A DNA stretch of 64,000 nt from an uncultured Desulfospira sp. (GTDB taxonomy: Bacteria; Desulfobacterota; Desulfobacteria; Desulfobacterales; Desulfobacteraceae). Position numbers and translations under genes: made by a program. The stretch covers positions 2,560,001 through 2,624,000 of the forward strand of contig OY760175.1 of the NCBI GenBank assembly GCA_963663165.1, read 5' to 3'. The notes beneath the pieces are model-generated. The model saw nothing but the letters and a program-made list of their open reading frames with translations. It was not told the DNA's origin and did no database searches. This document shows positions 1 through 64,000 of the stretch, piece after piece. How positions within the stretch are numbered: position 1 is the first letter of the stretch; each line of letters begins with the position of its first letter.

Positions 1-345
1 GTTAAAGCTTAAAAACATGTCCGCATACTCACTGGCCGCCCCTTTGATGATGTAATCCTGGAAAAATTTAGACTGCCGGGAGATATGGTTGACCATAAAA
101 TCAATAATCAGGTCAAAATCCTGGCCGATTTTCTCCACGTCCTCCCAGGTGCCGAAGGCCGGGTCCACCTCATCATAGGTCTTGGGGGCAAATCCCCTGT
201 CCGAAGAGGACGGGTAAAACGGCAGGATGTGGACCCCTCTGACCGCTTTTAAAAAATATTTTCTTAAGGCATAATGAAGCTCGGCCATGTCGTGGCCCAA
301 ACTGTCCGGATAGGTGATCAACTGGATTTTGTTTTTGAGTGTCAT
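1..345 (-). CDS. gtfA: Sucrose phosphorylase-family (GH13_18) enzyme, N-terminal 115 aa; runs off the window
   Basis: Manual translation gives MTLKNKIQLITYPDSLG...GVHILPFYPSSSDRGFAP..YDEVDPAFGTWED...DFMVNHIS. Its ATG overlaps the upstream TGA (ATGA, 345-342). Not in the ORF track. Confidence 0.85.
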   Translation of the reverse strand, partial: MTLKNKIQLITYPDSLGHDMAELHYALRKYFLKAVRGVHILPFYPSSSDRGFAPKTYDEVDPAFGTWEDVEKIGQDFDLIIDFMVNHISRQSKFFQDYIIKGAASEYADMFLSFN

Positions 346-2543
346 TGTAAAACAGACCCCTTTGCTTTGGTGGTAAACCGGTAATGGTCCATGCCTTCCA
401 GCATTCCGCCGGCATAGGTGTTTGTTGCAAAATAAATATTTCTTCTGGCGCGAAGCTCTTCAAGTTCGGGGCTGTAATTGCCCACCACTACCCCTAAAGG
501 CTCTCCTTTGAGCATTTCCGCATCATTGCCCGAATCTCCGCAGACCAGAAAATTTTTTAACGGGATCTGCCACTTGTAGCTTAAATACCGGATGGCCTTT
601 CCCTTGGATGCCCGGTAGGGAAGAATGTCCAGGTACTTGTTATGGGAGTATATCAGGGTGTAGTGGAACCGGTTTCTGGTCAGCACGTGGTGGACCCTGG
701 CCAGCCGGTCTTTACCGGGTGTCATATAATAGCTTAGTTTATAGGGGGTCTGCACGGCCTTTTCCTGGGGACGGATAAACCCGATCTCTTTTAAGCGCAG
801 CCGGATCAGGTCAGGCTTCCAGTTTTTTGAAATATGGGTTTCCCAGCCTTTGTCCGGGTAAAGATCCCGTCCATAATGAAGGCTTGCCCCTACACCGGAG
901 ATAATGATGTCCGGTGCCATGATCCCGTGTGCTTCAAGAATGGAAAGAACCGATTGAAAAATTCTTCCCGATGCCACGCCAAAGCCCATCCACTTTGAAT
1001 TTTCCTTTAAAATGGCCATAAGGGCTTCAACTTCAGCCGGATCTCCGCCCAAGAGGGTATTGTCAATGTCGGTAATGAGCATGAACTTCAGGCCGGTCAG
1101 CCGCTTTCCAATGCTGTGGTCAGGCGGCGTAACTTTCATATCGGTTCTCTGGTATTTCCGGCACAGGGTGCTGACCTGATCCACATAGGTGTTGACATGG
1201 CTTTTCCAGGTATACATTTTCCGGATATTCAAGATCCCGTTTTTAGAATACTGCTGCCACTTGTCCGGATGAACCATGATCTCTTTGACGGCCGATGAGA
1301 TGGCTTTGGTGTCTTTGGGATCCACCAGGGTGCCGCTCCGGCAGTTCCTGATGATATCCAGGGGCCCGCCGTTGTTGGTGGCCACCACGGGCAGGCCGCA
1401 GGCCAGGGCTTCAAGCAGGGTCAGGCCAAAGGGCTCGGTAAGGGAGGGGTTGACAAAGACCCCTTTTTTACGGGCGGCAATCCGGTAAAGCTCAGGCACC
1501 TCATACTCAAAGTCGTGCCGTTTGGGAATGGCCATTTTGCCGTAAAGATTGTACTTATCCATTAACAGCAGCATCTTTGTTAAAACATCCCGCTCAGTAT
1601 CCTCTTTTAAGGCAATGTCTTTTCTGATCCCGGCAAACACGGCCAGGTTGGCAATGGCCTGAAGGTCGTAATCTTCGCCATAGGCCTGAATGAGACCCTC
1701 AATGTTTTTCCGCTTATCCGGGCGGCACAGGACCAGGATCATGGGCTTGTCCGGGTGCTGGAAGAACCGGTCCAGTTCACTGGTGATGGACTGCCGGGCA
1801 AACAAAACCATCTCCTTTTCATCACTTTCCTCGAACTGGTCATGGTAATAGGGATGAAACCGGTCAATGTCGATTCCCGGCGGAATGACTTTGTACCGGG
1901 GCAGGGTCCTGTTCTTGTACATCCCGTACTGGCCTTCAATTTCCTGGGTGGTGGAGGTGACCACCAGGTCGCAGGTTTTTAAGATGCTTTCTTCCACCCT
2001 GATCCGGTGTTCGATTTTAAGCCGTTTGTCCAGATCAGCCGGGTCCGTGCCCTGGGCCGTGAGCCTGGCTTTTTTAGGCCGGCCAAGGGAGTGTCCGGTG
2101 TAGACAAAGGGGAGTCCGAAAAATCTGGCCAGCTCCTTTGCCACGTAGCCGGCGTCCGGGTAATGGCCGTGAACCAGGTCCGGTATGGTTTTCTGGGTCT
2201 GGATAAATTTGATGGTTTTATCCACAAATTCGTCCAGAAATGGCCAGAGCAGTTCTTTTCTGATATATTTTTTCCCCCCGCACTGGATTCTTATGATCCT
2301 GAATTTGTCGTTGACCTGCTCCCCGGGAAGGCTGTAATCCTCAGAGCAGGATTTGTCCTGAATTCTTCGGGTGAACAGATCAATTTTTCTGATGCCGGGG
2401 TGTTGGGACAACGCCTTGCACAATTCCACCAGATACTTGATCTGGCCGCCGGTATCCGCATCAAAGCCCAGTTCCATGTTGTCTGCTCTGAGCAGGCCGT
2501 GGATACTGAACATCTGTATGTAAAGTCCTTTGCCGGCAGTCAT
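342..2543 (-). CDS. Sucrose-phosphate synthase (GT4) fused to a sucrose-phosphate phosphatase-like HAD-IIB domain
   Basis: SIHGLLR..ELG.DADTGGQIKY, HGHYPDAG, EPFGLTLLEA; C-terminal DIDNTL and GDSGND HAD motifs. Confidence 0.9.
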   Translation of the reverse strand: MTAGKGLYIQMFSIHGLLRADNMELGFDADTGGQIKYLVELCKALSQHPGIRKIDLFTRRIQDKSCSEDYSLPGEQVNDKFRIIRIQCGGKKYIRKELLWPFLDEFVDKTIKFIQTQKTIPDLVHGHYPDAGYVAKELARFFGLPFVYTGHSLGRPKKARLTAQGTDPADLDKRLKIEHRIRVEESILKTCDLVVTSTTQEIEGQYGMYKNRTLPRYKVIPPGIDIDRFHPYYHDQFEESDEKEMVLFARQSITSELDRFFQHPDKPMILVLCRPDKRKNIEGLIQAYGEDYDLQAIANLAVFAGIRKDIALKEDTERDVLTKMLLLMDKYNLYGKMAIPKRHDFEYEVPELYRIAARKKGVFVNPSLTEPFGLTLLEALACGLPVVATNNGGPLDIIRNCRSGTLVDPKDTKAISSAVKEIMVHPDKWQQYSKNGILNIRKMYTWKSHVNTYVDQVSTLCRKYQRTDMKVTPPDHSIGKRLTGLKFMLITDIDNTLLGGDPAEVEALMAILKENSKWMGFGVASGRIFQSVLSILEAHGIMAPDIIISGVGASLHYGRDLYPDKGWETHISKNWKPDLIRLRLKEIGFIRPQEKAVQTPYKLSYYMTPGKDRLARVHHVLTRNRFHYTLIYSHNKYLDILPYRASKGKAIRYLSYKWQIPLKNFLVCGDSGNDAEMLKGEPLGVVVGNYSPELEELRARRNIYFATNTYAGGMLEGMDHYRFTTKAKGSVLQ

Positions 2544-3442
2544 AGGCTTGCCAATTTTTGGATAAATTCAAGGTAAAAACCGTCATCGTCAGGCAGGGCC
2601 CCCCGAATCTTGCAGATGCCCAGGGCAAATTCATGGGCCAGGTGCAGGGAACGGTCCTGTGGCGCCCCTTTAAGCAGGCAGGCCGCGGCCATGGCCGCAT
2701 AGGCGTCTCCGGCCCCTACCGTATCGGCTATGTTACCCTTCAGGGAAGGTAACCCGGTTTTTTCCACCTGTCCCTGAAATGCCCACAGGCTTCCGTTGGC
2801 GCCAAGGGTAAGGATAAGGGTTTTAATTTTATGGGTGTTCATAAAGGTGTGGAGCAACGAATCAATTTGGGGATCAAAGGGGTCATGGCCTGAAATCAGC
2901 CGGAACTCTTCGTCACTGAGTTTAAGGATATCCGATGCCCCAAGGCAGGTTTCAACCGTGAGATCAGACCAGGCATCAGGCCTTAGGTTGATATCGCAGA
3001 ACACCCGGGTTGCGGCCGGTTTTTGTGAAAGGATTTGTTGAATCAGTTCCCGGCCATTCAGGGTTCTCTGGACCAGACTGCCAAAGTAAAGACAATCGAA
3101 AGATTCTGCCATAATGCCGGCCAGGCGGGTGTCAAACTCAATATAATCCCAGGCCGCATCAGCGAGAATCTCAAAGCCGTGGCTGCCGTCATCATACAAG
3201 GTCACCTTTACGGCACCGGTGTCATGGACCGGGTCAATCTGGATATCTAAGGTGTCAAAGCCATGGGAGTCCAGAAATTTGAGGATACCCCTTCCGTTTT
3301 TATCTTTGCCCACCCGGGAGATGAACCGGACATCAACGCCCAGTTTTTTTAGATGAAAGGCAAAATTAAAGGGCGCCCCGCCCAATTGTCTGCCGTCCGG
3401 GAAAAGGTCATACAGAATTTCGCCTAAAATGAGTATCATCAC
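2540..3442 (-). CDS. PfkB-family carbohydrate kinase (probable fructokinase)
   Basis: GGAPFN and DTVGAGDAY motifs; first gene of the sucrose cluster; ATG at 3439. Confidence 0.9.
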   Translation of the reverse strand: MMILILGEILYDLFPDGRQLGGAPFNFAFHLKKLGVDVRFISRVGKDKNGRGILKFLDSHGFDTLDIQIDPVHDTGAVKVTLYDDGSHGFEILADAAWDYIEFDTRLAGIMAESFDCLYFGSLVQRTLNGRELIQQILSQKPAATRVFCDINLRPDAWSDLTVETCLGASDILKLSDEEFRLISGHDPFDPQIDSLLHTFMNTHKIKTLILTLGANGSLWAFQGQVEKTGLPSLKGNIADTVGAGDAYAAMAAACLLKGAPQDRSLHLAHEFALGICKIRGALPDDDGFYLEFIQKLASL

Positions 3443-3556
3443 GTCAAAATTTTAAATCCAAAGCAATAAAAAAAGAGTTATGCTTTGTTTGGTTCTAAAT
3501 AATTTGGTTTTGGCGACGGTGTCGCTTTATTGGGACTGGGGTGTTTAGTTTAATGC

Positions 3557-3585
3557 AGTATACCCAGTGACATGAACTGCGTCAA
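3557..3585 (-). promoter_or_regulatory. Sigma70-type promoter of the sucrose operon
   Basis: Minus strand TTGACG-N17-TATACT, about 115 bp upstream of pfkB. Confidence 0.6.
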
Positions 3586-3637
3586 GTTTCCTGGATTTTC
3601 GGTGTCCGTGAACCTGATGTGAAAGGGATCAGGATAA

Positions 3638-3728
3638 CTTCAATATAATGCAGGGGATTAAACTGAAGGCGGAAGGGGTTTAGGGTTTTGCATCCCTTCA
3701 GCCGAACCGCCTTCAGCCTAATTACCTT
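3638..3728. repeat. 91-bp palindromic dispersed repeat, copy 1
   Basis: Gapless 79/91 match to 45418-45508; internal CTGAAGG...CCTTCAG inverted repeat. Confidence 0.8.
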
Positions 3729-3736
3729 ATTCAACC

Positions 3737-3765
3737 TTGAATTTAAGGCAAACACCCTTTATGAT
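3737..3765 (+). promoter_or_regulatory. Sigma70-type promoter
   Basis: TTGAAT-N17-TATGAT upstream of the ACT gene; GAGGA RBS before the ATG. Confidence 0.45.
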
Positions 3766-3798
3766 TAAAAAATTTTTAAATAACCAGAGGAAGATACC

Positions 3799-4329
3799 AT
3801 GGAACAGTCACAGTTCATTTTAACCGCGTTTGGCAAGGACCGGCCCGGAATTGTCGCCCAGATTGCTGAAATTATTTTTGAAAACCAGTGCAATCTTGAA
3901 GATTCAAACATGGGCCACCTGGCCGATGAATTTACCCTGATCCTGCTCTTGTCCGGCCGGGGGGAAAATCTTGAGCAGGCCCTGTCCCGGGATTTAAAAC
4001 GTCTGGAAAGGGAAAAGGGGATATCGGCCTTTATCCGGCCCGTTGAATATGCCCATCCGGCAAATGGGGAAAGCGGCCAAAAGGCCGTTATAGGGGCCGA
4101 AGGGGTGGACCAGGCCGGGATTGTATACAAGATCAGCCGGCTACTGGCAGACCGGGATGTGAACATTGAAACCCTGGCCTCCCGGAAAAAATATTCCCCC
4201 AACAGCGGAACCGCCATGTATGATCTTGAAATCAAGGCGTCCCTGCCGCTGAATATATCTCCGGCCGCTTTGAGCGATGACCTGGAAGAACTGGGCAATG
4301 AGCTGAACGTGGATATCCGCCTGGGGTGA
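3799..4329 (+). CDS. Tandem ACT-domain protein (GcvR-like)
   Basis: G.DRPGIV and G.DQAGIV ACT motifs. Confidence 0.85.
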   Translation: MEQSQFILTAFGKDRPGIVAQIAEIIFENQCNLEDSNMGHLADEFTLILLLSGRGENLEQALSRDLKRLEREKGISAFIRPVEYAHPANGESGQKAVIGAEGVDQAGIVYKISRLLADRDVNIETLASRKKYSPNSGTAMYDLEIKASLPLNISPAALSDDLEELGNELNVDIRLG

Positions 4330-5970
4330 TCAGGCAAGTCGTGCCAGAAGGGCCTCCTGCTCATCCAGGATCTCATCCAGGATCCGGGGGCTGGTATAGG
4401 GATTCATCAGAACCGACCGCAATACCACCACCTCTTTGTCATCTTTGGCAGACACCTTAAGCCGGGTCCGGGAGACAAAGCTTTTGCCCGCCTCCCGCTG
4501 GGTGCGCTGGATACGGGTGTTGAGTTCATCCAGCTTCTGGTTCAGCTGCCGGCAGCGTTCTTTATCCGGTGATGAATCCAGTTCTTTTCTGATAGGAAGG
4601 GGCACCAGACGGTAGGTTAAAATATTCAGCCGGGGCCTGGAAATAAGCTGGAACAGGGGACGGGCGTTGATTTTTTCGGCAAAGATTTTGGCCGTCTCAA
4701 TGCCGTGGTCGATCATGAGGCCATACCCCTTTGATCCCATGATTTTCAGGGAGGAATCAAGAATCAGGGAATTGGCCTCCCGGGACCCCTCCAGGGTTTT
4801 GATGCCCAGATCAACGGATCCTTTCCGGTTGACATAACGGGCATGGTAAACAATCTGGTCCATGGCTTTAGGATCTTTGAAATAGACCATCCCGGCGGTC
4901 ATGGGCATGTAAAACTGCTTGTGGCAGTCAATGGTTACGGAATCGGCCTGTTCGATACCCGAAAGAAGTCCGGCATATTTCTCCGATAACAGGACAGGTC
5001 CCCCCCAGGCCGCATCCACATGAAAGTGGATGTTATGGGTTTTGCAGATGGCGGCAAGTTCGGGCAAGGGGTCAATGGTCCCGGTTTCCGTGGCCCCGGC
5101 CACCCCGACCACGGCCATGATTTTTGTTTTCCCGTCAGCGGTGACCTCCTGAATCATCCGGTTTAATACAGCCAGATCAATGCCTTTATTTTCATCGGCA
5201 TCCACGGGAATGACGTTCCGGTTTCCAATCCCCAGAATGCCGCCGGCTTTTTTAAGTGAAAAATGGCCTTTTCTGGACACCAGGACCACCATCCGCTCCA
5301 ACCCGTAAGCTTTTAAGCCTTCAAACAGCCCGTCGGCTTCAATGCCTGAAAAGCCTTTTTTGGGGGGAAGGGCAAGGTTTCTGGCGGTCCAGAGGGCGGT
5401 CAGGTTGGCCGTGGTGCCGCCGCTGGTGAATCCCCCAAGACAGGTCTCAACATTCTGGACATGGGCATTGTAAAAGGCCTCATCTTTCTGGTAAATCATC
5501 CGGTGAACCTTGGCCAGGACCTGTTTTTCCAGGACGGAGAGCACCTTGGAGGTCTCCACTTTGATGACGTTCTGGTTTAAGGCAGCGGCAATGGCTTTTA
5601 AATGGACCATGAAAAAGGGAACCGCCGAGGTCATATGTCCGATAAAATAGGGTGAGGCCACGTTCACGGCTCTCGGGGCGATATCGTTGATGATATCCTC
5701 TATAACGTCGGCCAGTTTTTTTAAAGGCTCCCGGTTGATCCGTGTGTCGGTAAACTCTGTTGCCAGTTCGGCCAGGCTGATTTCTTCGGTGACCCCTACG
5801 TTCCGGTTTAAAAAATCATGGAGCCCGAACAGAATCTGCTCCATATATTTGACCAGGGTCTTTCTGGAGTTTTCGTCTTCGGGCCGGATAAAAACCCGGT
5901 TTAAGGCTTCCCAGTCCGCAACCAGCTGTTTGGACCGAAAGGTTTGGGGTGTGGTGTCAAGATGAGTCAT
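4330..5970 (-). CDS. panP: PLP-dependent group II decarboxylase, probable aspartate 1-decarboxylase
   Basis: FIGHMTSA, SGGTTAN, HVDAAWGG, DCHKQF (PLP lysine), GKSFVSRT. Confidence 0.8.
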   Translation of the reverse strand: MTHLDTTPQTFRSKQLVADWEALNRVFIRPEDENSRKTLVKYMEQILFGLHDFLNRNVGVTEEISLAELATEFTDTRINREPLKKLADVIEDIINDIAPRAVNVASPYFIGHMTSAVPFFMVHLKAIAAALNQNVIKVETSKVLSVLEKQVLAKVHRMIYQKDEAFYNAHVQNVETCLGGFTSGGTTANLTALWTARNLALPPKKGFSGIEADGLFEGLKAYGLERMVVLVSRKGHFSLKKAGGILGIGNRNVIPVDADENKGIDLAVLNRMIQEVTADGKTKIMAVVGVAGATETGTIDPLPELAAICKTHNIHFHVDAAWGGPVLLSEKYAGLLSGIEQADSVTIDCHKQFYMPMTAGMVYFKDPKAMDQIVYHARYVNRKGSVDLGIKTLEGSREANSLILDSSLKIMGSKGYGLMIDHGIETAKIFAEKINARPLFQLISRPRLNILTYRLVPLPIRKELDSSPDKERCRQLNQKLDELNTRIQRTQREAGKSFVSRTRLKVSAKDDKEVVVLRSVLMNPYTSPRILDEILDEQEALLARLA

Positions 5971-6097
5971 AGGGTTTTGTGAATTATGGGTTAAAGGGTT
6001 GTATAATGCCTGTCCCGGGGAAAATAGTCAAGATACAAGAAACAAGATGCCAGGGTGGGGAGACCAATTTTGATGATGAGGATAATAATGTATAAAA

Positions 6098-6182
6098 TGG
6101 GGACTTGGGATATGGGATATGGGACTTGGGTAGGCCGTGGATACGGCAATCCCCAAGTCCCATATCCCAAGTCCCAAGTCCA
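6098..6182. repeat. Inverted heptamer tandem arrays, (TGGGAYW)n-loop-(TCCCAAG)n
   Basis: Arms of about 30 bp around an inner GCCGT..ACGGC hairpin. Confidence 0.85.
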
Positions 6183-6264
6183 TTATATTGAAGATCAACC
6201 TGCTATTGTGTTTAATTCCACGATGGCCTGTTTTTACATTGCCTGACAGGAAAAAAGGGGGCAT

Positions 6265-7041
6265 ATGGGAAATAACGAAAGAATGGGGGTAACAATTCTG
6301 GGGTCAGGGACCTGTGTGCCGTCTTTGGAGCGGCATGCCTGTTCGATTCTGGTGTCAGGGGGCGGATTGAATATCCTGGTGGATGCCGGCCCGGGCACCA
6401 TGGGCCAGCTGTTAAAAATCGGGAAGGGAATTGACGATATTGATGTCATCTTGCTGAGCCACTTTCATCCGGATCACTGTGCCGAGCTGGCGCCATTTGT
6501 CTTTTCCACAAAGTATCCCAAGCTTGACCGGGTAAAGCCCCTGACCCTTGGCGGCGGAACAGGGATCCGACAGCTGTTTGACCGCCTGAATACGGCCTAC
6601 GGCAAAACCCTTGAAATGCCGGAAGATTTGTTACACATCCTGGAGTTTGAGGAAAACGGAGAGGCCCAATGGGGTGACGGCCTTAAGGTTGCCTATGCAA
6701 AACCCGTCCATAATCCTGAAAGCCGGGCCTTTCGGTTTACCGGTCCGTCCGGGGACAGCGTGGTTTACTCCGGGGATACGGATTATTCCGGGGAACTGAT
6801 ACGCCTTTCTCTTGGTGCCGGTATCCTGATCTGCGAGTCCGCCCTCCCGGACGGTCAAAAGGTTAAAGGCCACCTGACCCCGTCCCTGGCAGGGAAGATC
6901 GCGGTCCAGGCCGGGGTGAACCACCTGGTTCTCACCCATTTTTATCCCGAATGCGATGCCGTGGACATCAGGGCCGAATGCCGGAAAACCTGGCCCGGCC
7001 CCCTGACCCTGGCCCGAGATTTGATGAGACTTGGGATATGA
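6265..7041 (+). CDS. Metallo-beta-lactamase-fold hydrolase (RNase Z-like)
   Basis: LGSGT, SHFHPDH, YSGDT, GHLT, LTHFY. Confidence 0.85.
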   Translation: MGNNERMGVTILGSGTCVPSLERHACSILVSGGGLNILVDAGPGTMGQLLKIGKGIDDIDVILLSHFHPDHCAELAPFVFSTKYPKLDRVKPLTLGGGTGIRQLFDRLNTAYGKTLEMPEDLLHILEFEENGEAQWGDGLKVAYAKPVHNPESRAFRFTGPSGDSVVYSGDTDYSGELIRLSLGAGILICESALPDGQKVKGHLTPSLAGKIAVQAGVNHLVLTHFYPECDAVDIRAECRKTWPGPLTLARDLMRLGI

Positions 7042-7121
7042 GGTATGGGACTTGGGATATGGGAAGATTCCCCAAGCCCCAAGCCCCAAGTCCCAAACCC
7101 CAAGCCCCAAGTCCCATATCT
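7027..7121. repeat. Inverted heptamer tandem arrays between convergent genes
   Basis: ACTTGGG/ATATGGG units followed by CCCCAAG/TCCCAAG units; overlaps both stop codons. Confidence 0.85.
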
Positions 7122-7929
7122 ATTCTATTAATTGAGTTGGCCGGTCACAGGACACTACATCCGCCCCAAGCGCAATGGCTTTTTCGGCCCGCTGCTTTAA
7201 GTCATGGGTCCCCCACAGGTAAACAAACACCTTTGCCCCGGCCTGCCGGGCCTCTTCAAACCCGCACCGGGGGAAAAACCATTCCGAAGCAAACAGGGCG
7301 TCCGCGTCCAGGGCCGTGATAACAAAGGTGGGCAAATCCTGGATTTTCCACCAGGTCAGAAGATCTACGGCGATTTTCAGACCGGGATTCAGGGCCTTTA
7401 AAGCCTTTGCCGTTTGCGTCTCCTTGAGGGGATCGGCAATGAAAAAATAGACCTGGTCGGCCATGTCTTCTGCCAGAACAATCCGGCCGGCCTTTACAGG
7501 GTCTGCATCTTTCAGGTCAAGGGTCAAAATGAAATCCGGGTCAGGCCGGACCAGATCCAGGGCCTCTTTGAGGGTTAATATTTTTTGTTGGGTAACCTTT
7601 CCGGTTCCGTCTTTGAGAAACAGGGCCTTGAGCTGTTCAAGGTTTTTTTCGCTGACCTTGCCCTGTCCTGTGGTACAGCGGTCCAGGAAATCGTCATGGA
7701 GAAGGACCAGGCGGCCGTCCATGCTGGTCCTCAAGTCCACTTCGCTGCCGAAAATGCCCAGGTCCATGGCCGCTTTGATGCTGCCGGCACAATTTTCCGG
7801 ATAGGTCCCGGTGATCCCCCGGTGGGCGCACACCCTGTCTTTATTCAGCCCTTGGCCCTGGGCAAATGTCGCGGGAATCGTCAGCCAGCAGACCAGGCTA
7901 ACGGCCAGCCATAAAGTTGTTTTTTTCAT
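7120..7929 (-). CDS. Secreted glycerophosphodiester phosphodiesterase
   Basis: AHRG, PEN, EVDLR, LLHD motifs; signal peptide from ATG 7929 (MKKTTLWL). Confidence 0.85.
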   Translation of the reverse strand: MKKTTLWLAVSLVCWLTIPATFAQGQGLNKDRVCAHRGITGTYPENCAGSIKAAMDLGIFGSEVDLRTSMDGRLVLLHDDFLDRCTTGQGKVSEKNLEQLKALFLKDGTGKVTQQKILTLKEALDLVRPDPDFILTLDLKDADPVKAGRIVLAEDMADQVYFFIADPLKETQTAKALKALNPGLKIAVDLLTWWKIQDLPTFVITALDADALFASEWFFPRCGFEEARQAGAKVFVYLWGTHDLKQRAEKAIALGADVVSCDRPTQLIE

Positions 7930-8211
7930 TGTTATATTCCTCTTTAGGGGTTTTGGGCCGGGATGATAATACAAATTATAAAAGAATGCTGGTACTTTTT
8001 TGCTCAAATGCAGGGATTTTTTTGCGGAATATGTGAATCAGTGCTGACGCATGAAAATTTATAGTCAATGATATCAATGACGCAGCTCGATATCCAAAAT
8101 TATTTTGTCGCAAAATTTAAATAGACAAAATTTCGGCCTTTTGATAATGTAGCATAGGGTACGAATGAGCGCCCCCCCAATCGAGACACTACATTTGAAG
8201 AGGAGGATGTC

Positions 8212-9087
8212 GTGATTGTCCAATGTGGCCGGAAAATTAAAGACGAAGAGCTTATACAGATTTGCGAGACAGTAGAGACCTTTTCGAATTTGAGTCAGAC
8301 TGAACTGGCTCATACAATATGCGAACATTTGGGCTGGTATACCGCTTCTGGTAGGAACAAGGTGGATGCCTGCCGGAAATTGCTTCTGCGACTGGAGTCC
8401 CAAGGTCTCATACGGTTGCCTGAAAAAGAGAAACTCGGTCCCATAAAGGGCTCTCAACAGAAACTGCCGGTAGCGGACGACAGGACCCAGCCCCAAGATA
8501 AGGTAGCGGGCACGCTTTCGGATATCGGGCCGATCGTTGTCAGGGTCGCACAAGACACGGAAGAACGCTCACTGGTTAATGAATACCTGCACCGTTACCA
8601 TTATCTTGGCTACAAGCGGCCGTTCGGATGTCATCTGCGTTATTTGATACAAGCTCAAGAGCGCATATTGGGATGTATGCTGTTCTCAGGGGCGGCCAAG
8701 GCGCTGACCCCGAGGGATCGATGGATCGGCTGGAGCACCAACGAACGCTTAAGAAACTTGGGATTTGTTGTAAACAATGGACGCTTCCTGATTTTTCCGT
8801 GGGTCAAGGTCCGGTATCTGGCAAGTCACGTATTGGGTAAAATTGTCAGAGATCTGGTGCAAGACTGGGAGCGGAGCTGGGGGTATCGGCCGGCTTTGCT
8901 GGAGACCTTTGTCGACCCACAACACTTCGATGGGACGTGCTATCGGGCGGCCAATTTTAGACACCTTGGCATGACCAGCGGAAAGGGGCTTGTCCGGCAG
9001 GGTAGAAGTTACAGGACCAGTCCCAAAAAAATCTTCGTTTATCCGCTGGTGAATAATTTCCGTCAGGTTTTGAGGCAGATCGGATGA
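8212..9087 (+). CDS. DUF4338 (DruA-like) protein, IS passenger
   Basis: RYHYLG, RDRWIGW, NN.RFLI.PW, LASH.LG, ETFVD..F.GTCYRAAN. Confidence 0.85.
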   Translation: MIVQCGRKIKDEELIQICETVETFSNLSQTELAHTICEHLGWYTASGRNKVDACRKLLLRLESQGLIRLPEKEKLGPIKGSQQKLPVADDRTQPQDKVAGTLSDIGPIVVRVAQDTEERSLVNEYLHRYHYLGYKRPFGCHLRYLIQAQERILGCMLFSGAAKALTPRDRWIGWSTNERLRNLGFVVNNGRFLIFPWVKVRYLASHVLGKIVRDLVQDWERSWGYRPALLETFVDPQHFDGTCYRAANFRHLGMTSGKGLVRQGRSYRTSPKKIFVYPLVNNFRQVLRQIG

Positions 9088-10610
9088 GCAAGCCTAGCCG
9101 ACGCCCCAATCGTGAGGAGATAAAGGCCAAAAGAAAGCAGTTTAAAAAGGAGCAGAGAAAATTACGTCGGGATGAAGAGGCCAGGGGATTTCAGCCGCCC
9201 TCTCATGGCACAATTTCTAACTGCAAATGCCGATATGAAAGTGTAGAACAGGAGGGGCGCATCCGCAATGAGGCCGTGGCTGAGAAAATGAGTATTTTTC
9301 GCGCTAAGCTGCCAATTCTGCTCAAACGTATGGCCAAGATTGAAGACCCTCGAAACCCTAAGAAGATAAAACACCAAATATCCACACTCATGATCTATGG
9401 GATACTGACCTTTGTGTTTCAGATGGCTTCTTGCCGTGAGGCCAACAAAGAAATGAGCCGGCCGATGTTCTGGAAGAATCTTCAATATTTTTTCCCGGAG
9501 CTTGAAACGCTTCCCCATCATGATACGTTAAAACGCCTATTGTCTAAGATTGATATCAATCAAATCAAGAAGCTTCATCTCGATCTGGTCAGAGATCTGA
9601 TCCGGAAAAAGAAATTTCGACGGTACCTGGTCAATGGCTGTTATCCGATTGCCATAGATGGTACCGGTAAATTCAAACGCGACTGGCTTTGGGATGAAGA
9701 GTGCCTGGAACGTAACATCAAGAAAGAGGATGGCACCAGGAAACAGTATCATGTCTATGTTCTGGAAGCTAATCTTGCGTTTTCCGATGGCATGAGCATT
9801 CCGCTGATAAGCGAAATCCTGAGCTACACCGAAGGAGATACCGCTAATGATAAGCAGGACTGCGAACTCAAGGCGTTTTACCGGTTAGCCTCTTGCCTGA
9901 AGGCGGCATTTCCCGCCCTAAAAATTATGGTGCTTTTGGATGGGCTTTATGCCAAGGGCCCCGTGGCAGAAATTTGCCGAACAAACAAATGGCAGTTCAT
10001 GATTGTACTGAAAGATGACGCTCTACCCAGCGTAATGAATGAATTTGAAACGCTTGCCGCACTCGATACAGAAAACTGCCACCAACACACATGGGGCAAT
10101 AGGAAACAGGTTTTTCGGTGGATCAACGCCATTGACTACCGGTTTGGTCCGAACGGCAAGAAAAGTCAAATCCTGCACGTTGTTGAATGCAAAGAGAGCT
10201 GGAAAGAGGTTAGCCGGGAAAGCGGTCAACCGGAAAAGAAAAATAGTCGTCATGTGTGGTTGTCCAGCGAACCTTTGGACAGATTTAATCTTCACGAACG
10301 ATGCAACATAGCCGCCCGTTCCCGTTGGTGTATTGAAACCGGTATTCTCGTTGAGAAACATCATGGATATGAGTACGAGCACTGTTTTTCGTATGATTGG
10401 AACGTCATGAAGGGGTATCATGCCTTGATGCGCCTGGGCCATATGTTTAACGTTTTGGCCAGATACTCGCAGCGGCTTGCCAGGATTATTGAAGATACCG
10501 GCGCACGGGGCCTGATTCGTTTAGTCCGGGATACCATGTCCGGCCCGTGGCTGGATTACATGTGGCTGGAAGATCGTCTGTCCACTCCCTTTCAACTCCG
10601 ATTAGTATGA
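9084..10610 (+). CDS. DDE transposase (ISAs1/IS4-like)
   Basis: DPRNPKKIKH N-terminal motif; IAIDGT, LLDGLY, RSRWCIE. Confidence 0.85.
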   Translation: MSKPSRRPNREEIKAKRKQFKKEQRKLRRDEEARGFQPPSHGTISNCKCRYESVEQEGRIRNEAVAEKMSIFRAKLPILLKRMAKIEDPRNPKKIKHQISTLMIYGILTFVFQMASCREANKEMSRPMFWKNLQYFFPELETLPHHDTLKRLLSKIDINQIKKLHLDLVRDLIRKKKFRRYLVNGCYPIAIDGTGKFKRDWLWDEECLERNIKKEDGTRKQYHVYVLEANLAFSDGMSIPLISEILSYTEGDTANDKQDCELKAFYRLASCLKAAFPALKIMVLLDGLYAKGPVAEICRTNKWQFMIVLKDDALPSVMNEFETLAALDTENCHQHTWGNRKQVFRWINAIDYRFGPNGKKSQILHVVECKESWKEVSRESGQPEKKNSRHVWLSSEPLDRFNLHERCNIAARSRWCIETGILVEKHHGYEYEHCFSYDWNVMKGYHALMRLGHMFNVLARYSQRLARIIEDTGARGLIRLVRDTMSGPWLDYMWLEDRLSTPFQLRLV

Positions 10611-10928
10611 CGGCAACGACGGACGGGTAATCGAAAACACTCTCCCAAGCAGAGAGGTGGGAACGCTATGTTCGGACCGAAGGACCGTCTTTCGTTTCGG
10701 CCATAGTCAGTGTCTGAAGGACTGCCTTTTTGAATTAAAAAAGGCTGGATCTCCCCCCAAAGGGAGTGGTTAGATCGACTAAAGCCAACCTTTTTTTATT
10801 CATGCGTCAGCACTGTATGTGAATGATTATCATTGACATTCATTATTGTGCTTGACATAGTAGGAAAAGTACATTTCACACATTGATTTTTAACAAAACA
10901 TTCCGGACGCAACTTAAAAAAAGAACAG

Positions 10929-11342
10929 ATGGGCGAAGAGTCAAAATTATTTTCCGCATCAGGCCTTACGGCCCGACTGTTTGAAGTCGTCGATCAGATG
11001 ACGGATTTTGAAAAAAAAGAGCTGCTCAAATTTCTGGATGGAAACCGGAGGGCCGGCCATCGCCTGCCCTATATGATGCCGGTGGCCTGTGAGACCGGTG
11101 AAATCCGGTTCAATGATTTTATACTGGATATCAGCGAAAGCGGGGCGTTTCTGGAGACTGCCCAGCCACTTGCCGTAAACCAGGCGCTTACCATCCATTT
11201 TCAGTTACCCCATGAGCCAGACCCCAGACCGGTTGAGTGCCGGGTGGCCTGGGTCGGCAAAAATGGCGCAGGGATCTTTTTTTCATTTGAAAGCCGGGAA
11301 CAGCAGGTTCTGGTGGCAGATTTGGTCGGTCAGTTGGGATGA
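10929..11342 (+). CDS. PilZ-domain protein
   Basis: RRAGHR (RxxxR) and DISESG (DxSxxG). Confidence 0.85.
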   Translation: MGEESKLFSASGLTARLFEVVDQMTDFEKKELLKFLDGNRRAGHRLPYMMPVACETGEIRFNDFILDISESGAFLETAQPLAVNQALTIHFQLPHEPDPRPVECRVAWVGKNGAGIFFSFESREQQVLVADLVGQLG

Positions 11343-11354
11343 TAAAACCTTTGG

Positions 11355-12719
11355 ATGTTCAAAAACGTTATGAAAGAGATCTTGCTTGCCAACAGGAACC
11401 CGTCCGAGGCTGAGGACTTAATCCACGTGCTCGGGCGGCATGTTAACATCACACTGATATCGTCTGCGTCAGAGCTTTCCCCGGGGGAAGCGTCTTATGA
11501 TCTGGTCCTCATTGATCATAATTTTACGGCCCATTCAGGCATTGATTTTTTAATGGACCTGTTGAGCTGGAAACCCCTGCCTGTTTTGATGCTGACCCCG
11601 CCCTCAGAGCCCCAGTGCGCCATTGAAGGCTTGAGGGCAGGGGCCTTTAACTATATAGTCAAAACAAAGGGGTATCTTAATTTCCTGCACATTGCCATTG
11701 ACGATGCCATCAGCAAGTTCCATGAAAAAAAACAGCTCAAAAAGACCATTGCAGAGCTTCAACGAAAGGTCCGGGAACTTGAAGGACAAATGGGGACCGC
11801 CAAACCCCCGCTGGCCGGCAAAGCAAGGGCCCCCCTGTCTGCCGCCCCCTCAAAACAGGCCCCCCGCAAACAAGGCAAACCCCCAAGCCTGATTGAACAG
11901 ATCATTTCGCGGTTCAAAAAAGGGGATGTCAACCTGCCCGCACTGCCCCAGATCGGCACCCAGTTTGATGCCATGCTTAAAAAAGGGGCCGATATCAAGG
12001 ACATCGCCATGCTGCTCAAGCAGGACGTTGCCATTACCTCCAAACTGATCAACGTGGCCAATTCCGCCCTTTACAGGGGGATTGAGCAGGTCACCCGGAT
12101 TGAAACCGCCATCGGCAAAATCGGGCTGGGCAAAACCCGGCAGTATGTGGAGATTATCGCCAACAGGAGTTTGTATACGTCCAGCAACAAGCGGTTTGTC
12201 GCCCTGGTCCAGAAATTGTGGGAACATTCCCTGGCCACGGCCTGGGCCGCAGAATATTTCAGCGGCCTGCTCAGCCTGAATACCGAGACCGATGTGTTTT
12301 CCCTGGGGCTTACCCACGACATCGGCAAGCTGATTTTAATCCAGGTCATTGGAGAACTGGATGGAAAGGGAAAGTACGGCTCATCCATGGACCATGATAA
12401 GGTGTTGTCCACCCTCAATCTCTACCACGGCCGGTTCGGGGCTGTGCTGCTCAACCGGTGGGGGTTCCCCCAGGCCTTTAAAGATACCGCCATGTTCCAT
12501 GACGATTTTAATCAGATGAAAGACCCCTCTTCGGAGTTCCTGTGCGTTCATCTGGCCAACCTCCTGGCCAACAAGATCGGATACGGCATTGGACCGGTGC
12601 CGGAGATGGAGCTTGCAGAAGCCGATTCCTGCCTTTTTCTAGGCCTTCGGCCCGACGAGATTGACGGGGCCTGCAATCAGACCGCCACCTACATGGATAC
12701 CATTAAAAAAGCCCTGTAA
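11355..12719 (+). CDS. Receiver-domain plus HDOD-domain protein
   Basis: DLVLID..GIDFL REC domain; LPALP, VANSALY, LWEHS, HDIGK. Confidence 0.88.
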   Translation: MFKNVMKEILLANRNPSEAEDLIHVLGRHVNITLISSASELSPGEASYDLVLIDHNFTAHSGIDFLMDLLSWKPLPVLMLTPPSEPQCAIEGLRAGAFNYIVKTKGYLNFLHIAIDDAISKFHEKKQLKKTIAELQRKVRELEGQMGTAKPPLAGKARAPLSAAPSKQAPRKQGKPPSLIEQIISRFKKGDVNLPALPQIGTQFDAMLKKGADIKDIAMLLKQDVAITSKLINVANSALYRGIEQVTRIETAIGKIGLGKTRQYVEIIANRSLYTSSNKRFVALVQKLWEHSLATAWAAEYFSGLLSLNTETDVFSLGLTHDIGKLILIQVIGELDGKGKYGSSMDHDKVLSTLNLYHGRFGAVLLNRWGFPQAFKDTAMFHDDFNQMKDPSSEFLCVHLANLLANKIGYGIGPVPEMELAEADSCLFLGLRPDEIDGACNQTATYMDTIKKAL

Positions 12720-12763
12720 ACGCGCTGAACGCTTTTTAAGATTCAAAGTGGGTGCATTCCCAT

Positions 12764-14164
12764 TTAGTGGCCTAAGCAAAGTGACCGAATTTGTATGAAG
12801 ATATTGTCAGTCAAGATGTTCCACCTCCCGGAAAGGAGCTGACTCCTTAAGAACAACATTGATTCGGATGTTTCCGGTTTCCAGAATATACCCGGTGATT
12901 TCATTCTGAGATTTATAACCCGACGTATTGCACTTTCAACACAGCCGCTGCCAGTAGGTATTTTCAGGCTGCGGAACTGGCGATACTGCATTCTGTTTCG
13001 ATTTTTCACGAAGTAACTTTTAAATTTGGATAATGCTTCTATGCGCCTTTTAGGGTACGTAATGTGTTTTACAATTTCTTTTCTAAGGTCTTTGAATCTG
13101 CCATCCCAAAGGAGGTTCTTCCAAGATTCTGCTATCCGGTTTCTTTCTTTTATAGGGATTCTCTTTGGCAATTTGTCCACGATTTCATGTAAATTCTGTT
13201 TTGCATGGGTGTAGTCGATTACCTCATAATAGGATTCGATTTCAAGCCGTTTGGCCAGCGGGCCTGTTCGCTTCCAATAGCTACGTGCACCGTCACAGCA
13301 GAAAACAACACGCTTGGCTTTGGGAATATCTAATTCACGCAAGTAGATCTCAAGAATATCAAAAGCGGCATCAATACCGCCCATTGTGGCATCATAAACC
13401 GGCAAGTGTTTTTTGGATATTGTGCCGTCCGGATCGACAATATGTATGACAAACTGAATGGGTTCTTTCCATTCAGTATGATATCCCTGCCGCTTTTGGC
13501 CTTTTGATTTACGTCCCCGTTTTGGCCTCCGTTCTCGAAGGCGACCGCCGTCGATACAAACCAGAACCGTTTTGCCACCAACGCGATCAGTATCTCCAAA
13601 AGATACCCGGCCACGCAGGGGCATAGCTTCCTGTGCAAGATTCATTGTTATGCGGCGTATAGTTTTGACATTTAAGTTGATTGCATGGTTTTCCAGGGAT
13701 CTTCGGGCAATTTCAAAAGAGGGGCAGAGCAATGCTGCATGGACCACCGACGAAGCGAACAGCGTTGAACACCTGCCGATAAAACCAAGGTAATCAAGCC
13801 CAAAATGGCGGCCTGTCCCCTTTTGTCGTTTTTTTGTTTTAGGGCCTGGCCGTTGTTTGGAAACAACTTTTGAAAAGTAAGGGGATCGGATGCTCAGGGT
13901 AGTTCCTGTCAATAATCGAATGCTGCTGGGGCGGTATCCGTTGAAACGCAGTCCCTTTTTACCGGCACCAATTTTCAGTTCAGATAAAAGATCCGGGTCA
14001 GACAGTGCCTTTTCAATGACGGGAACCAGAAATGCTTCCACAATAATGAAGAGGCCGTTCCGTACCTGCTCACACAGGATATTAGCATTTTGATGGTTTT
14101 GGAAATCAGCTACGGCTTTTGTTAGAAGGGTTCGAATATCCCTTATAGTGGAAGCAAGTTTCAT
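12764..14164 (-). CDS. ISKra4/ISLre2-like DDE transposase
   Basis: IDGG, CDGA, DYTHA (DxxH), GSGCVESA..VI..RMK. Confidence 0.85.
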   Translation of the reverse strand: MKLASTIRDIRTLLTKAVADFQNHQNANILCEQVRNGLFIIVEAFLVPVIEKALSDPDLLSELKIGAGKKGLRFNGYRPSSIRLLTGTTLSIRSPYFSKVVSKQRPGPKTKKRQKGTGRHFGLDYLGFIGRCSTLFASSVVHAALLCPSFEIARRSLENHAINLNVKTIRRITMNLAQEAMPLRGRVSFGDTDRVGGKTVLVCIDGGRLRERRPKRGRKSKGQKRQGYHTEWKEPIQFVIHIVDPDGTISKKHLPVYDATMGGIDAAFDILEIYLRELDIPKAKRVVFCCDGARSYWKRTGPLAKRLEIESYYEVIDYTHAKQNLHEIVDKLPKRIPIKERNRIAESWKNLLWDGRFKDLRKEIVKHITYPKRRIEALSKFKSYFVKNRNRMQYRQFRSLKIPTGSGCVESAIRRVINLRMKSPGIFWKPETSESMLFLRSQLLSGRWNILTDNIFIQIRSLCLGH

Positions 14165-14221
14165 GATCAGTCCTCGAATTGCAGGTTGAAAAATTACCTG
14201 TCATTTCGATGACTGAAACCC

Positions 14222-15094
14222 TCAAGTTTGTGTGCATAGCTGCTTTTTATAATTGGAAGTCAACGGGTATACATAGATGTCTTTTATCGGCACCTGAAGT
14301 CTGTGGTGCCTGTCTTGACGGCTTCGCCCTTTGCTTTGACCAATTTTTTGCCAATTTGCCGCCTGGTAGCAAGTTCCGGCAAAGCGTGATCGATCCACGA
14401 AAGTTTCTACCAGACAGATATCGTGACCATATTTAGCTGTCCAGTCCCGGCTCAGCCGCCTAAGACATGAACCCAGAATATGACTGGCAAGATGGGGAAT
14501 TCGAATCCATGGCAAAATCAAAAATCGGGTATTGTTGGTCGTCATATGCAGGTTCCTGCGACGAGCCGACCTATCCCAACCGATGAATCGGTCACGAGGG
14601 GCCGTTTTCCATGCTGCTGAGCCAAAAAGCAGGCAGGCAACCGGACGAGAATTGCGATCAAAAGCCATATACTTCATATGTTCTCCGACATACCCTTTAC
14701 ACCCAAGGTAATGATATCGATCCATAAGGCAATGGAATAAATCATCAATATCTCCACGGCCCGATACCGGTATCAATTGTATCGGGCGGATCTTACGCAA
14801 AGTGGTTTCTATCGGCTTACAATCATGGGGGACATCGGGAATACGCCGCTGACGGTTACCGCTATGACGGGCAACGGGAAGTGTGACCATCCCTTTTTGC
14901 TCAAGTTTTCTCAGCATGCTTCGACAGGCCATGTCCTTGAGCAGACCTTTTTCCGTGCGCCAATCCCAGCGAGCACACAATTCTTTGGATAAACGAGTGC
15001 GGTGCCAGGCGGGATTGTCGTTAATCAAATGGCGTATCGTTTGTATATCAACTTCTGAAAATTCACGTCCTTGAATGGTTAAAGTCCTGCTCAT
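14222..15094 (-). CDS. DUF4338 (DruA-like) protein, IS passenger
   Basis: Collinear homolog of 8212-9087 (RYHYLG, RDRFIGW, ETFVD..FAGTCYQAANW). Confidence 0.85.
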   Translation of the reverse strand: MSRTLTIQGREFSEVDIQTIRHLINDNPAWHRTRLSKELCARWDWRTEKGLLKDMACRSMLRKLEQKGMVTLPVARHSGNRQRRIPDVPHDCKPIETTLRKIRPIQLIPVSGRGDIDDLFHCLMDRYHYLGCKGYVGEHMKYMAFDRNSRPVACLLFGSAAWKTAPRDRFIGWDRSARRRNLHMTTNNTRFLILPWIRIPHLASHILGSCLRRLSRDWTAKYGHDICLVETFVDRSRFAGTCYQAANWQKIGQSKGRSRQDRHHRLQVPIKDIYVYPLTSNYKKQLCTQT

Positions 15095-15288
15095 GCAAAT
15101 CTATATAACCTTTCATGAGCCAGGAGTCCAGCTTTTTTTGGGAGGGCAGAGTATTCAATGCAGCATGAAAAACGGAAAAATTGGATACATGTCAGTTCAT
15201 GCCACTAAATGGGATTGCACCCATTCAAAGTTGCCGGAATTTTCCCCGGGCAATTGTGAAAACGGCCGTGATCTGTTAATAGGTCTGC

Positions 15289-16986
15289 ATGATGCTTAAA
15301 TTCAAAGATATGATTGATCTGGATTACCTGCTTGAGCAGGATGAGCATGCCCTGGCCGGGACCGGCTTTTCTGAAAAACCATCGGCAGACACGGGTCAAC
15401 CCTCACATGGGCAGGGGCCGGGCATTGCCCAGCGGGACCGGGATATATTCAACCAGTTGAACGGTAAGGCCCTGGATGAACGGCAGGTGCTTGAAGAATG
15501 GCTGGGGCATCGCCGGCGGGTTTATTTTGAGGAATCCGGAAAATCCATGCTGCCGGGCCGGATGTTCAGTCTGGCCTGCAAGTGGGCCGCACGACTGCTG
15601 TTTTTTTTAGGGGGATTTTTCGGGTTTGGCATGGCCTATTCTTTTCTGGCCTATCACGGGACCCGGCCGGTCAATGTGACCCTGTTCTTTGCGATTTTTA
15701 TCCTGGTGCCCTTTGTTCTGTTTTTGTTTTCACTGACCGCCATGCTGCCGGGACGAAAAAAATCCATGATTTATTCTCTGGCCGCCTTTCTGGTTTTTAA
15801 AGGGATCCCCCGGGGGGTGGGGAAAATTGGAAAAATAACCGGCCATGCCCACTGGACAGCAGGCGCCCAAAGCTGTACTGACGCGGTATCCTCCCTGGTT
15901 TCCCGGAAAAAAACTGAGTACGGCCCCCTGATGTTCTGGACCTTTTTTATCCTTGCCGGCCTGCTCGGCCTGGGGTTTTCAACCGGGGTGCTTTGCGCCA
16001 CCTTTTTTAAAGTGGCGGTCAGTGATGTGGCCTTTGGGTGGCAGTCCAGCCTTACCGGGACCACCGGCGGGACCACCGAACAGGTAGCGGCCATTGTCCG
16101 GGCCATTGGGCTGCCCTGGTCCTGGTTCCTTCCCGGGGCAGTGCCCGGTCCCGACCAGATCATGGGTTCACGGATTGTCCTCAAACAGGGATTGGCCGCC
16201 CTTTCCACAGAACACCTGGTCTCCTGGTGGCCTTTTCTTATCATGGGGATCCTGGTGTATGCCCTTTTTCCCCGCGCCGTTCTGGTGGCTGCCGGGATGG
16301 CGGCCCGTTCCCGGGCGGAACGCCGGTTTGATATTAACCGGCCCCGGTTTCGAAAGCTTCTGATCCGGATGCAGACCCCGGTCATGGACATAGAGTATGA
16401 GGAATCCCCGGCAAAGGCCCCGGATATGCCGGCGACCCGGGAAACAACAGCCCGGCCCGGTCCGGAACGGGTTCTGGTCCCGGACCCGGTGGCAGCGGCT
16501 GAACCGGAACCGGCCCTAAGGCCAGCTGTTAAAGACCGCCCTGTTGGGGGCCCGGCACTTCTGCCGGCCGTGGTGCTGGCCCCGTCAATGATATATGATG
16601 ACAAGGCCCTTGATCGGATGATTCCCTGGGTCAACCGTCAGCTGGCCTTAAATACCCTGGGCCGGATTGACGTGTCCTTTGATTTTGAAAGTGACCGGAA
16701 CGTTCTGGAATCGGCCGCCGATTCCCTGCCCGGCCAAGTGGTTCTTTTCCAGGAGGTCTGGCAGCCGCCCATCAGGGCCATGCTTCATTATATTACTCAG
16801 TTAAAGACCCAGGTCCTGGCACAACAGAATTTGTGGATCCTGCTCACCCGGACCCCGGGGGAGAAAAGCCTGGCCGTGGATCCGGATGATCCGGATTTAA
16901 AGGTCTGGCAAACGGCGGTCCGGAACCTGGGGCTGGCCGATGTCGGGGTGGAAGGACTGGCCGAAAGGATGAGGGAGGAAGGATGA
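15289..16986 (+). CDS. DUF2868-family membrane protein
   Basis: Several TM segments, FGWQSS, WWPFL, WQPP; adjacent to a DUF3482 GTPase. Confidence 0.75.
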   Translation: MMLKFKDMIDLDYLLEQDEHALAGTGFSEKPSADTGQPSHGQGPGIAQRDRDIFNQLNGKALDERQVLEEWLGHRRRVYFEESGKSMLPGRMFSLACKWAARLLFFLGGFFGFGMAYSFLAYHGTRPVNVTLFFAIFILVPFVLFLFSLTAMLPGRKKSMIYSLAAFLVFKGIPRGVGKIGKITGHAHWTAGAQSCTDAVSSLVSRKKTEYGPLMFWTFFILAGLLGLGFSTGVLCATFFKVAVSDVAFGWQSSLTGTTGGTTEQVAAIVRAIGLPWSWFLPGAVPGPDQIMGSRIVLKQGLAALSTEHLVSWWPFLIMGILVYALFPRAVLVAAGMAARSRAERRFDINRPRFRKLLIRMQTPVMDIEYEESPAKAPDMPATRETTARPGPERVLVPDPVAAAEPEPALRPAVKDRPVGGPALLPAVVLAPSMIYDDKALDRMIPWVNRQLALNTLGRIDVSFDFESDRNVLESAADSLPGQVVLFQEVWQPPIRAMLHYITQLKTQVLAQQNLWILLTRTPGEKSLAVDPDDPDLKVWQTAVRNLGLADVGVEGLAERMREEG

Positions 16987-16989
16987 AGG

Positions 16990-18411
16990 ATGAAGGATGA
17001 AATTGGCACTGTAGAAGGGGAGAAACGGATTCCGGAGTTTGCCGTTTTAGGCCATCCCAACGAGGGAAAGTCTTCTGTGGTGTCTACCCTGACCGAAGAC
17101 GACCAGATCCGGGTCAGCCGGGTTCCCGGGGAAACAAAGGTGTCCCGGACCTATACGGTAAAAATTGACGGCCATAAGATTATCCGGTTTGTGGACACCC
17201 CGGGATTCCAGGTGCCCCGGCAGACCCTTGAATGGTTTAAACAGTACCAGGGGGACCCGTCAGATATCATCAGCGGGTTTATCCGCAAGTTTAAGTCAGA
17301 CCCGTTTTATGCCGACGAGGTGGAGTTGTTAACCCCGGTGGCCAAGGGCGCAGGCATTATTTACGTGGTCAACGGGGCCCGGCCTGTCCGGCCCGACGAT
17401 GTGGCGGAAATGGAAATTTTAAGGCTGACGGGGCGCCCCCGCATGGCCGTGATCAACTCCAAATCCGTGGAAACCGACTATACCGAACAATGGCGCCAGG
17501 AGTTTCGGAAACATTTTAACGCCATCCGGGTCTTTAATTCCAATACCGCCAATTTTAACGAGCGCATCAGCATGCTCGAAAGCCTTAAGGCCATTGACCA
17601 GGACTGGGAAATGGACCTGTCCCGTGTGATCACCGTATTCCAAAATGAGATGCAGCGCCGGATCCGGCTCGCTGCCGCCAGCATTACCCAGTCCATCGAA
17701 AAAAGCCTGGGCCTGGTTCTGGTTGAACCCCTTTCATCAGCCCCGGACCAGGACAGGGTCCGGGAAAAGCTGGGGAAGAAATATGAGGAACGGATCAAGG
17801 AATTTGAAAAAGATCTGTTTTGCAGCATCCGGACCATGTTTCGCCATACGGTATACGATGTGGCCCTGCCCGGATATTCTATCCTCCAGCATGACCTGTT
17901 CTCCCGGCAGACCTGGGAGATGCTGGGGCTGACCAGGACACAGCTGGCCGCAGCTGGTGCCGTGCTTGGCGGGAGCATGGGGGTGGTGGCGGATGTGGCG
18001 GCTCAAGGGTTGACCTTTGGCATCTTCACGGCCATTGGCGGGGTGCTCGGGGCGGGGTCTGCCCTGATGGGGGCTGAAAAAATGGCCGGCAAGTCCGGTT
18101 TCGGGTTTCACTTGGGCGGGGACAGCCTTCAGGTGGGACCCAATAAAAATTTACAGTTTCTTTATATTCTGCTGGACCGGGTCCTGATCTATTATGCCCA
18201 CATGGTCAACCGGGCCCATGGGAAAAGGGACAATCCCAACGAACAGGGAGACGGAAAGCTCGGGTACACCTCCGGGTTTACACAGGAGCAAAAACAGGTC
18301 TGCGCCCGGTTTTTCAAGGCCGCATCCAAAAAAGGCCCGGTCAGGGACAAGAAATCAGGGTCGGAGTTTGCGGCCATGGTTGAAGCGGTTCTTGAAAAAA
18401 TTTCAATTTAA
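16990..18411 (+). CDS. GTPase with DUF3482 domain
   Basis: GHPNEGKS, DTPG, Gly-rich C-terminal hydrophobic segment. Confidence 0.8.
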   Translation: MKDEIGTVEGEKRIPEFAVLGHPNEGKSSVVSTLTEDDQIRVSRVPGETKVSRTYTVKIDGHKIIRFVDTPGFQVPRQTLEWFKQYQGDPSDIISGFIRKFKSDPFYADEVELLTPVAKGAGIIYVVNGARPVRPDDVAEMEILRLTGRPRMAVINSKSVETDYTEQWRQEFRKHFNAIRVFNSNTANFNERISMLESLKAIDQDWEMDLSRVITVFQNEMQRRIRLAAASITQSIEKSLGLVLVEPLSSAPDQDRVREKLGKKYEERIKEFEKDLFCSIRTMFRHTVYDVALPGYSILQHDLFSRQTWEMLGLTRTQLAAAGAVLGGSMGVVADVAAQGLTFGIFTAIGGVLGAGSALMGAEKMAGKSGFGFHLGGDSLQVGPNKNLQFLYILLDRVLIYYAHMVNRAHGKRDNPNEQGDGKLGYTSGFTQEQKQVCARFFKAASKKGPVRDKKSGSEFAAMVEAVLEKISI

Positions 18412-18440
18412 CGGCAATCAATAAACCGGCCCCCAATTAA

Positions 18441-19979
18441 CCCTACAACGTAACTTAGGGTGTATTCTTTCTATCAAGAAGCCTCCTTTTTCGATGCGAT
18501 AGATATGCAGCGTGATTGCGCCTTTGGTAATACAAAACCGATTGTATAACGGTATGAAAATGACAAGGTCTCAATGGCAAAACCACCTCCATTAGTATTC
18601 TAAGCTGCGACACTGTAATAGATGGAGCTTTTTTTTCCCATCCTGATTTTCAGGTGCCACAAGAAAAAATGTGCAAGCATGCACGTTATTATATGATGAT
18701 TCCAGCCTGGGTATTTACGGACCTCATAATGATCCATGCCAAGTTCAGTCTTGGTTTCCTCAAAACACTGTTCAATTGCCCAACGAATACCACTAAGCCA
18801 TACAAAAAGCTTTAATCTGGCACTAACCCCGGCATTGCTAAGGAAAAATTTATAATCCGGGGATTTCCCAAGGGTTCGCCTCATGATCAGCCACACCGAT
18901 TTTGTAGGCGTGTTTCCTTTGGAAAGTACCACTCGTCTTTTGGTAAATTCATATTCAATAGGTCCTTTGGTACCTTCAGATACTTTCCGGCGGTACCAGA
19001 AAAAATCATTTATATTTTTTGCGATAGTTTTGACATCGACCGGCTTTTTGGAGGATTTTTCAACAACTATTTTTGTACGCTGCTCTCCTTTGTATTTGTA
19101 AGTTTTTTCAACGGTAATAGGTCTGTTAAACCAGCATTGAGTATTACAAGGAACTTCTACAAAATAGGTCAAATCCGGATGTTGCTCAACAGCTTCAATA
19201 AAATCATCACTGTTGCCATACAATGAATCCGCGGTAACATACTTAAACGGCACGATGGCTTCTTCTGCGAGTTCGTTCAACATTTCGGAAGCCAATTGCG
19301 GTTTTGTCTTAAACGAAACAGACTCAGGCAGTTTGCACTTTTTTCTTCCCTGTTTGTGATCGTCTTTAAACCATAGTTCAGGTATAAACAGTCGTTTATC
19401 AATCAATCCGTAGCCCTTTGGGGAAGCATAGGCTGCAAAAACACCCACTTGGCTGTTTTCAACCTTGCCGACATTCCCGCAATATTGTCTGGCAACACCG
19501 ATGGATTCATTGCCTTTTTTAACAAAACCGCTTTCATCAAAAATAAGAACGCCATCAGGTGTCCCCATATCTTCATTTATGAGATTACGATACTTGGCCA
19601 TAATATTGGCGTCATTCCATTCAGCATCGCTAATAAAACGCTGCATTGCCCTAACATTGCCATCTTCAACGGCCAGAGCAATGGGTTCAATTGATTTTCT
19701 TTCCAGGTCACTAAATTGCCCAGCCATATACCTGAAAAAATGTTCCCTTGACTCAGAACGATGAAAACAGTCGTGGAAAATTTCATGAAACCCTTTAAGT
19801 TCATTGAAAAAATTTTTTACATCCCCTTCACAGATATCAAATTTGGGGATAGGATAAAGGTACTCATCTTTTCGGATTTCAGGCAACATACTCTACCTCC
19901 TATATAAAAGTTATATTGCGGAGTGTAGCAGATTATGTTACCTAAAACAATAATATTAAATATAAGTCACGTTGTAGGG
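18441..19979 (-). mobile_element. IS701-family element (1539 bp)
   Basis: 17-bp TIR CCCTACAACGT(A/G)ACTTA; TTAA duplicated at 18437-18440 and 19980-19983. Confidence 0.95.
18600..19889 (-). CDS. IS701-family transposase; C-terminus continues in another frame to 18455
   Basis: FDESGF.KKG..S.GVARQYCG, ADSLYG, RWAIEQCFEE.K.ELGMDHYEVR. Confidence 0.92.
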   Translation of the reverse strand: MLPEIRKDEYLYPIPKFDICEGDVKNFFNELKGFHEIFHDCFHRSESREHFFRYMAGQFSDLERKSIEPIALAVEDGNVRAMQRFISDAEWNDANIMAKYRNLINEDMGTPDGVLIFDESGFVKKGNESIGVARQYCGNVGKVENSQVGVFAAYASPKGYGLIDKRLFIPELWFKDDHKQGRKKCKLPESVSFKTKPQLASEMLNELAEEAIVPFKYVTADSLYGNSDDFIEAVEQHPDLTYFVEVPCNTQCWFNRPITVEKTYKYKGEQRTKIVVEKSSKKPVDVKTIAKNINDFFWYRRKVSEGTKGPIEYEFTKRRVVLSKGNTPTKSVWLIMRRTLGKSPDYKFFLSNAGVSARLKLFVWLSGIRWAIEQCFEETKTELGMDHYEVRKYPGWNHHIITCMLAHFFLWHLKIRMGKKSSIYYSVAA

Positions 19980-20020
19980 TTAAACATTGCTTAACAAACA
20001 ACGGATATTAAGGAGCCCCC

Positions 20021-20770
20021 ATGGCAAACACAAAAAAAGACTTATTCTGCCTGGTTACGCCTGTTTTTATCTTTTTGTTTTTGACGGTGCCCGTGGTTCA
20101 CGGGGATGGTATCCCCGAATTTACGATGGCAACAGAGGACTGGCCGCCTTACAATTTTAAGGAGGACGGTGTCGTTAAAGGGATTTCAACAGATACGCTT
20201 GTCCTTATGCTTGAGCGGACAGGGTCGTCCCAGGGCCGCAGCGATGTCAGGTTATACCCATGGGCACGGGCCTATCATATGGGCCTGAATCAACCCGGTA
20301 CGATTTTATTCACCACCACCCGAACGGCTAAAAGGGAGAATCTCTTTAAATGGGTTGGGCCGATCTTTGAAATCTATTTTTATCTGTATGCGTTGAAAAG
20401 CCGGCAGCTTAAAATTAATTCGCTTGACGATATCAAAACATTGAGAATCGGAACACACCTGGCGGATGCCGCAGAAGAGGTGTTGATCAGTAAGACGAAT
20501 ATGAGCGTCACTGACTTTGAGCGGGTAAGTTCAAATTTGAGCAACATGAAAAAACTGTTGCTTGGCAGGATCGATCTGATCTTCCAGAGCAGAGAAACAA
20601 CCATTAACACAGCCAAAGAAGCCGGACTCAACCCGGATGACTTTGATCCGGTTTTCCTGGTTGATCAAAAAGGGATGTATTTCGCCTTTCACAAGGATAT
20701 CCCAGATTCGGTGACAGCCCTGATGCAAAAGGCATTTGATGATATCAAAAAACCAGGGGGAACTATCTGA
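20021..20770 (+). CDS. Family-3 periplasmic substrate-binding protein; probable frameshift near the 3' end
   Basis: EDWPPYN, PWARA, GRIDL; signal peptide. Confidence 0.8.
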   Translation: MANTKKDLFCLVTPVFIFLFLTVPVVHGDGIPEFTMATEDWPPYNFKEDGVVKGISTDTLVLMLERTGSSQGRSDVRLYPWARAYHMGLNQPGTILFTTTRTAKRENLFKWVGPIFEIYFYLYALKSRQLKINSLDDIKTLRIGTHLADAAEEVLISKTNMSVTDFERVSSNLSNMKKLLLGRIDLIFQSRETTINTAKEAGLNPDDFDPVFLVDQKGMYFAFHKDIPDSVTALMQKAFDDIKKPGGTI

Positions 20771-20926
20771 AATCTTTCATCGTTATGGAAAGAGAACCGG
20801 TATTTAGTTTCTGAAAATCCCGTCATGATCTGGGCTGGACCCCATTTTGGGATCACCCTGTCGGTATTATCGGCGCCGATGAACGGCTAAAACCGATTCT
20901 GTTTCGGCCCGGCCTTTTCCAAAGAT

Positions 20927-21403
20927 TCATTTGGACGGCCAGATGGCCTGGCCCCGGGATGTAAACGAGGACCGGGCACCGATCATGATGGTCTCGACAA
21001 TGGGGGGATTGACCGGTTTGGCGGCCTTCCATTCAACGATGAAGTTGGCTCCGGACCCGCCGGCCTTGTCCTTTTCCGGGACAATGTACCGGGTGGATTC
21101 CAGGGCCTGGAGGGGTTTGGGGGCTTCCAGGTAACTTTTCAGCAGCTTTCCTGCGGTGTCATAGTAAGCCACCCGGGCAACCTCAATGGCATTGTCCGGG
21201 TCTGTATTTCTGATGCTCAGGGTAACGGCCAAAAGAAAGGGATTTTCCCTGTTGCCGCTGTAAATATGGGAGTAGGCCGGCACATAAAGGGTCTGGCCCG
21301 TACTCAGCCGGCCATCCGCCGGCTCTTTTGCATAAAGGCCGGACAGCGTTAAAAGAACGATTAATGTCGATAAGGTTACGCCGGTAATCAGGATTTTTTT
21401 CAT
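20927..21403 (-). CDS. DUF3124-family exported protein
   Basis: GQTLYVPAYSHIY, TLSIRNTD, GGSGANFIVEW. Confidence 0.85.
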   Translation of the reverse strand: MKKILITGVTLSTLIVLLTLSGLYAKEPADGRLSTGQTLYVPAYSHIYSGNRENPFLLAVTLSIRNTDPDNAIEVARVAYYDTAGKLLKSYLEAPKPLQALESTRYIVPEKDKAGGSGANFIVEWKAAKPVNPPIVETIMIGARSSFTSRGQAIWPSK

Positions 21404-21419
21404 GATAGTGTCACCTATT

Positions 21420-21452
21420 TAGCCGTTAGCTGTTAGCCATTAGCCTTTAGCG
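21420..21452. repeat. Heptamer tandem repeat (TTAGCNN)n
   Basis: TTAGCCG TTAGCTG TTAGCCA TTAGCCT TTAGCG; reverse-orientation relative at 47242-47285. Confidence 0.8.
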
Positions 21453-21705
21453 GTCCATGGCAAAGTGAACGTCAGGGGCGAATCATTTTACGGGGCTTTG
21501 GCGGGGCCTCAACAATGAATACCCTGATAAAAAGGAAATATATAAAAAATCCGTTCCTGTCAATCTGCCAGGCCGGCTGGTCCGGCGAAATCGCGTTTGT
21601 AATCCGGCATAATAGTTGGATGCTTTTTGTAAATTTAATGTAAAAAAAGGAAACCGGAGAAAAGGAGACGGGAGACCGAAACCGTCAAGTTCCCTGGTTT
21701 GAGCG

Positions 21706-21764
21706 GTAGGGTTGGAGCAGGCCATGCCCGCGATTCGATCGCGGGCATGGCCCGCTCCAACCTA
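21706..21764. repeat. REPIN-like hairpin (GTAG-type REP doublet)
   Basis: 25-bp stem GGTTGGAGCAGGCCATGCCCGCGAT / ATCGCGGGCATGGCCCGCTCCAACC (24/25), 3-nt loop, preceded by GTAG. Confidence 0.75.
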
Positions 21765-21820
21765 TCATCTGCAGAAAATATGATGATGGATACCGGATGT
21801 TGCGGTGGTGTTGGGCGCCC

Positions 21821-21848
21821 GTAGGGGCGATTCATGAATCACCCTTAC
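21821..21848. repeat. GTAG-type REP palindrome
   Basis: GTAGGGGCGATTCATGAATCACCCTTAC. Confidence 0.75.
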
Positions 21849-21882
21849 ATGAATAACCACTAGATGGGACACTGATGAATAG

Positions 21883-22014
21883 TTACCTTTGCTCAAGATA
21901 CCGACTGATTCCTTTGATGTTGTTACCGATAAAATACGCTTCTCTGATTTTGGTATGGTTTTCAAAATCCTCAAAACTCTTTAGTCGTTCATCTACTTTG
22001 AGCAGCGTCTTCAT
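21883..22014 (-). CDS. Possible 43-aa small protein
   Basis: MKTLLKVDERLKSFEDFENHTKIREAYFIGNNIKGISRYLEQR; AGAGGT upstream; below the ORF-track cutoff. Confidence 0.3.
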   Translation of the reverse strand: MKTLLKVDERLKSFEDFENHTKIREAYFIGNNIKGISRYLEQR

Positions 22015-22162
22015 GCTATTTTGAATTACCTCTTTTCTGTCTTTTAACGGATATTTCATCAAGTTTTTTAGGATAATCGGAGTCGCCTCCTAGCGGCGGG
22101 GTTGGACCAAGCATAATGCTGCGGTTGCAAGCCGCAGATTTAGGTCGTTAAAGTGTTGACTA

Positions 22163-22383
22163 TATAACTGCCATGGGCCACAAGCCCACAACGAATAATG
22201 AAACTGAAGATACCAGCAACGGTAGCCTATAAATTGGGCACCGCAGGTGCTTCGCCCTCTTGTCTCTTGTTTCTTGTCTCCAGTTTCTTATAACGGCCAC
22301 GGGCCGTCTTGGTTATCCAACCAAGCACCGCCCACAACAAATATTGAAAGTCTTCTCAGGACCTTAGTGAGACTTTCTTATAA
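22163..22383 (+). repeat. Two tandem TATAAC-bounded modular hairpin units (126 and 90 bp)
   Basis: Shared scaffold TATAAC-N-GCCAYGGGC..GCCCACAACRAATAWTGAAA..TTTCT; third unit inverted at 31127-31222. Confidence 0.8.
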
Positions 22384-22703
22384 AAGGCTATAAGTTCTTA
22401 GATTAAAATTTTTGGACCCGCCTGATGAGATTCAAATAGTGTAACGGTATTATAGATTTAAGACATCAACAAAATATCAAATTTTTGTATAATTTAAGCT
22501 TGTTGCAAGAGGGGGTCAATAAAAACAGAGTTGCAAAATAATGTAACGGGCTAAAAATAATTCAATAATGATCTGTGGTTTCGCGTTTTTCAACAATCAG
22601 TCAGGCAAAAATCGACATCAAAATATATAAGGATAAAATACAGGCAGGCCAACTTCGGCTTATACCAAAGTGACCTGTTGATGCAGATAGGTTGTGATAA
22701 GGA

Positions 22704-23366
22704 TTATTGGGGAGGCAGATCTGATATAAATTCCAGGGCAAGATTAATATCAACAAATTGATGATTCAGTTCCTTTGCTCTGTCCCGGCAGTCTGTACAG
22801 ATTTCTTTAAATTTGCGCATATCACCTTTAACAGACATATAAATCTGCTCAACGGCTTCCTGCTGGATGTCTTTGTATTCTTCAATGAAGTCCTCGACCT
22901 CTATGGGATACAAAATCAGGGTTTTCAAGCGGCTGAGTATATCAGGATGGTTCCGGCTCAAATAAGTTCTCACCTTCGGCAAGCCCGCAAATACGATGGG
23001 AACCCCGGCATCAATAATCCGTTTGAGATATGGCCAAACCCGGGCGTCCAAGTCATTAGCCTCATCTATGACGATAAAACAATTGGAGAGATTACAGATC
23101 ATTTTCAGGTACTGGGGAGTCCGGCGGTAAGTGGCAGTGGCCTCATAATTTAATTCCTTGAGTATTGCGGCCAGGGTTTCATGTATATTAAACAGAGACT
23201 CAACCCATACAGAATGGAGCTTTTTGGGGTGCAGCAATTTTAAAAACCGGGTTTTTCCTGCACCAAAGCCGCCTTCAATGAGGACGCTTTGGCCTCTGTA
23301 GATCCGGTTATAAGTGGCAGACAAGTATGAGACCCTTCGTTTATCACTGATAAAATCCTCTTTCAT
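22704..23366 (-). CDS. AAA+ transposition helper ATPase (TnsC/MuB/ExeA-like)
   Basis: GGFGAGKT, IVIDEA; coupled to the transposase by an ATGA overlap. Confidence 0.85.
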   Translation of the reverse strand: MKEDFISDKRRVSYLSATYNRIYRGQSVLIEGGFGAGKTRFLKLLHPKKLHSVWVESLFNIHETLAAILKELNYEATATYRRTPQYLKMICNLSNCFIVIDEANDLDARVWPYLKRIIDAGVPIVFAGLPKVRTYLSRNHPDILSRLKTLILYPIEVEDFIEEYKDIQQEAVEQIYMSVKGDMRKFKEICTDCRDRAKELNHQFVDINLALEFISDLPPQ

Positions 23367-24990
23367 GTTATGTCTCCGTGGGATGCATAAGTGGCTACAT
23401 GGTTTGTATTTAAAGATTTTTGGCAGTCGAGCATAAATGCATTGAACAGAGCCTGATTTTTACGGTCATCCGGCTGGTTCATCTTTTTCATGTAATCTGC
23501 GTACCTTGATTGATTATGCTTCAGCACTTGTTCCGCCCGGGCCAGGGTGATGCCTTTATGATAAACTTCGATTAAAACAGGCCGGTCAACGGCCATATTG
23601 TGCTTTTCTAAAAGAGCGATAATGGTGTCAAGTTCATCAGGCGGCACAGGCGAAGGTTCCGGTGCCGGCGGTCTGTCAAAGGGCTTTTTTGCAATGGCTT
23701 CGCCCAACAGTATACCGTCTTCATTTTGCTCAAAAATAAAAAGCTTGTCCTTGTATCTGGATATTTTCACCGGTGTGCTTTTATGTTTGCTGAACTTATC
23801 TGCACCACTGGTCACATAATAATCCCGCTTGTCATGACGGATGGTTCTGTTTTTGGATACGGTGGCTTTGATTTTTCTGTAGCCGTACTTCATATATTCC
23901 TGAACCTGGTTCGGGGTAAAAAGCAAGGTGTCTGCCCGGGTTGATAAAAAATCATCAAATTTCTGTGCCGGCACCCAGGCACTGACCACCCCGTCTTCGG
24001 TAAAATAATGTTGTGTATGATTATGAACGTTTCGGTAGTCGCTGAGCATAGTGCTGCTCCTTAATTCCTGAAGGCTGATATCAAGGAGGGTTACCGTAAT
24101 TTTTTCCTTTCTTCCCCGCTTGAAGTCATATTCGGTAACGGTTTTCACAATCCTGTCCTCAAAAGCTTTGATAATCCGTATTTCAAAATTGTGAAGGCTC
24201 CGGTGTGAAGATTCCAGGTGTGCCTTATCCTTGGGTGAATACACCCTTGAAAAATCCGCAGCCAAATAGAAGCCTTGCGGTGTAGAGTGCGCAAGGTTAA
24301 TGGCATTGATGGGACGTTTTAGGTTTAAAAAACCCTTTGCCTGGTCAGGCCTGATACCGATTTCTTGCAAAGGGAAAGGGGTACTCAATAAAAAACGGGT
24401 AAAAAGATCCACAGAGTTCAGGCTGCTTTCGGTAAAATAAAAGTCCAGGATAAACATGTTCCTGGAACCGGTATCAAATATTTCAATAACCTGTGGCTTT
24501 TGCCAGTTACCGTGTTCATCTCTGATCCTTAGATATTGAAATTTGCAGCCGTCAACCTGGATCAACGCAAATACCGGCACCGACTTAAAGGCATGAATTA
24601 CCGGGACCTGGTCCTGTTCATCCTCTTTTTCCAGGTAAAATTTAAGATTTTCCCTTTTGACGCATCGCCGAAGTGCATGAAGACTGATGGGTCTGCCCAA
24701 TTCCTGTTCAAGCCAGTAATGATAATTTTTAATGGTCCTGGCTTTCCGGGTGATAAAAATGAATCCCCGGGATGAGGGATCGCATGACGCCTTGACCATT
24801 TCAATAAACCGTCTTCTGGTTTGCTCATCTATTGCTCTTGGCCGTCCGCTGCACTTGCGGCCTTCCATAACTCCTTTTTCAACCAATAAAAGGGCTGGCG
24901 GGATAATTCCGGTTTTCTTGTACTGGTCCTTGTAATATTTTTTGGATCGTCTCTTGGCAGACCCGGTTTTATTCATGATTTTTTTGTGCA
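23363..24990 (-). pseudogene. Element A DDE transposase, main part; true N-terminus at 29239-29200 is separated by element C
   Basis: QVDGC..RPDQ..HLESS DDE triad; removing element C restores MNDLTIDDRFHLLL-HKKIMNK in frame. Confidence 0.85.
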
Positions 24991-25128
24991 TGAGAATGGT
25001 CACAAAAAATCATGGAAAAATTGAAGATAATTTGCAAGATATGTCAGGTTTGAGGCAGAAGTTCCCCTGTTTATCTCGCAAATAATCGTGAAACTCCTGC
25101 CTCCCCACCCAATAACAGGGCAGGAGAT

Positions 25129-25716
25129 ATGCTATCAGAAGTTCTGAAAAACGAAAGTTTTTTTTGGGATCTATACAAAATAGATCTGGCAACAGCCGAA
25201 CGTTATAGACAGATGAAGTGCCCCCACTGCCAGGGACCGTTGTATTATGCCAATTATCCGCGCAAACCCAGGGGGGAGCCTGAAGGGTTGTCTGAAGAAT
25301 GTTTTTTACAATTCAGTTTATGTTGCGGAAGGGAAGGCTGTCGACGTCGTTTGATCCCGCCAACCTGCCGTTTCCTTGGTAAAAACATTTACTGGTATGC
25401 GGCCATTCTGACGATTGTGTCCGACTGGCAGAACCAATCTGTAGGTATCACGATGTCCAGGTTTGCTGAAACAATCGGTATCTCCCGCAACACCCTTAGC
25501 CGCTGGGTCAGCTTATTCAAAGAAATATTTCCAACAAGCTCTCAATGGAAGAAAATCCGGGGCCGAGTACCTGCAAGCGTAAAAAATGATCGTCTTCCAG
25601 CAAGTTTGGTCAACTTCTATCTGCATCAACAGGCGTCCATCAAAAAAACGTTGATCTCCTGTTTGTCATTCTTGTCTCAAGGCAGTGAAATATCACAAAA
25701 AATAAGGGCCGGGTAA
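25129..25716 (+). CDS. Transposon-associated Zn-finger plus HTH protein
   Basis: CPHC...CC..EGCRRR; ISRNTLSRW HTH-like segment. Confidence 0.7.
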   Translation: MLSEVLKNESFFWDLYKIDLATAERYRQMKCPHCQGPLYYANYPRKPRGEPEGLSEECFLQFSLCCGREGCRRRLIPPTCRFLGKNIYWYAAILTIVSDWQNQSVGITMSRFAETIGISRNTLSRWVSLFKEIFPTSSQWKKIRGRVPASVKNDRLPASLVNFYLHQQASIKKTLISCLSFLSQGSEISQKIRAG

Positions 25717-25831
25717 TCTCACGCAGAAGATGGGCGTGGCCTTGGGCGCTCAACTGTTCTATCAAAGGGGCCGGGATTTTTATCAGCATTTCGCTGAAAA
25801 TTTTAACTCAAAATTGAAAGGACCCCGGCCT

Positions 25832-27277
25832 ATGAACAGTAAAAACCAAAGTCCGGTTGATAACTGGGCTTTGTTTCGCTTCTCAGTCGTTGGCGGTTTG
25901 CTGGCAAATCCGCCGGCCAAAGGTGAGCTGCGCAAGGAACTGGAAAAGCTTTCCTATCAGATTTACACCCATCCCATCACGAACGAATCAACGGTATTTC
26001 ATTTTTCAACTATTGAAAGCTGGTATTACAAGGCAAAAAATGCCCAGGACCCCATTATTGCTTTAGGGCGGAAAGTTCGTTCTGACTATGGCGGTTCAAT
26101 TGTATTCACACCTGAACTGATCCGGATGCTGGGCAGACAATACCGGACTTATCCGAACTGGAGCTACAAACTGCACGCAGATAATTTCGCAGCAGAACTC
26201 CAGGAAAAGGAGGCTTCAGTATCGGTACCATCCTATGCCAGTGTCCGGCGGCGGATGATCGAAAGGGGGTGGACCAGGAAGCCCTCAGCAAAGAAAAAAC
26301 AGACAGCGGGTATGAAAATTGCCGCAAAGCGGTTCGAAAGCCATGAAATCCGAGGATACGAAGCAGAATATGTTCACAGCCTGTGGCATCTGGATTTTCA
26401 TGAAGGCAGTCTGCGGGTGGTGGATAACAACGGTAACTGGTATACGCCCAAAGCCTTATGTATTCTTGACGACCATTCCCGCCTGTGCTGCCACATCCAA
26501 TGGTATTCAGGAGAAACCACCCAGGATTTGATTCATGGATTGACCCAGGCATTTTTCAAAAGGGGGCTTCCCAGGGCACTGATGACGGACAACGGATCTG
26601 CCATGACCTCCCATGAGTTTTGCAACGGTCTTAAAAAAACAGGGATACTTCATGAAACGACACTGCCCTACAGCCCTTATCAAAACGGTAAGCAGGAAGC
26701 CTTTTGGGGAACCCTTGAAGGCAGATTGATGGCCATGCTGACCCGGGTGGACCCTCTGACACTGGAATATCTCAATCACAGCAGTCAGGCCTGGGTCGAG
26801 ATGGAATATAACAAAACCAGGCATAGTGACATCGGCACATCTCCTGTTCAACGCATGCTTGAAGGCAAAGATGTTTCCCGGCCGGCACCGGATGAAGAGC
26901 AACTGAGGTTCGCCTTTACAGTCTGCGAATCCAGAAATCAGCGAAAATCTGACGGTACCGTGTCCATCAACGGGGTAAGATTTGAGATCCCTTCCCGGTT
27001 TCACCATATCCCTCGGTTACATGTCTGCTTTGCCAATTGGGATAAATCCATGGCCTGGCTCATGGACCAGAGAACCGGCAAACAGATTGCGCAGATCTAC
27101 CCCCAGGACAAAATCAAAAATGCTTCAGGAAAACGAAAGATCAAGTCGAGACCTGAGCATACCATTCTACCGGATGAAACATTGAAAGAATCCGAGCCTG
27201 CATTATTAAGAAAACTGATGGCCGAGTATGCCCAAAGCGGCATGCCTCCAGCCTATCTTCCCAAAGGAGAATCATGA
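25832..27277 (+). CDS. rve-type DDE transposase with Mu-like C-terminal domain
   Basis: LWHLDFH, LDDHSR, TDNGSA, PYSPYQNGKQEAFW; GAAAGGA RBS before ATG 25832 (ORF open from 25730). Confidence 0.9.
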   Translation: MNSKNQSPVDNWALFRFSVVGGLLANPPAKGELRKELEKLSYQIYTHPITNESTVFHFSTIESWYYKAKNAQDPIIALGRKVRSDYGGSIVFTPELIRMLGRQYRTYPNWSYKLHADNFAAELQEKEASVSVPSYASVRRRMIERGWTRKPSAKKKQTAGMKIAAKRFESHEIRGYEAEYVHSLWHLDFHEGSLRVVDNNGNWYTPKALCILDDHSRLCCHIQWYSGETTQDLIHGLTQAFFKRGLPRALMTDNGSAMTSHEFCNGLKKTGILHETTLPYSPYQNGKQEAFWGTLEGRLMAMLTRVDPLTLEYLNHSSQAWVEMEYNKTRHSDIGTSPVQRMLEGKDVSRPAPDEEQLRFAFTVCESRNQRKSDGTVSINGVRFEIPSRFHHIPRLHVCFANWDKSMAWLMDQRTGKQIAQIYPQDKIKNASGKRKIKSRPEHTILPDETLKESEPALLRKLMAEYAQSGMPPAYLPKGES

Positions 27278-28101
27278 ACAACAAACAGCTTCTGGCTTAT
27301 TACGGCCTTAAATGGAACCCTTTTTTTCCTAATATCCCCGTGGAAGCCTTATGGCATCCGCCATTGATGAACAGTTTTATTTTTCGTCTTGAGAATATGA
27401 CCCTGAACGGGGGCTTTGCTTTGATCAGCGGGGACCCCGGCCTTGGCAAATCCAAGGCGTTGCAGATGATTGCCCAAAAGTTCGGTAAACTTGACGAGGT
27501 AGTTGTCGGGGTAATGGAACGTCCCCAAAGCAGTGTCGGAGACTTTTACCGGGAAATGGGAGTTTTGTTTGGTGTCAATTTGAGCCCTGCCAACCGGTAC
27601 GGCGGGTTCAAGGATCTTCGGGAGCGCTGGAAAAGTCATGTAAAAACCACCTTGTTCCGGCCCATCCTGCTCATAGATGAGGCCCAGGAGATGCTGACCG
27701 GATGCTTAAATGAACTGCGTTTGTTGAACAGCGCGGACTTTGACTCCCAAAACCTGTTGACCACCGTGATTTGCGGCGATGACCGGCTCCCGGAACGGTT
27801 CAGATCAAGATCCCTGGTATCGCTGGGAAGCCGGATGCAGTTCCGGCTGACGCTGCTTCCCTATGTCCGGGATGACCTGCTGGATTACATGGATCACAGC
27901 CTGAACCAGGCCGGCGCCCCGCACTTAATGACGAAAACTCTGATCAGGACCCTTGCAGACCATTGCGCCGGCAACCTGCGGGTTCTTAACAATATGGCCG
28001 CAGACCTGCTGACTGCGGGGATTGAAAAAGAACTCAATCAATTGGACGAAAAGCTTTTTATGGAAGTCTATTCCAGACAGCCGCCCAATAAAAAATCATA
28101 G
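27274..28101 (+). CDS. ExeA-like AAA ATPase
   Basis: YGLKWNPF, GDPGLGKS, LLIDEAQ, GNLR. Confidence 0.9.
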   Translation: MNNKQLLAYYGLKWNPFFPNIPVEALWHPPLMNSFIFRLENMTLNGGFALISGDPGLGKSKALQMIAQKFGKLDEVVVGVMERPQSSVGDFYREMGVLFGVNLSPANRYGGFKDLRERWKSHVKTTLFRPILLIDEAQEMLTGCLNELRLLNSADFDSQNLLTTVICGDDRLPERFRSRSLVSLGSRMQFRLTLLPYVRDDLLDYMDHSLNQAGAPHLMTKTLIRTLADHCAGNLRVLNNMAADLLTAGIEKELNQLDEKLFMEVYSRQPPNKKS

Positions 28102-28110
28102 GAGAACAAT

Positions 28111-28293
28111 ATGGGTATTTATGATGATCCGGACATGAAACTGGAAGAAATCACACAGGAATTGGAACATTTTATCCTGGATATGGTCCTTGCCGGACTT
28201 GAAAGCTTGAATATGGAATATCGGGCCTTCAGGCGATTCCAGAAACAAAGGCTCACGGAAAAGAACCGTCATAAAGAACACGAGCCGTTTTGA
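28111..28293 (+). CDS. Small hypothetical protein (60 aa)
   Basis: AGGAG RBS; lies between the ATPase and the primase. Confidence 0.5.
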   Translation: MGIYDDPDMKLEEITQELEHFILDMVLAGLESLNMEYRAFRRFQKQRLTEKNRHKEHEPF

Positions 28294-28330
28294 ACGTACG
28301 CCCGGACTCCAAAGGTCCGGGCCTGCCTCA

Positions 28331-29119
28331 ATGGAAAAAATACTTTGGAAAATCGGCAATTATTTTAAGCACCGCTTCAGCCTGGCAGTTCTTGATGAAA
28401 TTAAGGGCCGGTGGCCCGTTCTCCCCTCTTGTAAAAACATCCCTTATCTTAAAGCTGAAAATGCCGGAGGAAGGCACATCCTGATCAGACCTGATCCTGT
28501 TATTCAGCCTTATTATTTTCTTGCCGACGATTTAAACATTGACCTGCTTATCCGGCATCATCAATCCATATCAAACCGCTTTAAACCAGGCAGGATGGTT
28601 ATAGAAACATCTCCCGGCAATTATCAAATTTGGATTCACAGTGACCGTCCGTTAAGCCTTCCCGAAAAAAAGTATTGGTTGGAAAACATGCACAGTGATC
28701 CCGGCGCCGACCCGAAAAACAGGTGGGGCAGATGCCCCGGGTTCAGGAACAGAAAAGCAAAACACAGAACGCCTTCAGGACAATACCCTTTGGCAAAGCT
28801 ATTATGGGTGGACTGGAAATGCCAGGCTATTGTCCCTGAAATAGAATTATCCTCCCAACCTCAAGAAGTCTTTTCCCATCAACCCCGGGGGGGAGTGTGC
28901 CATAACGGTAATATTTCCCGCTCCCTCTATGATAAGGGTGACGAATCTGCCACTGATTTTGCATATGCTCTGGCCCTCTATAGAAGAGGTTTCTCACGAA
29001 TGGAAATTTACAATCGCATTATCAATGAAAGGCAGGATTGGATTAATCATGCGGGTGAACGAAAAAAAACACAGTATCTGATCAGGACATTACAGAAAGC
29101 TGAAAAAATTATCAGTTAA
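28331..29119 (+). CDS. RepB'-type (archaeo-eukaryotic primase superfamily) DNA primase
   Basis: FLADD, IETSPGNYQIW, GADP..R.GRCPGF.N.K; C-terminal DESATDFAYA helical domain. Confidence 0.82.
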   Translation: MEKILWKIGNYFKHRFSLAVLDEIKGRWPVLPSCKNIPYLKAENAGGRHILIRPDPVIQPYYFLADDLNIDLLIRHHQSISNRFKPGRMVIETSPGNYQIWIHSDRPLSLPEKKYWLENMHSDPGADPKNRWGRCPGFRNRKAKHRTPSGQYPLAKLLWVDWKCQAIVPEIELSSQPQEVFSHQPRGGVCHNGNISRSLYDKGDESATDFAYALALYRRGFSRMEIYNRIINERQDWINHAGERKKTQYLIRTLQKAEKIIS

Positions 29120-29231
29120 AATCGGGCTCTCTTGGCCTCCGGGAAAGCCCTTATTTACCATGAAACGTTGTCCATGAATTATCGTGATTGCTCTCAGCAG
29201 CAGTAAATGAAAACGGTCATCAATCGTCAGA

Positions 29232-29789
29232 TCATTCATTATCTGCTCCCTTTGATACAATCTTTTCGTATATGACCCGGTGCCATAACAATGCGGCCTG
29301 ACGGGAGGTTTTCTGCCAATGATCATGCTGGGCCACACGGACCTGTTCAAGCATTGCCTCTACAGCAGCCATGTATTCATTGGCAATTCGATCTGTCAGA
29401 TCCGGGTTGCTTACCGGAACCGTTTTCCGGGCCTCAATAAATCTTTTGATATTTCGTGCGGTCAGTTCCATGCCGCTGTTTATGATTTCCCTCCAGATAC
29501 TGCGTTGTTCTATGGAGTCCATTTGAGTAAGGGGACGGACCTGGGATTCGTTGGCAGGCAGCCTGTCGCCAATTGGCGACAAATTGTAGATCACTTCATA
29601 GGCTCTGATCAGGCGGTAGGCATAAGCCTTGCCCATATCCCACCGCTGCCTGGTATATGTTTCAAACGACTCAAACAAAGCCTGTTTGTATAAACGGTTA
29701 TCACGAATTTCTTTCAAGGCCTGGCCGATTTTATAAAAACATTCCTGGTTGCGACCAATCAGGGTTTCAAGCTCAAGCAACCGTTCCAT
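29232..29789 (-). CDS. Hypothetical HTH-like DNA-binding protein of element A
   Basis: IGQALKEIRD..LY...SFE.Y...RW....AYRLI, LPANESQVRPL; no methyltransferase motifs. Confidence 0.7.
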   Translation of the reverse strand: MERLLELETLIGRNQECFYKIGQALKEIRDNRLYKQALFESFETYTRQRWDMGKAYAYRLIRAYEVIYNLSPIGDRLPANESQVRPLTQMDSIEQRSIWREIINSGMELTARNIKRFIEARKTVPVSNPDLTDRIANEYMAAVEAMLEQVRVAQHDHWQKTSRQAALLWHRVIYEKIVSKGADNE

Positions 29790-29791
29790 AT

Positions 29792-30148
29792 TTACTGCCC
29801 TGCCGGCATGGGTCTGCCGACCATAGCAGCAAGAGCCGTCAATTTTGCTGCCTGAACCTGGGGTGCAGTATTTATTTGTTTCAAAAACAAAACACTATCC
29901 CGGAAGCCATAACCCTTGATTTTCATGACAAGGTCGATGGTATTAAAATTCTTTTCGCATCTGAAGCACCGGGCCAGGTTCGTGGCTGGATTTACAGCGG
30001 TTTGAAATTCATTGCACAAAGGGCATAGAAAACGAAAATAGCCATCCCTGATCTTGGATGGAATCTGTAAATGATCCCTGATCAGCATATCAACAGGGAT
30101 ATTGTTTCTCAGTTCAAATAATTGCCTGGATGAAAATCTGTTCTTCAA
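29792..30148 (-). CDS. Stand-alone DnaG-type zinc-ribbon (CHC2-like) protein
   Basis: CPLC..CFRC..NTIDLVM...F.DSV..L; AAGGAGGTG RBS, TTG start; paralog at 61530-61838. Confidence 0.8.
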   Translation of the reverse strand: MKNRFSSRQLFELRNNIPVDMLIRDHLQIPSKIRDGYFRFLCPLCNEFQTAVNPATNLARCFRCEKNFNTIDLVMKIKGYGFRDSVLFLKQINTAPQVQAAKLTALAAMVGRPMPAGQ

Positions 30149-30404
30149 AAGACACCTCCTTGTTTTTTAAATTTCAGGTGCCTTTTTTATATCATCGGCC
30201 AGAGCCGTCTGTCAGTTGCCTCTTAAACTGGAATGGGGATTACTTTGTTGATATCTACCTGTATTATCAGCGGATTACGCACATGATGCCTCTTAGAATT
30301 AAACCTCGATTAGTCTGTCAATATACCTTTACATTACAGTTAGTTATCCCAACCATGTCTCTTGAAACCAATACTCGATTAGTCGTTTATGCCAAGGGGA
30401 TATT

Positions 30405-30782
30405 TTATGGAAACCCCCGGATTATTTCCCTGCTGTAACCGATAATTTGGGTAACCAGGTATTGGATGACAATTGCCGGCTTGATTCCATATTCCGTTAT
30501 AATGACTTCCATTGGCAAAACCGGCTCTTTGCATTTTTGATATGAAAGAACAGAAAGACTCCCGGATGTTTGTTGCTCCTCAGCTTCTTCAAGCTTTTTT
30601 GCCAGGTAGTTATTTTTACAGACAGCTTTGTTTTTCCTGTTCCACTCTTCACATTGCCTCCGGTGAAGCTCATTTTGGCAAGCCGGGCTACATGTTTTCT
30701 GCCGTCCTTTTTGTCTTACATCAGGAGTGAACCATTTACGGCAAATAGAGCAAGGACGTTTTCCTCGTGAATTTTTTGCCAT
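30405..30782 (-). CDS. Cys-rich hypothetical protein
   Basis: CSICRKWFTPDVRQKGRQKTCSPAC; homolog at 61804-62343. Confidence 0.75.
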   Translation of the reverse strand: MAKNSRGKRPCSICRKWFTPDVRQKGRQKTCSPACQNELHRRQCEEWNRKNKAVCKNNYLAKKLEEAEEQQTSGSLSVLSYQKCKEPVLPMEVIITEYGIKPAIVIQYLVTQIIGYSREIIRGFP

Positions 30783-30844
30783 TATTTCTTCTCCAAGATT
30801 TGAATCAGGGAGATTTTATGTACCAAATTTTGAAGGATGCAGCA

Positions 30845-30951
30845 GCGGGGTCTGTCGGCGGGATAGGCGGGGTATGATTTTTATTTTATTTGCTGGGTAT
30901 AGCGGCGGGATATCTGCCCGTTACATTATTTCGCTATGAAACTGCGGGGTA
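30845..30951. repeat. Six GC(G/T)GG(G/A)T(A/C) boxes in the right end of element A
   Basis: Copies at 30845, 30858, 30867, 30892, 30905, 30944. Confidence 0.75.
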
Positions 30952-31126
30952 AGCGTTACACTTTTTGAATCTTACCACCCGCCACAATTCCATGGGGTGC
31001 CCCCTTTTCAGAATACATCCTTATCATTGAATTGATTTAAATTGCCATCACCCGCAGGCAAGTTACATGGGATTGCCCTGAAAAGCTCCGGAAGAAAAAA
31101 GCGGGTTTCCAAATATTCACCCATAT

Positions 31127-31222
31127 GTTATAAGAAAGTCTCACTAACAAGCTGAAAAGACTTTCATTTTTCGTTGTGGGCGATTCTTGGTTGGATAATC
31201 CAAGCCGTCCGTGACGGTTATA
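31127..31222 (-). repeat. TATAAC-bounded modular hairpin unit 3
   Basis: About 80% identical, inverted, to 22289-22383; same 90-bp period. Confidence 0.8.
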
Positions 31223-31257
31223 GAAAAAAAATCGTAAACAATCAAAAGGTGAACGAG

Positions 31258-34200
31258 ATGAAAAATCAATGTTTAAAGGCAATTGTGGTTTTTTTATCCC
31301 TCCTTCTTTTGTTGCTGAACGCTGCTGATACCGCCCAGATAACCATCATTTACGTTGACGCCGAAGCCACAGGAACCGGTACCGGAAAAAGCTGGGAAAA
31401 TGCTTATCCTTATTTGACGGATGCTTTAAATGCGGCAGCATCAGGCAATACCATTTACGTTGCCGAAGGGGTTTATTACCCGGATCAGTCCGCAGCCATT
31501 CCGAACGGCACCGGTCTTAGGACCGCTTCATTTTCCCTTCTGAACAATGTTACCATTTATGGCGGGTTTGACCCGTCGGTGGGAGTTGACACCCTGGCGG
31601 AACGAAGCTGGAAAAATTATAAAACATATCTTAGCGGCAATATCGGAGACATAAAATCTGCCAGTGACAACAGCTACCATGTGGTAAAAAACTCAAAAGA
31701 TGTTACCAGCACCGCCATTCTGGACGGGTTCATCATCGCCGCAGGCAATGCCAACGGCAGCAGCCTTACAAGTTCAGGCGGCGGCATGACCAATGAAAAT
31801 GCATCTCCCATCATTCGCAATTGTGTTTTTTCCCAGAACCAGGCATCAGGCCAGGGTGCCGGGATGTACAATATCTACCAGAGCGAGCCGTATCTTTTCA
31901 ATTGCGAATTTAATGCCAACACTTCCGGCAGCGGCGGCGGCGGAATGTATAATGACGGATCTTCCCCTGAGCTGGAAGCATGCACGTTTACCGGCAACCA
32001 GGCCTTAAGCGGTGCCGGTGTATACAACAACGGGTCAAGCCCGGTTTTAACCGGCACGGTGTTTACGGACAACAGCGCCGGCTACGGCGGCGGGGCCGTA
32101 TACAATTACAATGCATCCGCTCCCGTATTTTATAACTGCATATTTTCGGAAAATTTTGCCGCCTATGACGGCGGGGCCATTCATAATGCCTATAATTCTT
32201 CGTCCCTGGCCGTGAACTGCACCTTTACCGGCAACCTTCTGGACAGCACCAACAGCGGCCACGGCGGTGGCATATATAACCGATCAAATTCCAGGACCGA
32301 AATTGCCAATTCCATTCTCTGGGATGATGAGCCAGACGAACTCTATCCCACGGATTCCTTTACCGTCACCTATTCCGACATAGAAACCAGCACCGTTTTT
32401 CCAGGAACGGGCAACATGAACGTCTCCCCTCTTCTGGATGCAACGTTCCACCTGGACGAAGACTCACCGTGTATTGACGCCGGGAGCAATGATGCGGTGC
32501 CGGCCTTTCTTACCGTCGATTTCGAAGGTGACGGCCGGATTATCAACGGCGATGGGGATGATCCTGAGGCAGTCGTTGATATGGGCGCGGATGAATCGCC
32601 TTTTGTAATGGTCACCCATGATCTTGCCGTTGGCAGTTCCGCCGGCGGGTCGGTAACCCAGCCGGGAGAAGGAATTTTTTCATTTGACCATGAGCGCATC
32701 GTCGATCTGCTTGCCGTATCTGAAGGGGGGTACCGGTTTTTAAACTGGAGCGGCGATACCGGCCAGGTGGCCGGGATATTTTCTGCCCAGACCACCATTA
32801 CCATGGACGACAGCTACAGCATTACGGCCAATTTTGAACAGGATATTGATCCTGACCTGGTGGTCACCGATGTCTGGGAGGAAAACGGCGGCATCTGTTA
32901 CCAGCTTCATAATATTGGCGAGGCAACGGCCCTCAAAGGGCACTATACCAGGCTTGTGGTGAACAATAACACCGCAGCAGATGACCTGGTCGACAACGAG
33001 CTGCCGCCGGATGGAAGGATCAGCCGCTGCTTTCCCCAATACATCTGGGACTGCACCTCGTCTTCCGACGAGATAATGGTTTGTGCTGACGGGGCCGGGC
33101 AGATCACCGAAAGCGATGAAACAAACAACTGCCGCTCCGAGTCATGGCAATGTGACACCACGGCGCCCCTTATTACTGACCCGCCGGTCGTTTCCCAGGT
33201 GGACCCCTACACCGTGGACATCAAATGGGATACGGATTGCGACGCCGACAGCGTGGTCATGTTCGGCACATCAGCCGGCGTGTTCTCAGGACAGGCAGCG
33301 GACCAGCAGTCCAGCCAGAACCACCAGATTCGCCTGGAAAACCTTGCTGCGGGCACCACTTATCACTACCGGGTCCTGTCAACAGATGCCGGCGGCAACA
33401 CCATAGAAAGCAAAGACTTCTTTTTCCAGACCGCCCCCCTGGCAGACACAACCCCTCCGGTTGTCTCTAAATTAACGGCTGTAAAGGGAGACGGGGCACA
33501 GCTCTTTTACAAAGTCTTAGCACAGGTCACCGATGATACCGGCGTGGAACGGGTAGCGTTTTACCTGGATGGCACCCTTGTGGGGGTTGACTATTTAGAA
33601 CCCTTTGAATACAAACTGGCACCCGCGGATTTAGGGCTCAGCCGGGAGGACTTTTTTAAGGCGCACACCCTGACGGCGGTTGCCGTAAGTCATGCCGGCG
33701 TGGCCGGTATGGTTGATCTGCCCTTTGAGCCGGCCTATGAGTGTGCTGACATCAATATGGAAATGCAGGCCCCATATCCCGACGACACCTACTATATTGA
33801 TTACACCTCGGTTCCTTCTGGCACCACCATCCCTATCCGGGTCCGGGCCGCCATGACGGAACTGGACTGCCATTATTTCGGCATGTCCGGCCTTCCTCCC
33901 GGGGCCAGCAATTTCTTTTGTGATGAGATATACCTCCCGGTGACCGAAGTCCGTTTCTATGTCAATTCAGTGCTGATTGAAACGGTTACCCCTTCGGCAG
34001 CGGATGAATTCATTTTTGAGATTGACTGGGATATAAGCGGCAAAACCACCGGAACCTATTTCATCAGGGTGGACGCCATTGTGGATGATGAATGCCGCCA
34101 GACCATCACCAACACATTTGCCATTGAAAAAGGTGAGCCGGAGCTTGACGTCACCCGGGAAGTCACGCGCATAGGCAATTATTTTGAAATCCAGCTTCGC

Positions 34201-36924
34201 CTCCGGAACCGGGGGACAGCAACAGTCACCTTTGACCGGCTCGAAGATTCGGTTGACGGGTTTCAGCCCATCGAAAGAAGCGACAGCGACTATGATGTGG
34301 TCCCCAGCTGTAACAATGACGGCACCCATTGCGACGTTGAAATCGATTTTGCCGGCCGCTACTATGACCTTGCAGCCGGAGACAGCAAATGGGTTTCCTA
34401 TCTGGCCGTACCAATCCTGCACCCGCCCGATGAATCCGTGGATTACCGTATCGGCGCCACCCCGGTCCGGGTTGTTGATTATTATGAGATGCACCCCCAT
34501 GAATTCGACAGGCCGTGCGCTTTAACCCAAGATGATTATACCCTGTCAAGTGAAGTCAACCGGGCCATCAGGAATTCCGACTATCTGATCATCACCAATC
34601 CCGACAAGCTGTTTTCCACCAGCGCCGATGCGGCCGGTGTCAACAGCCTGCTGTCCGCCATGGCCGAACTGGCCAGCCTGCGCAACGCAATTTTGGGCTA
34701 TCTTTACGGGTCTGATTCCAATGATACCGGCTGGATCAAGGAGTGTATCCGGACATGGGGAACCCCCATGCAGGGTATGGACGGCGTTGATGAGCATTAC
34801 CTGTCAAACGGCTACCTGCTTCTGGTCGGAGAAGTTGAAATCATTCCCTCGTTCACCAAAACCGTTAAAGATAAATGGTGGTTCATCACCATTGCAACCT
34901 ATCATATTCACTTTACCGATATGCCTTACGGAGACACCAACGGCCGCATTGACCCCGAACTGAGTGTGGCCCGGATCATCGGTGATGACCCTTCCGAGCT
35001 GATCATCCCCATCCAGGCAAGCATCAATGTGATCAACGGCGAGCCCGGCTTTGAATTTGACCGGTCCCATGCACTCATCGTGAGCGGCAGCGGTGATGGT
35101 GTGTCTTCATTTGAAGGAAACCTGGATGATGTTGAAGATATCCTTGAGGATGAGTTTACCGTCACCAAAAGGAAAAAAAGGCGGGTTGAAGACTCCGGCG
35201 GCAACATCACCACAGAATTCAAGCTCTATGATGCCAACAAGGACCACTTGTTTTACCGGGATCACTGCAATCCCACGGCCTGGTCAGGCGTGATCGGCAC
35301 AAGCGATTTTACCGGTTCTGATCCGGTGGATTTCGAAGATGCCAAGCCCTTTGCCTTTGCCTGCTGCTGCCAGGCCGGCCAGTATGAGGATGACTCGGAA
35401 GATGCCGCTGACCGCACCAATATCGCCGAGTCTTTTTTACAGCATGGGGCGCCGTCCTATATCGGGGCAACGGAAAATTCATTCAGGGGACAGAACAACA
35501 GCGCGGCCAAATGGTTTTACAACCACTGGGTCAATACCGGCAAAACAGTGGGCCAGACCTTCAGGGAACTCAAAGTTCACCTTGGCGATTTCCAGGGCGA
35601 CTACTGGAGTTATGAGTATAACCTGTACGGCGATCCCAAATATGGCGGCAGCGGTGTGGCGGCAGCGTCTCTGGCTTCAAAGGCAATGACACTGCCGGAA
35701 TCCCCCTATGGGCTGGTGGTGCCTGATTATGAAGTCAAATCACTCAACGGCGAGGACCATGTGAGCATTCCCGGCGGCAATATGATTCTGGCCGAAGACA
35801 AGCCCGCAGTTCCCTATTACAAGGTCAGTATTGAATTTCCTGAAGGATATGCCGTCCATGACGTCACCTTGGAAGAGCGTTCGGAACCGATCACCACCAC
35901 CGGGCTTAACATCCCGCTTTCCGAGATGGGCCTGGATAATTCAACCGCAGGCAGCACCGCTTCCGCCGCAGGGGGAGAAGAGTGGTGGCCTCCCCAGGAG
36001 GCGGTTTTTGAGTATCAGTTTGAAACAAGGCCTGACAGGACATCGGTGCTGACCATCACCGTTTTCCCGTTTTACTACAATGGCCTGACCACCGATGCAA
36101 AATTCTACAAAACCTACACCTTTAACATTGACTATGATTCGGGCGGGGTGGGCATTGCCCTGCTTTCCACAGAAAAGGAAAATTATGCTCAAGGGGAAAT
36201 CGTTCAGGCAGACCTGTGGCTCACCAGCGCGGAAGACCCCCAGGATGTGATTGTCGAGGTTCTGGTCAAAGAGGAAAGTTCAGATGAGGTGGTTGACGGC
36301 CTGCTTTTGCGCACCTTAAGCCAGGTCACACAAACCGCATATTTTGCCCTTGAATGGGACAGCAGCAATTTTCCTGCCGGGGCCTATTATCTTGAAGCCA
36401 ATATCAGGGACAGCTCAGGCCATCTCATAGACCGGCGGAATAAATCCATCAGTACGGGGATGGCCTCCATAGCCATTACAGATTTTACGGCGACACCGGA
36501 TGCCCCGTATATCAATACCGGGCTTGAATTTAAAAATATTGGCAGCGTTGATGTTTCCGGCAAAGCGATCATTATTATACAGGACAGCCAGGGGGCCGTT
36601 GTTGCCGAATTTCCCCATGATTTTGAAGATCTGGCCCCATGGGGGAGCCTGAGCTTTGCTGACAGCTGGGATCCCTCCGGGGCCAGTGGCCAGACATATC
36701 ATTTCCAGGCATATGTTCTATATGACAGCGGGTGTTCTGAAGTCCGCAGCCTGTCGGTTCCCTTATGCCTGGACCTGAATGAATTTGCCCAAAGCTTTGG
36801 TTCCGCATCCGGCCAGGGCCATTATGATGCTGCCTTTGATTTTGACCGGGATGGCGATGTGGACGGTAAAGACCTGTCCGTCATAAACATCTACAGTCCC
36901 CTGCGGACATGGGGGTGTGAGTAG
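31258..36924 (+). CDS. Giant secreted mosaic protein: beta-helix repeats, InlB-B-like, CARDB, FN3, Ig, C25 (gingipain-like) peptidase, C25-propeptide-like and dockerin-like domains
   Basis: Signal peptide from ATG 31258; GGGMYN repeats; SPCIDAG..DMGADE; DYLIIT, YLLLVG..IP, TD.PYGD..PELSVARI, YNLYGDP; DFDRDGDVDGKDL. Confidence 0.8.
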   Translation: MKNQCLKAIVVFLSLLLLLLNAADTAQITIIYVDAEATGTGTGKSWENAYPYLTDALNAAASGNTIYVAEGVYYPDQSAAIPNGTGLRTASFSLLNNVTIYGGFDPSVGVDTLAERSWKNYKTYLSGNIGDIKSASDNSYHVVKNSKDVTSTAILDGFIIAAGNANGSSLTSSGGGMTNENASPIIRNCVFSQNQASGQGAGMYNIYQSEPYLFNCEFNANTSGSGGGGMYNDGSSPELEACTFTGNQALSGAGVYNNGSSPVLTGTVFTDNSAGYGGGAVYNYNASAPVFYNCIFSENFAAYDGGAIHNAYNSSSLAVNCTFTGNLLDSTNSGHGGGIYNRSNSRTEIANSILWDDEPDELYPTDSFTVTYSDIETSTVFPGTGNMNVSPLLDATFHLDEDSPCIDAGSNDAVPAFLTVDFEGDGRIINGDGDDPEAVVDMGADESPFVMVTHDLAVGSSAGGSVTQPGEGIFSFDHERIVDLLAVSEGGYRFLNWSGDTGQVAGIFSAQTTITMDDSYSITANFEQDIDPDLVVTDVWEENGGICYQLHNIGEATALKGHYTRLVVNNNTAADDLVDNELPPDGRISRCFPQYIWDCTSSSDEIMVCADGAGQITESDETNNCRSESWQCDTTAPLITDPPVVSQVDPYTVDIKWDTDCDADSVVMFGTSAGVFSGQAADQQSSQNHQIRLENLAAGTTYHYRVLSTDAGGNTIESKDFFFQTAPLADTTPPVVSKLTAVKGDGAQLFYKVLAQVTDDTGVERVAFYLDGTLVGVDYLEPFEYKLAPADLGLSREDFFKAHTLTAVAVSHAGVAGMVDLPFEPAYECADINMEMQAPYPDDTYYIDYTSVPSGTTIPIRVRAAMTELDCHYFGMSGLPPGASNFFCDEIYLPVTEVRFYVNSVLIETVTPSAADEFIFEIDWDISGKTTGTYFIRVDAIVDDECRQTITNTFAIEKGEPELDVTREVTRIGNYFEIQLRLRNRGTATVTFDRLEDSVDGFQPIERSDSDYDVVPSCNNDGTHCDVEIDFAGRYYDLAAGDSKWVSYLAVPILHPPDESVDYRIGATPVRVVDYYEMHPHEFDRPCALTQDDYTLSSEVNRAIRNSDYLIITNPDKLFSTSADAAGVNSLLSAMAELASLRNAILGYLYGSDSNDTGWIKECIRTWGTPMQGMDGVDEHYLSNGYLLLVGEVEIIPSFTKTVKDKWWFITIATYHIHFTDMPYGDTNGRIDPELSVARIIGDDPSELIIPIQASINVINGEPGFEFDRSHALIVSGSGDGVSSFEGNLDDVEDILEDEFTVTKRKKRRVEDSGGNITTEFKLYDANKDHLFYRDHCNPTAWSGVIGTSDFTGSDPVDFEDAKPFAFACCCQAGQYEDDSEDAADRTNIAESFLQHGAPSYIGATENSFRGQNNSAAKWFYNHWVNTGKTVGQTFRELKVHLGDFQGDYWSYEYNLYGDPKYGGSGVAAASLASKAMTLPESPYGLVVPDYEVKSLNGEDHVSIPGGNMILAEDKPAVPYYKVSIEFPEGYAVHDVTLEERSEPITTTGLNIPLSEMGLDNSTAGSTASAAGGEEWWPPQEAVFEYQFETRPDRTSVLTITVFPFYYNGLTTDAKFYKTYTFNIDYDSGGVGIALLSTEKENYAQGEIVQADLWLTSAEDPQDVIVEVLVKEESSDEVVDGLLLRTLSQVTQTAYFALEWDSSNFPAGAYYLEANIRDSSGHLIDRRNKSISTGMASIAITDFTATPDAPYINTGLEFKNIGSVDVSGKAIIIIQDSQGAVVAEFPHDFEDLAPWGSLSFADSWDPSGASGQTYHFQAYVLYDSGCSEVRSLSVPLCLDLNEFAQSFGSASGQGHYDAAFDFDRDGDVDGKDLSVINIYSPLRTWGCE

Positions 36925-36981
36925 GCGTTCTTTCGCCTCAATTTTGCTGCACCCTTTTTGGCGGACCTTCTGCGGGGAATG

Positions 36982-38238
36982 CTAACTTAAGATTTTATCG
37001 GCAAAGCTTTCAACAATATGGTCCAGGCGGGTCCATCCCTTTTTATTGAGCCTGAAATGGCGGCCTGCCTTGGGGTGGGGTGTGGTGGACGCCGTGCAGA
37101 CTTCTCCCAAATGCTGATCTTCAATGTGCCGGATGACGGGGGCGAACCGGGTTTGAAAGACCTGGCTGAACTTAAGGTTAAAGGCGTCCATGTCAATCCC
37201 CTCCCGGGTCCTTAAGCCCAGCATGATCCATTCAAGTTCCTGCTGGCGCAGGGTCAGGGTTTCGATTTGCCCCGGGGGCAGTTCACCGGCTTCAAGGCGG
37301 CTCAGGTAACCGGTAAGGCCCGGAAGGTTCCAGGACCTTTGAAGGGCATGGTCCGGCCCCTCTAAAAAGGAGTGGGCCGCCGGTCCCAGTCCCAGATAAG
37401 GGGTAAAGTTCCAATAGTTTGAATTGTGGCGGGACCGGTCCTCAGGCCGGCGAAAAAAATTAGAAATCTCATAATGGGCAAACCCGGCCTGCTCAATCCA
37501 GTCAGATCCTTTCAGGAAAAACTGGATTTTCTTTTCCGAGGGGCCGTCCCCGGAAAGGCAAATCCGGTTTTCCGCCGCCATTTTGCCCAGCGGCGTATCC
37601 GGCTCAACCGTGAGCATGTAACAGGACAGATGGGAAGGCCCAAAGGAAAATGCGGTGTCAAGGTCTGTTTTCCAGGTGTCTATGGTTTCATCGGGAAGGG
37701 CAAACATCAGATCAATGCCGATATTTTCAAACCCGGCTTTTCTTGCCTGTTCAATGGCCTGAACCGATTGGCGCTCCGAATGGATCCGGGTTAAAAATTT
37801 AAGTTTATCCCGGTTAAAGGACTGGACCCCTAAAGAAAGGCGGTTAATGCCGGCCGATTTCAGTCCCGTAAGGCTGGTCCGGTCCAGGGTGCCGGGGTTG
37901 GCCTCAAGGGTGATCTCTGCTTTTCGGGATATGCCGCAATACCGGTCAATGGATTCTAAAATCCGGGCAACGGCCTGAACCGGCAGCACCGAGGGCGTCC
38001 CCCCGCCCAAATATACGGTTTCAACCTTTGGGGACCGCATTTTGGACCGGGCAGCGCCGTAAAGCCCCGGATCCTGGCATTTCAACCGGATTTCCGTTTC
38101 AAGGGCCGACACAAATGCGGGGATTTTATTTAAATCCGGGGTGGAATAAAAATCACAGTAAATGCATTTCCGGATGCAGAACGGGACATGAATATAAATG
38201 GAAACCGGTTCAGACAAAGCGTTCCATGAGTTCATCAA
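36982..38238 (-). CDS. hemW: Radical SAM heme chaperone HemW (HemN-like); start uncertain
   Basis: YIHVPFC..KC.YCDF, GGGTPS, EANP, YEISNF, HNSNYW. Confidence 0.88.
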   Translation of the reverse strand: MMNSWNALSEPVSIYIHVPFCIRKCIYCDFYSTPDLNKIPAFVSALETEIRLKCQDPGLYGAARSKMRSPKVETVYLGGGTPSVLPVQAVARILESIDRYCGISRKAEITLEANPGTLDRTSLTGLKSAGINRLSLGVQSFNRDKLKFLTRIHSERQSVQAIEQARKAGFENIGIDLMFALPDETIDTWKTDLDTAFSFGPSHLSCYMLTVEPDTPLGKMAAENRICLSGDGPSEKKIQFFLKGSDWIEQAGFAHYEISNFFRRPEDRSRHNSNYWNFTPYLGLGPAAHSFLEGPDHALQRSWNLPGLTGYLSRLEAGELPPGQIETLTLRQQELEWIMLGLRTREGIDMDAFNLKFSQVFQTRFAPVIRHIEDQHLGEVCTASTTPHPKAGRHFRLNKKGWTRLDHIVESFADKILS

Positions 38239-39370
38239 TCACCCGGTCCACATTGTCCGGTGTCACCCCGTAATACTCACAGGCCATGCGGACCTGGTCC
38301 ATATGGGTGTTGTTGGCCATGTCCCCTAAGCTTCTGAAAAGCCCCAGGCGCCGGCCGATCTGGTAAAAGACCTGGTCTTCGGGATTTAAATCAAAAAAGT
38401 CGTCAATCACCTTTATCATCCGGTCCTTGTCCCAGGGAAGCCGGCCTTCAATGGTCTCAAACAGGTTCAGGATATGGTCGCTTTTGATATAAGAGTCGAT
38501 CCCGTTCAGGCTTTCTAAAAAGACGCGGATCTCCTTGGCAATCATGGTGTCGGTGGGTTTTTCAAATATTTTCTGGGCCGCCTCGTCAGAAAGCTGGGTC
38601 CCGGGGATGAGGGCGACGGTCCGAAGCCTTATAAATTCCGGGTTGATGTGGTTCAGGGCCGAAGCGGTTTCAAGGGCATGCTCAATGGAAAAGTCAATGC
38701 CGCCCAGGCCCGGCATCACATATTCGGAAAGTTCCATGCCGGCCTGTTTAACCTTTATGCCGGCCCTGATGTGGGTGTCTTTGTCCACCCCTTTGTTGAT
38801 CCGGGCCAGGACCCGGTCTGATCCGGATTCCATGCCGATGTGAATCCGGTTGAGCCCGGCCCGGGCCATTTTTTCAAGGTCCCTGTCATTTATCCGGACT
38901 ATGGTATGGCTTCTGGCATAGGAGGTGATCCGCTTGGCAAAGGGAAAGCGTTCCCGGATATGTTCCAGAATCCGGATCAGGTTTTCAGGTTTGATAATCA
39001 GAGAATTGGCATCCTGGAGGAAAATGGACTCCATGCCGGCTGCATACCAGTTCATGGCCGCGTTAAAGGCTAAGCGGTCCTTTTGTTCAAAGCGGTTAAA
39101 CAGGTTGGAGATTTGTTCCTGGGAAATAGAATTGCCGGGAAGGCCGGTGGCTTTGATTCCCCGGATATAGGTATGAATCAGGTCAATATCCCGGATAATA
39201 TGGTCCACCGGCCTGAAGGAAAATTTTTTGGATTTATATACCGGGCAGAAGGTGCAGTGGTTCCACGGGCAGTTCCGGGTCAGGCGCAGCAACAGGCTGT
39301 ATGCCTCGCTGGGCGGCCTTATGGGACCCTGCTCAAATCCCCGGTCTTGGCTGGTCCTGTTCTCTTCCAT
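38210..39370 (-). CDS. Radical SAM protein
   Basis: IRPPSEA.S, CPWNHCTFC, GMESGSD. Confidence 0.85.
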   Translation of the reverse strand: MEENRTSQDRGFEQGPIRPPSEAYSLLLRLTRNCPWNHCTFCPVYKSKKFSFRPVDHIIRDIDLIHTYIRGIKATGLPGNSISQEQISNLFNRFEQKDRLAFNAAMNWYAAGMESIFLQDANSLIIKPENLIRILEHIRERFPFAKRITSYARSHTIVRINDRDLEKMARAGLNRIHIGMESGSDRVLARINKGVDKDTHIRAGIKVKQAGMELSEYVMPGLGGIDFSIEHALETASALNHINPEFIRLRTVALIPGTQLSDEAAQKIFEKPTDTMIAKEIRVFLESLNGIDSYIKSDHILNLFETIEGRLPWDKDRMIKVIDDFFDLNPEDQVFYQIGRRLGLFRSLGDMANNTHMDQVRMACEYYGVTPDNVDRVIDELMERFV

Positions 39371-39442
39371 TTCTTCAATTGTCCTGTTTGGGATGGTGTT
39401 GGTTTTTTATAGCATCCATTACCCGTATTGGGCAATAGTTTA

Positions 39443-39480
39443 GGCTTGGGATTTGGGATATGGGACTTGGGATTTGGGGT
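39443..39480. repeat. Heptamer array (TGGGAYW)n, single arm
   Basis: CTTGGGA TTTGGGA TATGGGA CTTGGGA TTTGGGG. Confidence 0.8.
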
Positions 39481-39906
39481 CCGTTAGGGCAGGTTTATAA
39501 GGAAAATTGTGCGGCAGATATAGAGCTGGCGGCTCATATTCAAATCCAAACATTTTGCTCGTCTTATTTTAATTTTAGCCTAATTTAATGAAAACAATTC
39601 CCCCCTATAGTCAATTTCCAGTAAGTCGGTCATTCACCAACCGTACAATTTAAAACTTGTAAATTTCCCAATCCATGGGCCCCGGATTGGTCAAGGATCT
39701 TTGTGCGAGTGTGAGTTAACCCCGAAACCGGTTTTCTTTGGGGCCATGGCGTCTAAACCGCGGCAGGCCTCAAGCCCCTTATGCCAAAGGAGGTGGTAAA
39801 CAAACAGGTGTTTTCGAAACACCGGCGGTCTTTTTCTTAAATTTCCAAACCTAACTTTTCAACCTAAGTTTTTATCAACGAACCATTACAAAAAGGAATA
39901 AAACAA

Positions 39907-41448
39907 ATGCTTAATTTTAAAAAGGTTTTAAACGGCGGCAAGATTGCTGCTGTATGTGTAATTTCTCTGTCCCTTTGCATGGGAACCGGATTTGCGGCTT
40001 CCAAAACCAGAGCCAAAAAGACAACGGCTTCAACCGGCCCTAAATATGTATTTTACTTCATTGGTGACGGTATGGCCAATGTTCAGATCCATGCGGCTGA
40101 AGCCTACCTGGCAGCCTTGAATGAAGATGATGCCACCCCCGGCAGCGTCAAAGCCAACCTCTTAACCATGAGCACCTTCCCGGTTCAGGGCATGTCCACC
40201 ACCTTTGCCGACAACCGTCTGATCACTGACTCTGCCGCTGCCGGCACCGCCCTTGCCTGTGGCCAGAAAACCCTGGTGGGGGTGATTTCTAAAGATTCTG
40301 AAGGGAACAACATTGCCACCCTGGCAGAAAAAGCCAAAGCCCAGGGCAAAAAAGTGGGGATCTTAAGTTCTGTTACCATCAACCATGCTACCCCGGCTGT
40401 TTTCTACTCTCATAACGCTTCCCGTAACAACTACGGGGATATTGCTGAAGATCTGGCCAACTCAAACTTTGATTTTTTTGGCGGCGGGTTCTGGAACAAA
40501 GCAGCCAACGTTAAAGAAGAAACAACTGCAGCTGCCAACGGTTTTACCATCACCACCAGCCTGGCAGAACTTCAAGGCGTTACCAACGGCACAAGGGTTA
40601 TTGCCTTTGACGAAGCCCAGGGCAACACCACTACCGGCGAGCATCACGGCGCCCTGCGATATGAAATGGACCGCGGATATGTAAACGGCATGTCCCTGGC
40701 TGATTTCACCGGAGAGGCCATCCGGATTCTGGACAATGACAACGGCTTTTTCATGATGGTTGAAGGCGGCAAAATCGACTGGGCCTGCCATGCCAATGAC
40801 GCCCGGGCTGCCATTGATGACACCATTGCCTTTGACGACGCCGTTGCAAAGGCGGTCGAGTTCTACAACGCTCATCCCGATGATACCCTTATTGTTATCA
40901 CCGGTGACCATGAATGCGGCGGTATGACCATTGGATTTGCCGGAACCGCTTATGATACGTTTTTTGAAGTTCTTGAAAAACAGACCATGTCTTTTGAGTG
41001 GTTCGACAACACCGTTTTGACTGCTTATCTGTCCACTCATGCGGTAGTTGCGGATATTGATGCAGACATGTGGCAGATCATCCATACCAACTTCGGTCTT
41101 GACGGGAATGGAATTTCACCAAGCACTGATGATGACCTGACCGATTATCAAAAAGATCAACTTGAAGCTGCCTTTGACGAAACCTATGAAAAGGCCGCTA
41201 ATTCAAACTGGAGCAAAACTTTATCTGAACAGGAGTATCTGCTTTTTGGCGGATATGAACCCCTGACCGTAACCTTGACCCACGTTCTCAACCAGAGAGC
41301 CGGTATCGCTTTTACCTCTTACTCCCATACCGGCGTGCCCGTAATGGTTCTGGCCATGGGAAAAAACGCTTCTGTGTTTGACGGATTTTACGACAACACG
41401 GATGTTGCAAAGAGAATTGCCCAGGTTATGAATGTCGACCTTGACTAA
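39907..41448 (+). CDS. Secreted alkaline phosphatase (PhoA family)
   Basis: FIGDGM, TDSAA (catalytic Ser), HATPA, VEGGKIDWACHAND, TGDHECGG, SHT. Confidence 0.93.
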   Translation: MLNFKKVLNGGKIAAVCVISLSLCMGTGFAASKTRAKKTTASTGPKYVFYFIGDGMANVQIHAAEAYLAALNEDDATPGSVKANLLTMSTFPVQGMSTTFADNRLITDSAAAGTALACGQKTLVGVISKDSEGNNIATLAEKAKAQGKKVGILSSVTINHATPAVFYSHNASRNNYGDIAEDLANSNFDFFGGGFWNKAANVKEETTAAANGFTITTSLAELQGVTNGTRVIAFDEAQGNTTTGEHHGALRYEMDRGYVNGMSLADFTGEAIRILDNDNGFFMMVEGGKIDWACHANDARAAIDDTIAFDDAVAKAVEFYNAHPDDTLIVITGDHECGGMTIGFAGTAYDTFFEVLEKQTMSFEWFDNTVLTAYLSTHAVVADIDADMWQIIHTNFGLDGNGISPSTDDDLTDYQKDQLEAAFDETYEKAANSNWSKTLSEQEYLLFGGYEPLTVTLTHVLNQRAGIAFTSYSHTGVPVMVLAMGKNASVFDGFYDNTDVAKRIAQVMNVDLD

Positions 41449-41469
41449 GGTTTAACTCAAGCAACTGAT

Positions 41470-41516
41470 TCTGCAAAGTGCCGGTTCCAGGGCGTTTCCC
41501 TGAGGCGCTTTGCAGA
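41470..41516 (+). other. Intergenic hairpin (possible mRNA stabiliser or partial terminator)
   Basis: CTGCAAAGTGCC...GGCGCTTTGCAG with an inner CAGGG..CCCTG stem; no immediate U-tract. Confidence 0.5.
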
Positions 41517-41543
41517 TGATTTTTACCGTATAGAGAAGGAATT

Positions 41544-42737
41544 ATGGCATATCTGAGAAAATATCCGGATTTGTTTTTAACTCTCCTGTTCGCCGGGTTG
41601 TGCGGGGTTTTGTTTGCTTTGCCCACAGGGTTTGATGACCGCGTGTCAAAAGACTCGCTTTATGACCGGGCCGAGGTTACGGCGGTGGACAATTCAGATA
41701 TCATGGTCCATGCCATTATAAAAGCCGGAACCCAGGATCTCACCGTCCGGATGCTCACCGGCCCTTTCAAGGGAGAGCAGGCCATTGTGGTCAACAACCT
41801 GAAAGGGAAAATGGAGCTGGATGAAATCTTTACAAAGGGGCAGGTCATCCTGGTGGAGTATTCGGTTGCCAACGGAAAAATCAAAGCGGCATACAGCCGG
41901 GGCCATTACCGCATCAGCCATGAGCTGTGGCTGTTGGGGCTGTTTGCCCTGCTGCTGATGGCCGTGGGCGGCTGGACCGGGATCAAGGCCCTGCTCTCTT
42001 TTGCATTGGCAGGGCTCATGCTCTGGAAGGTCATGGTTCCCTTGTTTCTTAAAGGGTATGACCCAATCCCCATTGCCCTGGCCGTGGTGGCCTTTTTAAC
42101 CCTTGCCATCAGTTTTCTGGTGGGCGGGGCCACCAAACGGGGGGTGGTCACCTTTCTCGGGGCTTTTCTGGGGCTGGTGTTTACCTGTGTCCTGGCCCTT
42201 TATTTTAATGAGAGCTTCAGGATCCACGGGGCGGTCCGCCCCTTTGCCGAAACCCTTATCTATTCGGGCTATTATGATCTGAGGATCACCCGGATCTTCC
42301 TTGCCGGCATTTTTATCGCTTCATCCGGGGCGGTCATGGACCTTGCCATGGACATTGCCGCGTCCATGGATGAAGTCAAAAAGAACAACCCGGACATCGC
42401 TTTAAAAGACCATATCCGGTCGGGAATGTCCGTGGGCAGGGCCGTGATCGGTACCATGACCACCACCCTGCTGCTGGCTTACTCAGGCGGATACATGACC
42501 ATGATGATGCTGTTCATGGCCCAGGGGGTTCCCCTGATCAACTTTTTTAACATTAACTATGTGGCGGCTGAAGTTCTCAACACCCTTGTGGGAAGCTTTG
42601 GCCTTGTAACCGTAGCACCGTTCACGGCGGCTGTGGGAGGTCTGATCTACCGGTTCCGGCCGGATCAGGCATTAAGCACAGACAGTGCCGCTGAATCCGG
42701 GACAGGCAAAAAACGGCTGACCCCGGAGACAAATTAA
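41544..42737 (+). CDS. YibE/F-family membrane protein
   Basis: GAVMDLAMDIAA, GTMTTTLLLAYSGG; multiple TM segments. Confidence 0.88.
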   Translation: MAYLRKYPDLFLTLLFAGLCGVLFALPTGFDDRVSKDSLYDRAEVTAVDNSDIMVHAIIKAGTQDLTVRMLTGPFKGEQAIVVNNLKGKMELDEIFTKGQVILVEYSVANGKIKAAYSRGHYRISHELWLLGLFALLLMAVGGWTGIKALLSFALAGLMLWKVMVPLFLKGYDPIPIALAVVAFLTLAISFLVGGATKRGVVTFLGAFLGLVFTCVLALYFNESFRIHGAVRPFAETLIYSGYYDLRITRIFLAGIFIASSGAVMDLAMDIAASMDEVKKNNPDIALKDHIRSGMSVGRAVIGTMTTTLLLAYSGGYMTMMMLFMAQGVPLINFFNINYVAAEVLNTLVGSFGLVTVAPFTAAVGGLIYRFRPDQALSTDSAAESGTGKKRLTPETN

Positions 42738-42774
42738 ATATTGAGAATCATTTATTAAGTAAAGGAATACAAAA

Positions 42775-43485
42775 ATGAAACAGATGAAGTTAACAATTAT
42801 TGCATTATTTTCCGCGCTGCTGGTTGTATGTGCGTCTTCCAGCGCTTTTGCAGCCACCTATGGTCAGGCTGCTGCTGTTATGTATTATGATACCCTTTCA
42901 ATTTCATTTGACGGACTTACCCCCGCACTGACTACTTATGCCGACTATAATGGAACCGAAGACACCCCTGCCGGCACGGAAGCGCTGGTTGAGACTGACA
43001 ACGGCTGGGGCTGGGCTGAGGTGGATGTCACAGACAGTGAAAAAGACCTTTATGCCGATGCCTATGTCGACAGCCCTGCTTCCTATGAATATGCCTATGC
43101 CAATGCTGAGTTAAGCGCATCTTTTACGGCTGAAGAAGCCGGCAGTGTAACCGTATCCATAGATTACTACCTGTATATTGACGGTACCAGTGACGCCGCC
43201 AGCAGCGCTTGGGCCTATGCGGAAGCCCTGGCTTACCTGTCCATTAACGATGAAGAGGTGACAGACATCTTTGGGGATGACGTCATTTTTTATAACGGGA
43301 TTAGCTATGAGGGCGACACACCCGTTTATACCTTAACCCTTACCTATAAATATGACGCCAATGACACCGTTAATATCCTTGCCGGTGTCAGTGCCTATGC
43401 TGAAGCCGCTGTACCCGTACCCGGTGCCGGACTTCTCCTGAGCGCCGGCCTGATCGCTCTGGCGGGGATCAGAAGAAAAAACTAA
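42775..43485 (+). CDS. PEP-CTERM/VPLPA-CTERM-type surface protein
   Basis: Signal peptide; C-terminal AVPVPGAGLLLSAGLIALAGIRRKN. Confidence 0.85.
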   Translation: MKQMKLTIIALFSALLVVCASSSAFAATYGQAAAVMYYDTLSISFDGLTPALTTYADYNGTEDTPAGTEALVETDNGWGWAEVDVTDSEKDLYADAYVDSPASYEYAYANAELSASFTAEEAGSVTVSIDYYLYIDGTSDAASSAWAYAEALAYLSINDEEVTDIFGDDVIFYNGISYEGDTPVYTLTLTYKYDANDTVNILAGVSAYAEAAVPVPGAGLLLSAGLIALAGIRRKN

Positions 43486-43506
43486 TCTGAACGGCCATTA
43501 ATAAAC

Positions 43507-43540
43507 AAAAGGACGGCTCCTTGGGGGGCCGCCCTTTTTT
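43507..43540 (+). terminator. Intrinsic terminator
   Basis: AAAA-GGACGGCTCC..GGGGCCGCCC-TTTTTT. Confidence 0.65.
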
Positions 43541-43542
43541 AA

Positions 43543-43654
43543 TTGGGATATGGGATATGGGACTTGGGATATGGGATATGGGGTATGGGATATGGAATCT
43601 CGGCCCCAAGTCCCAGGTCCCAGGTCCCAAGCCCAAGTCCCAAGTCCCAAGTCT
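43543..43654. repeat. Inverted heptamer tandem arrays between convergent genes
   Basis: About 7 TGGGATA-type units followed by about 7 TCCCARG-type units. Confidence 0.85.
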
Positions 43655-43659
43655 AACAT

Positions 43660-45267
43660 CTACATATCCACCTGCCCGGGCGTCAGATACTCCTTAGCAT
43701 AAGGGGCAAACAGCCGCTTTTCCCTGAACAATTGGACAATATCTTTATCAATGTGGCCCTCTTTTTCCATCTGATCCAGAATTTCAAGGGCCTTTGACAG
43801 GGGCATGGGGTGTTTGTAAGGCCGGTCTGCGGCGGTCAGGGCTTCAAATATGTCGGCAATGGCCATGATCCTTGTGGCCAGGTCCAGCTGGGCGGCGTCT
43901 TTTCCGTCGGGATAGCCTGATCCGTCCAGCTTTTCGTGATGGGATGCGGCAATTTGTGGGACCTTTTGAAGGTTTTTGGGAAAGGGCAGTTCCTGTAGAA
44001 TTTTCCGGGTGGCCACCACGTGGTTTTCTATGATTTTGCGTTCAGCCGGGGTGAGGTTGCCTTTTCTAACGCTCAGATGGTCCAGCTCACCGGCGGTGAG
44101 AAAGGGGACATGGTCCGGAAATAACCGGCGTTGGGCAATGTCGTTGAGGCGCTGGAGCTGATGGTCCTCCAGAAAGGATTTGCCCTCATTGCACTGAAGG
44201 ATAAAAGCAAGGTCTGATTCAAGTTGTCTTTTTTCATTTCCAAGCTCATCTTCAAGCTGTGTCATGGAGAAATTAACAGGGTCCTGATTTTGCTCTAACA
44301 GGGCTATTTTTTTCTTTAAAAATAAATTTTCCAGTTCCTGGGCGATCAGTTTAAACCGAAGCCGGATCTCTGCGGCCCCGTCCCGGATGGCCTCAAGCTT
44401 TGTCTGTTTGTTGATCACGTGTTCCGGGGTGGTGATTTTGCCCACATCATGCATCCAGGCCGCAATTTTCAGTTCTTCAAGTTCCTCGTCGGTGAACTGT
44501 TTGCCGGCAAGGGGACCGTCCTCCTGGTCATTGATGCCTTTGGCCACCAGAAGGGAGAGTTCCACCACCCGCTTGATGTGGCCGCCGGTGTAAGCGGATT
44601 TCTCATCCACGGCTGCGGCAATGCTCTTGATAAACGAATACAACAGGTCTTTTAACCCGGCAATCAGCTGCCGGTTGTTCAGGGCCGACCCGGCAAGGGA
44701 GGCTAAGGCACAGGCTATGCTGACCGCTTCATCGTCAAAGGGAACCACCTTAAAGGTATCCTGGCTGATGGCATTGAGCAGCTGAAGGACCCCTAAAATT
44801 TCCCCTTCATGGTTGTGCATGGGGATGACCAGCATGGAGACCGACCGGTAACCGGTTTTTTCATCATAGGCCCTGGGGCCGGAAAAATTAAACCGGGTGG
44901 AGTTATAAATATCATTAATCCTGAAGGTCTTGCCGGTCAGGGCGGCACAAGAGGAGATATTGGACATATTGGGCTCCCCTTTGGGCGTATACAGGGGAAC
45001 CGAAGGGAAATTGCCCTTGTCTTTGCCGGTACCGGTTTCTATTCCCATACTCCGGTTCCTGACAATGGCAAAATCCAGATGGCTCCCTTTTTCATTAATA
45101 ATATAAAGGGTGCCGGCATCGGCCGTACTGATCCTTAAGGCCTCGTCAAGAATCATCTCAAGAAGCCGGTTAATATCATCTTCCGCTGTCAGGGCCACGG
45201 CAATGTCGATGATATTCTTTGCCGGCATCAGCAGGTGGCTGTACGGATTTTTGTAGGCTTCGGACAT
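43660..45267 (-). CDS. GAF plus HD-GYP c-di-GMP phosphodiesterase
   Basis: GVLQLLN GAF; HDVGK, HHEKLDGSGYP, ADIFEALTA.DRPYK. Confidence 0.92.
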   Translation of the reverse strand: MSEAYKNPYSHLLMPAKNIIDIAVALTAEDDINRLLEMILDEALRISTADAGTLYIINEKGSHLDFAIVRNRSMGIETGTGKDKGNFPSVPLYTPKGEPNMSNISSCAALTGKTFRINDIYNSTRFNFSGPRAYDEKTGYRSVSMLVIPMHNHEGEILGVLQLLNAISQDTFKVVPFDDEAVSIACALASLAGSALNNRQLIAGLKDLLYSFIKSIAAAVDEKSAYTGGHIKRVVELSLLVAKGINDQEDGPLAGKQFTDEELEELKIAAWMHDVGKITTPEHVINKQTKLEAIRDGAAEIRLRFKLIAQELENLFLKKKIALLEQNQDPVNFSMTQLEDELGNEKRQLESDLAFILQCNEGKSFLEDHQLQRLNDIAQRRLFPDHVPFLTAGELDHLSVRKGNLTPAERKIIENHVVATRKILQELPFPKNLQKVPQIAASHHEKLDGSGYPDGKDAAQLDLATRIMAIADIFEALTAADRPYKHPMPLSKALEILDQMEKEGHIDKDIVQLFREKRLFAPYAKEYLTPGQVDM

Positions 45268-45385
45268 GGAAAACCGCCTTATCCGGGTTGTTGGTCTTCA
45301 GTGTCGGTCAAGGATTAATTATTACATCATATTTTTATAGATACCATTAAACAGATACCCGTAGCAAGCAGCTTAATTGCCACTT

Positions 45386-45701
45386 CAGGGCGATCACATG
45401 TAAAAATCAAGTTCCATCTTCAATATAATGGAGGGATTTAGGCTGAAGGCTGAAGGGGTTTAGGGCAGTGCATCCCTTCAGCCTAACCACCTTCAGCCTA
45501 ATGACCTTCTTTATCATCATCCATACTCATATCAATGCCATTAACTTAAGAAATTTGGCATAGCGCGCAGGGGTTATAAAATGGGCGCCAACGGCGCTTC
45601 ACCCTCTTGTCTCTTGTTTCTAGTTTCTTGTATTAACGCTTAAATTAATGACATTGATACTCATATATTAAACAGCCGGCAGACCACATGCGATTGCCCT
45701 G
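45386..45701. mobile_element. MITE-like insert (316 bp) with ISAs1-like CAGGG ends
   Basis: TIR CAGGGCGATCACATGT / ACATGCGATTGCCCTG (14/16); flanking 21-bp direct repeat (19/21) at 45365-45385 and 45702-45722. Confidence 0.7.
45418..45508. repeat. 91-bp palindromic dispersed repeat, copy 2
   Basis: 79/91 match to 3638-3728; TAGGCTGAAGG...CCTTCAGCCTA. Confidence 0.8.
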
Positions 45702-45740
45702 CAAGCAGCATAATTGCCCCTTGACCGAATTATATTTTTT

Positions 45741-45770
45741 TGTTAACTGTACCGCTTAATGAAAGTTAAC
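45741..45770. promoter_or_regulatory. Putative BirA operator overlapping the birA start codon
   Basis: TGTTAAC-N17-GTTAAC, resembling the known BirA box. Confidence 0.6.
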
Positions 45771-46709
45771 CAGACAGCCGACAACCGGCAGACCATTCTC
45801 AAGCTGCTGTACCAGTCTCCCGAAGCCCCGGTTTCCGGTGTTGACATCAGCCGGGCCATGGGCATTTCACGGGTGGCGGTCTGGAAACACATCCAGGCGT
45901 TAAGAGAGGCTGGGATGGACATTGAATCCCACCCCACCGGGTATGAACTAAAAGACCCCGGAAATCTGCTCTATCCGTTCTGTTTTCCGGAACAATTGCA
46001 GGAAAAAATTTTTTATTTTCAGGAACTGTCCTCTACCATGGACCAGGCCAGGGCCGGGGCCAGGGAGGGGGCCGGTCACTTGAGCTGTGTCATTGCCGAA
46101 CACCAGACCCGGTCCCGGGGACGGCTGAACAGGGAATGGATCTCATTTGAGGGGGGCCTGTGGGTGACCCTGATCCTGAAACCGGACCTGCCCCCGCCCC
46201 TGGCCTGGACATTCAACTTTGCCGCATCCAGCTGCCTGTCTGAAGTATTGACCCGGTTATTTGATCTGGATGTTCGTGTCAAATGGCCCAATGACCTGCT
46301 CCTTGGGGGGAAGAAACTGGCCGGCCTGCTCTCGGAAATGGAAACCCGGGCCGACATGGTCAACTTTCTGCTTCTGGGCATCGGGCTCAATGTCAACAAT
46401 GCCCCTGAATCAGACCATTTTCAGGCCATTTCCCTGAAAAAAGCCCTGGGAAGACCTGTATCCAGGAAAACCATTCTGGCTGAATTTTTACAGCTGTTTG
46501 AATCCCGGACACAGGCCATTGATCCGTCTCAGATCATCTGCCAATGGAAAGAACAGACATCCACCATCGGCTCCCGGGTAAGGGTTCAAACCCATGACCA
46601 GACCTTTGAAGGCCTTGCCGTAGATGTGGACGACACCGGGGCATTGATCATCAAAGATAACGAAAACCAATTTCAAAAAATTATTTATGGAGACTGCTTC
46701 CATGCCTGA
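45759..46709 (+). CDS. birA: Bifunctional biotin ligase/repressor
   Basis: N-terminal HTH (SG..IS..MGISRVAVWKHI); QT.SRGR..R.W, KWPND, KLAGLL. Confidence 0.95.
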   Translation: MKVNQTADNRQTILKLLYQSPEAPVSGVDISRAMGISRVAVWKHIQALREAGMDIESHPTGYELKDPGNLLYPFCFPEQLQEKIFYFQELSSTMDQARAGAREGAGHLSCVIAEHQTRSRGRLNREWISFEGGLWVTLILKPDLPPPLAWTFNFAASSCLSEVLTRLFDLDVRVKWPNDLLLGGKKLAGLLSEMETRADMVNFLLLGIGLNVNNAPESDHFQAISLKKALGRPVSRKTILAEFLQLFESRTQAIDPSQIICQWKEQTSTIGSRVRVQTHDQTFEGLAVDVDDTGALIIKDNENQFQKIIYGDCFHA

Positions 46710-47244
46710 AAGAACGGCCACTTACGCCCCGGTCAAACCGGTTGTATACGCTGCCTTATTTATCGCCCTGATCAGTGTCGGGGCCTTTATGGCCATCCCT
46801 GTAGGGCCGGTTCCCATTGCCCTTCAAAGCCTGTTTGTACTGCTTGCCGGCCTGCTCCTGGCCCCGTCATGGGCGGTGGGGTGTGTGGCGGTCTATCTGC
46901 TCATGGGGCTGGCCGGACTGCCTGTATTTGCCGGCGGAACCTCGGGAATCGGCAGGTTGTTCGGCCCTACCGGCGGATATCTTTTGGGATACCTGCCGGC
47001 TGTTTTTATAACGTCACTGTTATCCAAAGGGGACCATAACCGCCCGGTCAACGATTTAGGGGCCATGATTGCCGGGACATTCATGATTTATGCCATCGGG
47101 GTTCCCTGGCTGAAACTGGTCCTGGCCGTCTCCTGGGGCAAGGCCTTAGGGCTTGGGATGATTCCTTTTCTGCCCGGGGACGGACTTAAAATTGCTGCAG
47201 GCATGTTTATTGTCCTGAAGCTTCGCCCCATGATCCGGCTGTAA
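46702..47244 (+). CDS. bioY: Biotin ECF S-component
   Basis: PVPIALQ, GLPVFAGG, GPTGGYL.G, PFLPGD..K. Confidence 0.93.
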   Translation: MPERTATYAPVKPVVYAALFIALISVGAFMAIPVGPVPIALQSLFVLLAGLLLAPSWAVGCVAVYLLMGLAGLPVFAGGTSGIGRLFGPTGGYLLGYLPAVFITSLLSKGDHNRPVNDLGAMIAGTFMIYAIGVPWLKLVLAVSWGKALGLGMIPFLPGDGLKIAAGMFIVLKLRPMIRL

Positions 47245-47285
47245 CCGTTAAGGCTAACCGCTAACGGCTAAGAGCTAACCGCTAA
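47242..47285. repeat. Heptamer tandem repeat (NNGCTAA)n inside the bio operon
   Basis: CCGTTAA-GGCTAA-CCGCTAA-CGGCTAA-GAGCTAA-CCGCTAA. Confidence 0.75.
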
Positions 47286-47291
47286 AAACCC

Positions 47292-48032
47292 ATGCCCAAG
47301 CCATTACTGAGCATAGAAAATCTCACCCGGACCTTTGACCAGGGCAGCGGTATATTCAATGTCTCCTTAGATATTTTTCCCAATGATTTTATCATCCTGG
47401 CCGGCCGGAACGGGTCGGGCAAAACTACTTTGATCCGCCATTTCAACGGCCTGCTCAAGGCAGATACCGGGCAGGTCCGGTTCAACGGGCAGGATATCTT
47501 TGATGACCTGATCCTGGCCCGCAAAAAAATCGGCATGGTGTTTCAGGATCCGGATACCCAGATCATCGGGGATACCGTGTTTGACGAAACTGCCTTTGGG
47601 CTGGAAAATTTAAAAACCGCCCCGGACCGCATCCAGGCCAAGGTCACCCAGGCCCTGGACCGGCTCGGCCTGCTCCATTTAAAGGACCGGAACCCGTCCA
47701 CCCTTTCGGGGGGGGAAAAACGGCGGCTGGCCATTGCCGGCATCCTGGTCATGGAGCCGGATCTTATTGTGTTTGACGAACCCTTTGCCAACCTTGATTA
47801 CCCGGCCACCCTGGCCCTATCCGAGCTCTGCAGGGATCTGAACCGGGCCGGCCACGCCATTGTCATGGCCACCCATGATGTAGACCCGGTCATGACCATG
47901 GCCACAAGAACCATTATCATGGGAAAGGGCCAAATTGTGGCAGACGGCCAGACCGGATCACTGGTGGACCAGCTGGAATCCTGGGGAATAAAAAATCCTT
48001 TCAAGCCCATGGCCCTGGAATGCCGGCCATGA
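47292..48032 (+). CDS. ECF transporter ATPase (BioM-like)
   Basis: GRNGSGKT, LSGGE, FDEP. Confidence 0.92.
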   Translation: MPKPLLSIENLTRTFDQGSGIFNVSLDIFPNDFIILAGRNGSGKTTLIRHFNGLLKADTGQVRFNGQDIFDDLILARKKIGMVFQDPDTQIIGDTVFDETAFGLENLKTAPDRIQAKVTQALDRLGLLHLKDRNPSTLSGGEKRRLAIAGILVMEPDLIVFDEPFANLDYPATLALSELCRDLNRAGHAIVMATHDVDPVMTMATRTIIMGKGQIVADGQTGSLVDQLESWGIKNPFKPMALECRP

Positions 48033-48793
48033 CCCTTTTTGCCTATACCCCGGGACAGACCCTGTGCCACACCCTGGACGTCCGGTGCAAATGTGCCCTG
48101 GTCTGTCTGGTAAGCCTGACCCTGCTTAAGGCGCACCTTTGGGGCAACCTGGTCTGCCTGCTGGTTCTGATCGGTTTGCTTGACCGGCTCGGCCTGGGTC
48201 CTGCCAGGCTTGCCGGTCAACTGAAGTGGTTTCTTTTATTTCTGGCATTGATCGTTTTGTCCCGGTGGCTGGCCCTTCCCAAAGACCCCATGGTTTCGGT
48301 GTTCAACATCACCGGAACGGTTCAGGGCCTGATATCGGGCATGCTCATGGCCTTGCGCTTCTTGTCCATCATGCTCATGGGACTGGTTCTGACCGCCACC
48401 ACCCGGGCCATGGAAATCAAGGCCGCAGCCCAGTGGTTTTTAAAGCCGGTTCCCCTTGTCCCGGAAAAACGGGTCGCCGTCATGATCGGCCTTTCCTTAA
48501 GGTTTATCCCGCTGATCCTGAATCAGGCGGCGGAGGTTTCCCATGCTGTCAATTCCCGGTGCGGACACTTAAGAAAAAATCCGGCCCGCCGGATTTTTCT
48601 ATTTTCCTGGCCTTTGCTGAAAAAAACATTCCAGTCCGCCGAAAACATCAGCCTTGCCATGGATGCCCGGTGTTTCTGCGATGACCGGACAGATCCACAG
48701 TTCTGTCAGAACGGGAAAGAGGGCCTTGTGCTGGGGGCCGCCCTTGTGTTCTGTGCGGGGATTCTGCTGCTCAAAGACTTTACCGGGTGCTGA
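48029..48793 (+). CDS. ECF transporter T component (BioN/CbiQ-like)
   Basis: LRFIP, SRC and ARC motifs; TM segments. Confidence 0.9.
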   Translation: MTLFAYTPGQTLCHTLDVRCKCALVCLVSLTLLKAHLWGNLVCLLVLIGLLDRLGLGPARLAGQLKWFLLFLALIVLSRWLALPKDPMVSVFNITGTVQGLISGMLMALRFLSIMLMGLVLTATTRAMEIKAAAQWFLKPVPLVPEKRVAVMIGLSLRFIPLILNQAAEVSHAVNSRCGHLRKNPARRIFLFSWPLLKKTFQSAENISLAMDARCFCDDRTDPQFCQNGKEGLVLGAALVFCAGILLLKDFTGC

Positions 48794-48815
48794 CCCTCTT
48801 GCCCGCCACTGAGGT

Positions 48816-49355
48816 TCAGGCCGTCTCCCGGCCCCCGCACCGGTCATAAAACACCTTGTCATAGGGAAGGGATGCCTTTGAATGGCCTGCCTTTCTTTCA
48901 TCGGGATATCCAATGGCGATGATGGATGCCACGCTCCAGGTATCCGGTATTTCCAAAAGATCCTTAATGTAATCATCGGCTGATTTGAGTTCATCGTGCA
49001 TGCGCTTGCGGACCTGGCTCCAGCAGGACCCTAAGCCCAGATCTTCTGCGGCCAGCTGAATAAAAATAGCGGCAATGCTGGTATCTTCCACCCAGACATC
49101 ACTTTGGTCGGTATCGGCGCAGACCACCATGGCCAGGGGCGCTTTCCCAACAAAGGAGGCGCCGTGGGGCTTGGCCTTTGAGAGTTTTTCCAACAGGTCA
49201 GGATCTTCCACGATAATAAACCGCCAGGGGTTGATGCTGCGCGATGACGGGGACCGCAATGCCGCTTCAACAAGCTTTTCCCGAACTTCATGGGGTATTT
49301 TTTGGGATGTAAATTTCCGGATGCTTCGCCTTTTTTCAATCAGGTCAAAAAACAT
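48816..49355 (-). CDS. Nitroreductase-family protein
   Basis: RRSIRKF, SPS..INPW.F, LGLGSCW, IGYP. Confidence 0.92.
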   Translation of the reverse strand: MFFDLIEKRRSIRKFTSQKIPHEVREKLVEAALRSPSSRSINPWRFIIVEDPDLLEKLSKAKPHGASFVGKAPLAMVVCADTDQSDVWVEDTSIAAIFIQLAAEDLGLGSCWSQVRKRMHDELKSADDYIKDLLEIPDTWSVASIIAIGYPDERKAGHSKASLPYDKVFYDRCGGRETA

Positions 49356-49554
49356 GATGTTTGACTCCTTTTAAGTTGATATTTTAAATCAATGGTTGTT
49401 TTTTATAAAATAGACAGATAATGTCTACTTTAAATATGGTACGAACATATTTCTCCCATATAAACTAAAAATTCAACTTTATAGATGAAAAGGCTGTCAG
49501 GGCGATAAAGGCATTCCATGGTCTGATCTGAATGCCGCCGCTTGGAGAAAAAAA

Positions 49555-50418
49555 ATGAAAAAAGAATGGGGCTTGCCTTTCGGGTACCGGGCGTTTGCTT
49601 ATTTGCTGCCGGTTATCTGGCTGCTTTTCATTATTGAGCAGGGCATGGCCCAAGAAAAACGGGAATTATGGGTACACCCATACCTTCCGGCCACAGAAAT
49701 TATCAAAAAATTTTCTCCCCTGGCCGGTTATCTGAGCCAAAAAACCGGCCGGGCCATTCAGGTCAAGGTTTCCAAAACCTATCAGTCCCACATTGAAGCC
49801 GTTGGACAGGGCTGCATTGACATGGCTTATCTGGGCCCGGCCTCCTATGTCAAGCTTGTTCAAAATTACGGGAAACAACGGCTGCTGGCCTGCCTGGAAA
49901 TCAATGGGAAACCGTATTTTCACGGGATTATCGTGGCGAGAACAGATTCGCCCATCACCAGGCTTGAGCAGCTTGCCGGCAAACGGTTTGCTTTCAGTGA
50001 CCCCAATTCCACCATGGGCCACCTGGTTCCGCGATACATGTTATGGGAAAAAGGGGTTCCCATTGAGCAGCTAAACAAAGCCGACTTTTTAAATTCCCAC
50101 CACGATGTCGTTTTAGGGGTTTTGGGGGGATACTATGACGCCGGCGGTATAAAAGAAGAGGTATTTTACGAATACAAAGACCGGGGATTAAAACTGCTGG
50201 CCCAAAGCCCGCCCATTGCCGAACACCTCTTTGTGGCCGGTAAAAACCTTGAAATCTGTGCTGCTGAAGAAATTCGCGGGCTTCTGATCAACCTGAAGGA
50301 CAAACCGGTGCTGACCGCCATCAAACCAACGGTAACAGGGCTGGTCACCGTAACGGATGCCGACTATGCCACCCTGCGCCGGATCCTTGGGCAGTTCAAC
50401 AATCCCCCCCTGGAGTAA
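49555..50418 (+). CDS. PhnD-like periplasmic binding protein
   Basis: D.AYLGP.SYV, FAFSDPNSTMG.L.P, SHHDV. Confidence 0.85.
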   Translation: MKKEWGLPFGYRAFAYLLPVIWLLFIIEQGMAQEKRELWVHPYLPATEIIKKFSPLAGYLSQKTGRAIQVKVSKTYQSHIEAVGQGCIDMAYLGPASYVKLVQNYGKQRLLACLEINGKPYFHGIIVARTDSPITRLEQLAGKRFAFSDPNSTMGHLVPRYMLWEKGVPIEQLNKADFLNSHHDVVLGVLGGYYDAGGIKEEVFYEYKDRGLKLLAQSPPIAEHLFVAGKNLEICAAEEIRGLLINLKDKPVLTAIKPTVTGLVTVTDADYATLRRILGQFNNPPLE

Positions 50419-50424
50419 ACCGCC

Positions 50425-52554
50425 ATGACCAAAAAATTTACATATCCCAAAGCCATTATCGCATTTATCACCACATTTGCGCTTTTTCTGGTTGCCATGG
50501 ACGTGCTGCTGGTTTTACAGGAAAAGAAAGAACTTTATATGGCATTTGACCATCAGGCACAAAATGAACTGGCCCTTATCGGCACCTTTGTCACAGAGCC
50601 TTTGTTGAAGCGTCAATATGCCGTTGTGGAACAGGTTCTCCTTCAATGGGGTGAAAAAAAGCCGGAAATTATATCCCTGGAAGCCTTTTCCCCTGAAAAA
50701 TATTCCCTTGCCAGGTTTGACCGCCCTGCCCTTCAAACCGCGGGCAGGTCTTATAAACAGGGGATCACCTTTATGGACCGCGACCTGCTTGAGCTGGTGC
50801 TTGAAAAAGATTCATCGGCCATTGAATTCCATCTAAAAGAATTCCAGCGCCATCTTATTTTCAGGTCTTTTTTTGCCCTGGGCGTTTTTGGAATTATTTT
50901 ATGGGTTATCCTCAGACAGTTTGCCTTAAAACCATTGGAAAAGGAAGTCAAACGGCGTCAACAGGTTGAAAGCGAGCTTAAAAAAAACCATGAGCATTTG
51001 GAATCAACAGTGAATCAAAGGACATTGGAGCTTTCAACCCAGAGAGAACGCCTTTCCGTTACCTTGCGAAGTATCGGCGACGGCGTCATCACCACCGATG
51101 TTAATGGCCGGATCGCCTTGATCAATAAAATGGCAGAGGACCTGACCGGCTGGCAGAATGAAGAGGCCGCAGGTCAGCCCTTAGGCAAGGTATTCAACAT
51201 AATCAATACAAAAACCGGGGAGCCCTGCGAAAGCCCTGTTCACGAAGTGACGGCCACCGGCCGGATTGCCGGACATGCCAACCACCGGGCACTTCTGGCC
51301 AAAGACGGTTCCAAACGAAGCATTGCGGACAGCGGGGCACCGATTAAGGACAAAGAAGGCCGGATCATCGGGATCGTAGTGGTTTTCAGGGATATAACAG
51401 ACCAGCTGCGCATGGAACAGGAGCTGGCCAAAGTTGAAAAGCTCAAATCCATTGGTGTTCTTGCCGGCGGCATTGCCCATGATTTTAATAATATCCTGGC
51501 TGCGGTCCTGGGAAACCTGGACCTGGCTGCCCTTGACGACAGCTTAAATGAAACCACCAAAGAACTGCTGATAAAGGCGGAAAAAGCGTCATTGCGGGCA
51601 AAGAACCTGACCCAGCAGCTGCTGACCTTTTCCAGGGGGGGGGAACCGGTAACGGAAGTATCGAGTCTGGAAAATATCATTAAGGATTCCGCCGGATTTG
51701 TCCTGCACGGCCATAAAGTCAATTGCCGGTTTGACATTCCTGAAGACCTGTGGCTGGTTGATGTTGACAAAGGACAAATCAGCCAGGTCATCCAGAATAT
51801 AGTTTTAAATGCCGGCCATGCCATGCCTGACGGCGGAACCATTGCGATCAGCTGCGCCAATACGGTGCTGGAAACAGGACTTGGGCTGCCGCTGCCCCAG
51901 GGCAAATATGTAACACTTTGTATTAAAGACACCGGGACCGGTATTCCGGGTGACGTGATAGGGAATATATTTGATCCATATTTTTCAACAAAAGCGGAGG
52001 GCAGCGGACTTGGGCTTGCCATCACCCATTCCATCATTGCAAAGCATGGCGGACATATTTTTGCAGACTCCGAACCGGGAGCAGGGACCACCTTTACCAT
52101 CTATCTTCCCAGGTCGGTACAGAAAAAAAAGCCTGACCCGGAACGGCCTGCCAAAAGGGCGGTACCGTCCAAGGCGACCATCCTGCTGATGGATGATGAA
52201 GAAATGGTTAGGTCAGCGGTCAAGGGAATGCTGACCCGGTTAGGCCATGACGTCGTGACTTGTAAAACCGGAGAAGAAGCCATAGCACTTTATTGCAAAG
52301 GCGTGGAGACCCACCATTATTTTGATCTGGTGATCATGGATCTCACCATTCCGGGCGGCATGGGAGGAGAGCAGGCCGCCCGGGAAATTCTTAAAATTGA
52401 CCCGGCCGCCCGGCTGATTGTGTCCAGCGGTTATTCCAACAATCCGGTGATGGCATCCCATCAGGCCTATGGATTTTCAGCGGCCATTGTCAAACCCTAC
52501 CTGCTCCGGGAATTATCCGACACCCTGGACCAGGTGCTGGGCCAAGACCCTTAA
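50425..52554 (+). CDS. Hybrid sensor kinase (PAS-HisKA-HATPase-REC)
   Basis: SIGDGVI, AHDFNNIL, DTGTGI, GSGLGL, MDDE..MDLTIP. Confidence 0.93.
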   Translation: MTKKFTYPKAIIAFITTFALFLVAMDVLLVLQEKKELYMAFDHQAQNELALIGTFVTEPLLKRQYAVVEQVLLQWGEKKPEIISLEAFSPEKYSLARFDRPALQTAGRSYKQGITFMDRDLLELVLEKDSSAIEFHLKEFQRHLIFRSFFALGVFGIILWVILRQFALKPLEKEVKRRQQVESELKKNHEHLESTVNQRTLELSTQRERLSVTLRSIGDGVITTDVNGRIALINKMAEDLTGWQNEEAAGQPLGKVFNIINTKTGEPCESPVHEVTATGRIAGHANHRALLAKDGSKRSIADSGAPIKDKEGRIIGIVVVFRDITDQLRMEQELAKVEKLKSIGVLAGGIAHDFNNILAAVLGNLDLAALDDSLNETTKELLIKAEKASLRAKNLTQQLLTFSRGGEPVTEVSSLENIIKDSAGFVLHGHKVNCRFDIPEDLWLVDVDKGQISQVIQNIVLNAGHAMPDGGTIAISCANTVLETGLGLPLPQGKYVTLCIKDTGTGIPGDVIGNIFDPYFSTKAEGSGLGLAITHSIIAKHGGHIFADSEPGAGTTFTIYLPRSVQKKKPDPERPAKRAVPSKATILLMDDEEMVRSAVKGMLTRLGHDVVTCKTGEEAIALYCKGVETHHYFDLVIMDLTIPGGMGGEQAAREILKIDPAARLIVSSGYSNNPVMASHQAYGFSAAIVKPYLLRELSDTLDQVLGQDP

Positions 52555-52565
52555 CCCGTTAACAG

Positions 52566-53360
52566 TCACCGGTTCTTAAGAATATGTTCGGCGATCTGGG
52601 CAAATCCGATCCCCCCCTCCCCTTTTGTGACAAACCCGGGTTTCACCCTGAGCCGATCTTCAAAATTCAAAATATTGCTCACACCAATGGAAATTGGGAA
52701 ATACCCAAACATGGGTTCGTCATTGGGAGAATCGCCACAGAAAACACATCTGTTTTTTTCTTTGTCCAGGTCCATGCCCCAAAGCCGGGCGGCCATTTTC
52801 CGGGTCATGTCCAGTTTATTGTATCTTCCGAACCAGCCGTTCACATGAATGGAAGAGACCTTGTATGTGGCCCCGTGATTTTCAAAAATCCGGCATATCC
52901 TGTCAATCTGTTCTTTTCCAAGGGGTGGGACATCTTCACAAAAATCAATGGCCAGGTCAGACTCCCTGTAGTGCTGATCCGATGCAATACCAGACCCGGG
53001 GATTGAGGCCAGGATTTCTGTTTTGATGCGGTCCAGACGCTGACGTTTTTCCATGCGGACTGCGGGTTCATCATGAAAACTGGTTTTAAAAACGCCTGTT
53101 TCGGGATCACACCAAAAGAAAAAGGCCCCGTTTTCCCCGACCACCGCATCAACCGGCCACATCCGGGCAATATGATCGCACCACCCGGCAGGCCTGCCGG
53201 TGATGGGCACCAGAAGAATGCCGGCATCTTTTAAATGCCAGAGTGCGGTATAGGCCTCGGGCAGAATTTTGCTGTGAAATGAAAAGGTGTCGTCTATGTC
53301 AAAAAACAGGGCATTGACCTGTTTAATCTGATCTGGCCCAAGTTGCTGGAGGGGTTTCAT
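52566..53360 (-). CDS. HAD-IIB family phosphatase
   Basis: DIDDT, ITGR, GDSPND. Confidence 0.88.
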   Translation of the reverse strand: MKPLQQLGPDQIKQVNALFFDIDDTFSFHSKILPEAYTALWHLKDAGILLVPITGRPAGWCDHIARMWPVDAVVGENGAFFFWCDPETGVFKTSFHDEPAVRMEKRQRLDRIKTEILASIPGSGIASDQHYRESDLAIDFCEDVPPLGKEQIDRICRIFENHGATYKVSSIHVNGWFGRYNKLDMTRKMAARLWGMDLDKEKNRCVFCGDSPNDEPMFGYFPISIGVSNILNFEDRLRVKPGFVTKGEGGIGFAQIAEHILKNR

Positions 53361-53764
53361 GGTTTAATTTCTCTTTTTTTGGATGTTTGTTTATGAACTA
53401 TTTTATTAATTTTTTATTGCATTTATATCTTTATCTTCGATTTTATTCAATTTCTTTTTTAATTTTTCATTATTCACCATACAACTTAATATACAACTTA
53501 ATTTAAAAGCGAAAATTTAAATATGAAGTAACAAAACCATTCGTTCTTCCAATTTTTCCGAAAAAATTATTTTTTACGTTAGCACAGCAATTTACCATTG
53601 ACTTATTAAGTATTTATATAAATAATCGAAAGCGTTGGCGGTGAGTCAATTTGACAAATCAGTTTTTGGGGGATGAATGCCAAACCATAAACCATATTTT
53701 CGAAATTGTTCGTTTTGGCGCCATGGCCACACCATGGCGGCCCAATAGATTAAGGTCAATTTAC

Positions 53765-54418
53765 ATGTTTAAATTTTTATTTAGAAAAGAGCACCGGGTT
53801 GAGAAACTGATATTCAACTATCTTGATGCGTATCGCCTTGTTTTGGAAAGTTTCAGTAAAGCCCTGGTGTCATGCATTACCAGCAGCCAGTGCGAAGAAG
53901 AGTTTGATTTTCTCATGGAACAGACCCATAAATACGAGTCCAGGGCGGATGATATCAAGGACAAAATCAACAACCTCATGTTCAGTAAAGCCTTAATCCC
54001 GGATTCCAGAGGGGATATCATGACCCTGCTCATCGCTTTGGACAAAATCCCCCATATCGTGGAGCGAACCCTTTTTATCATCCGGTACCAGGGGATAGTT
54101 ATTCCCCCCATATTTTTTGAAGACCTGGAGACCATGATCCAGATCAGTGTTGAATCATGCCATCTGCTTTCCAGGCAGGTTGAGCTGTTTATCAAAAATG
54201 AGGAGGGCACCCGGTCCATTTTGGGGACCATTGACACCAATGAAAGCCGGTGCGACCATATTGAGCGCAGAATGATATCCCAGCTGTTCAGCTCAGACAT
54301 CGATCCGTTTTGCAAGCTTCAGTTAAAAGAACTGATACTGATTGTCGGAGATCTGTCGGATCAGGCCGATAAGGTTTCCAAACTGGTGAACATTCTGACC
54401 CTGAAAAGGAGGGTTTGA
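53765..54418 (+). CDS. DUF47 (PhoU-like) phosphate transport regulator
   Basis: ES.ADD and ES.CD repeats, R.DI; directly upstream of PiT. Confidence 0.85.
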   Translation: MFKFLFRKEHRVEKLIFNYLDAYRLVLESFSKALVSCITSSQCEEEFDFLMEQTHKYESRADDIKDKINNLMFSKALIPDSRGDIMTLLIALDKIPHIVERTLFIIRYQGIVIPPIFFEDLETMIQISVESCHLLSRQVELFIKNEEGTRSILGTIDTNESRCDHIERRMISQLFSSDIDPFCKLQLKELILIVGDLSDQADKVSKLVNILTLKRRV

Positions 54419-55356
54419 TGGTTTCGCTCCTGGGCGGCATATTCTTAGGCTGGTCCCTGGGAGCCAATGATGCCTCCAACATCATCGGCACTGCCGTATC
54501 CTCAAAGATGCTGCGCTTCTGGTATGCCGCCGGCCTGGCCGCCCTGTTCTGCATTCTGGGGGCACTGATTTCCGGGAAAGCCGGCATTGAGACTTTAAAA
54601 GGCCTGACATCCCTTAATATGCACCAGGCCGTCATCTCATCGGTTTCTGCGGCCATAACCGTTACGGCCATGACCATTTTCGGACTGCCCGTGTCCACGT
54701 CCCAATCCGTGGTGGGCGCCATCATCGGCATGGGCATTCTGAACCACGAGCTGAACGGGGCGGGCCTTGGAAAGGTCGTCATCTGCTGGTTTGGAACACC
54801 CGTGGGCGGACTTCTGATCACCCTGATGCTGTATAAATGCCTGGCCTTTTTTTACAACCAGCTTCCCATATCCCTGTTTAATTCAGACCGTCTGCTCAGG
54901 GGAGGGTTGGTTTTGTCGGCGGCCTACGGGGCATATGTCCTCGGGGCCAACAATGTCGCCAATGTAACCGCTGTTTTTGTCAGTGCCGGAATGTTGTCGG
55001 TATCCATGGCCGCGCTCATCGGGGGCACCAGCATTGCCCTGGGAATTCTGACCTACAGCAAGCCGGTGGTGGCGACCGTGGGAAGCAAACTGGTCAACCT
55101 GGATCCTTTTTCAGCCCTGGTCGTGTCCCTTTCCCTTGCCATCACCATCCACATATACACCGTGGTGGGGGTACCGGTATCCAGTTCACAGGCCGTCATC
55201 GGCAGCGTCCTTGGCATCGGGGTGGTCAAAGGGGCCCGGACCGTCCGCCTCAAGACATTGAGCCGGATCGTCGTGGCCTGGTTTTTCACCCCCATGGTGG
55301 CCTGTTTGATTGCCTTGTTCATTACATTTGTTTCAAGACTTCGCTACATAGGGTAA
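54418..55356 (+). CDS. PiT-family inorganic phosphate transporter
   Basis: GANDASN, GANNVAN, PVSTSQ, PVSSSQ. Confidence 0.92.
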   Translation: MVSLLGGIFLGWSLGANDASNIIGTAVSSKMLRFWYAAGLAALFCILGALISGKAGIETLKGLTSLNMHQAVISSVSAAITVTAMTIFGLPVSTSQSVVGAIIGMGILNHELNGAGLGKVVICWFGTPVGGLLITLMLYKCLAFFYNQLPISLFNSDRLLRGGLVLSAAYGAYVLGANNVANVTAVFVSAGMLSVSMAALIGGTSIALGILTYSKPVVATVGSKLVNLDPFSALVVSLSLAITIHIYTVVGVPVSSSQAVIGSVLGIGVVKGARTVRLKTLSRIVVAWFFTPMVACLIALFITFVSRLRYIG

Positions 55357-55390
55357 CATATATGAAACCAAAAACTTTGGGAAAGCCGCA

Positions 55391-56935
55391 GTGGAAACTC
55401 AGGTTTTAATCATAGGCGCCGGCTGTACCGGCACCGGCATTGCCAGGGACCTGGCCTTACGGGGAATCAACTGTATTCTCATTGACCAAAAAGATATCAA
55501 TGCCGGGGCGTCCGGGGCCAACCACGGCCTGCTCCATTCCGGGGCCAGATACCTGTCCAAGGACGGGGAGACCGCGGCAGAGTGCCGGGACGAAAACCGG
55601 CTGTTAAAGCGCCTGGCCCCCCAGTGCATTGAAGACACCGGCGGCCTGTTTGTGGCCACGGCCCAGGATGATGATCAGTATATTGCCGATTTTGAGCAGC
55701 TGGCCGGACAATACCATCTGCCCTGCACCCGTGTCAGCCCTGAGGAGGCCCTGGAAAAAGAACCCTGTCTTGCACCGGACATCAAGGCCGCCTTTGAAGT
55801 CGAAGATGCGGTGGTGGATCCTTTTAAACTCAGCCTGGACAATGCCGCCCATGCCCAGTCCCTGGGTACCCGGATACTGACAAACACCCAAATTGAGGGG
55901 TTTGACCTTCACAAGGGCCGGATCCAGGCGGCCCGGGTGGTCAATACCCGGACCGGGGAACCCCTTGCCATTCAGGCCCTGGAATTTGTCAATGCCGCCG
56001 GCGCCTGGGCCGACTGCGTTTCTGCCATGGCCGGTGCCCACATTCCCATGAGCTATTCAAAAGGCGCTTTGCTCATTACCCAGAGCCGCATCAGCCAGCG
56101 GGTGATCAACCGGCTGCGCCCCCCGTCAGACGGCGATATCCTGGTGCCCGGCGGCACCGTCTCCATTATCGGCACCACCTCAGTCACCATCCCATCATTA
56201 GACGACATCCGGCCCACCCGAGAGGAGGTGGACACCATTATCAGGGAAGGTTCCATCATGGTGCCCAAACTTGCCACCACCGGCTACATCCGGGCTTATG
56301 CCGGGGTACGTCCCCTGGTGGGCGCATCCGGGAAAGGCCTTGGCCGGAACATTTCCAGAAATTACACTTTAAAAACCCATGAAGCTGACGGGCTTGAGAA
56401 CCTGACCACCATCACCGGCGGCAAACTGACCACCTTTCGGCTGATGGCGGAAAAAGCCTCGGACATTGTGGCCCGCCGCCTGAAAAACCCCAATCCATGC
56501 CTGACCGCCATACAGCCCCTGCCCTGCAGCGCCAAGGGGGAGTGGACCGAACCCGGGTATTCCGGCCGGGTCTGGATGAAAAAGCCGGAACCCCGGGACA
56601 CGCTGATCTGCGAATGCGAGATGGTGTCTGAAGAAGCCGTGGACCAGATGGTGGAAAACCTAAAAAATGAAGGGACCGAGCCCACCTTAGAGGAAATCGG
56701 ACGGCGCAGCCGGATCGGCAAAGGCCCCTGCCAGGGCAGTTTCTGCTCCTTTCGACTGGCCGCCTACCTTTACCGGAAAGGGCATTTGTCCGGAACCCAG
56801 GGAATCGGCCAGGTCAGGGCCTTTGTAAACGAACGCTGGAAAGGCGTCATGCCCCTGGTCAGGGACAAGGAGCTTGCAAGAATCGAACTTCAGGAAGCCT
56901 TTTTATGCGGCCTGTTCGGAATGGAGGAACCATGA
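55391..56935 (+). CDS. glpA: Anaerobic glycerol-3-phosphate dehydrogenase subunit A
   Basis: GAGCTG, GASGANHGLLHSGARY, GGKLTT, ICECE..GPCQGSFC. Confidence 0.93.
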   Translation: METQVLIIGAGCTGTGIARDLALRGINCILIDQKDINAGASGANHGLLHSGARYLSKDGETAAECRDENRLLKRLAPQCIEDTGGLFVATAQDDDQYIADFEQLAGQYHLPCTRVSPEEALEKEPCLAPDIKAAFEVEDAVVDPFKLSLDNAAHAQSLGTRILTNTQIEGFDLHKGRIQAARVVNTRTGEPLAIQALEFVNAAGAWADCVSAMAGAHIPMSYSKGALLITQSRISQRVINRLRPPSDGDILVPGGTVSIIGTTSVTIPSLDDIRPTREEVDTIIREGSIMVPKLATTGYIRAYAGVRPLVGASGKGLGRNISRNYTLKTHEADGLENLTTITGGKLTTFRLMAEKASDIVARRLKNPNPCLTAIQPLPCSAKGEWTEPGYSGRVWMKKPEPRDTLICECEMVSEEAVDQMVENLKNEGTEPTLEEIGRRSRIGKGPCQGSFCSFRLAAYLYRKGHLSGTQGIGQVRAFVNERWKGVMPLVRDKELARIELQEAFLCGLFGMEEP

Positions 56936-58218
56936 CATCCCCGACACCGGAACCAGACCTTACCCACTGCACCCTGGCCGTCATCGGATCGGGAACCGCC
57001 GGTATGGCCGCCGCCATCTTTGCCGCCCAAAAAGGCCTTTCAACGGTCCTGGTGGGGCAACCGGCACAACTTTCTTTCTCCTCGGGCTGCCTGGATCTGT
57101 TTGCCTGCATCCCGGGAAAGCCCGCCCAGTGGTTTGACGATCCTTTTAAAGGGATTGCCGCGCTGATTAAACAGAACCCGGGCCATCCCTATGCCAAAGT
57201 TTCCAGAAAAGAGATTGAAACCGGTTTTAAACAATTTATCCAATTTATGGAAATGGCCGGGATCAGCTTTTCATGCACCCCGGATCAAAATCAGAAGATT
57301 ATTACCCCGGCCGGAACCTTAAAATCCACCCTTTGCGTCCCTGCATCCATGGCCGCCGGAGCCCGGGCACTGGCCCAAAAAGAGCGGATACTCATCGCTG
57401 ATATTCCAGGGCTTAAAGGATTTGGCGCCCTGCAGATGGCCGATACTTTAAAACTGACTCATCCGGCGGTCACCAGTGTTTCCATTGAATTTCCAGGCAG
57501 ACAGAACCAGGGCGACCTCATGTGCGAACGTTTAGGGTGGGACCTGGACACCCCGCAGGTGGTGGACCAGTTTATCGAAAGCCTTGTCCCCCATGTCTCA
57601 TCCTGCGACACTGTGGGCCTGCCCGCTATCCTGGGGGTTCACCGGTTTGAGGCGTTAAGGGAAAAAATTGAACAGGGTCTTGGCCGGGCCGTATTTGAAA
57701 TCCCCACCCTGTCCCCTTCCGTTACCGGAATGCGCACCTGGGCCGCCTTTCAGGATCAAATACGCAACACCCAATTCCGCCAATTCCAGGACCTGGTGAA
57801 AACCGTCACCATAGACAACAGCCAAGGATTTTCCTTTAAGGTTAAAAACGGGGACAAACTGACGGTCATCCGTTCCAAATACCTGATTCTGGCCACAGGC
57901 CGGTTTTTAGGCCGGGGGCTGACAGCGGACGCCTCAGGCCGGATCAAAGAGAGCCTTTTCAACCTGCCGGTATCACAGCCCCGGGACCGCTCCGGCTGGT
58001 TTGAAGCTGATTTTTTCAACCCGGGCGGTCATCCGGTAAACCGGGCCGGCATTGAAACCGACGAAAACTTCAGGCCCCTGGATCAGGACGGAAACTGTTT
58101 CCACCCCAACCTTTATGCTGCAGGTGCCATCCTGGCCCACCAGGACTGGAAACGGGAAAAATCCGGCTCCGGCATCTCCATTGCTTCAGCCTTTAAGGCG
58201 GTCTCCCGGATGGATTGA
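56932..58218 (+). CDS. glpB: Anaerobic glycerol-3-phosphate dehydrogenase subunit B
   Basis: GSGTAG, SSGCLD, EIPTLSPS..G.R, LATGRF, SGSGIS. Confidence 0.9.
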   Translation: MTSPTPEPDLTHCTLAVIGSGTAGMAAAIFAAQKGLSTVLVGQPAQLSFSSGCLDLFACIPGKPAQWFDDPFKGIAALIKQNPGHPYAKVSRKEIETGFKQFIQFMEMAGISFSCTPDQNQKIITPAGTLKSTLCVPASMAAGARALAQKERILIADIPGLKGFGALQMADTLKLTHPAVTSVSIEFPGRQNQGDLMCERLGWDLDTPQVVDQFIESLVPHVSSCDTVGLPAILGVHRFEALREKIEQGLGRAVFEIPTLSPSVTGMRTWAAFQDQIRNTQFRQFQDLVKTVTIDNSQGFSFKVKNGDKLTVIRSKYLILATGRFLGRGLTADASGRIKESLFNLPVSQPRDRSGWFEADFFNPGGHPVNRAGIETDENFRPLDQDGNCFHPNLYAAGAILAHQDWKREKSGSGISIASAFKAVSRMD

Positions 58219-58603
58219 TTTTTAGATCTGCCTTCCCGGCGCATCCGGCCGCAATACACCTGCTATTGAATGCTGATTTGAAATTGACCTGAGCGAAAAA
58301 TGATCCCATGAGGCCCCAGTCAATTTTATTGGTCTATAAAATTGATTTTGGTTTTTTCGGGTCAGGCACAACATATTGGGGTTGAATGGTTTTCGAAAAA
58401 CCCCGGACTTATAGACTTATGTTGCGAGTGGTCATAACTCATTGATTTTTATGATAAATTCAAACACCCGCTGTGCAAATCAATATCGACTTTTAAATTC
58501 AATGAGTTACAGTGGATTATAAAATTTTTCATAATCACTGGCAACATAATTTTTTGTTTTACTACATACCGCTTTAAAGATAGCAAAAGGCTACCTCAAT
58601 GGA

Positions 58604-59623
58604 TCATAAACTGTCAAGCCAGGCAAGGATTTCAGCATTATTTTTCCAGTCGATCAGCTCATCAATCTTCTTGTCTTGATTCATTTTCGATTGCATATAT
58701 TCAATGAGCTTATCCTGGATTTCCCGTTTTTTTGACAAGTCCAGCTGCAAATAAGCCATTGTTGATTCAACGCTTTGATGGCCCAGGCGATTTTTGATAT
58801 CCGATACGGGGGCCCCTGAAGTCACCATATTAACCGCACAAGAATGTCTGAAGCAATGGGCCGGACTCAGACCTTTCAACCGTTTTTCCGGCAATGCTTT
58901 TGTCAGATATCTTCGGCAAATTTTGTTGATACCATGCCGGGTCATTCCCCGCCTCCGCTGATTAATGAACAGCCGGTGTGCAAATAATGGGATGGGGGCT
59001 ACTCTATGATTGGTGATATAGTCTGAGATCAGTGATGCGGTTTTGGACCACAGGTTGATCAACCTGTATCGGTTCCCCTTGCCCAGGACCGCAATGGTTT
59101 CGTTTTCAGGATCAAAATAATCAAATTCCAGTGTGGCAATCTCGCTGGCTCTGGCACCGGAGTCGTAAAGCAGATGGAGAATGGTAAAATCTCTCATCCC
59201 TTCCTTCTTTTTTAAATCGACGACACTGAAAATTTTCATTATTTCTTCTGGGTGTAAAAATCCCATCACCTTCTTTTGAGCCCTTTTCTGAGGGATGGTC
59301 AAAAGAGCTTCTGCGACTCGTTTTTTGTCCGGATGCATGAATCGGATCATCTTGGCCAGCGACTTGATCACGGCCAAGCGGTTGTTCCGGGTCTGGACGG
59401 TATTTTTTCGGTCTGTTTCCAAATGATTCAGGAAGCCCAGAACAGCGTCAGGTGTTAAATGGTCAATTTTCAAGGATTTGATTTTGATCGAATGATAATC
59501 CGCCAAAAAATGCAGAAACAAAGAAAAAGCCTGCTGGTAAGTTTTAATGCTTTGTTCGCTGGTCCCTTTTATATGGGGCAGGTATTCATAAAAATACTGA
59601 TGCAGGCAGGTGGATAATCTCAT
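58604..59623 (-). CDS. Tyrosine recombinase (RitC-like)
   Basis: TRNNRL, GARASE, GKGNR, HCFRHS, LGH..Y. Confidence 0.92.
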   Translation of the reverse strand: MRLSTCLHQYFYEYLPHIKGTSEQSIKTYQQAFSLFLHFLADYHSIKIKSLKIDHLTPDAVLGFLNHLETDRKNTVQTRNNRLAVIKSLAKMIRFMHPDKKRVAEALLTIPQKRAQKKVMGFLHPEEIMKIFSVVDLKKKEGMRDFTILHLLYDSGARASEIATLEFDYFDPENETIAVLGKGNRYRLINLWSKTASLISDYITNHRVAPIPLFAHRLFINQRRRGMTRHGINKICRRYLTKALPEKRLKGLSPAHCFRHSCAVNMVTSGAPVSDIKNRLGHQSVESTMAYLQLDLSKKREIQDKLIEYMQSKMNQDKKIDELIDWKNNAEILAWLDSL

Positions 59624-60594
59624 ACATCCTCACTTCTCAACATCGAAAAATCAAGCATTTGGCGGCGATGCTCTGCATCCAGAACTCTCAGATATTTGGT
59701 CGTATACTTGTATTCGCTGTGTCCCATGTAAGCGGCCAGCACCGGCAACGCATTTTGGGCAGACTTGCCCTGTTGTTTAATTCGTTTCAGTGTATTTACA
59801 GCAAAGGAATGACGAAGTGAGTGCCGTGTCGGGTTGCTGAAATTTGTAGCACCAATAATTTTTTTGTGCTGATCAAGGTTAATGGCCGAAATCGCTTTTT
59901 TAAATTTTCGATCCATGAAATGGCGGGGTAACTTTCCGCCATCTCCTTTGATCAATAATAAAGGATGCACATCGGCAATAAGTAAAAGCCGTCGCACGTT
60001 CAAAAAATTGTCGATTTCACAAGAAACGGCCTTGGGTATTGGGATCAGTCGGTCTTTTTTAAATTTTGTTTTCTCAATATAGATTGTCCTTTCTTCAGAC
60101 CTGTAGTTCTTTTGCAGCAAATTGAACGTCTCCGATATTCTCAAGCCGCACCGGGCCATCAGCAGAAAAGAGATATAACCGCTAAAATCGGTGAGGTAAT
60201 ATTTTTTTGTTTTTCGCATCTGTTTTATGACAGTTTTCAATAAAAGATCCGTTTCTTTCGGAGAAAAAATAAAAGGGATAATCTGATTTTCCGGCAGCTC
60301 AGCAATCTCCTGTATGGGATTTGTCAAAATCAGGTCTCTGCGGATCAGATATTTGAAAAACATTTGAAACGTTCGAAAAAATGTATTGATGGAACGGTTT
60401 TCACAATTGAGGTCTGAACGGAGTCGGATGAAAAACAACGGATCAAATGATGTCCAGGTCACATCCCTTTGGGCAACATACCGATCCAGCAACCGAAGGC
60501 TGCACAGCAGCATTTTATCTGAATATCCCAATTGAAGACGGTATTCGATAAAATCCTCTATATATTCGCTAAGAAAGCTTTTAAAGCGTTTCAC
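59620..60594 (-). CDS. Tyrosine recombinase (RitB-like)
   Basis: PFIFS, GLRISE, TKF.K.R, HSLRHSFAV, LP.L..YMGH..Y. Confidence 0.92.
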   Translation of the reverse strand: MKRFKSFLSEYIEDFIEYRLQLGYSDKMLLCSLRLLDRYVAQRDVTWTSFDPLFFIRLRSDLNCENRSINTFFRTFQMFFKYLIRRDLILTNPIQEIAELPENQIIPFIFSPKETDLLLKTVIKQMRKTKKYYLTDFSGYISFLLMARCGLRISETFNLLQKNYRSEERTIYIEKTKFKKDRLIPIPKAVSCEIDNFLNVRRLLLIADVHPLLLIKGDGGKLPRHFMDRKFKKAISAINLDQHKKIIGATNFSNPTRHSLRHSFAVNTLKRIKQQGKSAQNALPVLAAYMGHSEYKYTTKYLRVLDAEHRRQMLDFSMLRSEDV

Positions 60595-61540
60595 CGAGGA
60601 TAACCTCCCGCATCAGGTTGATATGGATGCTCAGATATTTTTGCGTTGCTCCGATGCTTTTATGGCCCATCATTTCTTTTATCTCATAAATGGAAGCACC
60701 GGACTCCAGCAAATTCTGGGCGTAAGAATGCCTCAGCCAATATGTGTTTGACTCAAGATTGCTATCAGCCATAAATTCTCTTATATGACGGGGGATGTCG
60801 CTCCTGCCAACCGGTTTATAAGGCGGCACTAACTGTAAAAATAAGGTTCGAGATTGGGTTTCTGGTCTCCCGCCGATAATATAAGCGGTGATGGCCTTGA
60901 TCACATTGTCCGGCACAGGAAGATGAGCAGGGCTGTAATTTTTTCTCGAACGAATAAAAATCTCTTTTTGCCTGAAAGAGATGTCATCCAGGGTAAGTGA
61001 GCTGATTTCTCCGGGCCTCAATCCCAAAAAATATGCCAGGTGCATAGCCGCATAAATACGGAGATCTTTTGCTGTTGACAAATTCATGAGCTTAAACATT
61101 TTTTGCACTTCATGGGGGCGCAAGAATTTCGGTGGTTTTGACCGAGCAAACTCAGGAGGGCTCACCACCAGCACAGAGATGTCTTTTTTGATATACCCGC
61201 CTCGGTAGAGGTGCTTGAGAAACTGCCGAAGATGTGACCGGTTAGATCTGGCTGCCCCGGCAGAATAATTGGTGTTGTAACGGGCTAAAAATTGATCAAC
61301 CTGATGAATGGATATTTCATTTAAAAGAATGCCTGACGTTTGAAGAAAAAAATGAAAACTCATCAGTATTTGCCTCATTGCGCCGATATTGTTTTCGTTA
61401 CGAAGCTGGTGTTTGTAATAATTCAGATACCCATGAAAAATTTCCGGCAACGGAAGGCCGAGTGGCGGCATTATTTCTGCCGGCACTCGACATCGACGAT
61501 AAGACTGTATATTGAGTTCTGTTCCCAAATCAGACGTCAT
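60581..61540 (-). CDS. Tyrosine recombinase (RitA-like)
   Basis: GLRPGE, YWLRHSYA (first His of HxxR replaced by Tyr), MGH..TQKY. Confidence 0.9.
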   Translation of the reverse strand: MTSDLGTELNIQSYRRCRVPAEIMPPLGLPLPEIFHGYLNYYKHQLRNENNIGAMRQILMSFHFFLQTSGILLNEISIHQVDQFLARYNTNYSAGAARSNRSHLRQFLKHLYRGGYIKKDISVLVVSPPEFARSKPPKFLRPHEVQKMFKLMNLSTAKDLRIYAAMHLAYFLGLRPGEISSLTLDDISFRQKEIFIRSRKNYSPAHLPVPDNVIKAITAYIIGGRPETQSRTLFLQLVPPYKPVGRSDIPRHIREFMADSNLESNTYWLRHSYAQNLLESGASIYEIKEMMGHKSIGATQKYLSIHINLMREVILGETL

Positions 61541-61838
61541 GATCAGGTGCTCTTGTATTCAAAATAATCTGAAGATATTTGACACTGTCAACAAAACCAA
61601 TGTGCCGACAGGCCATTACCAGATCTATGGTATTAAAATTCTTTTCGCATCGAAAACACCTGCTCAGGTTCGTCTTAGGATTAACTGCAGTCTGAAATTC
61701 ATTGCACAAGGGACACAGAAAACGGAAAACCCCTTCACTTATTTTGGCTGGAATACCCAGTTCCGTTTCGATCAACACATGAATGGGTATTGAATTTCGT
61801 AATCTATAAAGTTCCTTTGAAGAAAATCGTTTGCCCAT
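61530..61838 (-). CDS. Stand-alone DnaG-type zinc-ribbon (CHC2-like) protein
   Basis: 36/38 aa identical to 29792-30148 across the Zn ribbon. Confidence 0.8.
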   Translation of the reverse strand: MGKRFSSKELYRLRNSIPIHVLIETELGIPAKISEGVFRFLCPLCNEFQTAVNPKTNLSRCFRCEKNFNTIDLVMACRHIGFVDSVKYLQIILNTRAPDHDV

Positions 61839-62343
61839 GCTGACACCTCTTCTTTTTGGTTAGTTCCTTCATAATATCTGGTGTCAATTTTACCGTCTCC
61901 TGGTCCGTGGCATCAATAATCTCTTGTAACGCATTTTTGTTAAGGAGGGTGTCAAACCCAATAAAGACAAGGGTCTTGGCCGATATTAAATCTTGTAACG
62001 GTATTTGAATTAAATCCATCGAAGATCCTTTACCAGCAATGGTTTTGGCAGTTTTTATCTCTTGTAACGTATTTTCAGTTAAGGATGGCTTTCCCGGAGG
62101 CTTTGTTCGCTTCCAGTAACCAGGATTGCTTTGGCGCCATTCCTGAACACGGACCACATTCTCAGGCCCTGAAAAATAATCCTGATTCTTTGGCTTATTC
62201 AGCCATTTTTGCTGGCTGTGTTTTTTACTGGCAATTTTGCATTCGGGTTCGTTACAAAATTTTTGCCGTTTCAAATGACGGGGATCTGGCTTGAATAAAT
62301 TTTGGCAGTTTTTACACCTGCGCTGTCGGATTTGTTTTTTCAT
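61804..62343 (-). CDS. Cys-rich hypothetical protein with LQ(E/D) repeats
   Basis: CKNCQNLFKPDPRHLKRQKFCNEPEC; AAGGAGGT RBS. Confidence 0.78.
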   Translation of the reverse strand: MKKQIRQRRCKNCQNLFKPDPRHLKRQKFCNEPECKIASKKHSQQKWLNKPKNQDYFSGPENVVRVQEWRQSNPGYWKRTKPPGKPSLTENTLQEIKTAKTIAGKGSSMDLIQIPLQDLISAKTLVFIGFDTLLNKNALQEIIDATDQETVKLTPDIMKELTKKKRCQHGQTIFFKGTL

Positions 62344-62384
62344 AGACCTGATACCTCCTTAGATCTATGATCGGATGGATGGTG

Positions 62385-62448
62385 GCGGGGTAGTATTTTT
62401 TCAAAATATGGCGGGGTATAGCGGGGTCCAGCTGGGTCGGGCGGGGTA
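62385..62448. repeat. Five GC(G/T)GGGT(A/C) boxes in the right end of element B
   Basis: Copies at 62385, 62411, 62421, 62431, 62441; four in exact 10-bp phase. Confidence 0.8.
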
Positions 62449-62507
62449 GAACACGCAACAAAAAAAACTCGCTACATAAATAGACAGATTGCACACTTAA
62501 AAAATCA

Positions 62508-63149
62508 CTAAAGCCTGTGTTCATTCCAAGTAGTACTGTCAATAGTGAAGCTTAGCAAACGATCAGATGTGCGCACTGTTACTTTATTTGAACTTATTTT
62601 TACATCCTCTAAGGATTCTCTAATTCGGAGACGAACTTCAGTAAAAGATGATGAATTTTCTGCAAAACCAAGTGCCCGGCTGGATGTGATAATCACAGCA
62701 ACATGTTTCCCTGTGCCCACAAAAAGTCTCTCATCATGAAGTGGAATTTGGGTTTCAATGAATCGGTTGGACGAGGCAACATAGCCGATAGCACGACCCT
62801 CAAATACCAGTAAAGCAATAATTGGAGACAAGGAGGTCATTGCTTCTTTAGATTCGTCTGGTCTCAAATGTAAATATTGCCAACCGCCTGAAATTGTAGA
62901 TATTACAAAAAAACGATTGTTGGTTAGAAAAGTACCTAAATGGCCTTTTGAATCACTCCATAGCACTTTTTCTTTTGCAGAAAGATCAAAAGATATTGTT
63001 TTTTTACCCTCTATAACCGCAACAATTTTAGTATTGGATTCGAAGATATCAATTAAATCTTCTATTTCTTCTTCAGCATTTGAATGCACTGTTAATACAA
63101 TAATAGAAAGGAGAATGAGAATTGCATGCTTTTTTTGAGATTTTAACAT
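62508..63149 (-). CDS. Exported hypothetical protein with internal beta-rich repeats
   Basis: Signal peptide from ATG 63149; AT-rich; repeated W/F..L...E units. Confidence 0.65.
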   Translation of the reverse strand: MLKSQKKHAILILLSIIVLTVHSNAEEEIEDLIDIFESNTKIVAVIEGKKTISFDLSAKEKVLWSDSKGHLGTFLTNNRFFVISTISGGWQYLHLRPDESKEAMTSLSPIIALLVFEGRAIGYVASSNRFIETQIPLHDERLFVGTGKHVAVIITSSRALGFAENSSSFTEVRLRIRESLEDVKISSNKVTVRTSDRLLSFTIDSTTWNEHRL

Positions 63150-63530
63150 GGCGTTGCTCCAGGAATTAAAAAGAACGTAATGGTCACAGAAACGATTGCC
63201 CATATATCATTCTGAGTCGGACGATTTAATTTATAGGTATCATGACAAAAATTTGATCTCAAGAACTTATAACTAAACTTGGCATTCAACAAATTAGACA
63301 CCGGCAAATGAATATAGAGAAGATTCATGAGCTTTCATGGTATGGAACCGGACTATTTGAGGCCCAACGCCCCTCTCCAATAACAGATCAAGTACACATG
63401 GCCACGCTGCAGGCCTTTTCCCGAGCCTTTCCGAAAAAAGTCCCGCTGTTCTTCCAGGAATTTTGTATACTGTCGGTGTCCTGATCCTTCATCAGGATAG
63501 ACCATAACATTTTTAAAGGAGGGCAGCATC

Positions 63531-64000
63531 ATGAAAATTTCACAGGCAATTAAAAATTTTCTGGCTTACCAAAAGCTCAACTCAAAAAAAACACCATCCA
63601 AAACTATCGATACTTTCTGGCAGTTTTCCAAAAGGAGTTCGGCAAGCGTGATGTCTCTGCGGTAACATCGGATGAAATCATGGCATTTCTGGTCAAAATC
63701 ACTGAAGGCCTGAAACCCTCAACCAAGAAACTCAAATATTCCCTTCTCAAAAGCCTCTTCAATTTTGTCAAAAATACTGCCGTGCCAAATCTTCTCAATC
63801 CATGTGACTCTGCTCTCCTATCAAAAACATTTCGAGTTTCCAAGTTGCCGCCATGGACAATCTTGGAACGAGATGCCGTTGATGAATTCATATTCAAAAC
63901 GGAGAGCCCCAGAAACCGGCTGATGCTTGAATTGATGGCAAGGGGTGGAATGAGGATCGGTGAAGTTCTGAAATTGAAGCCTCAGGATGTCCAGGATCGA
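63531..64000 (+). CDS. Tyrosine integrase, 5' part, needing a -1 frameshift at A8 (63584-63591); runs off the window
   Basis: AAAGGAGG RBS; MKISQAIKNFLAYQKLNSKK then, in the -1 frame, NTIQNYRYFL...RNRLMLELMARGGMRIGEVLKL. Confidence 0.8.

Follow-up and report, generated by a model that had tools for sequence, protein, structure and literature searches.

A DUF4338 gene moving between transposon families with an unusual promoter suggests a plug-in switch for transposition control, not phage defence

Why would two unrelated insertion sequences (IS), near neighbours in one bacterial genome, each carry a gene of the same protein family ahead of the transposase? The case comes from a 64,000-nucleotide stretch (the window) of an uncultured Desulfospira sp. 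(GCA_963663165.1, contig OY760175.1, positions 2,560,001 to 2,624,000). An initial annotation described two complete IS about 2 kb apart, each with terminal inverted repeats (TIRs), a 9-bp target site duplication (TSD) and a DUF4338 (PF14236) gene of about 290 aa upstream of the transposase, and it suggested that the protein may be a portable, Mom-like accessory that modifies DNA or selects targets.

Two complete insertion sequences

The described structure was borne out. The first element, ISA (8039-10815, plus strand), is bounded by perfect 17-bp TIRs (8039-8055, plus strand, with an end motif common to its metagenome relatives, and its inverted-repeat match at 10799-10815, minus strand) and by identical 9-bp copies of TATGTGAAT (8030-8038 and 10816-10824). 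Its DUF4338 gene (8212-9087, plus strand, 291 aa) overlaps by 4 nt the open reading frame (ORF) of a 508-aa transposase (9084-10610, plus strand), for which motifs point to D192, D286 and E418. Further upstream lies a predicted promoter (8122-8150, plus strand; -35 TAGACA at 8122-8127, 17 nt, -10-like hexamer at 8145-8150), whose spacing is kept across the ISA-clade alignment, followed by a predicted ribosome-binding site (8200-8205, plus strand). A conserved near-palindrome directly 5' of this promoter (8102-8116) recurs with at most three mismatches in 19/19 ISA-clade relatives and in 11 of 2000 random 200-mers, and is not assignable to DUF4338 because its left half is also found in sister elements that lack the gene.

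The second element, ISB (12750-15222, minus strand), begins 1,934 bp beyond ISA and has 22-bp TIRs with one mismatch (12750-12771, plus strand, at the transposase end, matched in inverted orientation at 15201-15222, minus strand, at the DUF4338 end) between 9-bp copies of ATTCAAAGT (12741-12749 and 15223-15231). Here 57 nt separate the DUF4338 ORF (14222-15094, minus strand, 290 aa) from that of the 466-aa transposase downstream (12764-14164, minus strand; D205, D291 and E410 by motif), and the start codon at 15094 follows a predicted leaderless promoter (15102-15130, minus strand) composed of a -35-like TGGACT (15130-15125), 17 nt and a -10 TATATA (15107-15102). Both DUF4338 proteins score far above the PF14236 cut-off of 27 bits (138.7 for ISA, 125.3 for ISB). 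Two host genes, for a PilZ protein (10929-11342, plus strand) and a receiver-HDOD protein (11355-12719, plus strand), lie between ISA and ISB and belong to neither, since each element has its own TSD.

The paired structure is not a matter of chance, because both IS occur in multiple copies across the genome: all 10 ISA copies (99.7-100% identity) have a perfect 9-bp TSD, as do 6 of the 10 ISB copies with both ends, of which two others have swapped TSDs and two none. Two truncated ISB copies and remnants are also present, and both elements are regarded as recently active.

The proposed transposase labels held only in part. For ISA, called ISAs1/IS4-like, PF13808 supports the IS4 side, but the ISAs1 model does not (13.2 bits against a cut-off of 70), and relatives of the sister-clade transposase at 23-25% identity are annotated as 'ISNCY family'. 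We take the ISMae2-like group of ISNCY to be defined by CAG ends and 9-bp repeats, with which the ends and TSD of ISA are compatible, and refer to its transposase as IS4-superfamily / ISNCY-like. The ISB transposase, of the Mutator type, has the ISKra4 model NF033572 as its best match (E 2e-30), as its ISKra4-like label implied, but at 106 bits, below the cut-off of 205. Its TIRs and TSD are within the range described for ISKra4 in PMC3942029 (inverted repeats of 18-39 bp, direct repeats of 8-9 bp).

A portable partner of many transposases

The two IS had been said to carry the same DUF4338 gene, which is true of the family but not of the gene: the proteins are 36% identical and fall on opposite sides of a branch with 100% support, and therefore represent two separate recruitments. 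An IS66 element at 1.866 Mb holds a third DUF4338 gene, placed between tnpB and tnpC, and a broken twin is found at 3.26 Mb; every one of the 24 PF14236 matches in the genome is inside an ISA, ISB or IS66-type element.

Beyond this genome, a DUF4338 profile search returned 12,953 clusters at E 0.001, a set that will take in true DruA and other kin, and 2,178 clusters (50% identity) at E <=1e-30; the loci are spread over many phyla. Among the best 80 of 593 confirmed genome loci, a sample biased to the ISB clade and with a few loci sharing one genome, 74 have a transposase on the same strand that starts within about 600 nt downstream of DUF4338. The partners are IS66 (49), ISKra4 (10), IS1182/IS5-like (5), the ISNCY-like L113 type (5), IS4 (3), IS50 (1) and IS1634 (1); three of the remaining six loci are without a transposase and three are on contigs that end too early. 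The gene accompanies the ISA-type transposase at 31 of 32 metagenome loci, and the 32nd begins within the transposase. Fusions extend the pattern: when the 55 longest of 150 DUF4338 representatives were surveyed, 35 were fused to transposase domains (IS4-type 17, IS50 13, IS66 3 with the DUF domain last, IS630 1, ISAzo13 1), two to DUF6788 and two to unrelated domains, while 16 had PF14236 alone. A quick tree of 97 rows required 17 label changes for 14 partner types. Neighbourhoods, fusions and tree thus agree that DUF4338 is a portable transposase partner, located 5' of the transposase and either co-directional with it or fused to it. The genes are under purifying selection, with dN/dS of 0.10-0.17 for ISA DUF4338 (7 measurable pairs; 4 of 11 were saturated) and 0.08-0.16 for ISB DUF4338 (3 pairs); the ISA transposase gave 0.06-0.11.

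A GNAT fold nearest to Mom

The suggested kinship with phage Mu Mom was upheld by a structure search, in which a predicted DUF4338 model (pLDDT 89.9) showed a GNAT fold whose nearest solved structure is Mom (8bv8). Both PDB searches put Mom at rank 1, and in a viral library ranks 1 and 4 went to phage proteins of the Mom family. DUF4338 had already been assigned to GNAT in PMC10853773. Sequence profiles detect the kinship more faintly: against the Mom model PF25680 the ISB protein scores 15.9 bits (cut-off 27.1) and the ISA protein has no match, and 26 of 79 DUF4338 members match at E<0.05 (best E 1.7e-6).

Counterparts of Mom H58, Y59, S124, D149 and Y159 were aligned by hhalign and are conserved in DUF4338. 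The corresponding Mom-like GNAT residues are H130, Y131, R191, S205, D235 and Y244 in ISA, and H128, Y129, R190, S204, D234, R237 and Y243 in ISB, where the domain spans residues ~100-289. An invariant DUF4338 arginine is at the strand that matches Mom R101 (R111 in the longer numbering), and the pairing of R111 with R190 is by motif spacing only; PMC7261163 describes R101 as conserved in Mom homologues and not across GNATs. The Mom R151 position is arginine in 56 of 79 members and histidine in the ISA protein. Mom depends on Gly-tRNA(Gly) to modify N6 of adenine in dsDNA, and its HTH-like insertion (about 175-209) is required for activity (PMC13219725); this insertion has no DUF4338 counterpart, as the profile alignment has a 21-residue gap there. 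DUF4338 further differs from Mom in its low identity (17%), in a helical domain of 75 aa added at the N-terminus, in an RDxWIGW insert and in being on IS, whereas Mom is among phage late genes. In the predicted model of the full protein, residues 1-75 form three helices and a hairpin; for this N-terminus, initially described as HTH-like, Pfam gives a weak hint of HTH_32, present in 18 of 68 members with a best E of 0.004.

A predicted promoter box that travels with the gene

In seven IS pairs whose DUF genes are related but whose transposases differ, similarity of the DNA stops at the DUF stop codon in 7/7 and starts ~35-60 nt 5' of the start codon in 4/7. The upstream segment is itself conserved: 53 of 69 distinct outside loci have a C[TG]GGACT[CA] box, a -10-like hexamer 17 nt further on and, at 35-37 nt from that box, a start in frame with the gene (11 of the 80 loci were dropped, 4 without upstream DNA or N-terminus and 7 as duplicates). 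The box-bearing loci include seven transposase groups, namely IS66 (32/40), ISKra4 (8/9), L113 type (5/5), IS4 (2/3), IS50 (1/1), IS1634 (1/1) and IS1182-like (1/5), along with loci without an assigned transposase (3/5). A Shine-Dalgarno-like word accompanies only 3 of the 53. The background is low, at 46 of 2000 random 90-mers, and the core lies inside the gene in 3 of 69. In the ISB clade the gene brings with it a non-consensus -35 box at leaderless spacing. Other DUF4338 subclades have fixed boxes of their own, and ISA, whose predicted promoter is leadered, differs from ISB in this respect. Because TGGACT is absent from all 48 host hexamers at docking sites (described below), the box is not simply the hosts' consensus. 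Its retention across unrelated transposases and hosts would most simply mean that it is read by the shared DUF4338 protein, though the loci compared are kin and not independent.

Docking of ISA before -35 boxes

ISA also has a marked target preference. All its copies inserted in the same orientation. Past the right end, positions 18-19 read TT in 10/10, extended to TTG in 8/10 (P 6e-13; 4e-9 after correction), and the flank often continues as TTGACA, followed 17 nt on by a -10-like hexamer, which places ISA 17 bp before a -35 box. In the window this is a host sigma70-type promoter 5' of the PilZ gene (10833-10861, plus strand; TTGACA, 17 nt, CATAGT), the top-scoring of 10 promoter-like sites in 8000-15300, and the same offset is repeated at other ISA copies. 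TTG stands at position 18 in 19 of the 23 distinct right flanks examined in ISA relatives and in none of the 18 left flanks. Elements of a sister clade, 1.76-1.98 kb long and devoid of the DUF4338 gene (at one cut locus its absence is not demonstrable), dock at the ISA offset in 9/15 right and 0/16 left flanks; eight of these 15 right flanks come from one genome, and five of the other seven dock. We saw no -35 docking motif on either side of the 10 ISB copies, nor at two DUF4338-bearing L113-type elements.

Oriented insertion 15-17 bp before -35 boxes with 8-9 bp repeats is described for TnGBS, ISLre2 and part of ISKra4, where only 13 members insert upstream of sigmaA promoters (PMC3942029). 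In the literature searched we found promoter docking described only for Mutator-type elements. ISA docks in the same way, but its transposase is IS4-superfamily / ISNCY-like, while ISB, although ISKra4-like, does not dock. Docking of this kind spares genes and points to a contact between transposase and RNA polymerase that evolved a second time.

A possible switch for transposition

We tentatively favour, at somewhat less than even confidence, the hypothesis that DUF4338 and its promoter form a cassette whose enzyme acts on the DNA of its own element to control transposase expression. Unrelated IS families would have plugged the promoter and gene in at the head of the transposase unit, so placed that the DUF4338 promoter could drive the transposase too. 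The N-terminal helical domain may recognise the element itself, most simply through the box, and the GNAT domain might perform a local version of Mom chemistry, with transfer of an aminoacyl group from a charged tRNA to adenine in dsDNA. The likeliest job would be self-control of transposition. If a marked or bound promoter is off, transposase production would be confined mainly to periods when the site lacks the mark, following replication or arrival in a new host, and the resident copies would damp one another.

Anti-restriction marking is an unlikely alternative, in which adenines of the IS, the transposition intermediate or the carrier are modified for survival in a new host and the promoter only sets the dose. 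This is Mom's own role (PMC7261163; PMC13219725), and both the wide spread of DUF4338 over phyla and an ISB copy with an identical DUF gene in a bin labelled Bacillota (L065) would agree with it. However, the whole carrier would have to be marked in the donor, which fits poorly with transposase fusions; broad S-A-S marking would strike TTGACA promoters, and Mom is reported as toxic (PMC7261163); and few plasmids carry DUF4338 (2 of 72,556 records at E 1e-8). It is slightly less likely still that the GNAT instead acylates protein or RNA (transposase, RNA polymerase or sigma, tRNA) and tunes transposition with DNA untouched, given the ranks of Mom and its family in the structure searches and the invariant arginine at the strand that matches Mom R101. 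Target selection has very little to recommend it, although it was part of the initial proposal: ISA does keep a constant spacing to the -35 boxes where it docks, and docking is somewhat commoner with the gene (27/33) than without it (9/15), but this excess is not significant (Fisher P 0.15), the DUF-less sisters share the ISA preference and DUF4338-bearing ISB and L113-type elements lack it, so ISA docking is not due to DUF4338.

A passenger role, whether as a stand-alone DruA-like factor that aids the host or as an addiction toxin that punishes loss of the element, is very unlikely. GNAT toxins are well known, and PF14236 is listed as DruA of Druantia type I (PMC7251935). Yet the IS proteins share with DruA only this Pfam family: they have ~290 aa against a 407-position model, lie inside IS without DruB-E, and match PADLOC DruA1 only at E 2e-4 over 50-83 of its 407 positions. 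The remark that other dru genes are missing here was confirmed, the DUF4338 neighbours being transposases and the genome's single PF09369 ORF lying 23 kb from the nearest PF14236 match. Nor does either element contain a same-strand ORF of >=70 aa upstream that could encode an antitoxin, only 128-173 nt separating the IS end from the DUF4338 start codon. A fixed place before the transposase and in-frame fusions would also be unusual for a passenger. Taken as a whole, the earlier interpretation is supported in part: a portable, Mom-like GNAT outside Druantia stands, and a target-selecting role is not supported.

The switch hypothesis has a more far-reaching form that we consider somewhat unlikely: a widespread, self-contained epigenetic IS switch in which a tRNA-dependent Mom-type enzyme recognises its own promoter, marks it chemically, gates transposase by replication state or new-host entry and has passed between eight or more transposase groups, together with an IS lineage that docks at promoters without belonging to the Mutator superfamily. 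Should this hold, a DNA-modifying enzyme used for self-control would be part of simple bacterial IS themselves, and the family labelled 'Druantia DruA' (2,178 clusters) would be largely transposon hardware, and defence-system counts would therefore be inflated. A sequence-directed aminoacyl-DNA writer might also become a tool, and the conserved box makes the idea accessible to a simple reporter.

Adenine marks gate the transposase promoter in the Dam control of IS10 and IS50, but Dam is a host enzyme and not IS-borne. In their abstract, Iyer et al. (2009, Cell Cycle 8:1698) reportedly link Mom-like proteins to diverse bacterial transposase families as a prediction only, and the core idea may therefore date from then; the paper reportedly treats neither a promoter cassette nor -35 docking. 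We found no account of a DUF4338 gene in an IS in the literature searched. Four ISKra4 elements with extra genes of unknown function, unnamed in the main text of PMC3942029, resemble the ISKra4-like ISB in having an extra gene. Orf121 occurs in IS91 alone, and the abstract of PMC13181058 does not call it an enzyme, but it too lies upstream of the transposase in stop-start coupling, supplies the promoter from which the transposase is expressed and regulates transposition.

DUF4338 genes beyond the ISA and ISB elements

IS66 was found to be a third transposase family partnered with a DUF4338 gene in the source genome of the window. The IS66 element at G000:C1:1865473-1868886 (locus L001) has the gene order tnpA, tnpB, DUF4338, tnpC, and a search for a target-site duplication (TSD) at its ends found none; a second IS66/DUF4338 copy at G000:C1:3259356-3260756 (L002) is frameshifted.

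One of three DUF4338 loci without a transposase, L072, carries the conserved upstream box and DUF4338 followed by a Fic-family gene (L072:802-3281). DUF4338 also occurs in fusions: on a Thiodictyon plasmid (L232:2501-3835) it is joined to an ORF annotated as an ISAs1 transposase, its 5' part being cut by an ISKra4, and the representative proteins P0329 and P0390 are fusions of DUF4338 with DUF6788.

Copies of ISA and ISB and related elements

At G000:C1:5391126-5412366, two same-orientation ISB copies have TSDs swapped between them, the pattern of a circle integrated via ISB; the intervening 16.3-kb segment (42% GC) is rich in mobile genes. Locus L065, which comes from a bin carrying the label Christensenellaceae, holds an ISB copy whose DUF4338 gene is identical and whose transposase is nearly so; this reflects either a binning error or a very recent transfer across phyla. 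An ISA copy and an ISB copy lacking its last 12 bp lie ~480 bp apart at G000:C1:223785-229497, followed by a further ISA copy at 237302. One ISA copy (G000:C1:1874150-1878429) is interrupted by a 4.3-kb element encoding an ATPase and a 582-aa integrase-like ORF.

We also observed promoter-docking IS without DUF4338 (L209-L226, L189 and L190; 1.76-1.98 kb, CAG ends, 9-bp TSDs), multi-copy in genome G449 and apparently an IS group without a name so far. In the window itself, short heptamer-like repeats, both tandem and inverted, separate two host genes at 7024-7124.

Follow-up and report, generated by a model that had tools for sequence, protein, structure and literature searches.

A multicopy DDE/AAA+ transposon of Desulfobacterales with a probable origin in the early genes of a Mu-like prophage

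The window, a stretch of 64,000 nucleotides from an uncultured Desulfospira sp., contains an element with TG..CA termini, here called element A, which occupies positions 22423 to 30977 (8,555 bp). Its five ORFs all lie on the minus strand, and it is interrupted by a second, unrelated transposon, element B, which accounts for 4,206 of these 8,555 bp. The features of the locus are as follows:

22417..22422, no strand: ATPase-side copy of the 6-bp target-site duplication, CCCGCC
22423..22446, plus strand: right end, 24-bp terminal inverted repeat; the outer of the two predicted transposase-binding sites begins at its position 11
22533..22551, plus strand: inner of the two predicted transposase-binding sites at the right end, about 100 bp inward of its partner
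22704..23366, minus strand: ORF5, 220-aa AAA+ ATPase, MuB/ExeA-like
23363..24990, minus strand: 3' part of ORF4 (residues 15-555)
24991..29196, plus strand: nested element B, a separate 4,206-bp TG..CA transposon, with a 3-bp duplication (GCA) at the insertion
29197..29239, minus strand: 5' part of ORF4 (first 14 codons), overlapping the ORF3 stop
29232..29789, minus strand: ORF3, 185 aa, predicted ParB/KorB-type HTH domain and C-terminal helical hairpin
29792..30148, minus strand: ORF2, 118-aa stand-alone DnaG-type CHC2 zinc ribbon (PF01807, E 1.2e-7), slot 2
30217..30383, minus strand: array of three 28-bp cores with a 69-70-bp period (30356-30383, 30287-30314, 30217-30244)
30405..30782, minus strand: ORF1, 125-aa Cys-rich protein of type CysA, slot 1
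30916..30934, minus strand: inner of the two predicted transposase-binding sites at the left end, about 35 bp inward of its partner
30954..30977, minus strand: left end, 24-bp terminal inverted repeat
30978..30983, no strand: ORF1-side copy of the target-site duplication, CCCGCC

Element B encodes a DUF6431-like ORF, an rve transposase, an ExeA-like ATPase, a 60-aa ORF and a RepB'-type primase. Its insertion breaks the element A transposase gene after codon 14, and thus the 546-aa ORF present in the window is not the native transposase, which has 555 amino acids. The terminal inverted repeats of element A match at 21 of 24 positions, and TGTAACG or CGTTACA is found at 22440, 22542, 30919 and 30954. 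An initial annotation of the sequence had already described these ends, the subterminal repeat, the 6-bp duplication and the co-oriented set of five ORFs, and all of them held, the ends being conserved in homologous loci as well: across the family, 39 of the 47 distinct right ends have a second predicted transposase site at 111-116, and 36 of the 41 distinct left ends have one at 44-46. A 100-bp inverted pair outside the ends (22284-22383 and 31128-31227) is an abundant genome-wide repeat and not a part of element A.

The search for uninterrupted copies of about 4.35 kb that the annotation had suggested yielded one in the same genome (4,346 bp; G000:C1:3981420-3985765). This intact copy equals the window copy minus element B and its 3-bp duplication and is flanked by a 6-bp duplication of its own; its existence excludes chance as the source of the observed structure. 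Intact copies could mobilise the window copy in trans. The same genome also holds nine copies from two sister subfamilies (A' and A''), and six sister copies showed no differences over 4,278 bp. A perfect 6-bp duplication was found in 7 of the 10 two-ended copies of this genome and a 6-bp duplication in 13 of 18 long loci of other genomes. No duplication was present at 19 of 33 two-ended loci, 15 of which are shorter than 7.3 kb, a class in which assembly may have joined the flanks of different copies. The element measures 4,265-4,921 bp across 40 two-ended loci, and a search of the genome for an empty site of the window copy returned none. Element A is a real, recently spread multicopy transposon of about 4.35 kb from sulfate-reducing bacteria, mainly Desulfobacterales.

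Among 20 target sites, the central step was YR in 12 (background 0.22) and CG in 8 (background 0.05); the flanks have 40% GC, and several insertions lie within or beside other mobile DNA. The latter, together with the zinc-binding and DNA-binding ORFs next to the ATPase, would be consistent with ORF1-3 acting as a TniQ-like target selector that steers the element to defined sites. However, the 20 sites share only the central YR/CG bias, profile searches gave no TniQ family match for any of the five ORFs, and slots 1 and 2 swap freely among family members, so that we regard this role as very unlikely.

In the native transposase, D160, D229 and E273 are the predicted catalytic residues. The 555-aa protein had no Pfam match above cut-off and no rve match, and it matches PHROG 310 (E 9e-6). 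Its predicted model is middling (pLDDT 66.5, pTM 0.37); by Foldseek it matches TnsB (E 4e-11), MuA (2e-8) and IstA (1.5e-7), and VIA Z-scores, all within 8.1-8.6, fail to tell MuA, TnsB, IstA and retroviral integrases apart. No sequence match was found among PDB chains, no tblastn match in 72,556 plasmids or in 50,697 records of cultured phages, and no close relative in viral contigs searched with the single transposase protein. ORF5 has the motifs of an AAA+ ATPase (Walker A G35-G37-K38, Walker B D101-E102, R146 and R184) and matches Pfam AAA_22 (E 7e-7) and PHROG 296 (E 1e-10). The fold and the conserved ends in homologous loci support the earlier placement of element A among DDE+AAA transposons of the Mu/Tn7/IS21 structural clade.

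Element A resembles Mu and B3 in its TG..CA ends with several transposase sites and in its MuA/TnsB-fold DDE transposase with a PHROG 296 AAA+ partner. Its 6-bp duplication is as in phage B3 (PMC8705779); the same source defines transposable prophages by a 5- or 6-bp duplication plus TG..CA ends, both of which element A has. Unlike the Mu/B3 prophages, which have 36-39 kb and carry Mor, GemA and virion genes, element A has 4.3 kb and five ORFs only and carries neither a repressor gene nor genes for virion or lysis; its transposase is without the N-terminal HTH extension, and its ATPase has 220 aa. In hhalign, the transposase profile matched RcapMu A with a probability of 56 and B3 A with 0.2.

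Like element A, transposons of the Tn552/Tn5053 group and Tn6049 are non-phage elements with a DDE transposase and an ExeA-like ATPase; Tn6049 of Cupriavidus metallidurans is described as a 3.5-kb element in 12 copies with a gspA-like ATPase (PMC2864759). The rve-type transposase is present in element B and not in element A. The initial annotation had seen neither resolvase nor TniQ, and indeed the window copy has neither gene; no serine resolvase or res site was seen in the intact copy, and no resolvase occurs among the recurrent neighbours of 143 loci. With the Tn7-like and type V-K CAST core, element A shares its best Foldseek match, TnsB, and a short terminal segment followed by repeated sites. 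Unlike those systems, it has no TniQ/TnsD, TnsA or Cas genes and no fixed target, and its duplication has 6 bp as opposed to the 5 bp of Tn7-like elements.

IS21 is similar to element A in its compact DDE and AAA+ pair, TG..CA ends, two sites per end and lack of a resolvase. However, the ATPase of element A is ExeA/MuB-like and has no match to the IstB Pfam model, and its 6-bp duplication is nearly fixed. The 546-aa window ORF gave no match to IstA (NF033546) up to E 0.05, and hhalign to a 3-sequence IstA profile gave a probability of 0.3; the likeness to IstA is at the level of fold only. For ORF5, the alignment with IstB spans 80 columns and that with the element B ExeA-like ATPase 206. IS21 moves via a circular intermediate with an abutted-end junction. 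An IS21-like copy-out, in which one end would be joined a few bases from the other and a circle would form before integration, with the core unchanged, could also be envisaged for element A. At G000:6328348/6328351 an A' right end is joined to an A'' left end through a 2-bp spacer, CA, identical to the final two letters of GGCGCA, the duplication of the A'' copy. The lack of a resolvase gene, the two sites per end, the identical five-slot layout of an IS21 element of the same genome and the D229-E273 spacing of 44, close to that of IS21, also agree with such a route. On the other hand, this junction was the single one among the loci examined and is also explained by an adjacent deletion, there is no IstA/IstB family match, and the closest relatives are genes of phages, whose transposition is necessarily replicative. 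We consider copy-out rather improbable. No right-left circle junction was listed in the contigs of 4 of 11 listed sequencing runs, a result without bearing on the route since contigs drop rare variants.

By their defining genes, element A is distinct from IS21, Tn7 and Tn552. The annotation had called it unfamiliar; the profile, plasmid and phage-record searches turned up no catalogued family, and the searchable papers no published description.

The nearest relatives of its transposase and ATPase outside this IS family are the A and B genes of uncultured Mu-like prophages. Transposases of the two groups are about 35-40% identical and ATPases (ORF5 and the prophage B genes) 26-44%, and a third gene is also shared. 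A scan of 1.84 billion representatives yielded 180 matches; the distant ones have N-terminal HTH extensions, and their contigs also encode a repressor, terminase, portal, Mu-type head proteins and Mor. The prophage-like locus L167 has a short transposase already without the N-terminal HTH, so that loss of this domain is not a hallmark of the IS. In 11 phage loci, whose ends were probably not captured, no terminus showed the IS end motif. The initial annotation did not mention a prophage link.

In a midpoint-rooted tree, IS-type transposases group in a single clade (100/100), and the phage-type sequences split into three lineages. In the ATPase tree, which was rooted with outgroups, the IS is nested next to prophage L076 (93/95), and none of 200 bootstrap trees recovered the phage-type ATPases as one group; monophyly of the phage type was not rejected by the AU test (p 0.19), and the outgroups are long branches. 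It is likely that the IS clade arose within the diversity of Mu-like phages, with the rooting being suggestive. The opposite direction, with Mu-like phages acquiring their A/B genes from an ancestral or sister IS form, would agree with that AU result and with the unrooted tree, which puts IS and phage rows on opposite sides of one branch. Nevertheless, the phage-type sequences are far more diverse and split deeply into three lineages, the IS clade has a long stem and little depth, and the outgroup-rooted ATPase tree nests the IS; we give this direction little credence.

ORF3 is nearly constant in the family (105 of 107 IS-type loci), and a homolog (E 6.5e-18; hhalign probability 100) is encoded in the early region of prophage L076, two genes ahead of the transposase. 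Its model is all-helical (pLDDT 85.7), with Z-scores of 10.8 for Raf1, the best, 8.6 for Spo0J, 8.4 for ParB and 7.6 for KorB. The protein is thus predicted to carry a ParB-type DNA-binding domain, and the model lacks the CTPase part of ParB. A profile comparison with the ParB of the same-genome IS21 variant was blank. The name "DNA methylase", given to ORF3 clusters in the Atlas, was rejected, as there is no methylase family match and the model is all-helical. An ORF3-transposase fusion (P0147) was dropped as evidence since its cluster also holds an unfused 192-aa form, and fusions in longer proteins (6 of 1,507 candidates; NADAR, radical SAM, PF07505) indicated no function.

All five ORFs are under purifying selection, the small ORF1-3 included (dN/dS 0.13-0.17 for ORF1). 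In other members, slot 1 holds a CysB-type or DUF6431 protein instead of CysA, and slot 2 an HTH_36-like protein (PF13730, E 1e-5 in one of three tested). These leaders also head IS21 and tyrosine-recombinase (RIT) elements and are shared even at the DNA level. The annotation had read the small ORFs as a zinc ribbon, an HTH-like protein and a Cys-rich protein acting as regulators or as target or replisome adaptors. The zinc ribbon and HTH calls agree with ORF2 and with the prediction for ORF3, and purifying selection, the CHC2 ribbon and the ParB-type HTH make regulators plausible; the interchange of slots 1 and 2, also in RIT and IS21 elements, argues against dedicated partners of the element A ATPase.

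The triple 69-70-bp array after ORF1 is a new observation. It occurs in 42 of 42 CysA-type loci versus 0 of 29 others, and a RIT element with a distant CysA-like gene is without it. The array is likely a protein-binding DNA array. A structured RNA or a CRISPR array was rejected, since the consensus structure was empty and the "spacers" themselves contain conserved positions; RNA folding z-scores ranged from -0.9 to +2.0 in the 14 of 27 arrays tested.

Taken together, we consider it probable that element A is a Desulfobacterales transposon from the early region of a Mu-like prophage, with Mu-like movement and a swappable leader. The transposase would bind its two predicted sites per end and nick after the terminal CA, and both ends would be joined to the target with a 6-bp stagger; fold and motifs suggest DDE chemistry via D160/D229/E273 and ATPase-driven target capture. 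The direction would have been from phage to IS, with ORF3 perhaps giving the element a regulator or architectural factor of its own where most phage relatives have the N-terminal HTH, and the leader (ORF1, ORF2 and the array), which would not be recombinase-specific, likely controlling expression or end-pairing. Insertions look mostly simple because of their perfect duplications, and some events were probably replicative.

It is also conceivable, though unlikely, that the small ORFs are replication-priming adaptors, the CHC2 or HTH_36 protein bringing the primase or helicase of the host to the branched product of strand transfer. Both PF01807 and PF13730 occur N-terminally in replication-initiation proteins, element B has its RepB'-type primase, and replicative events would fit the element-end deletions and three sister copies of genome G206 with swapped duplications (GGCGTT, GATGAT). 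However, ORF2 has no catalytic primase domain, the leader also heads tyrosine-recombinase trios, which by their known mechanism form no branched strand-transfer intermediate, and homologous recombination between 99.5% identical copies swaps flanks too, while the chain of swaps in G206 did not close.

As an extension of the prophage-derived reading, we tentatively suggest, as less likely than not, that element A could be a natural mini-Mu: a shrunken prophage early operon with a free-standing ParB-type stand-in for the enhancer-binding domain of MuA and a universal leader cassette. This leader would consist of a Cys-rich protein, a zinc ribbon of primase type or an HTH of initiator type, and a 69-bp DNA array of its own. 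Elements of the DDE, IS21 and tyrosine-recombinase kinds would exchange it as a common module for control or for coupling to replication.

Transposable phages are usually linked to Tn7, Tn552 and IS21 through folds at 10-15% identity. The three genes shared by this IS family and the prophages open the phage-to-IS step to direct study, and a small, TniQ-free element with two-site ends offers a simple model of MuA/MuB-type transposition with a 6-bp stagger. Moreover, the leader, common to recombinases of three unrelated classes, and the array linked to it suggest a control module of which the searchable literature gave no description. Over 489 bp, the leader of an IS21 variant of the same genome is 70.8% identical to that of subfamily A''.

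Element A, a five-gene DDE+AAA transposon, ends in inverted repeats identical at 21/24 positions (22423-22446 vs 30954-30977), carries two TGTAACG sites at each end and has CCCGCC on either side, which bears out the terminal repeat, the subterminal TGTAACG repeat and the 6-bp target duplication of the initial annotation. BLAST comparison of the region with its own 6.74-Mb genome resolved two overlaid elements, and the uninterrupted copy of ~4.35 kb that had been suggested as a check was located in the same genome (3981420-3985765), corresponding to the window copy minus element B and its 3-bp duplication. Element B (24991-29196; 4,206 bp) interrupts the gene for the 555-aa transposase behind its first 14 codons, and its duplications vary from 3 to 6 bp in the 11 copies examined. 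Its last base together with the target (24989-24991, minus strand) creates an in-frame ATG immediately before transposase residue 15; thus, judging from the reading frame, a protein lacking only the first 14 residues could still be produced. Element B also encodes a complete RepB'-type primase (PF16793 + PF22448). Two sister subfamilies are present, A' (3 copies, ~85% DNA identity) and A'' (6 copies, ~77%, with 0 differences among the six). Among the 11 copies in the genome both ends are found in 10, and 7/10 show a perfect 6-bp duplication.

Scoring of 8,000 candidates gave 712 transposase homologs. There were 53 transposase loci in GTDB contigs, for the most part in Desulfobacterales, and matches in 12/61 relatives and in 4/401 genomes of the phylum, one of them weak (6.5e-4). 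It had been considered that homologous loci might lack such ends; among 113 loci of the transposon form (IS-type), 54 left and 59 right ends were located, both in 40, where element length is 4,265-4,921 bp. The end consensus is TGcTAAGATnCaAATAgTGTAACGC. A 15-bp site starting at position 11 occurs in 41/41 distinct left and 47/47 distinct right ends, this site having been used to define the ends, and a second one lies at 44-46 in 36/41 left ends and at 111-116 in 39/47 right ends. In the 33 loci with flanks, duplications were of 6 bp in 13, 5 bp in one and absent in 19; the respective counts were 13, 1 and 4 for the 18 loci of at least 8.5 kb, and 4, 1 and 1 for additional copies. Twenty target sites had a central YR in 12 (0.22 in this genome) and a central CG in eight (0.05 in this genome).

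The transposase had no match above cut-off in Pfam or NCBIfam. Of its predicted catalytic residues, D160 and D229 show no variation and E273 almost none across 29 diverse sequences. The model (pLDDT 66.5, pTM 0.37) matched the folds of ShCAST TnsB (E 4e-11), MuA (2e-8), Tn7 TnsB (1e-7) and IstA (1.5e-7), with VIA scores giving no ranking among TnsB, MuA and IstA. Profile comparison gave probabilities of 0.3 for IstA, 0.2 for B3 A, 56 for RcapMu A and 64 for the element B transposase; these profiles, although thin, place the protein apparently far from every characterised one compared. The ATPase is a minimal AAA+ protein with intact motifs. Element A is predicted to work as the MuA/MuB module does, although it is itself no prophage. 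It is set apart from IS21 by the lack of an IstA/IstB match and from Tn7-like and Tn552-like elements by the lack of TniQ and resolvase, neither of which was found in element A, as had been stated. Tn6049, with a gspA-like ATPase, is a compact multicopy precedent (PMC2864759). No published description of the family was found in the literature, a search that left the ISfinder and TnCentral catalogues outside.

A transposase profile search returned just 180 matches in 1.84 billion representatives. Among the distant full-length matches, most have a long linker in addition to an N-terminal HTH; the loci of these matches contain a repressor, a Ner-like gene, A, B, Mor, terminase, portal and Mu-type head genes. 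In a careful transposase tree of 33 rows (11 IS-type, 10 phage-type, 12 without assigned context), the IS-type rows form a single group (100/100) and the phage-type rows fall into three lineages; a quick 63-row tree agrees. The ATPase tree (29 rows, with six outgroup rows), rooted on the outgroup, nests the IS form beside prophage L076 (93/95). This prophage has a full-length ORF3 homolog two genes upstream of its transposase, and another was assigned by clustering in prophage-like locus L075. Descent of the family from phage is therefore likely. It falls short of proof because the AU test on the ATPase tree did not reject phage monophyly (p 0.19) and because a simple story is complicated by prophage-like L167 (a 3.7-kb contig whose only genes are repressor, Ner-like, A and B), in which the transposase is already without the N-terminal HTH; the rival reading reverses the ancestry, placing the IS form before the phage form. 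Phage B3 is described as producing 6-bp duplications (PMC8705779). An uncultured Mu-like prophage group (L069-L076, L084, L167) has transposases of up to 1,218 aa with very long low-complexity linkers, for which tblastn gave no match in 50,697 phage records.

All five ORFs showed dN/dS of 0.03-0.20 in 14 pairwise comparisons, and ORF3 was found in 105/107 IS-type loci having sufficient upstream DNA. The ORF3 model (pLDDT 85.7; residues 1-126 compared) matched Raf1 (Z 10.8, rmsd 2.8, 116 aligned), Spo0J (8.6, 2.9, 104), ParB (8.4, 6.9, 131) and KorB (7.6, 3.5, 111), which for helical proteins are no more than moderate Z values; Foldseek retrieved the same families, none with E < 0.001. ORF1 and ORF2 occupy exchangeable slots, filled in 74 loci by CysA + zinc ribbon (41), CysB + zinc ribbon (10), CysB + HTH (9) or other and incomplete combinations (14). 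DUF6431 is one alternative in slot 1, and the slot-2 alternative matches HTH_36. The same slot genes lead other elements in this genome: an IS21 element that has ParB (5 copies), and RIT, the tyrosine-recombinase trio element, in three types (4, 8 and 4 copies). A'' has 489 bp in common with the IS21 element at 70.8%, and A has 141 bp in common with one RIT at 78.7%. A short inverted repeat, GGCTCGAAG...CTTCGAGCC, lies upstream of the CysB gene in A'' and the IS21 element (L002:5000-5160; L164, IS21 leader), and one RIT type has a similar hairpin there. The RIT at 58604-62486 (three tyrosine recombinases, 4 genome copies) is led by a CysA-like gene and a CHC2 zinc ribbon, and its CCCCGC-rich upstream repeats resemble those within the left end of A (about 30845-30912).

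A further feature accompanies the CysA type:

30217-30383: array of three 28-bp cores with a 69-70-bp period, between ORF1 and ORF2

From its sequence this is a candidate new cis element. Two to four cores occur in 42/42 CysA loci and 0/29 other loci, a count that overstates independence because the search matrix was trained on 19 sites from seven CysA loci and many loci are closely related. There were 15 matches genome-wide, every one within the five A/A' copies. Since RNA structure was tested for and none found, it is best interpreted as a predicted DNA array bound by protein. No array accompanies the distant CysA-like gene of the RIT, which leaves ORF1, ORF3 or the transposase as candidate binders.

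Directly seen for the family are two sites per end, a 6-bp stagger, YR-centred targets and recent spread. By kinship with MuA/TnsB, the transposase would nick 3' at CA and the ATPase would help target capture. The whole picture, in which transposition follows a Mu-like route and ORF1-3 serve as control factors that bind DNA, seems to us reasonably probable; for the small ORFs, a replisome-adaptor role is the competing proposal. Most copies have the appearance of simple insertions. Replicative or intramolecular events are suggested by an A'' copy with its left flank truncated exactly at the element end, by duplications GGCGTT and GATGAT exchanged among three sister copies in another genome (G206), and by the joining of A' to A'' across a 2-bp spacer in this genome. 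Homologous recombination also explains the swapped duplications, and the junction also fits a copy-out, IS21-like route, the rival to the Mu-like one. G206 also has three copies (L044, L169, L170) of a variant with an internal deletion of ~580 bp in the transposase, suggesting that it was moved in trans or copied while rearrangement took place.

Elements with slot genes often nest in one another. In one A' copy the CHC2 gene is interrupted by the five-gene IS21 element (L004; G000:5552773-5557316), and one copy of element B lies within the gene for the ATPase in an A' copy. An abundant interspersed repeat of 100-220 bp, with hundreds of BLAST matches in the genome, stands in inverted orientation on both sides of element A (22162-22388 and 31128-31227). 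To the right, 31174-36924 encodes a secreted-type protein of 1,916 aa that has both repeat and gingipain-like segments.

Follow-up and report, generated by a model that had tools for sequence, protein, structure and literature searches.

Arrays inside the ends of unrelated transposons from sulfate-reducing bacteria appear to match the slot-2 protein that each element encodes

Judged from their sequences, unrelated transposons of sulfate-reducing bacteria carry, just inside an element end, an array of short boxes that appears to match whichever protein occupies slot 2 of the element i.e., a stand-alone DnaG-type Zn ribbon (ZN) or a winged-helix protein (wHTH). Two such elements, A and B, are present in the window, as we call the whole 64,000-nucleotide stretch of DNA analyzed from an uncultured Desulfospira sp. 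(Table 1). A first-pass annotation had proposed that both are headed by one module of GCGGGGT boxes, a Cys-rich ORF and a Zn ribbon. Box clusters were indeed found just inside the termini of A (30977) and B (62479), and both shared proteins were recovered: the Cys-rich ORFs (slot 1) are 36% identical over their first 52 aa (E 3e-6 in a small all-against-all search), and the ZN proteins match PF01807 above cut-off and are 66% identical over 92 aa, with two differences in a 38-aa core. The order of array, Cys ORF and ZN in A was as described, except that a third gene, for a 185-aa protein, follows ZN; and although A does encode a DDE transposase and an AAA ATPase, the DDE gene of this copy is split by a nested 4206-bp transposon.

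Table 1. Features of elements A and B in the window.
Feature	Position	Strand	Remarks
Element A, DDE+AAA transposon	22423..30977	-	TG...CA ends, 6-bp target duplication
A left terminal inverted repeat	30954..30977	-	partner 22423-22446
A box array	30845..30950	-	6 boxes, TACCCCGC-like, reading inward
A slot 1, Cys4 protein type Cys1a	30405..30782	-	CxxC..F..Q..C..C, then basic helix
A slot 2, stand-alone DnaG-type Zn ribbon ZnA	29792..30148	-	Cys4
A third gene, 185-aa helical protein	29232..29789	-	DDE-family-specific; after ZN
A DDE transposase gene, N-terminal piece	29197..29239	-	severed by nested element
Nested foreign transposon	24991..29196	+	not part of A; 4206 bp, 3-bp duplication
A DDE transposase, rest of gene	23363..24990	-	phrog_310 transposase, weak match
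A AAA ATPase	22704..23366	-	AAA_22; phrog_296 DNA transposition protein
Element B, extended RIT	58417..62479	-	4063 bp between terminal repeats
B box array	62385..62447	-	5 boxes, spacing 10, 10, 10, 26; abuts second terminal repeat
B slot 1, Cys4 protein type Cys1b	61804..62343	-	three 23-aa LQ[DE] repeats
B slot 2, stand-alone DnaG-type Zn ribbon ZnB	61530..61838	-	without C-terminal helix
B RitA tyrosine recombinase	60581..61540	-	
B RitB tyrosine recombinase	59620..60594	-	
B RitC tyrosine recombinase	58604..59623	-	

The window copy of A is 8555 bp long and an intact copy elsewhere in the genome 4346 bp. Inner TGTAACG repeats lie at 30916-30934 and 22533-22551, the outermost box sits between the transposase-end repeats, and box pairs are separated by an A-rich spacer. 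The A transposase and ATPase matched phrog_310 (E 8.5e-6) and phrog_296 (E 1e-10), respectively, and a Pfam search with the Cys1a protein gave no match. ZnA ends in a conserved C-terminal helix, LxxLAxxIG[RK]PM, a variant of the tail considered below. Two stretches of the 185-aa protein score like the DciA/linker-helix profile, both probably lying inside a folded domain. The nested transposon, of which the genome has 11 copies, carries genes for a Zn protein, an rve transposase, an AAA ATPase and a RepB'-type primase.

Element B shares with RIT elements three overlapping tyrosine recombinase genes and several identical copies per genome, and it may share their terminal inverted repeats. Canonical RITs are described in PMC3414803 as about 3.5 kb long with three recombinase genes only, and two plasmid RIT trios, to which RitC of B is 31-34% identical, likewise consist of three genes without a leader. 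In contrast, B measures 4.06 kb and includes an array and two leader genes; it is an extended variant, not a canonical RIT. Its four genome copies differ by 0-1 nt and all contain both extra genes and the array, so that B is not a one-off chimera. PF00589, the R motif and the GH..Y motif were found in all three recombinases, and the HxxR pattern in RitB and RitC, the corresponding residues of RitA reading YWLRHS. An imperfect repeat of 12 bp, duplicated a little further in, was recognized at each end, the terminal inverted repeats of RITs being about 28-34 bp long, and a 6-bp core, GTCTAT, flanks the element on both sides (58411-58416 and 62480-62485). The LQ[DE] repeats of Cys1b are encoded by 69-bp DNA repeats at 61908-62075.

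Written on the plus strand as GC(G/A/T)(G/A)GGT, the boxes of A lie at 30845, 30858, 30867, 30892, 30905 and 30944, and those of B at 62385, 62411, 62421, 62431 and 62441. The original GCGGGGT reading had to be revised, the box being better written TA(C/T)C(C/T)(C/A/T)GCC, reading inward from the element end. The boxes of A and B exceed chance, since the 6.74-Mb genome has only 14 same-strand clusters (at least three CCCCGC in 130 bp), nine of them inside these elements, and the hexamer itself is not over-represented genome-wide (3158 seen vs 3079 expected). An IHF-like site noted by eye in the spacer was discarded as not conserved across lineages, and Rfam searches of six element loci gave no match at E up to 1.

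The module proved to be independent of the recombinase, as had been supposed. Among 130 distinct ZN contexts, from surveys that retained the 80 nearest out of 317 relatives and out of at least 590 and so under-sampled distant members, ZN stood ahead of RIT recombinases in 50, ahead of a DDE+AAA core in 50, after IS21 istB in 12 and after an ExeA-type ATPase in four, the other 14 being left unassigned by the script. ZN therefore also serves IS21 and ExeA-type elements, and in relatives it is replaced by wHTH. Leader genes were present at 22/22 RitC-anchored loci from the same order with a readable leader. Leaders were swapped at least four times on the starred branches of the RitA tree; only three independent contrasts could be drawn from the tree, and these agreed (3/3, p 0.25). 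On plasmids ZN was found once in 72,556, and none of 46 pattern matches to ZN relatives in viral contigs was confirmed. In a related element, a RepB' primase is the last gene, occupying the slot where ExeA-type elements have ZN. The literature searched held no account of the module, the boxes, the RIT link or the helix described below; extended RITs may figure in Ricker 2013, Van Houdt 2009 and ISfinder. Even under a regulatory reading, that literature contains no description of a protein-operator cassette exchanged between DDE, IS21 and tyrosine-recombinase elements.

To relate arrays to leader genes, 223 loci were reduced to 118 at 90% identity, of which 64 were counted, the other 54 having too little upstream DNA or being of last-gene types. 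Three or more boxes were found in 40/44 ZN-led leaders and 0/20 wHTH-led leaders, a contrast whose significance in a Fisher test is overstated through kinship of the loci. By eye, three of the four ZN leaders without an array were apparently interrupted by other DNA, and one lay at a contig edge. When scored by motif, TACCCCGC arrays were present in 36/40 ZN leaders vs 0/24 wHTH leaders, and TAATTC arrays in 16/24 wHTH leaders vs 0/40 ZN leaders (0.3 in local shuffles). The wHTH array motifs were picked by eye on loci L193-L222, and the sole independent test is a held-out set, in which 12/20 wHTH loci had one of the two wHTH arrays. The boxes go with ZN, not with the recombinase or the Cys ORF; assignment to either of the latter was rejected, as the arrays co-vary with the slot-2 gene instead. 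The view that boxes and two Zn proteins form one invariant unit was abandoned, since the Cys protein is found equally beside wHTH, where the array is a different one. Among the 30 RitC-anchored loci, one (L264) has the Cys gene and a wHTH-type array with no slot-2 gene.

Nor is the module fixed in position, in that ZN with its own boxes can occupy the opposite element end. In elements that have ZN as their last gene, an inverted array is found within the far end, and it too reads inward. At IS21-ZN loci, an inward array of at least three boxes was present at the right end in eight of ten, and an outward one in none; on plasmid pHRM2a, arrays are found at both element ends. At a locus with wHTH placed last (L237), orientation was likewise set by the terminus. 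Array orientation follows the terminus, not transcription.

The two ZN proteins of the window (102 and 118 aa) match PF01807 only. ZN aligned over its full domain with 1d0q, the DnaG Zn domain (E 7.5e-6); unlike DnaG, it has no TOPRIM polymerase or helicase-binding domain, is encoded inside mobile elements and has four Cys, invariant in 60 aligned sequences, rather than CHCC. For the wHTH model, the top five Foldseek matches were plasmid initiator RepA_N proteins (E 1.6e-3 to 5e-3, none reaching 1e-3), and in VIA RepA_N (93 aligned, rmsd 8.4) scored Z 8.3, on a par with winged-helix proteins of the CRP family and others. Pfam assigned HTH_36, not RepA_N, to 28/38 wHTH members, and a wHTH profile found no match among PDB sequences. 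Similarity to RepA_N initiators and the DnaD N-terminal domain thus comprises the best Foldseek matches and direct-repeat boxes (four) with A+T-rich DNA, whereas wHTH lacks the RepA C-terminal domain, has a short tail and weak scores, and sits inside a transposon end. The Cys4 domain was modeled with pLDDT 85 and did not clearly resemble any fold (Foldseek E values were 2 or higher and VIA Z scores at most 2.6, YacG having Z 2.4); profile searches of PDB and Pfam gave weak matches only, and Atlas only unnamed clusters above 0.9.

A tail motif, [IVL]G[DE][IV]L, is common to the two unrelated slot-2 folds. In a loose form it was matched by 79/128 ZN tails (shuffles 11.6) and 27/52 wHTH tails (shuffles 2.0), as well as by 20/28 DciA N-termini from the same order. 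From those 20 pattern-picked N-termini, a choice that favors a match, we built a DciA profile, and 55-56/128 ZN tails and 19/50 to 24/52 wHTH tails (approximately 40%) scored above the 95th percentile, together with 18/23 DnaB linker helices. Control values were 0/81 for Rit ends, 2/51 for other core ends and 20/300 for host protein ends (0-7%), and 1/98 for slot-1 tails. Approximately 40% of ZN and wHTH tails are therefore predicted to resemble both the wedge at the DciA N-terminus and the linker helix of DnaB. Among close ZN loci, only 14/57 tails passed the profile; the ZnA tail scored low, ZnB has no tail, and no B protein has a convincing wedge. The Cys1b repeats were considered as a stand-in for the missing tail and rejected, since they also occur beside motif-bearing wHTH proteins. 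The tail is a short amphipathic helix and could have another partner. In comparison with the DciA, DnaC and lambda P loaders, approximately 40% of slot-2 proteins are predicted to have a short helix of this kind, but it is fused to a predicted sequence-specific DNA-binding domain, is absent in B, and is accompanied by no AAA or KH-like domain (no PF05258 match in ZN or wHTH).

The explanation that we favor, while placing it somewhat short of an even chance, is that the array is an end-proximal mini-origin and the slot-2 protein an initiator or helicase loader that would bring in the helicase of the host and make transposition replicative. Either slot-2 protein, ZN or wHTH, would bind the array with which it co-varies, beside the recombinase sites, and open the A-rich spacer or keep it open. 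Its C-terminal helix, by sequence likeness, may imitate the linker helix of DnaB in the manner of the DciA N-terminus, so that the tail would load host DnaB facing into the element, and synthesis through the element would convert a one-strand recombinase intermediate into a circle or replicative copy. Such a mini-origin would serve DDE, IS21 and tyrosine recombinases alike, with the Cys4 protein as an accessory; tail-less versions, as in B, might act on the end by binding or opening it, with loading done by DciA or PriA of the host, each of which is encoded in this genome. The DciA N-terminal helix is reported to take the place of the DnaB linker helix and open the ring (PMC13696075), a RepA_N plasmid initiator to bind four Rep boxes (PMC5703833), and copy-out has been proposed for IS21 (PMC11208146) and for tyrosine-recombinase SE elements (PMC10214605). 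We counted in favor of the mini-origin the double dissociation of array and slot-2 protein, the inward arrays at the right end or both ends, the relation (tentative for wHTH) of both slot-2 folds to replication proteins, the RepB' primase in the last slot of ZN, and the likeness of the tail to DciA and the linker helix with low controls. Counted against it were the two ZN proteins of the window, which fit worst, yet B has four near-identical copies; the movement of canonical RITs without a leader; and locus L264 and the small number of tree contrasts. Neither a circle nor an intermediate of replication was observed; the four sequencing runs examined consisted of contigs, showed no joints and carried no information on circles. 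A more specific version, in which four recombinase classes would use interchangeable, sequence-targeted helicase loaders (a ZN or RepA_N-like domain plus a DciA-mimic helix wedging DnaB) at a one-shot origin, is possible, if on balance doubtful.

Autoregulation is plausible but unlikely. The array would be an operator or activator site at the promoter, slot 2 the transcription factor of the operon, and the tail a contact to RNA polymerase or a means of oligomerization. Leader-type arrays do sit where the promoter must be, with a -10-like hexamer mostly 26-33 nt past the last box in DDE/Cys1a leaders (range 24-40, 17 leaders), which have no good -35, as at activator-dependent promoters, and 12-18 nt past it in RIT/Cys1b leaders. 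Recombinase independence and tail-less ZN are accounted for as well, and winged-helix regulators tie with RepA_N in VIA. However, the right-end arrays of IS21 are directed opposite to transcription, precede no gene and lack a consistent -10, and could act only via a circle-junction promoter; the -10 distance varies between lineages, the sequences compared being related; neither the A nor the B leader has a sigma-70 consensus promoter on its coding strand; and the likeness of the tail to DciA is left unexplained. It is distinctly less probable that slot 2 is an architectural enhancer, comparable to the Mu enhancer or Xis, that bends or wraps the end and thereby aids assembly of the recombination complex or sets its direction. 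The arrays abut or interleave with recombinase repeats, their boxes are spaced in phase, at 8-13 bp or, over the A-tract, at 24-27 bp, and they occur at either end or both, always inward. Architectural factors, however, usually fit one recombinase, whereas here one protein-array pair serves four unrelated cores and was repeatedly swapped on the RitA tree; the replication-type folds and the tail are also left unexplained.

We regard as very unlikely that the module acts in priming only, with ZN marking a box on single-stranded DNA and priming in trans with host DnaG. The whole-domain alignment of ZN to the Zn domain of DnaG, through which templates are recognized (PMC6163395), the strong strand asymmetry of the arrays, the RepB' primase in the same last slot and the tail-less ZnB are all compatible with it, but it does not cover the wHTH alternative, the ZN ligands are Cys4 where those of host DnaG are Cys-His-Cys-Cys, and a repeated box of 8-9 bp is unlike a trinucleotide priming signal. 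The sequences point, only indirectly, to helicase loading rather than priming. That the boxes serve the host as Chi- or KOPS-like signals, or form a G-quadruplex, with the genes as passengers, is scarcely credible. The G-rich strand of B does contain four GGGG runs and one GGG box; however, 93-98% of sites retain the flanking A, the G run is interrupted in some variants, and the array type switches with the element's own gene. The Chi/KOPS reading was rejected, as the hexamer is neither enriched nor strand-biased genome-wide (leading-strand share 45%).

Comparison with known systems set both elements apart. Phage Mu transposes by replication and carries an enhancer within one of its ends. A may be akin to Mu A/B-type modules, with TG...CA ends, end sites that are repeated, and genes for a DDE protein and an AAA ATPase; unlike them, it has a 6-bp duplication, the size of an IS and three accessory genes, and its array goes with a separate small protein rather than with the transposase. 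Surveyed IS21 cores carry the same slot-1 and slot-2 genes, but the A transposase is not IstA, having no rve, IS21 model or Pfam transposase match; in tblastn against the other transposases of the genome it gave no cross-match among the matches listed. No IS21 with a Zn ribbon, wHTH or box array was described in the literature searched. SE, GInt and Tn554 elements resemble B in having several recombinases, accessory genes and a 6-bp spacer, and one RIT copy in this genome has the element core at its right side alone, as in the footprint of those elements. Each of those families has accessory genes of its own, whereas the module is common to DDE elements too.

If the more specific, helicase-loader version of the mini-origin reading is true, the slot-2 proteins would form a new class of transposon accessory factor, and RIT movement would be replication-coupled. 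How a replication fork is brought through copy-out or replicative transposons has been worked out in few systems, with restart proteins of the host named as responsible (IS911, Mu). RIT transposition is described in PMC10214605 as not reproduced in the laboratory as of 2023. The module offers as handles a defined box with its cognate protein, a second protein-box pair that replaces the first in nature, and a short mutable tail, and pHRM2a, the plasmid of a cultured strain, makes it testable.

In elements A (a DDE+AAA transposon) and B (an extended RIT element with three tyrosine recombinases), the positions that the first-pass annotation had given for the GCGGGGT-type boxes, the Cys4 protein genes and the stand-alone DnaG-type Zn-ribbon genes (ZN) were all confirmed in the sequence. 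Each recombinase core is preceded by a leader made up of a box array, a Cys gene (slot 1) and ZN (slot 2). An intact 4346 bp copy of A is present elsewhere in the same genome. Element B is mobile: the genome has four copies with at most 1 nt of difference between them, and the same 6-bp core borders every copy on both sides.

Coordinates of elements A and B and of other features in the window
Feature	Position	Description
Element A	22423-30977	TG...CA ends, 6-bp duplication; array, Cys, ZN, 185-aa gene, DDE, AAA
Foreign transposon nested in A	24991-29196	4206 bp; splits the window copy of A
Element B	58417-62479	array, Cys, ZN, RitA, RitB, RitC
Target duplication of A	22417-22422, 30978-30983	contains GCGGG
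Inverted repeat outside both A ends	22284-22383, 31128-31227	100 nt, 80% complementary
CysA-ZnA gap	30286-30384	non-coding; two 30-nt repeats, 69 bp apart
DDE_5 (PF13546) transposase gene	18600-19889	intact; unrelated to A
Palindrome	21710-21762	25 bp, near-perfect, 3-nt loop
1916-aa multi-domain protein	31174-36924	beside the left end of A; probably secreted
Tyrosine-recombinase-like ORF	~63530-64000 (+)	additional; runs off the window; near its start apparently in two frames

The nested transposon, present in 11 genome copies, ends with a gene for a RepB'-type primase; in one copy, a B element is inserted into the first gene at a native GTCTAT core. GCGGG, the core of A's own box, also lies within the 6-bp target duplicated by the second A copy (~3.98 Mb in the genome), which makes two cases only; a related six-copy family lacks this target preference. 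The inverted repeat around A possibly represents an older element or a small family of repeats. The place in B that matches the CysA-ZnA gap falls within CysB and contains 69-bp repeats.

Mixing of front genes among elements is evident within this single genome. All 11 A-type elements, which form three subfamilies, carry ZN and boxes; two subfamilies share one Cys type and the third has another. In two other RIT families, with 4 and 8 copies, and in an IS21 family with five, a winged-helix (wHTH) gene takes the place of ZN; boxes were absent from both of these RIT leaders and from the IS21 ends shown.

Database searches returned 2283 ZN relatives of similar length and, in a separate search, 547 clusters at 50% identity; the largest Atlas cluster is dominated by Thermodesulfobacteriota. 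The 187 loci analyzed reduced to 130 distinct contexts, with ZN located before RIT recombinases in 50, before a DDE+AAA core in 50, as the last gene after istB in 12 and after an ExeA-type ATPase in 4; the other 14, mostly short contigs, received no scripted core label. ZN therefore accompanies four unrelated element cores (RIT, DDE+AAA, IS21 and ExeA-type), as expected of the recombinase-independent system proposed in the first-pass annotation. A RitA tree covering 59 extended RITs and two canonical ones shows 7 changes of slot 2, at least 4 of them on starred branches, and 16 of Cys type. On a quick ZN tree (119 rows, 92 columns), the core label requires 6 changes, the minimum being 4. Among 30 RitC-anchored loci, 19 were wHTH-led, 2 ZN-led and 1 had Cys only, with 8 truncated or broken, so that carrying a leader appears to be the norm among this order's RITs. 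Two proteobacterial RITs examined had no leader. At L135:1121-3370, Cys2 and ZN with boxes precede a protein of 749 aa, possibly a fifth kind of core, whose sole match is weak and homeodomain-like. Other Zn proteins can substitute for the Cys4 protein in slot 1 (L174, L095, L273, L189), with weak DUF6431 matches in L174 and L095; L273 has two arrays and two Zn genes.

Box type follows slot 2. At least three boxes within 130 bp were found in 40/44 ZN-led versus 0/20 wHTH-led leaders (dereplicated) and in 7 of 3000 random genome windows, although kinship leaves only 3 independent pairs, all as expected (p 0.25). The wHTH leaders have a distinct array in the same position and layout (two boxes, A-rich spacer, two boxes), its TAATTC type occurring in 16/24 wHTH versus 0/40 ZN leaders. 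With the TAATTC motif and its TTCTTC variant, both chosen by eye, 12 of 20 held-out wHTH loci had an array in the leader; the sole ZN array among these loci belonged to a nested element and not to the locus itself. Conserved hairpins lie upstream of Cys2-type genes (L188:100-360, L190, L192 and others), irrespective of the slot-2 gene, and had no match in Rfam.

Boxes precede the genes in those 40 ZN-led leaders. In IS21 elements with ZN as the last gene, an inverted array is found downstream of it, just within the right end. At least three inward boxes were present in 8/10 such loci, the exceptions being one without downstream DNA and one with 2 boxes; none of the 10 had an outward array at this end. 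One last-placed wHTH gene likewise had an inverted array at the right end, both ends bear arrays in plasmid pHRM2a, and one ExeA-type element has its array at the left end though ZN is last. Since array orientation tracks the element end regardless of gene place, it seems to be the DNA end on which the cis element acts, and the protein gene need not adjoin it.

ZN represents a variant of the DnaG zinc domain with four cysteine ligands (Cys4). For the wHTH model (pLDDT 86), Foldseek placed the RepA_N plasmid initiator closest and DnaD lower, no match reaching E 1e-3, and VIA put RepA_N level with regulators. Four invariant cysteines and a basic helix are common to every Cys type; comparisons of the Cys protein model identified no fold. 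Although the ZN and wHTH families are unrelated, many members of both have at the C-terminus a linker followed by a short helix, [IVL]G[DE][IV]L, of the same kind as the N-terminal helix of host DciA and of 20/28 DciA proteins of the order; the DnaB linker helix resembles both. A DciA-derived profile flagged 55/128 ZN and 19/50 wHTH tails, compared with 1/98 slot-1 tails, 0/81 Rit ends, 2/51 other core ends and 20/300 host ends. In a 2026 structure, the N-terminal helix of DciA replaces the linker helix to open DnaB (PMC13696075). Against a role for the tail, however, ZnB is tail-less and no protein within B substitutes for the helix, ZnA carries a different conserved helix, and just 14/57 close ZN tails pass the profile. 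Two stretches of A's 185-aa protein also score high, and may be a mere part of its fold.

Our tentative preference, at somewhat short of an even chance, is that array and slot-2 protein constitute an end-proximal mini-origin that starts replication of the element. The slot-2 protein would bind its own array, the DNA would open there, helicase would be loaded and the element would move by replication. It is possible, though less probable, that array and slot 2 instead control the element's own promoter; in two lineages, a -10-like hexamer lies beyond the last box. Plasmid initiators often regulate their own promoter as well, and none of these models is mutually exclusive with the others.

An architectural enhancer at the element end is unlikely. 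ZN is not itself a primase, and priming through DnaG seems improbable; that the boxes are host signals is hardly credible. Box clusters are scarce genome-wide (14 in total, 9 within these elements).

B works like a RIT but carries more than the three recombinase genes. A is not a member of IS21 but looks like a Mu-type module, and slot 2 is not DciA. No description of the protein-array module was found in the literature searched, whose coverage stops short of the original RIT surveys, and we rate the module as falling outside described systems. Left and right 6-bp cores differ in 3/16 RIT copies of the genome, at 5569605 (+), 2718306 (+) and 6121009 (-); one of these has the family core on the right only, as in SE and Tn554 footprints.
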